Below the pieces are notes generated by a model. The model made no database searches, had not been told where the DNA came from, and worked only from the letters and a program-made list of their open reading frames with translations. The translations under genes and the position numbers were made by a program. From Reclinomonas americana ATCC 50394 (Eukaryota), in the NCBI GenBank assembly GCA_048213135.1, contig PS015017.1:91349-127130 (forward strand): a DNA stretch of 35,782 bases. The letters are read 5' to 3'. Shown piece by piece: positions 1 through 35,782 of this stretch; the stretch's first letter is position 1, and each line of letters opens with the position of its first letter.

Positions 1-1153
1 CCTGCGTCTCGTAGTCCGTGAACTTGCGCTCGTCGGCCAGCCGCAGGCAGGTGCCCACAAACATGTCGGTCACCGCCGAGAAGTCCGCCAGCTGCAGGTG
101 TGTACCCGAGTTGTTGCGACTGATCGACGCAAACTCGCGGTAGAACGGCGTCGCGTGGTCGCGGTTCAGACACTGCACCGCGAACAGCATCACGCCGTCA
201 TCGGCCAGCGTGCGCGCCTCGCGGCGCCAGTCCAGTCGCAGCTTGTTGTCCGCGTAGTCCACTGCGTGTGGCACGTCGTCACCAATCAGCACGAAGGCCT
301 TGGTCTTGGCGTCGGACGACCACTTCAGGCTGCGCGCGTGGTACATGGCCAGCTCGTAGCACTCCTCGGCGTCGCCGCCGCCAGTCGGGCCACACTGGTT
401 CTCCACGAAATCGCGCAGCTTGTCCATGTTGCGAGTGAAGTCGCGGTGGCGGATCACGTAGCTCGAGGAGCTCGGCGACTTGCCGTCGCAGTAGTCGCCA
501 TGGGCGATGACGGCGACACGCACCTCCGGCACCTCCTGCAACAGGCGTGCGATGGTGTCGGTGAGGTTGCGCTTCACCTCGTCAATGGCCGGGCTCATGC
601 TGCCGGTGGTGTCGAACGAGAAGCACACGTCGATCGGACCGCCGGCAGGCTTGGCGCGCTTCTGGCGCTGCTGCTTGGCACCCTTCTCCGACGCCGTCGT
701 GTCGCCGATCTGGTGGAGGAACTGGCACTCGGCACCCATGGCGCAGTGGCCGGCACCACTGCGGAAATGCCAGCATGGGTTGTTGGCATAGGCGTGCACG
801 AACTTGCATGCGGCGCCGTGCTTGCAGCCAGCCGCCGAGTTGAAGTAGCGGCACAGAGCGCCGCGTGCATCACGCGGCAGCGGAGCGTCGTGATCGGCCG
901 CAGCTGAGCTGCTGCTGCCGGTGGTGGTGGTGGTCGGAGCGGTAGCAGTTGTCTTCTGCTTCACTGCCTCGTGCAAGTACTTGCACTCCGCACCGGACCG
1001 ACAGTGGCCTGCCCCACCGCGGAAGTGGCGACAAGGGTTGTCGCCGTAGGCGTGCACAAAGTGGCAACTGGCGCCGCGGGTGCAGCCGGTCGGCGAGTTG
1101 AAGTGGCGGCACAGAGTGCCACGGATGTCGCGAGGGAGATGCTGGTCAGTCAT
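1..1153 (-). CDS. Tandem CCCH zinc-finger (x4) plus von Willebrand factor A domain protein; intronless in the visible part; 3' end runs off the window
   Basis: Manual translation from ATG at 1153 (absent from the ORF track because the frame has no stop in the window): MTDQHLPRDIRGTLCRHFNSPTGCTRGASCHFVH...CRHFRGGAGHCRSGAECKYLH, then a second finger pair (C-x8/9-C-x5-C-x3-H), then VWA motifs IDVCFSFDTTGSM, VAVIAHGDYCD, GGGDAEECYE, FVLIGDDVPH. Confidence 0.88.
   Translation of the reverse strand, partial: MTDQHLPRDIRGTLCRHFNSPTGCTRGASCHFVHAYGDNPCRHFRGGAGHCRSGAECKYLHEAVKQKTTATAPTTTTTGSSSSAAADHDAPLPRDARGALCRYFNSAAGCKHGAACKFVHAYANNPCWHFRSGAGHCAMGAECQFLHQIGDTTASEKGAKQQRQKRAKPAGGPIDVCFSFDTTGSMSPAIDEVKRNLTDTIARLLQEVPEVRVAVIAHGDYCDGKSPSSSSYVIRHRDFTRNMDKLRDFVENQCGPTGGGDAEECYELAMYHARSLKWSSDAKTKAFVLIGDDVPHAVDYADNKLRLDWRREARTLADDGVMLFAVQCLNRDHATPFYREFASISRNNSGTHLQLADFSAVTDMFVGTCLRLADERKFTDYETQ
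713..1138 (-). repeat. Intragenic direct duplication of the two-finger CCCH module (about 971-1138 and 713-880)
   Basis: LPRDIRGTLCRHFNSPTGC..FVHAYGDNPCRHFRGGAGHC aligns to LPRDARGALCRYFNSAAGC..FVHAYANNPCWHFRSGAGHC; similarity is also visible at nucleotide level. Confidence 0.9.
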
Positions 1154-2373
1154 GGTTGTTGTGGTTGTTGTTGTTGTTGAGATAATAATAATAGTTGTAG
1201 AGGTTGTGTTGGCGCGCCGAGTGTGTTGAAAGTGTTGAGATTGCATGCATGTGACAGCATTCATCACGTTCGGTTGCCGGATTTGACGGGAATCGTCGAG
1301 ATCATGTCGAAGGCTGTTTTTGGTCAAGCGCGGGATATTTTCGACAGCGACTGGAGATGGTGGCACACATGGGTAAGTGCAAGGCAAGCCGTCCGGCAGG
1401 CCTGCTGCTGTGATCGCGATTGCATTCGCTGCGCAGTGAATCGATCGCGCGCGCGCGCGACTTCGACGTCCAGATCTGGATCCGTGACCAAAGAACGTCA
1501 CCGTCGGCCGCACATACTTCCCTGTGATTGTGTTGTCGACAGAGAGGTGGAATGCATCTTTTGTCGTGAAACGCGCGACTTGCTTGGCAACTTCTGAGTC
1601 TCGACGTTGATTTCAAGCGGTCGCAATTCCTTCGCCGCAAATCTCACCCTCGTACACACCTTTGCACACCCCACTCACGCCCACACTTGCAGGCGCACGC
1701 GCATCGCCGCCGCAGCCCGAAGTCACTCGTACAATGCAAATTCGTTCAAAAAAGTCCTGCGAACCGTTGCGCGGCCTGNNNNNNNNNNNNNNNNNNNNNN
1801 NNNNNNNNNNNNNNNNNNNNNNNNNNNNNNNNNNNNNNNNNNNNNNNNNNNNNNNNNNNNNNNNNNNNNNNNNNNNNNNNNNNNNNNNNNNNNNNNNNNN
1901 NNNNNNNNNNNNNNNNNNNNNNNNNNNNNNNNNNNNNNNNNNNNNNNNNNNNNNNNNNNNNNNNNNNNNNNNNNNNNNNNNNNNNNNNNNNNNNNNNNNN
2001 NNNNNNNNNNNNNNNNNNNNNNNNNNNNNNNNNNNNNNNNNNNNNNNNNNNNNNNNNNNNNNNNNNNNNNNNNNNNNNNNNNNNNNNNNNNNNNNNNNNN
2101 NNNNNNNNNNNNNNNNNNNNNNNNNNNNNNNNNNNNNNNNNNNNNNNNNNNNNNNNNNNNNNNNNNNNNNNNNNNNNNNNNNNNNNNNNNNNNNNNNNNN
2201 NNNNNNNNNNNNNNNNNNNNNNNNNNNNNNNNNNNNNNNNNNNNNNNNNNNNNNNNNNNNNNNNNNNNNNNNNNNNNNNNNNNNNNNNNNNNNNNNNNNN
2301 NNNNNNNNNNNNNNNNNNNNNNNNNNNNNNNNNNNNNNNNNNNNNNNNNNNNNNNNNNNNNNNNNNNNNNNNN

Positions 2374-5300
2374 CAACAACAAGGAGGAAGCGCCTCACGC
2401 GCTCCACCGGCTACTGTGTCGGCTGCGTTGCCGCCACCGCCTGTGCCGGCTGGTGGCGCCGCCGAGCTGGCGCGCGTGCGCGAGGAGCTGGAGCGGCTGC
2501 GCAAGACCGAGGCCGAGGCTGTCAAAGTACGCACCGCACTGGAAGGTACTGCGCGCTGCGTTCCTTCTCTTTTGCGGCGGTGTCTCTCACATTACTTGTA
2601 TTGCAATCGCAGCGGAGCTCGATGCGCTGCGCATCAAGTCCGTCATGTCGGCTGAGGAGCTGGAGGAGGCGCAGAGTTGCGTGCGTCGGCTGCCGATCTC
2701 GTTTTCACTGCCTCCTTCTCATTCTCGTGGTGTGTCGTGCAGCTGCCGCATCTAAGGCCAAGGGACGTGCGGAGGCTCTGGAGGCCGAAGCCAGCCGGTT
2801 GCGCGCCGAGCTGGCCACCGCCAAGCAGGAGGCCGCCGATGCCGAGGAGCAGGCTGAACGATCACAGGTGCTGGTGGAGAAGGCCCGTCTGGAGGTCAAG
2901 ATGCAGTCGGAAAAGTTGGCTGCGGCGCAGGCCGAGGTCGCCGCCGCCAAGAGCGTGGCCACATCCGCACCCGCAGCATCTGGCTCAACGGCCCCGGCTC
3001 CAGCGACGTCCTCGTCGTCTGCAGCCTCGCCCGCTCTGNNNNNNNNNNNNNNNNNNNNNNNNNNNNNNNNNNNNNNNNNNNNNNNNNNNNNNNNNNNNNN
3101 NNNNNNNNNNCGAGATGATGTGCTGGCCAGCTTGGAAAATGTGCTCGCCTCGGAGGAGTCGGAAGAGCAGACAAAGGAACAGCTGGCGGAGGCACTGAAG
3201 GAGCTCGAAACCGTCAAGGCCACCGCAGCTGCATACAAGAGTCTCGTTCAAAGCGCTCCACTTTGCCGCGTTTCCCCTCCACTCACTGACGTGTGCTTCT
3301 GCAGAGCAACTGGATGCGGCTGCTGCCGCTGGATCACCAGCAGGAAGCAGCAAGCCTGGCGAGAAAGCGCGTGTTGCTGGCACCAATCGGTCGCCAAGCT
3401 CATCCTCGTCTTCCTCGTCGTCCTCCATCGAGAGCCGCAGTTGCGCCTGCGTATGTCAATATTTCGTCTTTGAATAACGGTGGCTCACACCACGCTTTTC
3501 ACAGAGGCCGAAAGTCGGGTTCGTGCCCTGGAGGAGCAGACCGCCAACTTGGCGGCCGAGATTGCCGAACTACGCAGTTGCGCACGACCGCTTACACTAT
3601 CGTCGCGTCTCACTGGCTCACTGCGTTGTTTTTCTCCCCTCGGCGCAGAGGCCAAGGAGGCTGCCGACCAGCGAGCTCGCTCGGCGGAGGCGGCACTGGA
3701 GGCCGCTCGCGACGAGACAGCCAAGGTGGAGACACCGGTGAAGGATCGCCAGCGCGAGGAGCTGGCCAGGCAAGTGGAGCAGCTGTCGTCGCAACTCAGC
3801 GACTTGACGAGTTTCGTAAGAGAGAAGCGTCTTGTCGCAGACGTTGTGTCTCATGTGTCCACTGCAGAGGAACGCGACGAAATGGAGAGCGACCTCAGTG
3901 TGCTGCAGGACACGATTGAGAAGACCAAGGCCATGAATGAGAGTTGCGCCACTTGCTCGTCTCCCTCGTTGTTCGTGCGCTCACTGCTGCTGCTGCTGCT
4001 GCAATCACGCAGAGGACAAGGCCAGGTTGACAGCAGCTGTCAAGACCGAGACCGACCGCGCCACGCAGTTGGAGGCCGATAACACCAGTTGCGTGCGCCA
4101 GCATGACACACTGTCAATCGTCGACAACTGTTTCTCACCAACAATCTTTGTTCCTCACAGAATTGCGTGACAACGTTGCGTCGTTGACGACTCAACTCGA
4201 GGCGTTGCGAGAGGAAGCAGCCAGTTGCGTGCACCACGATTGTGCACCCGTTCAACACGAGGCATCCACTGACATGCATATTGTGTGCAGAAAAGGACCA
4301 GTCGCTGCGAGCGGCCTCGGCCGAGCACTCGGAATTGGAGCAGCTGCAGGGTCTGTCAGCTCTTTTCGATTTTGTCGTGTACGTCAAGCAGCTCACGTGT
4401 GATCCTTGCAGAGGAAAAGTCGCGCCTGCAGTCTCGTCTGCAGTCGCTGGAGGCGGCTCACGAGGAGGCACAGAACGAGTTGGCGGCTGCCCAAGGTTCT
4501 CACTGCGCACTGTTCATTGTTTGCCTCTCCTTCTCTCAAAGTTGAGCCACACAGAATTCAAGGGCGCACTGGCGAGCGAGCTGGAGGAGGCCATCGCCAC
4601 TAGCGTGCAACTGGAAGCCGACAATGCCGTTCTCAAGGTCCAACTGGAGAACGCCGAGAACGAGAGCCGCAGCCGCCACGAGGCCTTGCAGAGTTGCTTC
4701 CAGCCACCCACTTGCGCGTCCGCCTCTTCTTCACTAACTCTGCGTGTGTTTTTGCGTCGCACAGGAGACTTGGAGGCCGGCAAGAGCAGACTGGCCGACG
4801 CCGAGCGCAGTGCCGCAGAGAAGCTCGAATCCGCGCACCGTGAGGTTTGTTGCTCACACGCGCACAGTTGTGTCTCTCACACACGCATGCATTCCTCAAC
4901 TCGTACGGTGCGTAGCGTGCCGCCGTGGAGCAGCAAAAGGCCGCCAACGAGGCGCAATTGCACGATGGTGAGAGTTTGTTGTCTCCATTGTTCCCTGGCC
5001 CTGTTGTCAATCCTCACCCCGTGTGAAAACAGCCAAGACGCGCATCGAGCAGCTGTCGTCGGAGAACGCGAATCTCGGCCAGCGAGTGACCGAAGCCCAG
5101 CAAGCGCGTGCGCAAGTGGAGCAGCAACTGGCAGCCGCCCAGCAGAGCCTTACCGAGAGTCGCCAGCGAGAGGCCGTGCTGTCCAAGCAGGTCAGCGAGT
5201 GGGAGCAGCGTTGCAAGGATGCCGAGGCCCGTGGTGCGTCGGCCGCGGCCACCATCCAGCAGCTGCAGGCGCAGTTGCAGCAGGCCGAGGCACAGCTGAA

Positions 5301-7041
5301 GGCCCAGATTGCTGACCTGCAGACGCGTCTTGGTGCTGCCGAGTCGCGCGGTGAGAAGCTGTCGACCCGCCTCGGTGGTTTGCGCAAGTCCATGCAGGTG
5401 TGTGTGTTTGTGCACGATGCCTTTCTTCTTTGGCTGTTCACCTCTCACGGTACACATTTGTTGCAGGCGGCCGCCGATGTCGCACAGCGTGAGTCGCGGC
5501 GCGTCAAGGCCGAGCTCGTGCAACTGCGCACCTATGTCGGTGACAAGATGCGCACCAGCCTCGACGACATGTTGCGTGAGACCGCCGAATCCGTGCTCAG
5601 CCGGTGCGGTGAGCTGGTCGAGGAGTACCGAGTGCGCTACCGCGACGAGTGGGTGCTTCGTCGCAAACTCTTCAACTTGGTGCAAGAGCTGCGCGGCAAC
5701 ATCCGCGTGTTCTGTCGTGTGCGCCCGCTGCTGTCGGACGAGGTGGCGGCTCGCGTCGAAGAGTGCTTCACATTCCCGGCCGAGGGCGAATGCGTGCTCA
5801 GCGACCCACGTCGCGGTCGCTCCAGTCGCTTCGAGTTCGACACGGTCTTTGGTCCTGCGTCCACGCAGGAGGAGGTGTTTGCCATGGTGGAGCCACTCGT
5901 GACCTCGGTGCTCGACGGCTACAACGTGTGCATCTTTGCGTATGGTGCGCACATTTGTCCTGCCTGCACCACTCCCTTCTTGCTCACTCACTCATCCAAC
6001 GTATCAGGTCAAACTGGCTCCGGTAAGACATACACCATGGAGGGCACGCCGTCGAATCAGGGTATTTCCTACCGCACGGTGCACGAGCTGTTCAAGGTGG
6101 TGGAGGCGCGCAAGCCCGACCTGAACTACGTGTTGGAGGTGTCGGTGTACGAGATCTACATGGAGCAGATCTTTGACCTGCTGGTGGCCCCGGTGCCGCC
6201 TGGTCGCGGTGGTCGCCCGCCGGCCAATGCTCCGCGCCGCGACAAGTTGCGTCACGTCGCGCCAAGCAAAGACTCCACAAGAATAGACGCTGACTGTATC
6301 CCTCTCTTTCCCTTCAGGCTTGACGTGCGGCTCGGTGGCAAGGACGGCGTGTACGTGGAGGGCATGACGCGCCGCGAGGTGCGCACACTCGACGAAGTAC
6401 TGTCGACTCTCGCCGAGGGACACTCGAATCGCTCGGTGGCCGAGACCAAGGCCAACGAGCACTCGTCTCGCTCGCACCTGCTGCTTTCGATTTACGTCAA
6501 TGGCGGCAACCACGTGACGGGTGAGACGGTGCGCGGCAAGCTGCACCTGGTCGATCTGGCCGGCTCGGAGCGCATTTCGCAGACCAACGCCACTGGCGAT
6601 CGTCTGGAGGAGGCCAAGAGCATCAACAAGAGCCTATCGGCACTGGGCGACACGATTCAGGCGCTCATCAACAAGAGCCGTGCCACAGCAGCTGCGGGTG
6701 GTGACTCGACGGCCGCCGCCGGCGGCCACGTGCCCTACCGCAACTCCAAGCTGACCTTTTTGCTGCACGACTCACTGGGTGGCAACGCCAAGACGGTGAT
6801 GATCGTGAACGCCAGTCCGACGCTCGAGGACTCGGCCGAGTCGCTCTCCTCGCTGCAGTTCGCCTCGCGCGTGCGCAAGGTCGAGCTCGGCAAGGCCAAG
6901 AAGAACGTCATGAAGGGCTCCGCGTCCACTCCGGTCCTGGAGGATCTGCCGGTTGGCGGAGCCAGCGGCAGCGGCTCCAACCCATCCAGCGCACGCGGAT
7001 CGGCACCCAACAGTGCCCGCGGTCAGCCGCCCGCGCAATGA
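2374..7041 (+). CDS. Kinesin-14 (C-terminal motor, KIFC3-like) with a long coiled-coil stalk; 5' end in the gap; 17 visible introns
   Basis: Neck RRKLFNLVQELRGNIRVFCRVRP, P-loop AY(G|)QTGSGKT after removing intron 5945-6007, switch I NEHSSRSH, switch II LVDLAGSER, HVPYRNSKLT; stop TGA 7039-7041. Introns: 2546-2612, 2676-2742, 3241-3304, 3440-3504, 3577-3648, 3811-3867, 3943-4012, 4088-4160, 4224-4290, 4351-4411, 4496-4554, 4693-4764, 4845-4915, 4968-5032, 5398-5466, 5945-6007, 6246-6317. Confidence 0.95.
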
Positions 7042-7093
7042 ATGAACGTCGCCACTCAATGTTGTCCTTCGCGTCTGTGTAACGTCGTCTTCA

Positions 7094-8447
7094 ATGGCAG
7101 ACAGAGAAGTGCGTGACACAGTATGGGAGGGCCACATTCCGGTGGAGTTCTCACTCGCGGGGCGTGAGCTCACCACCATGGACGTGCCTCCACGCGTCTT
7201 TGTTGCGGACATGTCGTCGCTCTCTCTCTCTCACAGGAAAACACCTTCTGACAACACACATGTGCAGAGGATGGTGCCCCGCACAGCCTACATGCCCATG
7301 TTGGCCGAGGAGCTGCTGGAGATCTTTGAGCGGTTCACACTGCGCAGCTCACCAGCGTGGTTTGACGTCGACTTTATCCCCCTCAAATGGTGCGCAGATT
7401 GATCACACACACACCCTCACTCTCTCTCTGTTGCTCTCACACTCACTCACCCTCGTACACAGGCAACTTCCGGTCGGTGTCTTGTTCGACTGTCATGCAA
7501 CAACGTCGTTGCTGCAAGGTGGGGGCGGAGGAGGCGAGGATGCTATCGATCGGCCGTGGCAGGTGACAGTACACTTCCAGAACTTTCCGCGCGACGAGCT
7601 CGTCGACATGCGCAGTGTCAAGCAGCCGACACCAGGCACAGCATCTCCGCCCGCCACCTCCTCCTCTGCTGCGCCGAGTGCGAGTGAGCGAGCAAACTTG
7701 CATGCAGAGTCGATGGAGTGGTGCTTCTTCAACCTGCTCAAGGAGGTGAGGCAGAGATAGAGGGAAGAGTGTGTGGAGGCGGAACGGGAAGAGTCACCGC
7801 GACGCTGCTACAGAGCTTCCAGATGCGGTATCGATCGACAAGAGCGTTGCAGACGCTGTCCAAGCCCGACGAGACGCGTCTGTGGCAGGCCGTGCAGCAG
7901 AAGAACATGAGTGGGTACTTTGAGATTGTGGATCGCCTCTGCACCGAGGCCGACAACCGTGCCAGTGCCGCCGACAAACAGTGGGCGTTTTTCCCGGTCA
8001 AGGCGGTCATCTTGTCGAGCACGGCGCGTGCGGATGGTCGAGGCGATATCAGGCTACGAACTGTCGTGTGCCCTTACAGAGGTGCAGCCTGCAGCCTGCG
8101 TGTACTCGTGCGCGACCTTTCTGTGTGTTCCCTCCATCGGCTGATCTGCGTACATGTGTGTGTGTGCAACTGCAGCCGACTTGACGTTTGAGGAGTTTGC
8201 TCCGCTGGCGTGGGAGGTGCTGACGGAGGAGAGACCAGACCTGCGAGCCGTGGATGAGTCGGATGGTGTACCGCTGGAACTGGCGCACGTGTTGCGCGTT
8301 GATTCACAACGTCACGCCTGGCAGCTGGTGGTGCACGGCGTGACGGTGGATCCCGACACACCACTCCGTTGGCTCTGCACCAACATGAGCAGCGCAGATG
8401 GCACGCTGTATGTCGTCGCACAACCGCGATCGCCTGTCGCCACCTGA
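7094..8447 (+). CDS. ATG5: Autophagy protein 5; exons 7094-7201, 7268-7389, 7463-7745, 7814-8081, 8176-8447
   Basis: MADREVRDTVWEGHIPV, PRTAYMP, PLKWQLPVGVLFD, PWQVTVHFQNFP, FFNLLKE (position of the ATG12-acceptor Lys), HGVTVDPDTPLRWLCTNMSSADGTLYVV. Confidence 0.95.
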
Positions 8448-8735
8448 GCAACTGTGGACTGGTGCCGTGCCGGGTGTGTTTTGTGGAGTAAACCAAGGAG
8501 GTGGAGAAAACCAACCTGCCATGGTGCAATTCGTTTCACTTGTCAGACGCGACCGCGCTGTGCTTCTTCAGGACTCGCAGCAGATCCGTCCTACTCTAGT
8601 GTCGGTGTATGTTTGGGGAGAACAAGCGCATCACCAGAAGCACTGGTCGACATCGACGTCCTGCCGAGTTGTCAACTAAACATTTCAATCGTTCAGTGAG
8701 CAGTCGCTCTCTCTCTCTCTTCTCTCACCATACAA

Positions 8736-11700
8736 ATGCAAGAGGATCCAGTGGGAGACGACACTGGGGGTGGCTCTGTGGGCTCAGGTCTCGGTGGGGG
8801 TGGATTGGGCGGTGGTGGCGGTGGTGGCGAAGCGCTGCTGGGCGGCTTCTCGCTGAGAGAGGTCGAGTCGTGGTGCGAAACGCTCTTCCAACATCACGAC
8901 GACGATCGACGTGCGGAGGCCAGTGTGCGCCTGGCGCCTCTTGCACAGCCTGGAAAAGAGGCACTGTTGTCATTGCACGCCCTGTTGGATCGAAGTGCGG
9001 CGCCGTATGCGCAGTACTTTGCGGCGACCACGTTGCAGAGACTGGTCACTGCGCACTGGAACACACTGTCGACGCATGAGAGACTGGATCTGAGTTGCGT
9101 GGCCTTGCGTGTGTGTGTGCGTGTGTGCGTGTGTGTGTGTGAGAAAAAACGCGTGCAATGTCGTACTTGACACGCGCGCGCGCGAACACACAGCTCTCTT
9201 TCTCCTCGTCTGCGTGTGGTGGTGTCTTGCATGTGAGGCGTGCTGCGCTGTGAGCACCTGCACAAGTTGTGCTTTCCGTACACATCGAGAGTTGTCCTCG
9301 TCGTCGTGGCTCTTCTTCATCATCATCATCCAACGCGATCTTGTGTGTGTGTATGTGAATGCAGAGAACTACGTGGTGCAGTACTTGGCGCAACGCGGGC
9401 CGCATCTCGTGCAGTTCGTGGTCACCGCAGTCATCCTCCTGTTGTGCCGCATGGCCAAGGTGAGAGGCAGGCGGTCGAGTCGCATCGCACATGTTTTCGT
9501 TGTGCAGTGCTGACTGTGTCGATGGCGATGATGGTGTGTGATAGTTTGGATGGAACGAGGCCGAGGAGTACAGGCAGCTGCCGGCGCAGATGAACGAGTT
9601 CATGGGTGTCTCGGTCGATCTCATGGTCATTGCGCTGCAGAGTTGCGCTGCAATTTGGGTACTCTCATACGCCCTCGCTCTTCCGCTCACCCGCCCATCT
9701 CGTCTCAGCGCTCTCCGAGCTTATTCGTGAGATGAACACGGTCAACACGCGCCGAACGCTGACGCAACATCGCAAGGTGGCCATCCACTTCCGTGACTCG
9801 GCACTGCTGCCGATCTTTGAGATGACGCTCGACACGCTGAAGCGCTGTGTGGCCGGCGTGCTGGGAGTGAACGGCGGTGCGTTTCACTCTTTTTGAAACA
9901 CTCATTCACACGCACACGCACACCTCTGCCCGCTCACATGAATGGTGATTTTGTTGGGGGACCAGACAAGGACGACCAAGTACGTGGAGCGGCGCTGGGA
10001 CTGGCGCTGCAGTGTCTTTCGTTTGACTTTGTCGGCATCTTCCCGGACGACTCGTCGGAGGACATTGGCACTGTGCAGATGCCGGTCACGTGGCGGCCCA
10101 TCATTCAGGACCTGTCCAATCTGCATCTGTTCTTCGACTTGTATCACACCTCGCGGCCGTCGCGCTGCCAACAAGCACTGCAGTGCGTGGTGCAACTGGC
10201 CAGCGTGCGACGCTCGCTATTCCAGACGGAGCCGGACCGCAAGAACTTCCTCAGCCAGCTGCTGCTGAAGACCAACCAGATCATGCAGAGCCGTGTTGGA
10301 CTGGACGACGAGAACGTGTTTCACGAACTGAGTCGTCTGCTGGCTCGCATCAAGGGCAACTTCCAATTGACTGGTTAGCACTGTCGTGCACTCCCCCACT
10401 TCCTCTTTGCTGTCCGTACCTTCCCAGTTGTGCCGTGCATTGACACTCCTCGCTCTGTCTCTCTGCAGAAATCGTCAGCACCGACGAGTACGATCAGTGG
10501 GCCAGCCTTGCTGCCGATCTCACCATCGAGTCGTTCCGCTCGTGGCAGTGGGGCGCCAACGCCGACTACTACTTGATGAACTTCTGGAGTCGCATGGTGG
10601 CCACGCTACCGTACCTGAAGGGCCAAAAGCCATCCATGCTTGATACATATGTGCCGGAGGTGGCGATGCTCGGTTTTCAGTCGTCTCCGTCTTTGATGCA
10701 CAACCTCACTCGTGCCGTCGTCGCACAGATTGTCAAAGCGTACGTGGAGTCACGATTGGACATGGCCCGCGCAGTGTGTCACGACGACCAGTTCGACAAC
10801 ATTTTGCGCGAGGAGGAGCGCCTGCTTACCCAGTTGGATGGCTTCCCGCAGCTTGTCCGCACGTTCTACGACAAGATTGCTCCGTACCTGGCCATGATCA
10901 TGGATCCGCTGATTGAGAATTACTCGCGGGCCGTGCTCATGCTCCAGCAGGGCGACTTGTCGGTGGTGCCGGACACGGAGATTTTCGAATCGCAGCTGGC
11001 GTGGATGGTGTGTGTGTGTACACTCTGCACAAACAACGACTTGTGTGCATTCGCACTTGCTCACATGCTGCTGGTTTTTTTATTGCGCAGGTGTACTTGG
11101 TGGGCTGTGTGATTGGCCACCGTCTGTCGGCGGCCACGTCGGAAGCGCTGGACCTGTATGACGGCGAGCTGGCCTCTCGTGTGATGCAATGCACACAGAT
11201 TGTGCAGGCCCGCATTGAGTTTTGCGCGCAAATGGTTCGCTGATTGCATATGCGCGCGCGTGCCCGCATAATTGACTAACGTGGTCTCTGACGGCAGACC
11301 GAGCGTGTGAACACGGAGCCGCTGGAGATGCTCGAGTGTGGATTCGTGTACTTTTTCCAGCAGTTCCGCCGCGTTTACATTGGCGAGCAAGCCATGACGT
11401 CGTCCAAGGTGTGCCTTTTTTGTGGCACGCGCGCGTGTTGCAGTTGTGCTGCAGTTCTCACGCTTCATGTACAGGTGTACTCCAAGCTGACGGAGTTGTT
11501 GGACCTGCAAGATCACCTGGCCGTTCTCAACATCATCGTCACCAAGCTGGCCAGCAACCTTAAGGTGTGGGCCGACAAAGACCGCATCATCAAGAACACG
11601 CTGGCGCTGCTGCACGATCTGTCTATTGGCTACAGCAGCGGCAAGCTGTTGCTGAAGCTCGACGCCGTCCAATTCATGATCCAGAACCATGCAGTTGTGT

Positions 11701-13264
11701 CTCCAAGAGCCCCCTAAGTGCGGCCTTTTTTCCCCCTCACGGTGTGCTGACTTCTTCTTTCTCCTCCTCCTCCTCCTCCTCCTCCTCCTCCTCCTCCTCC
11801 TCCTCCTCCCTCGCACACAGAACGAAGCGCTTGGCTTTGTCAGCAGCGTGCGCAATATGAAGTATCGCATGACGTTCTACGCGGCCCTCACCAAGCTGCT
11901 GGTCACCGAGCCGGATGCGGAGAACAAGTTCCAGGCCTTCCTGCAACCGCTACACGACGCCTCCATGGAGCTCCAGGACGCGCTGGCCAATGGCAACCAC
12001 ATGGATCCGGCCGTGCGCATGGCGCTGGTGGGCTGGATGCGCGACACACGAGGTGTGCTGTCGGCGCTGCTCAACCGCCGCAACTACAACATGTTTTTCG
12101 AGTGGATCTATCCGCAACACATGCCACTGCTGGAGGGTGCGGTGGAGCTGTGCTGCGATTCGGTGGAGGTCAGCATTGCGTTGCTGAAGCTGCTGTCGGA
12201 GTTGGTGCACAATCGCTCCGACCGCATCCTCTTTGATTCGTCGTCGCCGAACGGCATCCTCCTGTTCAAGCACACCAGCAAGATCCTGGTCACGTACGGC
12301 GACCGCACCTCCCGCCTGGCAGTCTACCAAGACGCCTACAAGGAGAAGTACCGAGGCATCTGTGCCTGCTTGGCCACCCTGTCGCGCTCGCTCAACGGCA
12401 ACTACTGCAATTTTGGCGTCTTCCAGTTGTACAATGATCCGGCTCTGGTGGATGCACTGCACGTGTGCATTACGCTGGCGCTCTCGATTCCGCTGAATGA
12501 TTTGATGGTGTGTGTGCTTGTGGGCGCTGCGTGCAATACGTCTGGTTGACTGACTGCGCGCGGGATACAGTCGTACCCGAAAGTTTGCAAGGCCTACTTC
12601 CACGTGCTACAGACGCTGTTCCACAAGTACATGAACATCGTGGTCATGTTCGACACCAACATGTTCCTGCAGCTGCTGCAGTCGATTGAGGTGAGTGTGG
12701 CTGCTCTGCTGCCGTGCTGCGTGTGACTGCTGCTCACAAATCCAGAAAAAACAACGAGCAGGAGGGCATTCAGAGCATCGACACGAGCATCTCCAGCCAG
12801 AGCTGTGTGGCGCTCGACCACGTGGTCACCTTCTTCTGGAAGGAGAGCCTGAAGGGCAGCGAATACTTCCAGAAGATGCAGGCGCACCTGTCCATGCAGC
12901 CGGATCTGATGCCGCGCATGCTGGCTGTGTTGCTCAACATGATTCTGTACGAGGAGAGCAACAACCAGTGGTCCCTGTCACGGCCGTTGCTCACCCTCAT
13001 TGTCACCTACACCGAGGTTGGTTGCGCGCCTTTGGTATCTTGGCAGTTGTGCATTGGTAACAAATACTCATGTCGTTGCCGCAGGACTTTGATCGTCTGA
13101 AGGCCGAGGTGGCGGCGACGCTGGATGGTGAGCGGCAAAATCTGCTCATGCAGGCGTTTGATACGCTGATGGACAAGGTGTTGCCGAACTTGGACCCGAG
13201 AAACCGCGACGTGTTTACGCAAAACATGACCTTCTTCCGAACAACAGTCAAGGGCTTCTTGTAG
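8736..13264 (+). CDS. XPO7: Exportin-7 / RanBP16-like importin-beta family receptor; 13 introns; Gly-rich N-terminal extension
   Basis: LDRSAAPYAQYFAA, LTQHRKVAIHFRD, CLSFDFVGIFPDDSSEDIGTVQMPVTWR, LASVRRSLF, HELSRLLARIK, QQFRRVYIGEQ, FDSSSPNGILLF, GNYCNFGVFQLYND, NQWSLSRPLL, NRDVFTQN; stop TAG 13262-13264. The start codon is less certain. Confidence 0.95.
11761..11808 (+). repeat. (CTC)n microsatellite inside an XPO7 intron
   Basis: Pure ctc repeat within intron 11694-11820. Confidence 0.95.
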
Positions 13265-14197
13265 CTGTGGCGTCTCTCGTCTCGTATGTGCATGGTTGCT
13301 GGTGCAGTGAGATTTGCCCGCTACCATTGATTATTGAATGAAGAAGAAGAAAAACAAGCAAGTGTGAGTCTTGGTGGTGGAGAATGCGATTGAAAAAATG
13401 GACGCGATTAATCAACCACAGAAGCATCACGATTACCGCCAACATGTGTACAAGAGACAGAGAGGTCAAGGCAAAATAAGAGCCAAAAAACAGGAAAAAT
13501 AAGAAAGCTATCGCGCACCTGCACCCACGCACAGCGAATGCGAGGATGCGTTTCTTGGCCCTTCTCCCTCCACACCGCTCTTCCGATCGCCACAGACCGC
13601 GCCACCCAGTAACACGACACGCACACACACACACAACAGAGGAAAATATACGAAACACACGCATGCACACCACTCAAGGAGAGACATCAAGGAACAGGAA
13701 ACACACACACACACAAGCAAGACAAGACGAGTAGAAAACCGAGGCAAGAGAGAGAAAAGTAGTTGTAAGCTGTAGGAGAGGGGGAACCTCACATCCGACG
13801 CGGAGGAACGGCCACCCAGCATACATGCAAGGCAGCCATCACGCGCGGGGCTTGCCGCAGCGTCGACACCCTTCGCCAACCCGTCTCACCAAAATCCACG
13901 CGACAAGCGACACGGATGGAGAGAGACGAGGGGGAAAAGCGAGAGACACAGACACAGGCACACACACATACACACACTCTTGACGTGAGAGAGGGGGGGG
14001 GGGAGCGCAACAACGTGGAAAAAGAAGAGAGCGAGAGANNNNNNNNNNNNNNNNNNNNNNNNNNNNNNNNNNNNNNNNNNNNNNNNNNNNNNNNNNNNNN
14101 NNNNNNNNNNNNNNNNNNNNNNNNNNNNNNNNNNNNNNNNNNNNNNNNNNNNNNNNNNNNNNNNNNNNNNNNNNNNNNNNNNNNNNNNNNNNNNNNN

Positions 14198-14764
14198 ACG
14201 GACAGTTCCACGACCTGCTCCGCCTGCTGCGACTCGGTGGCTTCCACCCGAGGTGCGTCTTGTGTTTCTCCCTCTATCCCTCTCCTTTCTCTCCCTCTCC
14301 CTCTCTCTCTCTCTGCTCACGTGGAGGCAACTGCCGGCCTTCTGCAGAGCAACTACTTGTTCCTGGGAGACTACGTCGACCGCGGACGGCAGAGCATCGA
14401 AACCATTTGCTTGGTGTTGGCGTACAAGATCAAGTATCCGGAAAACTTCTTCTGCTTGCGAGGCAACCACGAGAGCCAGGCCATTTGCCGAATCTACGGC
14501 TTCTACGAAGAATGTGCGTGTTGTTGTGCGTGGCCTGCCCCTTTCCCATCTACTTCCTCCTCACGTGCTCTTCTCGCACGCGAACAGGCCGACGACGGTA
14601 CTCGGTCAGGCTGTGGAAGAGCTTTTGCAGTTGCTTCGACTGCCTGCCAGTGGCGGCGGTGATTGAGGACAAAATCTTTTGCGTGCACGGCGGCTTGTCG
14701 CCAGACCTGCACTCGCTCGACGACATTGTGACCATTCGGCGTCCCACCGACGTGCCAGAAATGG
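14198..14764 (+). CDS. PPP1C: Ser/Thr protein phosphatase PP1-type catalytic subunit; partial, both ends in gaps
   Basis: [80 protein letters not shown]; introns 14253-14347 and 14514-14587, further donor at 14765. Confidence 0.93.
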
Positions 14765-14809
14765 GTACGTGTGCTGCGCGTGCCCCCCCNNNNNNNNNNN
14801 NNNNNNNNN

Positions 14810-17800
14810 GGATGAAGCACAACTGGAACCGGTGCTCCTCTTCCATCGTCATCGTCGTCGTCTTCATCCTCCTCATCCTCATCATCCTCATCCTGGTCCT
14901 CCAACTCCTCCTGCTCCACGTCGCTCTCATCACTGTCAGCAACCGGAGCAGAAGGCGGCGGCACTTCAGGCATCCTCTTCTCCACCTGCTCCTCCTCCTT
15001 CTCCTGCTGCTCCTCCTCGTCCTCATCCTCCTCACTGCTCTCATCATCAGAGACCACCTCAGGTCGTGAGAATGGCGCAGTGGGTGCGACGGCCAGCGGC
15101 ACATCGTCCTTCTCCTCCTCCTGCTCCACGACCACTTCGTCGACTCCCTCGTTTTCGCCCACAACCTCGACCTCCTCCTGCATATGTTGCTGCTGCTGCT
15201 GTTGCAGTTGTGGCGCAGCTGCTAATCTGTGCTCCACGGCAGGTGCTGCAGCTGACTTGGCCGACGGTGGATGCGGCTGCTCGTCGTCATCGTCATCCTC
15301 GTCGCCAAGTGAGCCATGCGAGAGTGCATCGTCCTCCACCGGTGACGACGGCTCCGCTTCGTGAATGTCGTCGGTTGACGGGGGCGGCGAAGGCGGTCCC
15401 GGCTCACGCGGTGCGCGCGGAAGGGTCGCCGAGGCCGGCAGTGTCGGAGGCGAGCCAACAGGCAGACTGTTGGAACGCATCAACGGCAACGACAGCTGCG
15501 GCGGACCGCCGGGTTGCTTGCCCGGCGGTGGCGGGGGTGGACGACTGGCGGGTGGTGGCGGGACGGCAGAGCGAGGTGACGAGGGTGGCGACGGTGAATG
15601 CGAGGAGGGTGGTGTGGTGGAGAGCGTACGCCCGGGTGGAGGCGGTGGCGGTCGTGAGGCCGGTGGCGGCGGGAGCGGTCCGCCACTGCGCGGCGACGTC
15701 GGCGGCGACTCGAGTGGTTTCTTGGACAGCGATGGANNNNNNNNNNNNNNNNNNNNTCCACAGCAGACAGCTGCAGAGGCGGCACCACCTGCGGTGACGG
15801 CTTTGTCGCTGGCGGTGCTGATGGGGTTTCCTGCTTGGCGGGGGGAGCCGGAATGGCGGCCGACGGTGGCTTCGGCTGCTCCTGGCGATCCAAGTGCAGC
15901 AGCACAGCCGACAGACTCATCATCAGGCCGCTGATGCGCTCGTGGCGCTGCCGAGCCTCCACATTGTAGGGATCGTTGGCCATCTCGTCCTGCAGCGATG
16001 CAGCCGATTGTGACAAGGCCTGTCGCGCCACTGTCAACAAATGCGGCGGCAACGATGTCGGATGCACGCTGATCAAATCGCCCAGCACATCAATGGCATC
16101 GTCCACCAGCCACGTTCCCAGACTGCCGACCGAACCCTCCGATCCTCCTCTGTCGGCACTCTCCGGCAGCAGCCACGCACACAATCGACCAATCAGCATC
16201 TGCATGTCTGTCGAATCGATCGTCCACAAGCCTTGGGAGCCTGCCGAGAGGGATAGTGCAAGGTGAGGGAGAACACAGATTGCCCCCCCTGTGTGCACTG
16301 CTCACCAATGCGCTTGAGGAAGCGATTCAAAAGCACGTCATCGCGTGGATGCTCGAGTGCGAGGTGCAGTGCCTCGCCAGCACGTCCCGACGCCGCCAGT
16401 CGCAACATGCGGTCCCACAAGCTCTCCGACTTTTCGTTACTCGACACTGCGGATTTTTTCTTGGAGTGAGCGACGGGGACACAATGCAGTGCCATAATGC
16501 AGCGCCGAGGACGCACCGAGCATGTTGGCAGAGAACACTTGGAAGCGACCACGAGTGCGCCCTTTGCCGGTGAGGCCACCCGAGTGGAGTGGCGATGTGG
16601 AGCGTGGAGAGCGTGGTGATCGTGGAGACTGGTCGCCGGGTGAAATCACACCACTGCGACCGGGTGACACTGGTGGCCGCTGTGCGCCAGCTGCACTGTC
16701 ACGTGGTGTGGTGGGCATACTGTTGGTGGCCGACGGCGGTGGCGTGAGNNNNNNNNNNNNNNNNNNNNNNNNNNNNNNNNNNNNNNNNNNNNNNNNNNNN
16801 NNNNNNNNNNNNNNNNNNNNNNNNNNNNNNNNNNNNNNNNNNNNNNNNNNNNNNNNNNNNNNNNNNNNNNNNNNNNNNNNNNNNNNNNNNNNNNNNNNNN
16901 NNNNNNNNNNNNNNNNNNNNNNNNNNNNNNNNNNNNNNNNNNNNNNNNNNNNNNNNNNNNNNNNNNNNNNNNNNNNNNNNNNNNNNNNNNNNNNNNNNNN
17001 NNNNNNNNNNNNNNNNNNNNNNNNNNNNNNNNNNNNNNNNNNNNNNNNNNNNNNNNNNNNNNNNNNNNNNNNNNNNNNNNNNNNNNNNNNNNNNNNNNNN
17101 NNNNNNNNNNNNNNNNNNNNNNNNNNNNNNNNNNNNNNNNNNNNNNNNNCCCCGAACGTGCCTTGGTCGCCATGAGGCTCGCCCTCTGCCTCTCCCGAAG
17201 ATCACGCTCCGTGGGCACACCCGACAGCTGCAACACTCGCTCCTCTAATGCCTCCACGCGCGCAGTCAACAGGTTGATGGTGCGCACGCTGTTGGATAGG
17301 AGCTCATTCACATTGACCTCGAACTGGCGTTGTGACTGCGGCAGCGGGATTTCAGCACAAGAAGGCAGATTGAAAACGAAACACACACGCACAAACACAC
17401 ACCTCAGCCATGCGTGTCACTTGCGAGACAATCTCCTCCAGTCGCTTCTCTAATCGCTCCGAGCGAATGTCACTCACAGTGGGCGACCGAGCAGTGTCTT
17501 GTCCGCCCTCGTCGGTGGCCGTGATTTCCAGTGTGGCCAGCTGCTGCTGTCGTTGCTGTTGCTGCTGCTGCTGTTGCTGCAGCTGCTCGATGGCGCGCTT
17601 GCGAGCGGCGGACACTGCCTCCACCGACGGCACTCGGACAACGCGAGGGGCTTCGGCGGCACGCTTGGCGATCCGACGAGCCGAGATTCGCACGGCATCG
17701 ACGCTGCTCAGAATCGGTGTACCCGACAGACCCAGCACCACGCTCCGCGTGGCACCGTTGCCGCGGGGACTGTGGTTGCCGTTGGCGGTTGTTGGTGAAT

Positions 17801-18822
17801 CGCGATCACTGCTGGGCGAGGTGTAGGTCGTCGAGCTGCTGGGCGAGTGGCCTCGTATCCTCATCACTTGTGGCTGGAACTTGGTCGCCTCGCTTGCCCG
17901 CGGCGACAACCGATGCGTCACAGAAGCGGCTGGAGGCGACTCAAGGTGCAGCGCTGGTAGTAGTGGCGAGACGGCAGCAGAAGCAGTACCATTCGACGAC
18001 GACGCCGATCCGACACGAACCACCAGCGGACCACCGCCAGCACCACCACCGTCGGTCGGTGCCACGGCTTCACCTTCGCTGTCGGCTGCAGGTTGCGAAT
18101 ACAATTCTTTCAGTCAATCACCATGCAGTGCAACCAGGAAAGCGCAGGCGGCGGCACGCGCAACTGTCTCCATTGGCATCAAACAACTCATTGTCGCCGT
18201 CGCTTCCGTCGTCATCGTCGTCCTCAATGATACCAGCCGCGATTCGATCCTCGCGCGACATGAGCGGCGGCGGTGATCGAGCACTGGCGGCAGCCGAAGC
18301 GGACGAAGCAGGTGATCCCGTGTCGGTGCGCGACGAAGGCGGCACACGCTTTGGCGAGCGTGGTGGCTTGGGAGATGGCCGATTCAGCGCGCGATCGACA
18401 GGCGACGGACACACCGACTCGAATGTCGACAGCGCCTCTTCGGCTTCCTCGCGCACCGGACGCATCTTGTCACGTTTGGCCACCGCCAGTGTGCCAATGG
18501 CCTCCGAGCGCAATGCAGTGGCCTGCGCCACCACGGTAGGCGGCACTGGGAAATTACCGTGAACCTCCACTCGTCGTTCGCGCCGAGCTGCACTATCGAC
18601 GTTAGACAACAACAAGAGCAACGAGACAGTGCTCGGCGATGAGCAGTGGTGACGCAACCGGCTCCACGAGGCGACGCCAACTCCTCAATGTCGGCCACAC
18701 CTCGCATCGGCGGCGCCAGATGGCGCGACGTCATGCCCAGGAAGCGAACGGCGGCTCGCCGTGATGTCCAACTGATGGACTTGCGCACCTCGGCCGACGC
18801 CAGCGAGATCCACTGCGTTGTC

Positions 18823-18893
<71 letters not shown>

Positions 18894-19109
18894 CGCACAA
18901 CCAACCAAACCGTAAACGTACGCCGCTACGTCGGCGGTCGGACGGTACGGTCGACTACGTCGTCGTACGTACTACAACCTACGTCGACCGNNNNNNNNNN
19001 NNNNNNNNNNCGGGACGGACGGCCGTCCGGACGTAGTCGTACCTACGTACTAGACGTACGTCGTCGACCACCGTCCGACCGGCCGACGACGACGAGACAC
19101 TACACGTCG

Positions 19110-19185
<76 letters not shown>

Positions 19186-20442
19186 ACACACCCAAAAGTA
19201 AGCCGCACTGCGTCGCGACGGTGCACTGCGTGATCAACCATGCACACCTGCTGCAAATGCTGGAAAAACGGGTCGCGCCACGCGACAACGTGACCGTCTT
19301 GCTCGGCCACATGCAAGTGAGCGAGGGCGGCCTCAGAAAGAGCACGCGCGCTCTCAAAGAAGGGCGACTTGGTTTCGCCAGGTCGCATGGACTTGAGCAG
19401 CAGGCCAGACACCACCGAGAGAATCGAATAACGGGTGACGGCGTCGCTGTCGTCGGGATCGACTTCCTCGTTGGTCTTCGAGTGGCGCAGCAGCAGTGAC
19501 TTGCCGGCCGTGAACATGCGACCCATGCACATGGCTGCACTCAGACCCGTGCTCTCCCGCAACTGACTGCTGCGCATCAACTCCAGTAGCGATTCGACCA
19601 GCGACAGCAGCGGGATCGTGTTGTTCTCCACACAACAGTGATACACCACGCGCTCGGCAGCATCCGCGCAGGCCATCTTCACCTCGCGTTCTGCATCCTT
19701 CATGCGCTCCTTCAGCAGGCGGAACAGGCGCTGCACGTGACCAATCGCCAAGTGCGCCCCGTATCGCTGACAAATCTCGCCCGCAATCTACAACGCACAC
19801 GTCGTCAATCAACACTCTTTCAACTCAACTCACCCGCTCCCCTCTCAACGCACCATCGCACACGACTGGCGGAACCACAGCGTCCCGCCTCCACCCATCA
19901 GATCCGACACTGCACCCGTGCCGCTTCCACCGCCTCCACCCGCACCTCCACTCAATCCGTGCCCACCCATGGCCGACACCAACGACGACAACGCCGACAC
20001 ACCACCTCCACTGTTGCCGAACTTGATCTCCGACGACAGCTGCTCCGCCAGCGCGTGTAACCGTCGCGGAAACATGTCATCGTCCTCGGGCCCTGATATG
20101 ATAATGTATGCCAAAAAGTGTGTGAGCTTCGCATCGGATGGGAGCGGGCCCTGATTGCGACAAACCTGCTTGTGCGAGAAGAGCACGCAGTTCATTGCGC
20201 CCGCGCTCCACAGTGTCTCGATTGTCGCACAGCAAAAGTGCCTTGGCCACCTGCGACACACACACATGAACGAGAGTCGCTCAATACCNNNNNNNNNNNN
20301 NNNNNNNNACGTACACACATCGATCGAGCACGCATGCGTGTGCGTGCGTGTGGGAGGCGCACGTGCATGTGCGCGAGAGAGTGGGATGAGTGCGCACCTG
20401 CTGATGCCACGTTTGGAGACGCGCAAGCACGAGCGCCGACAT
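14810..20442 (-). CDS. TORTIFOLIA1/SPIRAL2-like microtubule-associated protein (N-terminal HEAT array, coiled coil, C-terminal helical domain, Pro-rich/acidic tail); 3' end in a gap
   Basis: ATG 20442, exon 1 20442-20398. Spliced protein contains ALLLCDNRDTVERGRNEL, HVQRLFRLLKERMKDAEREVKMAC, SWTSRRAA, KRDKMRPVREEAEEAL, LTARVEALEERV, LWDRMLRLAASGRAGEALHLALEHPRDDVLLNRFLKRIG. These recall Arabidopsis SPR2 motifs (KLADRDT, KRLKDSDSGVRDAC, DWVTRKAA, RFDKIKPVRE, LENRVRGLE) in the same order. Confidence 0.8.
18823..18891. repeat. (CA)n microsatellite, intronic
   Basis: Long pure ac dinucleotide run. Confidence 0.95.
19114..19181. repeat. (CA)n microsatellite, intronic
   Basis: Long pure ac dinucleotide run; may be the same repeat as 18823-18891 assembled twice across the gap. 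Confidence 0.9.
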
Positions 20443-20523
20443 TGTGAGTGAACGATTGTTGGGACAGACGTGCCAGCGAGCACTGTCCTCCCGCCACTTT
20501 CCGCACCAAAGGGTTTGCTGTGA
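20443..20523. promoter_or_regulatory. Putative 81-bp bidirectional promoter/5'UTR region between the SPR2-like and primase genes
   Basis: Divergent ATGs at 20442 (-) and 20524 (+). Confidence 0.6.
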
Positions 20524-22152
20524 ATGGCGAAGCGGACACGAGACGACGAGGATCGCGCAGTGGTGCCGCGTGATGCGGCCATGGAGGCCGACACGAAGAC
20601 ACTGATGTCGTTCTACTACAGTTCTGTGCACGCACGCACGCAAGTGTGTGTGATTCAAGAAAAAAGTGCTCACTTTTTTGCCTCTCACACACACACAGGC
20701 CGCTTCTTCCCGTACCGCGAGATGCACCGCTGGCTGAGCTATGGAGACGGTGCGTTTCTGTCTCTTTCTCTCTCTCTCACACAGTTGGTGTGTGCCCCTC
20801 ATGAATGTGAGTTGGCGCAGTGGACACCTTCCAGCGACGCGAGTTCTCCTTCACAATCGGCGGCGACGTGTACATTCGCTACAAGTCGTTCCGCGATGTG
20901 GATGAATTTGCGGCGCAAGTGCGAGAGATGATGCCCGACAAGATCGACATTGGCGCCGTCTTCAACATCATGCCGCGCAATCATGCCTCGGTGGCCTCGG
21001 GCAAGTTCTACCCACTGCAGCGTGAATTCGTGGTGGATATCGACTTTAGCGATTACAACGACGTGTGGTCGCTGGGCCGCGGCACTGGCAGTGAGGATGG
21101 TGGCGGTGCGCTGGTGAACAGCGAGTGGCCGGTGATGGTGGCTGCGGTGCAGTGCCTGACGCGTCTCCTGACCGAGTGCTTCGGCTTCGAGGACATTATG
21201 TGGGTCTACTCGGGTCGCCGTGGTGTCCACGGATGGGTGTGCGACGCGGAGGCACGCAACATGACCAACGAGGCCAGAAGCGCAGTGGCCGACTTCTTGC
21301 AGGTCTACAAGGGCAGCGACAAGTCGGCCGATCGTGTTCGTCTGGGACCCGGCAAGCGTGTGCATCCCGCCTTCCGTGCCGTGTTCGAGGAGATCCTGCA
21401 GCCCATCTTCCTGATGGTGGCCGAGGAGCAGGAGTGGCTCCTTCGACCCGCTGGCCAGCAGTACATTCTCGACATGTGCATGAATCACGGTGTGTGTGTG
21501 CCAAGTGTGTGCATGTATGTGTGTGACAGGAGCTTCTTGCGCACTCACCTTTCCCGCTGACAGAGTTGCGGGAGGAGATCTCGCGACAGTGGACGGAGCG
21601 ACGCGGCGAGACCAACTCGACCGGCATGTATCAGCTGCTGTGTCGTGTGTGCAAGCGGTTTGCCGAGACGAGCCGCACAGCGACGGCGGCCGCCGCTGCC
21701 ACCTTCCCCATGGAGGTGGTGTTTGCATTCCTGTATCCGCGCCTCGATATCAACGTCTCCAAGGGCATCAATCACTTGCTGAAGACGCCCTTTGCCGTGC
21801 ACCCCAAGACCGGTACGCACCGCTGCTCTTTTTTTTTTTGTGGACGACAGCAAAAGCAACAACAAATCCAAATGCGCCGTCTCGTGCAGGTCGTGTGTGC
21901 GTGCCGTTGCCAGTGGACACAGTGGAGGACTTTGATCCGACAAAGGTGCCGCGCGTGTCGCAGCTGATCAACGAACTCAACACGCTCGGTGGCAACGCCG
22001 AGGATCTGGTGGCTCGCTCCTGCATCGGTCCGGCAGTGCAGCTGCTGGAGGAGTTCGTCTCGAAACTGGAACACAAGCAGCGCCTGGAGAAGCAGCGGGA
22101 TGATGTAGAGCGGCGGCAGGTGGCCGAGGCGAGAGAATGGATGGAAATGTAA
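20524..22152 (+). CDS. PRIM1: DNA primase small (catalytic) subunit; exons 20524-20620, 20699-20749, 20821-21489, 21564-21812, 21890-22152
   Basis: [84 protein letters not shown]; stop TAA. Confidence 0.97.
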
Positions 22153-22167
22153 ATGTCAATTGTGTGT

Positions 22168-25100
22168 TCATACTTCCGTCATGCTCAGTAACCGCTCCAG
22201 TTCACACAGCGTGGCGCCGGCCACAGGCAGACAGGCGCGAATGCCCCAGTTTGGCACCAACTGCACCACCTCGTCGAGCAGTCGCGCCGTCGGCACCTTG
22301 CATGACTCGGCGGCAAAGTGTCGCTCCGCGGCCGCTCGCTCCACGGTCACACTGTGCAGCGCCGACTCGCTGACCGCACCCGACGCGCGGCCGACCACCA
22401 CTGGATCGCGGAAGAGTGTGCCCGTCAACGGACACGTGTACATGGCGCGCAACTCGGCCGCCCACATGCGGGTCTCCTCCAACGCCTCAGCAATCATACA
22501 GAACCGTGCCGAATCCGCGTGCAGCACACACTGCTCCGGTCTTAACACTACGCCCGTGCACGGATGTGTGGGTGGCACGCGCGAGGTGCGACAGGCGGCC
22601 AACCACCGCTCCGCCACACCTCGCTCAAACGCCTCGCCATCACCCTTGCCGCTGCGACTGTGCACCGGTGGCCCGAGGGTGACGGGATCGCGCATGACAA
22701 GTCCCGACACCGGGCACAGCATAATCGAGCGCAGTCGCCGCAAGAGCGCACCATGCTGTCGAATACGTGAGGAGCAGCGAGGGGAGAGAGATTGAGATTA
22801 GGGCTGTCAAGTCTCACCTCGGCCTGCACGCCAGCCAGCACCTCCCGAGAGACGCGGTCACGCACGCACAACTGCAGTCGCGGCGTCTGCAGTGGAAAGG
22901 CGGCCAGGTGGTCCTTTTTGGCGGTCTCCCAGTCCGAGGCCGTAAAGATGCGCTGCGCCACGCCGTGCGGATCAATGTACTCGAGCGCGACGCCTGCATC
23001 GACCCAGTGCGGATGAGCGGCATACAGCTGAATGCGCTCCCACAACGTGGTGAGGTCGGTGGCCACGTCAATGGCAATCTCGTAGGCCTCGTCGCCCACG
23101 GCCACACGAATCCCCAAGTGCACGGGATCTGCAAGCGACGAAGAAGACTTTTTTTGTGGCGACGCTCCCACTTGCAGACAGAGAGACAAGACATGCGTAC
23201 CCGAGTCCGCCAACAGAATGGGCGACGGCATGCGGAAGCTGGTGACGGCCACCGCCTGCAGCTTATCCACACCATCCCACTCGTGCACATCGTCGACCTC
23301 GACCACGCGCAGCTCGACAGTGTATCGGCAACCGGGTCGCACGCCATTCACCGTCAGCTGTCCGTACCGTTGGCCGACCGCAAACACATCGACAGGCGTG
23401 CGCAGCAGCGCCGGTTCGAAGGCCTCGTTCGACGCCGACGGAACGGCAGCCGGCAACACCACGCAGTCGAGCGGCAACGGGTTCTCACGCAGGTACTTGG
23501 CGAGCCAGTCCGGCAGAGAGCGATTGCCGCCGGGCGCCTGCCATGTGATGACGGCCTCGCGACCATCGTCGAGACCCTGCACACCGAGTCGCACCACCGG
23601 CGACCCACCGTCCCTCCAGTCGTCGCCAACGCTGTCGCCGCAGTCGACACTCAGCCAGTCGCCCGGCAGCCACGTGTCTACCTCCGTGGCGGAGCACACC
23701 GACACGCGGAGTCGGTGTGTGCCAGCGCCCAGTCCGACCACCAGCAGACCCTCGACTCGTGCGTCGTCCGTGGGCACGCGCATCACACTGTTGGTAAGCG
23801 GCACAGCAGCACAAGACGTCTCGCAGAAGCGCTCCACGCGAACAGGCTTCTCCGGCGAGGCATTCACCAGCAGCAGCGTCACGAAAAAGGCAGTCGGCGG
23901 CACCTCCGACAGCAGTCCGACCAGAGCTGCGACGACAGAGAGAGAGAGAGAGAGAGGGAGAGTAGGGATGAGTGCGAGAATGTCAAGCGAGCTGCCATAC
24001 GCATACCTTCGGGAACCGCTTGAACCGACACTGCACCAGCCGATCCGCCGACCACCAGGTGCGTGCCGTCGGGTGACCACGCTGCACTGTTGAGATGCTC
24101 ACCACGGCCGGCGACCGCAGCGCGCATCGTCCCGAGTGGCTCGCCACTGCCCGTCCACCACAGACGCACAACGCCATCGGCGGAGGCCGAGGCCAGCAGC
24201 AGCGGTTGATGAGGCCGAAACGCCAACGCTCGCACCCTCCCGTCGTGCCCATTGTGCAGCGTCCGCACACACCTCCCAGTGCTCCCGTCCCACAGTCGCA
24301 CTGCATGATCGAAAGACCCCGTGGCCACCCACTGCTCGCCACTCCATGCGACGCACGAGACGCCCGCCGGATGCACCAGGCGAAACAGAAACACCCACGT
24401 CTCCCCACCATCGTCGCCACTGCCACTGCCAGTGGGCTTGGCGGCAAACACATGTGCATTGCCGTCGGCCGAGGCCGTGGCCAATCGCCGTGATGCCGAG
24501 TTCGAGAGAGCCACCGCGAGTACCCAGTCACTGTGCGTAGGAGTGAGAGTGGCAGGTCGCTTGTCGTCGCCCGCAGAGAGGCGCATGCAGGCCACAGAAC
24601 CGTCTTGAGCGCCCGAGACAACCCACTCGCCACCACCAGCCACACAGCACACAGATGCAGTGTCTGTGTGGAAGCTGAATGAGGGAGGGGCGGTGGAGAA
24701 GGGGGTGTGGGGAGTGTCGTCACGCAACGTGCACGCGACCAGCGATGGAGTGTGAGACCGGTGTGTGCATCCCTCACAGTCACCGTGCATGCGGGTGCGG
24801 CGGAGCCGGCGATGAGCAGGCGCGGGTAGCTGCATGCAGAGGGTAATTAGAAGGAGGCACATGTGTGTGTGTGTGTATGTGTGTGTGTGAGTGGGTGTGT
24901 GCGCGCCACCTTGCATGCCAGGCGACGCAGCGCGCCGTGCACTTGTATTCTTCGCGCCACTGCAGTCGACGACTGCCACCGTGGCGATCGAGTTGGAGGA
25001 TGGACACGAGGCCGCCACGGTCGACACTGGCCACCAGTGTGTGGCCGTCGAGCTCCACCGGGCTCACGGCCTGCATCTGCTGTGGAGGTGGTGGTGGGGG

Positions 25101-25190
25101 ACAACGAAGCAACAGTCGCGAATGTTCGTTCGACGTCGCCGCGAAGTCGTTCTGCAACGCGTCCCGGTGGTTGGCGAGCGTGTGGTCCAT
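22168..25190 (-). CDS. Putative E3 ligase: WD40 propeller, FN3-like, PB1-like, two U-box domains
   Basis: WD40: AHTASVCCVA, HSDWVLAVALS..LATASADG, VATGSFDHAVRLWD, GHDGRVRALAF. FN3-like: AVITWQAP...LTVNGVRPGCRYTVELRVV. PB1-like: LEYIDPHG..IFTASDWETA. U-box: MLCPVSGLVMRDPV..GEAFERGVAERWL..THPCTG and YTCPLTGTLFRDPV..TVERAAAERHF..LVPNWGIRAC. Introns include 24728-24664 and 22817-22756; the start is uncertain. Confidence 0.8.
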
Positions 25191-26080
25191 GCACAACTGG
25201 CATCACATGCAGTCAACATACACACAACCATCCGGAGTTGCTGAAACTGAAACGAGACGCTGACAACTGCAACTTCAAGACCACATGTTCGACACGCAGT
25301 ACATTGGGAACTCCGAATCCCCAACATGGCCGCCTGTATGCACAAAACCACAGTACCTGTGCCCAAGTGGACAGGCTCCGAATGGACAAGAACGCAAGGG
25401 CCATGGTTGATTTCCTTGGTACCAATATCAAGCGCGTTCGATAATGTACCACAAGTGGCACGAAGACTTGCTCGCAGACCCTGCTCTTGCAGCTTTGGTT
25501 GTGTCTGCCCTCCATGCAGCGTCAGAGCTCGCGAATGCACACTGCACGAAAGGCGTGTGCTCATTGAGAGAAACAAATTGTATCGGCAATTGCGATCAAT
25601 CAGTCATATTTATCGGTGAGGGCCTTTGGCAAATGCGAAACCTAGCAGTATTGCGACAGCTTCACCACGTTGCTGACTCTGATTCGCCAGTTGCTTTGCT
25701 CGGACCGCGCAACGAATGCAGGAAATTCATCACTGCCCAACAAATACCGATCGTCGCCAACGTCAGGCTGTTGCGTTGATGTGCCCAGACATGCGCGCGT
25801 TTGCATGTGTGTGGGTGCGTGTGCGTGCGTGAGTGCGTGTGTGGTCAGCCAACCAATCGGCCAATTCCGGACAGATGAGTCAGCACCTCGCATCTCCACA
25901 CGCACCCCCAACGCACGCGCAGTGAGTGCGAAAGACAACGGACAGTGAGAGCAGCAAGCGTCACGCCGCGCCCCAGCGCACTCACACACGCACACAGACA
26001 GAGAGATTCCACACTCTTTTGTGACGGTGTCCAAGTCCAACAAAACCTTTTCGACAAGCGCAGAAAGGAGACAAGAAAAA

Positions 26081-28110
26081 ATGAGTGCGCCTCCTCCTTC
26101 ACTGACGACACTGGCTGAGATCGCTGCGGTGACAACAACACCCTCGTCTCCCAAGATGACGTCACCCAAGAAAGGTGCGTGACATGAGAGAGAGAGAGAG
26201 AGAGAGTGCGTGCGTGCGTGTGTGTTTGTGTTGGGGGATGTCATGGCCGCGAACAACATACTCTCTCTCTCTCTCTCTTTCATTCCCCCACTTTCTTCAT
26301 TCTTTGTTGATGTCACACGCGCACACATGTTTGTGTGTGCGTGCATGAGTAACCATCACCTTTGTTTTCTTGTTTTAAAGAAATAATCTTTGCGCTCACA
26401 TGTGTGTGTGCACACAGAACCCACAGCCAATGGCGGTGACTTGCTCGCCTCCATGAAGCCAGTGGAGCCCTCATCATTTGCTGTTGCGTGTGCCTTTTTT
26501 TCGCACATTATGTTTTTTTCGTTGATATCGCCCGCCACCGCCAACAAATGTTCTCACTCCAATTGTTTATTGCAGCCGGCACCGCCTTCTTCTTCGGCGC
26601 CCATGTTGATGGCTTCGCATTCGTATCCGGTTGGTCATGGCAATGCTTCACCACCGCACCATCAGCATCATCACCAGCATCAGCAGCAGCAGCAGCAGCA
26701 GCACCAGCTGCATCATCATCAGCTTCTGCACTCATCGTCGTCGTCATCGTCAAGCGTACCCACGTCGAATTTTGCGATGAATTCCACCAACGGAAATGGT
26801 GTTGGTGGCTCGGGTGGCAGCTCAGCGGCGGACGCAGCGCAGTCGTGGGAAATGTGGAAGCCGATTGTTGAAGTTGCGTTTGCTGTTGTTTTGTGAAGAT
26901 GCAATTCGCTTCCTGTTGTTCTTTTGTTGTTGTTTTCGTACGCTTTGCTTTGGCACGCTGGAGAGCTGAGTAACACACACGCACGCACGCACACGCTGGT
27001 CGATCTTTGCCCTCTTGTTGTTGTGCTTGGGGAGTGAGCGTGGGAGCCGACCTCTGTCATTCTCCACACTGCTCGTCTTGGGTGGGGAGATGCTTGCTGT
27101 CTTCTGTGCTGTAATGGCAGTCAGTGATGTGCGACTCTGCGAAGTATTCGCATATGCTGTGTGACCACTGATGTGCTCTTTCTGTGAGTTCGCACCACGA
27201 GATCTTCTGTGTGTGTGAGAGATGGGCGAGAAACAGCAGTTCCAGACGATCGGCATTTTCTGTCAGTGCGCGTGAGTGTAGCTTGTGTGAGCAAGAGGGT
27301 GCGTGTGCGCGTGTGTGTGCGTGTGGAGGTGGAGAAGGAGCACGACACTTGCCCTCTTGGTGAATGATGCACCGAGTGCGCATTCTTGTCGCATCTGGGG
27401 CCAATCGGCGCAAGTATTACATTGATGCTGGTCACCACACTTTCTAAAATTCCCTGAGAGAGCGGACCGTCTCGCTTTTCATTCTCTCTGCATTCACGCA
27501 CACGCACTCTCCCTGTCTCTCCCTCTCGTGCACGACGCGGCACTCGGGCACGCCTGCGCTGTGTTAAGATGTTCACTCATTTGACGTACGAACAGCAATA
27601 TCGCCCGCAGCTGCACACGCTGCCGCAGTTGCCGCTCTCGGCACTGCCAATACCTCTACCGTCGGTGACACCCGTCAGTATGGCTGGCCGCTCGAACTCT
27701 GGCGGCCTGCCGTCGCCAACGCCGTCGTCGTCAACCTCCTCGGTCACCTCGTCCACCGCAATTCATCGCTCTCCCGGTCCGTCTCGCCATCACCACCTGC
27801 TACAGCAGTCGCTGCTCGGTGGCGGAAGCGGTGCCGCCCTCAGTGCCAGCAACAACGCCAGTGGCAGCGTGCATGCACGTATGTCAGACTTCTCCAGTGG
27901 TGCGCCCACGTCGCCACCGTCGGCAATGACCACCAACACCACGTCGACGGCGCCTGGCTCCAGCATGTTTGGACCGCTGGACGGCACCTCATACGCCCAC
28001 GTGCTCATGTCGCTGCGCTCGTCGCCCGTGCAGCAGGCTGCGGCTGCGGCAGCGTTGGCCGCCACAGCCATGGACCACCACGGGCACCACCAGTCGCACC
28101 ACCATCAACA

Positions 28111-28141
<31 letters not shown>

Positions 28142-28192
28142 CAACAGCTGCAACAGCAGCAGCAGCAGCAACAACAACACCAACAGCACCAA

Positions 28193-28227
<35 letters not shown>

Positions 28228-29110
28228 CTTGATGCACCACCAGACGGTGACGGTGCCGAGTTCGCCACAGGCACCGCGTACAATGCCGAGCCTGATGACC
28301 GGCGGTCACGTTGCAACATCTCCGCACGTGCTGGCCATGTTGGAGCAGCTCCACCAGGCGTACCCACACGCATACGCCCACATGCCACCGCCACAACCGC
28401 CAATGATACTGCCGCATCACGCCTCGCAACAGCAGCCACAACAGTCCCCGTCGGCGGCAGCACTGCACCAGTATCAGCAGCTGTCGATGATGGCAACACC
28501 GTCGGCAACCTCCATGGGCATTCCGCTGCCACACCACCTGCCACTGCCGCACCACGTGCAAGTTCAAGTCGCCGCATCCCCCGGCTCCCTGCTGACTTCG
28601 CATTTGCACTCACACTCTCAGCCGCCACCGCCACCACCGCCGCCGCCTCCCCCTCCACCACCGCCATCATCACAGTCCGCGGCGTCTACCGCCAACGGGC
28701 AACCGGTGCGACGCAAGCGCGGACGGAAGCGCGATGCGGCGGACGCAATCGGCGGCATCGGTGCAGGGGCCACTGGTGGCGAAGCTGGTATGGTCGGTGG
28801 AGAGGATGAGCCGGCACAGAAGCGCCGTGAGCGGCTCGGCCCGACGCGCGATTTGTCGGCGGAGGAACGGCAGCAGCTGGATCGTGCCATCCAGTGGTTT
28901 AGCGGTGCAATTCGCCTTCATCGCGGTCAAACGCGACTGGCACTGGATCCTCTGCGCAAGCACATTTGCGAACACGTCCTGCAACTGCCGCAAGTGTGGA
29001 AGAGAACGCACCCGTGCTGGAAGGTGCTGCTGCAGGAGCTGTTCGTGGGTCAGCACTTTGAGGTGCGCGCCGAATCTGACGAGTTTCCGCACCTTCTGCG
29101 GCCCGGATGA
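26081..29110 (+). CDS. Q/H/P/S-rich low-complexity protein with a basic NLS-like motif and a small C-terminal folded domain; exons 26081-26174, 26418-26482, 26576-26872, 27596-29110
   Basis: Phase-compatible GT-AG introns join MSAPPPS..SPKK|EPTANGG..SSFA|PAPPSS..WKPIVE|QYRPQL; 513-aa terminal ORF with polyQ, polyP and PVRRKRGRKR. Confidence 0.7.
28105..28226 (+). repeat. CAG/CAA polyglutamine tract (about 40 codons with His/Leu interruptions)
   Basis: Mixed cag/caa repeats in frame. Confidence 0.95.
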
Positions 29111-29328
29111 CCGCGTTTTGGTGGTTTGCGAGGCGATCGAATGTGTGAGAATGTGTGCGCACACGGAGGCACTTATTATAATGTAGATGGAGTGAGCCGT
29201 GCACAAATTATTCCTGTTTTGGTTTGCGTGTTCAGTGGTGCTACATCGCCGCTGCAGCGAATGTTGTTTGTCAATTCTGCTGCCTCATGCAATATGTTGA
29301 GTGTATTCGAGTCTGCTTCTGCGCGCGT

Positions 29329-31020
29329 TTACTTGCGGGATGGACCACCGGGCTTCCGTGACCATTTGCCGTAGCTGAACACATCGGCGGCGTCGACAAT
29401 CGCCGCGCGACCGACCACCACCTTTTCGTGCGATGCGCTGCCGNNNNNNNNNNNNNNNNNNNNCTGCCGGCGAGCTCTTCAGCTCCATTGCACTCACGGT
29501 GACCACCTTGGGCACACGTGGCGACACTGGCATCGAGCTCACGGCGGAGAGGGGGAGCGATGGTGGCGTTGACATGAACGCCGATGAGGCCGACGACGAG
29601 GAGGATGGCGGAGGTGTCGGTGGCGACACTGAAATCGCCTGATTCACCACCACGTTCACCCACGAGCAGTCGGGCCACTGTGCGGACGACGGCATGCCTC
29701 GGCGCTACATGGAAGGAAACGCGAGTGGGCATGAAAAAGCAGCTTGCAGAGAGGCGATTGCGACAACACAACGCACCACCATCGTCGCATAGTGATCGGC
29801 CAACTTGCACATCTCAGAACGCATGAGCTGGCCGAGCTGTACGAGGCGGCGCACCTCAATCCCCATCAACTCCTTCTCTTGCGTCACCACGGCGAGCTCA
29901 GTAAGCAGACGCTTGTTCTCGGCTTCGAGCGCCTGTTTGCGCTCCGACAGCGTATCACGCTCACCCAACACGCCCTACGCCGCCACCCACCAGTGAGCGC
30001 GACTCACATACACCACAATGATCGACAAGCACGAAGCCGACCTGGCGACCAACACGATTCTTATCGCGCAGCGTCCTGATCGTCTCCTCCATCTCCTCCT
30101 TCTCGCGTGCAGAGGCCGACTTGGCCTTCTCCAGCGCAATGCACTTGCGACGCAGAGTTTGGTTCTCCGCCTCCTGCTCCGCGACCTTCTTCTCAAACGC
30201 TCGCACCACCTTCTTGGTCGTACGCTGCTCCCCCTCGTATCGATCCCGTTCACGCTCCAGCACCGATCGCAGCTCCTCGGCCTCCGTCGACACACGCGAC
30301 AGCGTACTGCGCTGTGCCGTGTACTCGCCACGCAGCTCGCTGAGCTCTTGCTTCAATGTGGTCGCCTGGAGAAGGAATGGTGAGCTGAGGAGGAAAATTG
30401 GACATGCACTCGTACAACACAGACAGACCTCGCTCGCATAGCGTTGGAGGCTCTGCTTGTACTGCTCCTCGGCCTTGTCGCGCAGCTGCAGCGTCATGTC
30501 CCACTCGGCATGCTCACTGATGGCGGCCTCGCGCAAGTCGCGAGCTTCACTGGCCTGCTGCGCCAACTGCTCCAGCTCGCCCATGTGTTGTGCCATTTCG
30601 TTCATCTGTGACACCAGGCGATCGCTGTGAAAGGGAGTGAGAAGGAAGAGTGTGTGAGAGAGAGAGAGACAGAGAGACAAGAGGAGACAGGGAGAGAGAG
30701 AGAGAAACCGTTCAGTACGCGCGACCGTCGCGACTCGCTTGGCCTCTGTTGCCTCCCTCAGCAGTCGCTCCACCTCATTCTGTGCACGCTCCTCGTTCTG
30801 ACGCAGTCGCTGGCACTCGTCTCGCGTCCCGCGCAGCTCGTGTTCCAAGTACTGGCGACACGCAGCGATGGTGAGGATGTGATGCAGCACACAACACACA
30901 CACAGAGGGAAATGGGCGGGAAGGAGAGACCTTGATGTGGTCCTCGGAGGCTTTGAGACTCTTCTGCAATGGACTGGAGACGTGGTCCAGCAGGCCACCC
31001 AGCGCGCCGTGCGACGCCAT
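29329..31020 (-). CDS. Uncharacterised coiled-coil protein with a Ser/Pro-rich tail; 5 introns; internal gap
   Basis: MASHGALGGLLDH..EDHIK|YLEHELRGTRDECQRL..|ATTLKQELSELRGE..|GVLGERDTLSERKQALEAENKRL.. heptad-rich exons joined by phase-compatible GT-AG introns. The last exon frame (..YGKWSRKPGGPSRK*) is inferred across the gap. Confidence 0.72.
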
Positions 31021-31238
31021 CACAGAGAAGTTGAGTGAAAATTCGGGTTTGGCGGGCCCTCCTTCTGTGCACTTCGGTGTCGAGTGGTTCGCCAGCGGAT
31101 GCTTCTCCTTCTACGAGTCGCGTACACAAATAACAAGGAGGTTTTACTCGGTGTGCATGGCGATTGCACTTGTTTTCACAGTTTGTACATCTTGTGGCAT
31201 GGTGGTTGCCGGCAGGCTGCGCTGGACACCGGCGGCGA

Positions 31239-32163
31239 TCACTTGGCGGGCACCGGCACGCCCATCTCCGTGTCGTACGTGACCTGACAATAGCGGAAGC
31301 TCGAGTTCGCACCATTGTAACAAATCGACTGCTCGATGGGCGGGGAGTACACGTGGATCGTCACCGCCCCCACCGACTCGCTCTCGTTCACGACGCGGTG
31401 CACGCCCATGCCGTCGTCAATGTAGACGCCTTGGCAGTCGGCCTCGCCGAGCAGATTCACGTGGGAGTCCGCGATCATCTCGCGACCTTGCGCCACGTCC
31501 TCCTCGGTCGGGTACGCGTAGCGGTACTCGTGCAACACGCCATCAATGTAGCGCATCCAGCACTGCGACTTGTTGTGCGAGTGGATAGCACTGCGTGGGG
31601 CACCACTGATGAGGAACCGATGCAATACCGGTGACTTCGAACAGACAATAATACCTGCCGGTCTTGGGAGCCCAGCAGAGGACGAGGATGGCAAAGCGCA
31701 TGTCCTCTTGCATGAACACCAGGTTGCGGGTGTACTTCTTGCCATGCGGGTCGAACACCATGTACTTGGCCTCCTCTTCGGCCGTCAGGCGGACGCGCGC
31801 CAGCACATCGGCGACGGCATCCGGATTGCAGGGTCCATCGCTGGAGGCAAACTGTGGCGACAGAAAAACAGGAGATGAACAGACGCACACACTCAACACC
31901 GCTTCGTAGGGGGGCGCGCGTACGCACGCACTCACCAGCGGCTCAAGCACCGGGCCCAGCTCCTCGAGATGAATCGTCGATGCTGGGTCGACGGCCTTCT
32001 TGTGCAACACGGGACTGAGGCCATCGCCGGCGGACGGCAGCGCGATGGCGTATCGCTCCACTTGTGCATGTGGAGAGTCTTCGCCATCCACGAGCATCGC
32101 GGAGGCGCCCTCGGGCGCAAAGCGAGCCACAGAGAAGAAGTCTTGATCTGCAGGGGCCAACAT
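31239..32163 (-). CDS. CDO1: Cysteine dioxygenase type I; introns 31935-31852 and 31654-31591
   Basis: YTRNLV, LCWAPKTGSAIHSHNKSQCW (two Fe-binding His and the crosslink Cys), GVHRVVN (third His), VTIHVYSPP (crosslink Tyr). Confidence 0.94.
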
Positions 32164-32730
32164 GATGAGAGATGATCTATTTGTCGGGAAAGCCTTGGCG
32201 TTCTAGAGCAGAGGAAAAAGGAGATGTGTTGTTGTCAGCACGTCGGCAGCTATTTATCGAGCCTCCGTGGTGTGATTGAGGCTCGGTACGCGGCAGACAA
32301 GCATTATCAACCGGTGGTGGTGGTGGTGGCTCGAGTCACAATTTCAAGACACGACACCACACGCGTACTTGAGCTTGTGCGTAACTTGCTGTCAGCAACA
32401 GGATTCGTCTCATTGTCAGCAATGGCGCTCACACTCACGGCACGGCTGTTGTCGACTGTGGTCTGCGCGATCGCTCCCACGCCAGCTCGCTCGCGAGATC
32501 TAGACGATCATCGCAGCGGCGGAGATTCTGAGGAGCTCTCGTTGTTGTTCGTGGGTGTACAGTTATAATTGGACACAGCGACACATTCTGCGCTGGCTGA
32601 ATTCGCTGTGGTGTGATAAAGCTGTCAATAACCCGTTTCACACACAAACCAGACGATCCGACCACCGGACAACAATCGAAAATAAAATATTGGAGCGCAC
32701 TTGTCAGACCCCACTTACCTCTTTTCGATC
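32164..32730. promoter_or_regulatory. Divergent intergenic region shared by CDO and CysRS
   Basis: ATG 32163 (-) and ATG 32731 (+) face away from each other; sequence is more AT-rich than the exons. Confidence 0.55.
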
Positions 32731-33896
32731 ATGTCTGCGAGCGATAGCAACGCCTCTTCTTCTTCATCATCGTCGTCGTCTTCAAAGATGCCACACTGGA
32801 CGATGCCCGAGACCGCTGACGGTGCGTTTGTCGACACCGGAGTGCTGGTGTGGAACTCGCTGACGCGCACCAAGGTGAGCGAGCTCGGTTGAACGCACAC
32901 TGAGCCACGATCGGGATGACTAACCTTATGCGCACACGCACACAGGTACCACTTCGCAAACCGAAGGACAGCCCCCTGCGCTGGTACTCGTGCGGACCGA
33001 CAGTGTACAACATTTCCCACTTGGGTCATGCACGGTGAGTCGTCGCTGCGTAGTCTCTCTGCGCGATTCGTCTGGCGTCTCCCTCTAACACACGCACACA
33101 CACAACAGCAACTATGTGTCGCTGGACATTCTGCGCCGAGTGCTGGAGGACTACTTTGGCATCCCCACTCTCTACGTGATGAACATTACCGATGTCGACG
33201 ACAAGATCATCATCGCGGCTGCGCACAAGCACCTGGTGGACCTGGTCGCCGACGTTTCCGAGCGGAGTGGCGCGGAATCGATGGCCGTCAGTCAGGCGCT
33301 GGAGGATGCCCAGGCGGTGCTGGACCGAGAGGACGAGTGGCGCCAAGTGTCGAAGACACACTCGGCGGCGCAGGCGCTCAAGCAGGCCGCACTTGCCGCC
33401 GGCATCATCAGTGCGGACGAGGCTGCATCGGAGCCAGACTTCGAGGGCTACGCCCGTCACTACGAGCAAGACTTTCTGGAGGACATGGCCGCCCTGGGAG
33501 TTGCGCGAGGCCAGCTGCATGCAGCAGCACTTGTGTCAGTTGCATTTTCCTCACACAAATGCTGGCTACCCACAGGTGCGACCGGCTCACGCCATGCCGC
33601 GCGTCTCGGAGCACGTACCTGAGATCATCGCCTTCATCGAGCGCATCATCCGCAACGGCTTCGCGTACGCCACCGCCACTGGATCCGTGTACTTTGACAC
33701 CAGCGCCTACCTGGCCTCCGGACACGACCACCCGAAGCTGGCACCGGAGCGCCGCGATGACCTGGAGCTGATGGCCGAGGCTGAGGGTGCTCTCAGCAGT
33801 ATCGGATCGGCGGAGAAGAAGGCCACGGCGGACTTTGCCTTGTGGAAGGCATCGAAGCCAGGCGAGCCGTCCTGGAGCTCGCCGTGGGGACGCGGT

Positions 33897-33929
<33 letters not shown>

Positions 33930-35426
33930 GCCACGTGCGTCTGATGACTGCTGTTCTGTTGTGTTTTCTTGTCGATCGCCTGTCACCACCTTCCTCCCAC
34001 AGCACCGTGCTCGGCTCCGACACCATGGACATTCACTCGGGTGGCGAGGACCTCAAGTTCCCGCACCACGACAACGAGATGGCGCAGTCGGAGGCCTGCT
34101 TCTGCCACCACCAGTGGGTCAACTACTTTTTGCACTGCGGTCACCTGGGCATCAACGGCATGAAGATGAGCAAGTCAAAGAAGAACTTTACCAGCATCAA
34201 GGCCGCACTGGCACCGGGCGAATGCACCGGACGCCAGCTGCGCTTCCTGTTCCTTCTGCACCAGTACAACGCGCCACTGGATTTCAGCGAGGGCGCGCTG
34301 GACGAGGCCGCATCAGCCGAGCGCTCGTTCCGCGAGTTCTTCCACAACATGAAGGCCGAGCTGCGCGCCACCACCCTGCGCACGGCCACGCGATGGGACG
34401 ACGAGGAGCGTCAGCTGAAGAGCGCACTTTCCGCCGTGCAGGCCGGCATCGACGCGGCCCTCCGCGACGACTTCAACACGCCGCTGACGATGCGCTTGCT
34501 GGCCGAACTCGTCACCACCACCAACGTGTACGTGGCACGCTGCCGCGCCGCCGGCCGTGACCCCCGCGCCGCCGCGCTGCGCGATATCACTGCGTACGTG
34601 TCACGCATGTTTAACGTGTTCGGGTTGAACGAGACTGGCGCGCTCGGTTTCGCGACAACTGAGGAGCATGGCGGGGTGAGTGTGATTGTGTCTTGTCTCA
34701 CGTTCACCATTCATTCAGTGACTTACCAGTCTGCTGACACGCACAGGTGGAGGCCGCCGTTGCGCCTCTTCTCGACGCGATTGCCGATTTCCGCATGTCG
34801 GTGCGCTCGGCGGCGTTGGGGCGCGTCGACAGCGCATCCATCTTGCGCCTCACCGACGAGTTCCGCGACACGCGGATGGTGGAGCTGGGTGTGCGACTGG
34901 AGGATCGCCCCGACGCGCCAGTGGCATGGAAGCGCGACGCACCAGAGGTCTTGCAGCGAGAGCTTGCCGCCAGCCGCAAGGCCGAGGCCGCTCGCGAGGC
35001 CGATCGCGAGCTGCGTCGACGCGAGCGTGAGGCCGCTTCAGGTACGCCACGCATGCTTCTTCTTCGCACAGCAGCTACGTAAATATGACAACTCATGATT
35101 GTCACACAGTGCTGCGGAGTGAAATGGCCAAGAAATCGCCACTGGAGATGTTCCGCGACGCCACCGAGCAGTACTCGGCGTGGGACGCACTCGGCGTGCC
35201 CACTGCCGACGCCGACGGCAAACCACTCAGTCGCTCTCAGCGCAAGCGTCTACTGAAGACGTGGCGACAGCACGCGGAGATGCACAACGAGTTCCTGGTC
35301 AGCATGGGCTTCCCACCACTGGAGCTGGCCGTGGCAGAGGCGACGGAGACACCAGTTGTGTCGGTGGATCGCGATGAGTGCGCCGGGTGCTGCTCAGCAA
35401 TGGTCACTGGCGCCTGCGTGCGATGA
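32731..35426 (+). CDS. CARS1: Cysteinyl-tRNA synthetase (eukaryotic cytosolic type); introns 32875-32945, 33035-33108, 33500-33575, 33935-34002, 34676-34746, 35042-35109
   Basis: [86 protein letters not shown], C-terminal YSAWDALGVPTADADGKPLSRSQRKRL; the exact 3' end is less certain. Confidence 0.96.
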
Positions 35427-35568
35427 GCTGTGTGTGCGTGTGAGAACAATGTAAAGCAATCATGGGCGTTTGTTTACGACATGGTGTACCCGTCGCGAGG
35501 TTAGGTGGTGAAGTGTTGAATCCGAGCAGGACACAAGCGCATCTTCCGTCTTGTTTTCAATCGTCACA

Positions 35569-35677
35569 ATGAGCACGGAAGAGAAGAGCACACTGTTCAC
35601 CATTGTCGCCGGCGCAGTTGCACTGCTGCCGATCATCAGCGCGGGAGCCTACTCGATCTTTGGCCAGGCGCACAAGA
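35569..35677 (+). CDS. First exon of a probable signal-anchor/membrane protein (partial)
   Basis: cacaATG context, MSTEEKSTLFTIVAGAVALLPIISAGAYSIFGQAHK hydrophobic stretch, then an A|GTTGCG donor at 35678 and pyrimidine-rich intron-like sequence. Confidence 0.55.
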
Positions 35678-35782
35678 GTTGCGCGCGCACACACGCACAC
35701 GTCAGCACTACCATTGCGAATCTTTTCCTCTCTTTCTCTCTTTGTGTCTCATTCGCACGCACACTTGAGAGAGAAACACACA

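Follow-up and report, generated by a model that had tools for sequence, protein, structure and literature searches.

The window, the whole 35,782-nucleotide stretch of DNA analysed here, carries on its two strands intron-bearing genes that include a kinesin-14 gene, ATG5 and the genes for exportin-7, the small subunit of DNA primase, a WD40/U-box protein and cysteinyl-tRNA synthetase. Putative introns beginning A|GTTGCG(T/C) and their variants, present in at least seven genes, appear to make up between roughly a quarter and a third of all introns in the window, and our analysis, made at the level of gene models, confirms this second class of intron start, which a first-pass annotation had proposed. 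We term class I the donors of the form G|GT(G/T/A)NG(T/C) (locally GTGCGT, GTGAGT and GTGTGT) and class II those of the form A|GTTG(C/T)G(T/C).

Introns were predicted with a dynamic-programming gene finder in which the donor was constrained to GT or GC only, with no further donor scoring, and junctions were enumerated in spliced alignments to homologues limited to GT/GC...AG boundaries. This donor-agnostic gene finder recovered 12 of the 17 GTTGCG sites (2676, 3577, 3943, 4088, 4224, 6246, 9094, 9642, 18164, 18658, 33500 and 35678) among 68 introns; an earlier, cruder version had recovered 4 of the 17 among 35 introns. The gene finder errs at some places. Spliced alignment ranked a GTT donor top at 9094, 9642, 11694, 33500, 20621 and 6246. 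For positional comparisons we used a curated set of 52 introns (36 class I, 16 class II), selected by judgement rather than blindly.

The kinesin-14 gene, on the forward strand, accounts for seven of the 16 curated class II introns. The intron at 2676..2742 (A|GTTGCGT, 67 nt, phase 1), predicted in both gene-finder runs, links MSAEELEEAQ to the coiled-coil frame, and the predicted intron at 3577..3648 (A|GTTGCGC, 72 nt, phase 1) is required because the coiled-coil frame from 3505 to 7041 would otherwise be interrupted. Gene finder and reading frame together point to further phase 1 introns at 3811..3867 (the variant A|GTTTCGT, 57 nt), 3943..4012 (A|GTTGCGC, 70 nt), 4088..4160 (A|GTTGCGT, 73 nt) and 4224..4290 (A|GTTGCGT, 67 nt); with the proposed sites spliced, the kinesin frame runs without interruption from 3505 to 7041. 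A candidate read from the sequence at 3440..3504 (A|GTTGCGC, 65 nt) is ambiguous: the gene finder favours donor 3390, sharing its acceptor, and two readings are possible. Within the motor domain, an alignment to PDB kinesins places an insertion at 6246..6317 (A|GTTGCGT, 72 nt, phase 2), with DKLDVRL matching EKLEIRL of KIFC3; the gene finder also predicts this intron, and its donor is the top GT/GC-AG solution, weakly, with two of three homologues. The class I reference intron at 5945..6007 (G|GTGCGC, 63 nt), which splits FAYG|QTGSGKT, reaches spliced-alignment scores of 138–143 against 124–129.

The exportin-7 model, also on the forward strand, gives an uninterrupted protein of 1103 aa when spliced, with 61% identity to homologue P0001 over 1072 residues. 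Gene finder and spliced alignment to P0001 agree on class II introns at 9094..9364 (A|GTTGCGT, 271 nt, phase 1) and 9642..9708 (A|GTTGCGC, 67 nt, phase 1), both donors being ranked first (scores of 90 versus 78 for the runner-up and 94 versus 83, respectively). Spliced alignment further places the variant A|GTTGTGT at 11694..11820 (127 nt, phase 0; best at 117 against 106), a class I reference intron at 9877..9965 (G|GTGCGT, 89 nt) and, at 10660..10728 (107 against 96), an intron whose donor G|GTGGCGA combines −1G with +5C and +6G and is a candidate bulge-type donor. At the junctions of 9094 and 9642, P0001 has R where the model has K and T, and the residue at the 11694 junction favours the class II model; taken together, the three residues do not distinguish these cuts from ones displaced by a single base.

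Elsewhere on the forward strand, the DNA primase gene contains the variant A|GTTCTGT at 20621..20698 (78 nt, phase 1), predicted by the gene finder and best in spliced alignment to P0359 (88 against 73). For cysteinyl-tRNA synthetase, splicing the intron at 33500..33575 (A|GTTGCGC, 76 nt, phase 0; gene finder and spliced alignment) restores DMAALG|VRPAH, as had been claimed, with the best result against P0258 (87 against 78); this donor came first with two of three homologues, the third being a tie with a GC donor (P0238, tie). Pfam profile continuity supports an in-frame, class II-like intron T|GTTGCGG in ATG5 at 7202..7267 (66 nt), exon 1 covering positions 1–25 of the ATG5_UblA profile, which resumes 3′ of the intron. 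On the reverse strand, the earlier reading of the WD40/U-box gene, with an intron C|GTTGCGT at 24664..24728 (65 nt, phase 1), agrees by eye with the WD40 repeat register, the joined frames giving ...WSRA-H-TASVCCVAGGGEWVVSGAQDGSV... in a WD40 repeat pattern; the gene finder chose differently from this donor. It selected the reverse-strand donor A|GTTGCGC at 18164 in both runs, with an intron of 86 nt (18079..18164) in one and 313 nt in the other, so that the acceptor is provisional, and predicted a less certain candidate at 18588..18658 (G|GTTGCGT, 71 nt, reverse strand), for which the alternative donor 18667 was favoured by its first run. Four of the 17 GTTGCG sites are candidates only: 3440 and, all on the forward strand, 26483, 26873 and 35678. 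The in-frame intron at 26483..26575 (T|GTTGCGT, 93 nt) is plausible from its T-rich interior, TTCTCAC motif and TTGCAG end, with no homology support found; the donor at 26873..26878 (A|GTTGCGT) was read from the sequence, with no acceptor identified and the frame meeting a stop seven codons downstream; and the gene-finder donor at 35678..35683 (A|GTTGCGC), near the window end, has an uncertain acceptor, and its intron may run beyond the window. Overall, class II introns are best read as existing in the sense of best gene models.

All 17 GTTGCG sites lie in the window sequence at the coordinates and on the strands given by the first-pass annotation, with A at −1 in 13, T in two (7202 and 26483), C in one (24728) and G in one (18658). 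The six GTGCG donors it listed all follow G, and the five further A|GT donors it named (GTCTCG, GTTTCG, GTTGCT, GTTGTG and GTTCTG) are present as described. A comparison with chance, made within the window, gave a divided answer: AGTTGCGY is above expectation (14 observed, 4.37 ± 2.25 expected, with none of 100 shuffles reaching 14), but the bare hexamer GTTGCG is not enriched (46 observed, 40.6 expected). Putative donors account for 13 of the 14 AGTTGCGY occurrences, and GTTGCG begins 12 of the 68 donor-agnostic introns, where intron composition would predict 0.5% (binomial p = 2e-15).

The donors of the window appear to split into two discrete classes. The proposed association of −1A with +3T is upheld both among 26 introns validated by homology or profile (6/6 with −1A versus 4/20 of the rest; Fisher p = 9e-4) and among the 68 donor-agnostic introns (16/17 versus 10/51; p = 5e-8), the lone −1A/+3G case, at 24942, probably being a gene-finder error. 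In the validated introns −1A also excludes +5G (0/6 versus 18/20; p = 1.2e-4), and the covariation with +6G that had been anticipated is found among the +3T donors of the donor-agnostic set (14/16 with −1A versus 1/10 of the others; p = 1.6e-4). After −1G, +3T occurs as well, with +5G kept (GTTAGC, GTTCGC and GTTGGT). Two predicted donors read GTTTGT. Beyond the donor, the two classes agree in median length (71 nt), in ending with CAG and in carrying YTNAY ~20 nt before the 3′ end (33/36 class I, 15/16 class II), and their interiors are unrelated (mean 8.1 within class II and 8.2 within class I; shuffled, 7.3). U12-type introns likewise form a second, tightly conserved donor class beside a major one, with the donor consensus /RTATCCTT and the branch consensus TCCTTAAC. 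Class II differs from them: these consensus sequences are absent, and branch motif, length and CAG end are those of class I. Since seven of the 16 class II introns fall in one gene and 13 of the 16 A|GTT introns are in phase 1, the class II sites are not fully independent; with kinesin removed, the signal remains in nine class II introns from six genes.

Relative to class I, the conserved block of class II appears displaced by one base away from the cut. At the three positions not used in defining class II, −1 (A 13/16) matches class I −2 (A 16/36), +4 (G 14/16) matches class I +3 (G 20/36) and +7 (T/C 15/16) matches class I +6 (T/C 32/36), class I +7 itself being flat and carrying no information; the +1 alignment is favoured by a log-likelihood ratio of 82.7 bits, which falls to 42.7 bits when kinesin is left out. 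The earlier interpretation, that class II is the local consensus cut one base earlier, is thus borne out by covariation, but class II is not plain shifted class I. It is narrower, because A is found at +5 in 0/16 donors (the equivalent of GTGAG is absent) versus 9/36 at class I +4, with C at +5 in 14/16; furthermore, −1A is more frequent (81%) than class I −2A (44%), and −2 (C/G) does not copy the A-rich class I −3.

A shifted U1 register is the best-supported mechanism for this pattern. We infer both the involvement of U1 and the register, and would give about even chances to the joint reading that the GT-AG introns of the window are ordinary U2-type ones whose 5′ splice sites come in two kinds and that the same U1 snRNA recognises class II sites one nucleotide out of register. 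In such a duplex, −1A would pair with U10 of U1, +1G with C9 and +3U with A7, +2U would lie unpaired opposite C8, and +4G, +5C, +6G and +7U would pair with positions 6 to 3. The cut would stay before GU because, we propose, the point of cleavage is determined afterwards, in the catalytic steps. No snRNA gene was found in the window. With a standard U1 5′ end, the predicted GTTGCG donor duplexes are very weak whatever the register (−1.3 to −3.7 kcal/mol); if a U1 with the ACGUAC core of Mastigamoeba balamuthi is assumed, which may not be the host's, they reach −3.6 to −8.4, mostly with +1G opposite C9, and the lowest-energy duplex pairs +1G with position 9 at 11 of the 17 GTTGCG sites and contains a bulge at 10660.

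The displaced GCGY block would be accounted for equally well by a bulged register, in which +1G and +2U pair canonically, one U (+2 or +3) is bulged and pairing resumes at GCGY. One-nucleotide bulges at +2/+3 are reported as validated in human, where bulge and asymmetric-loop registers similarly displace the downstream block by one base (PMC4856993). A bulge is the lowest-energy duplex type for G|GTTGCG at 18658 and G|GTGGCG at 10660, to which this register may apply, and the two GTGGCG donors (10660, by spliced alignment; 24909, by eye) keep −1G and would fit it. The decisive position is −1: a bulged register, like its human counterparts, would keep the exon-end G paired with C9 and predicts −1G, whereas a shifted one predicts −1A, and class II has A in 13/16 and G in 1/16, against G in 33/36 of class I, so that the shift is favoured and a bulge for the class as a whole is quite improbable. 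Two U1 species, one fitting GTGCGY and a variant complementary to A|GUUGCG, each pairing canonically, would be an unlikely arrangement, requiring at least two changes at the U1 5′ end plus a second gene and, by itself, leaving the exact one-base displacement, including +7 T/C, unexplained; it draws on the co-evolved U1/donor pairs described for Archamoebae and the standard and modified U1 variants that Physarum is said to carry (10.1101/2022.06.08.495308), on the resemblance of the tight class II consensus (C at +5 in 14/16, no A) to a dedicated complement and on the identity of the two GTTTGT donors with the Entamoeba consensus.

The very weak duplexes with a standard U1 could also mean that U1 pairs little or not at all, the heptamer being read by U6/U5, U1C, a LUC7-type or another protein and the resemblance between classes being partly coincidental. 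Thecamonas and Mamiellales are described as retaining a standard U1 despite +4C donors (10.1101/2022.06.08.495308), and non-canonical U6 registers have been proposed (PMC11162779); that three non-defining positions (−1, +4 and +7) obey the shift makes such a reading very unlikely. Still less credence is due to an artefact, arising either from mis-inferred introns or from a single exon-intron unit or mobile intron having been copied within the kinesin gene. Seven to nine sites do fall in a single coiled-coil region with short phase 1 exons, four of 17 are candidates, and the gene finder errs; against this, homology backs class II donors in exportin-7, cysteinyl-tRNA synthetase, primase, the kinesin motor and ATG5, intron interiors are about as alike as shuffled ones, and the statistics persist without kinesin.

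In human, where all validated non-canonical registers combined make up an estimated 1.5% of 5′ splice sites, experiments have established the shifted register itself (Tan et al. 2016, PMC4856993, which cites Roca and Krainer 2009); here the class comprises 12 to 17 of roughly 70 introns. Human shifted-register sites share with class II a GU-initiated U2-type donor of weak canonical complementarity, U1 pairs all moved by one position, U at +3, the usual +5G at +6 and cleavage before GU. The human type named in the first-pass annotation is GUUAAGU, whereas the consensus here, drawn from sequence alone, is GUUGCGY with a strong −1A. Lineage-wide atypical donors with matching U1 are described in Archamoebae, namely GUUUGU with U1 ACAAAC in Entamoeba and GUGCGC with U1 ACGUAC in M. 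balamuthi (Roy and Bowser, bioRxiv 10.1101/2022.06.08.495308). Similar features (+3U and +4C, respectively) are found here, and class I GTGCG(T/C) resembles the M. balamuthi motif, which does not imply shared lineage. The Archamoebae donors, as presented there, form a single consensus in canonical register, in contrast to the second, offset class of the window; the text of that preprint contains neither "bulge" nor "register" and mentions no second offset class. Mamiellales such as Ostreococcus are described with strict GTGCG(T/C) donors, a hexamer identical to that of class I (10.1101/2022.06.08.495308). Their genomes are intron-poor with one donor type, whereas in the window one gene alone has at least 13 introns and the donors are of two types. 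Strict donors of this form in Mamiellales were reportedly noted by Irimia and Roy in 2008.

Any consequence of class II donors for U6 is a matter of speculation. If the shifted register is true, many introns may be recognised one base out of step with the site at which they are cut.

Introns in the window begin with two kinds of donor, G|GT(G/T/A)NG(T/C) (class I) and A|GTTG(C/T)G(T/C) (class II), the latter carrying its conserved block one base further from the cut, and we regard class II as very probably a real class of intron start. The analysis drew on the window sequence, homologous proteins and published papers, with gene identities taken from Pfam, PDB and homologue searches. At a G+C content of ~58% and with nine N runs (1779–2373, 3039–3110, 14039–14197, 16749–17149 and five 20-N runs), the window is a very compact, intron-rich eukaryotic stretch encoding a CCCH zinc-finger/VWA protein, a kinesin-14 (2645–7041, + strand), ATG5 (7094–8447, +), exportin-7 (8736–13264, +), a PP1-type Ser/Thr phosphatase (~13400–15100, +; blocks aligning to PP1 residues 66–85, over 17 protein letters, and 100–200), a TORTIFOLIA1-like protein, the DNA primase small subunit (20524–22152, +), a WD40/U-box protein, a cysteine dioxygenase and a cysteinyl-tRNA synthetase (CysRS). 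Because the N run at 3039–3110 falls within an intron or exon region, the kinesin model is incomplete between 2950 and 3240. Named matches in the exportin-7 and CysRS homologue searches are spread over Naegleria, Physarum, green algae, diatoms and kinetoplastids, and a search of the window for RNA genes gave no Rfam match at gathering thresholds. According to our gene models, genes stand extremely close together in spite of their many introns: ~50 nt separate the kinesin stop from the ATG5 start (7041–7094), two divergent start codons lie ~80 nt apart (20442–20524) and two convergent stop codons 16 nt apart (22152–22168).

The first-pass annotation, made by eye from the sequence, had listed 17 GTTGCG donors (2676, 3440, 3577, 3943, 4088, 4224, 6246, 7202, 9094, 9642, 26483, 26873, 33500 and 35678 on the + strand; 18164, 18658 and 24728 on the − strand). 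All 17 positions are correct, with A at −1 in 13, T in two, C in one and G in one; the six GTGCG donors that it named all follow G, and the sequences that it gave for five further A|GT donors are right. Junctions were then scored by enumerating all frame-keeping GT/GC...AG pairs (the only boundaries admitted as candidates) in the gaps between tblastn blocks and comparing each joined peptide with the homologue. Using P0001, the single homologue of use from the exportin-7 search, with 1069 aa on a 3.5-kb contig (61% identity over 1072 residues to the window protein), this junction test fixed 13 exportin-7 introns, three with donors of class II type (A|GTTGCG at 9094 and 9642, A|GTTGTG at 11694; all +) and ten following G (GTGAGA, GTGCGT, GTTAGC, GTGGCG, GTGTGT twice, GTTCGC, GTGTGC, GTGAGT and GTTGGT). 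The earlier statement that splicing at such sites restores conserved protein was upheld in exportin-7, which becomes a single 1103-residue open frame; in CysRS, where the A|GTTGCG donor at 33500 gives DMAALG|VRPAH; and in the WD40 gene, where the join at C|GTTGCG (24728, −) yields a WD40 repeat pattern as judged by eye.

The five CysRS donors obtained by the junction test are G|GTGAGC, G|GTGAGT, A|GTTGCG (33500), C|GTGCGT and G|GTGAGT. In kinesin, G|GTGCGC at 5945 splits FAYG|QTGSGKT, and A|GTTGCG at 6246 received weaker support from the same test; in primase, A|GTTCTG (20621), G|GTGCGT, G|GTGTGT and G|GTACGC were recovered with the primase homologue P0359 (64% identical). The Pfam UblA profile of ATG5 occupies positions 1–25 in exon 1 and resumes past a 66-nt T|GTTGCGG intron; the G|GTGCGC intron at 7390 falls between profile positions 72 and 73. 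Intron removal thus regained frame and homologue similarity in exportin-7, CysRS, kinesin, primase and ATG5; the PP1-type phosphatase gene contains the G|GTGCGT donor at 14253. The short ATG5 exons gave nothing useful when searched against PDB, a metagenome scan gave one locus at 45% identity that was left out of the analysis, and homologue searches with kinesin and CysRS found nothing closer than about 50% identity, so that six introns of the kinesin coiled coil lie beyond a homology check. The sites at 3440, 26483, 26873 and 35678 are candidate donors only, an alternative donor exists for 18658, and the acceptor paired with 18164 is provisional.

The primase locus also yielded an observation on intron history. 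P0358, a primase homologue read as an ORF from a 4-kb Logan contig and 88% identical to the window primase over 161 residues, continues after ...ADFLQV (window ~21305, +, within the exon 20821–21489) into unrelated sequence and then a frame-shifted copy of the same exon. From this reading, a close relative seems to bear an intron at ~21305 that the window lacks, and near relatives would then seem to differ in intron presence at this point.

Prediction was carried out with a donor-blind dynamic-programming gene finder whose score combines three-periodic coding composition, the composition of introns and an acceptor profile of 30 nt, the donor being constrained only to GT or a penalised GC. Of its 68 predicted introns, 12 begin with GTTGCG (0.5% expected from intron composition; P = 2e-15), including five sites in the kinesin coiled coil that homology cannot reach. 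Exportin-7 introns, though never their donor sequences, served to train its first acceptor and composition models, so recovery of 12 of the 13 exportin-7 introns is not independent. Documented errors comprise those at 5926 (correctly 5945), 12721 (correctly 12691), 13261 and 24622/24777/24942, and the acceptor of 21813; the finder also misses the PP1 gene on the + strand and predicts in its place a low-complexity gene on the other strand. An initial finder using codon usage only was discarded because it read through in-frame introns.

Spliced at the proposed sites, kinesin has an uninterrupted coiled-coil and motor frame over 3505–7041. The coiled coil itself (3505–5032, +) is divided into exons of 72, 162, 75, 75, 63, 60, 84, 138, 80 and 58 nt by introns of 57–73 nt, nearly all in phase 1 and most interrupting a lysine codon (A|AG or A|AA). 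The interiors of these introns have no mutual similarity; the chain may reflect an old tandem duplication of exon–intron units or a burst of intron gain.

Covariation within the donors bears out the association between −1A and +3T and, further along, +6G. Among the 26 validated introns, +3T occurs in 6/6 donors with −1A vs 4/20 of the others (P = 9e-4), and −1A excludes +5G (0/6 vs 18/20, P = 1.2e-4). The 68 donor-blind introns give 16/17 vs 10/51 for +3T (P = 5e-8) and, within their +3T donors, 14/16 vs 1/10 for +6G (P = 1.6e-4). Where +3T follows −1G, as in GTTAGC, GTTCGC and GTTGGT, +5G is retained.

For the class comparison we assembled 52 introns, the validated ones plus finder introns judged sound, a set chosen by judgement and not blind, leaving out 23 doubtful finder introns and the sites at 3440, 26483, 26873 and 35678. 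Class II was defined by +3T, a base other than G at +5, and +6G (16 introns), the remaining 36 forming class I; positions −1, +4 and +7 play no part in this definition. Class I has G at −1 in 33/36 and at +5 in 30/36, with G20/T8/A5/C3 at +3, T20/C12 at +6 and a flat +7. Class II has A at −1 in 13/16, G at +4 in 14/16, C at +5 in 14/16 and T10/C5 at +7. The proposal that the second consensus is the first one shifted by a nucleotide is supported in that class II positions −1, +4 and +7 fit class I −2, +3 and +6 far better than their own counterparts (82.7 bits); seven of the curated class II introns lie in a single gene, kinesin, and without that gene the log-likelihood ratio is 42.7 bits from nine introns. 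Class II accordingly displays displaced conservation with an exon-end A replacing G. The correspondence is incomplete: A never occurs at +5 in class II even though a quarter of class I donors carry it at +4, conservation of A is stronger at class II −1 than at class I −2, and class II −2 does not match class I −3. Thirteen of the 16 A|GTT introns are in phase 1, an excess that may stem in part from a scarcity of codons ending in A in a G+C-rich genome. Donors with +3A are rare (5/36 in class I, 1/26 among validated introns), +3 being mostly G and T, and GTACGC and GTATGC are the sole +3A types seen in the window.

The bare hexamer GTTGCG is not enriched in the window (46 copies vs 40.6 expected); the extended motif AGTTGCGY is, with 14 copies vs 4.37 +/- 2.25 expected and none of 100 shuffles reaching 14. 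Putative donors account for 13/14 AGTTGCGY copies, and none of the five AGTTGCG copies with G or A as the next base is a donor. Since predicted donors make up 3/66 copies of GGTGCG and 5/38 of GGTGAG, AGTTGCGY forecasts a donor far better than either.

Apart from their donors, the two classes look alike. All 52 curated introns start with GT and end with AG, median length is 71 nt in both classes, a branch-site-like YTNAY motif lies 8–50 nt from the 3′ end in 15/16 class II and 33/36 class I introns (about 20 nt from the end in both), and CAG ends 16/16 and 33/36, respectively. Local alignment of intron cores gave mean scores of 8.1 (maximum 17) within class II, 8.2 within class I and 7.3 (maximum 13) for shuffled sequence, and no introner-like copies were found, in that similarity of the cores beyond splice signals was absent relative to shuffled sequence. 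Like lengths, YTNAY motifs and CAG ends, together with unalike interiors, indicate ordinary introns and not mobile-element copies; judged by these sequence features, class I and class II are both U2-type GT–AG spliceosomal introns. U12-type introns carry the minor spliceosome's extended consensus at donor and branch site, and no such motif occurs in the donor lists of the 68 donor-blind and 52 curated introns. Microsatellites of (GT)n, (CT)n or (TGC)n often lie within introns, for example in the 271-nt exportin-7 intron 9094–9364.

How a displaced block would be read is a question of U1 pairing. Our leading account of class II, held with moderate confidence, is a shifted U1 register of the type shown experimentally for a small number of human donors (Tan et al. 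2016, PMC4856993). Under it, −1A would pair with U1 U10 and +1G with C9, +2U would stand unpaired opposite C8, and pairing would resume with +3U opposite A7 and GCGY opposite U1 positions 6 to 3. A bulged-U register, in which the exon-end G and +1/+2 pair canonically and one intron base is looped out, accounts for the displaced block as well as the shifted register does, but it should keep −1G, which is present in 1/16 class II donors; individual sites, 10660 and 18658, possibly fit it. Two G|GTGGCG donors (10660–10728, +, validated; 24909, −, by eye) share +5C and +6G with class II while keeping −1G, as a bulge predicts, and could use such a register. GTGGCG was rejected as a third signal: of ~80 window copies, common in exons, only two are plausible donors, so it is not specific. 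Pairing of U1 with a canonical GTGCG five bases downstream was likewise dismissed as a general explanation, the required arrangement (GTTGCGTGCG) being present at only 2/17 GTTGCG sites. Moving both boundaries one base downstream (TT...AGN) was judged implausible, as it requires arbitrary 3′ ends and alters the junction residue in 13/16 cases; the three informative residues split 2 to 1.

Computed duplexes depend on the U1 supplied. With the standard U1 5′ end, the 17 GTTGCG sites give −1.3 to −3.7 kcal/mol and agree on no single register. If U1 is assumed to have an ACGUAC core, that of Mastigamoeba balamuthi and perhaps not that of the window, they give −3.6 to −8.4 kcal/mol, +1G standing opposite position 9 in 11/17; set beside these values, validated class I donors give −3.5 to −10.9 kcal/mol. 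As this core is borrowed, the ACGUAC duplexes are a what-if calculation. According to a preprint on Archamoebae (10.1101/2022.06.08.495308), GUGCGC donors occur with U1 core ACGUAC in M. balamuthi and GUUUGU donors with ACAAAC in Entamoeba, Physarum has both standard and modified U1 variants, and in Thecamonas and Mamiellales U1 is standard even though donors have +4C. C at +4 is also a feature of the local class I consensus. The genome paper of M. balamuthi reports 60.7% G+C and an average of 3.4 introns in each gene. For one human donor, pairing with U6 in a non-canonical register has been proposed (PMC11162779).

Among the literature matches listed, judged mainly by title, none described GTTGCG/GUUGCG as a donor class. 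A lineage-wide shifted register was not found in literature on shifted registers, U1 snRNA and introns, where a tunicate paper (2026) only raises the possibility, and the Archamoebae preprint (10.1101/2022.06.08.495308) makes no mention of registers or bulges. Shifted and bulged U1 registers are rare in humans, validated non-canonical registers amounting to ~1.5% of donors (PMC4856993), whereas class II makes up about a quarter of introns in the window. The shifted register as such is therefore already known; the donor sequences suggest that what is new is a tight offset donor consensus serving many introns. We tentatively propose, with somewhat less confidence than in the shifted register itself, that a two-register major spliceosome is routine in this lineage, with U1 (and perhaps U6) sitting one nucleotide off the cut at A|GUUGCGY in roughly a quarter of introns.

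Human shifted and bulged registers matter for forecasting the effects of splice-site mutations, and a gene finder trained on one donor model would get a quarter of this genome's introns wrong. If the proposal is true, recognition of the 5′ splice site would be uncoupled from the choice of cut site naturally and genome-wide, with hundreds or thousands of natural tests of how the cut site is fixed once U1 leaves. It would also bear on the co-evolution of splice signals and snRNAs, so far documented for single consensus changes (Entamoeba, Mastigamoeba), and would mean that offset registers can turn into a mainstream solution.
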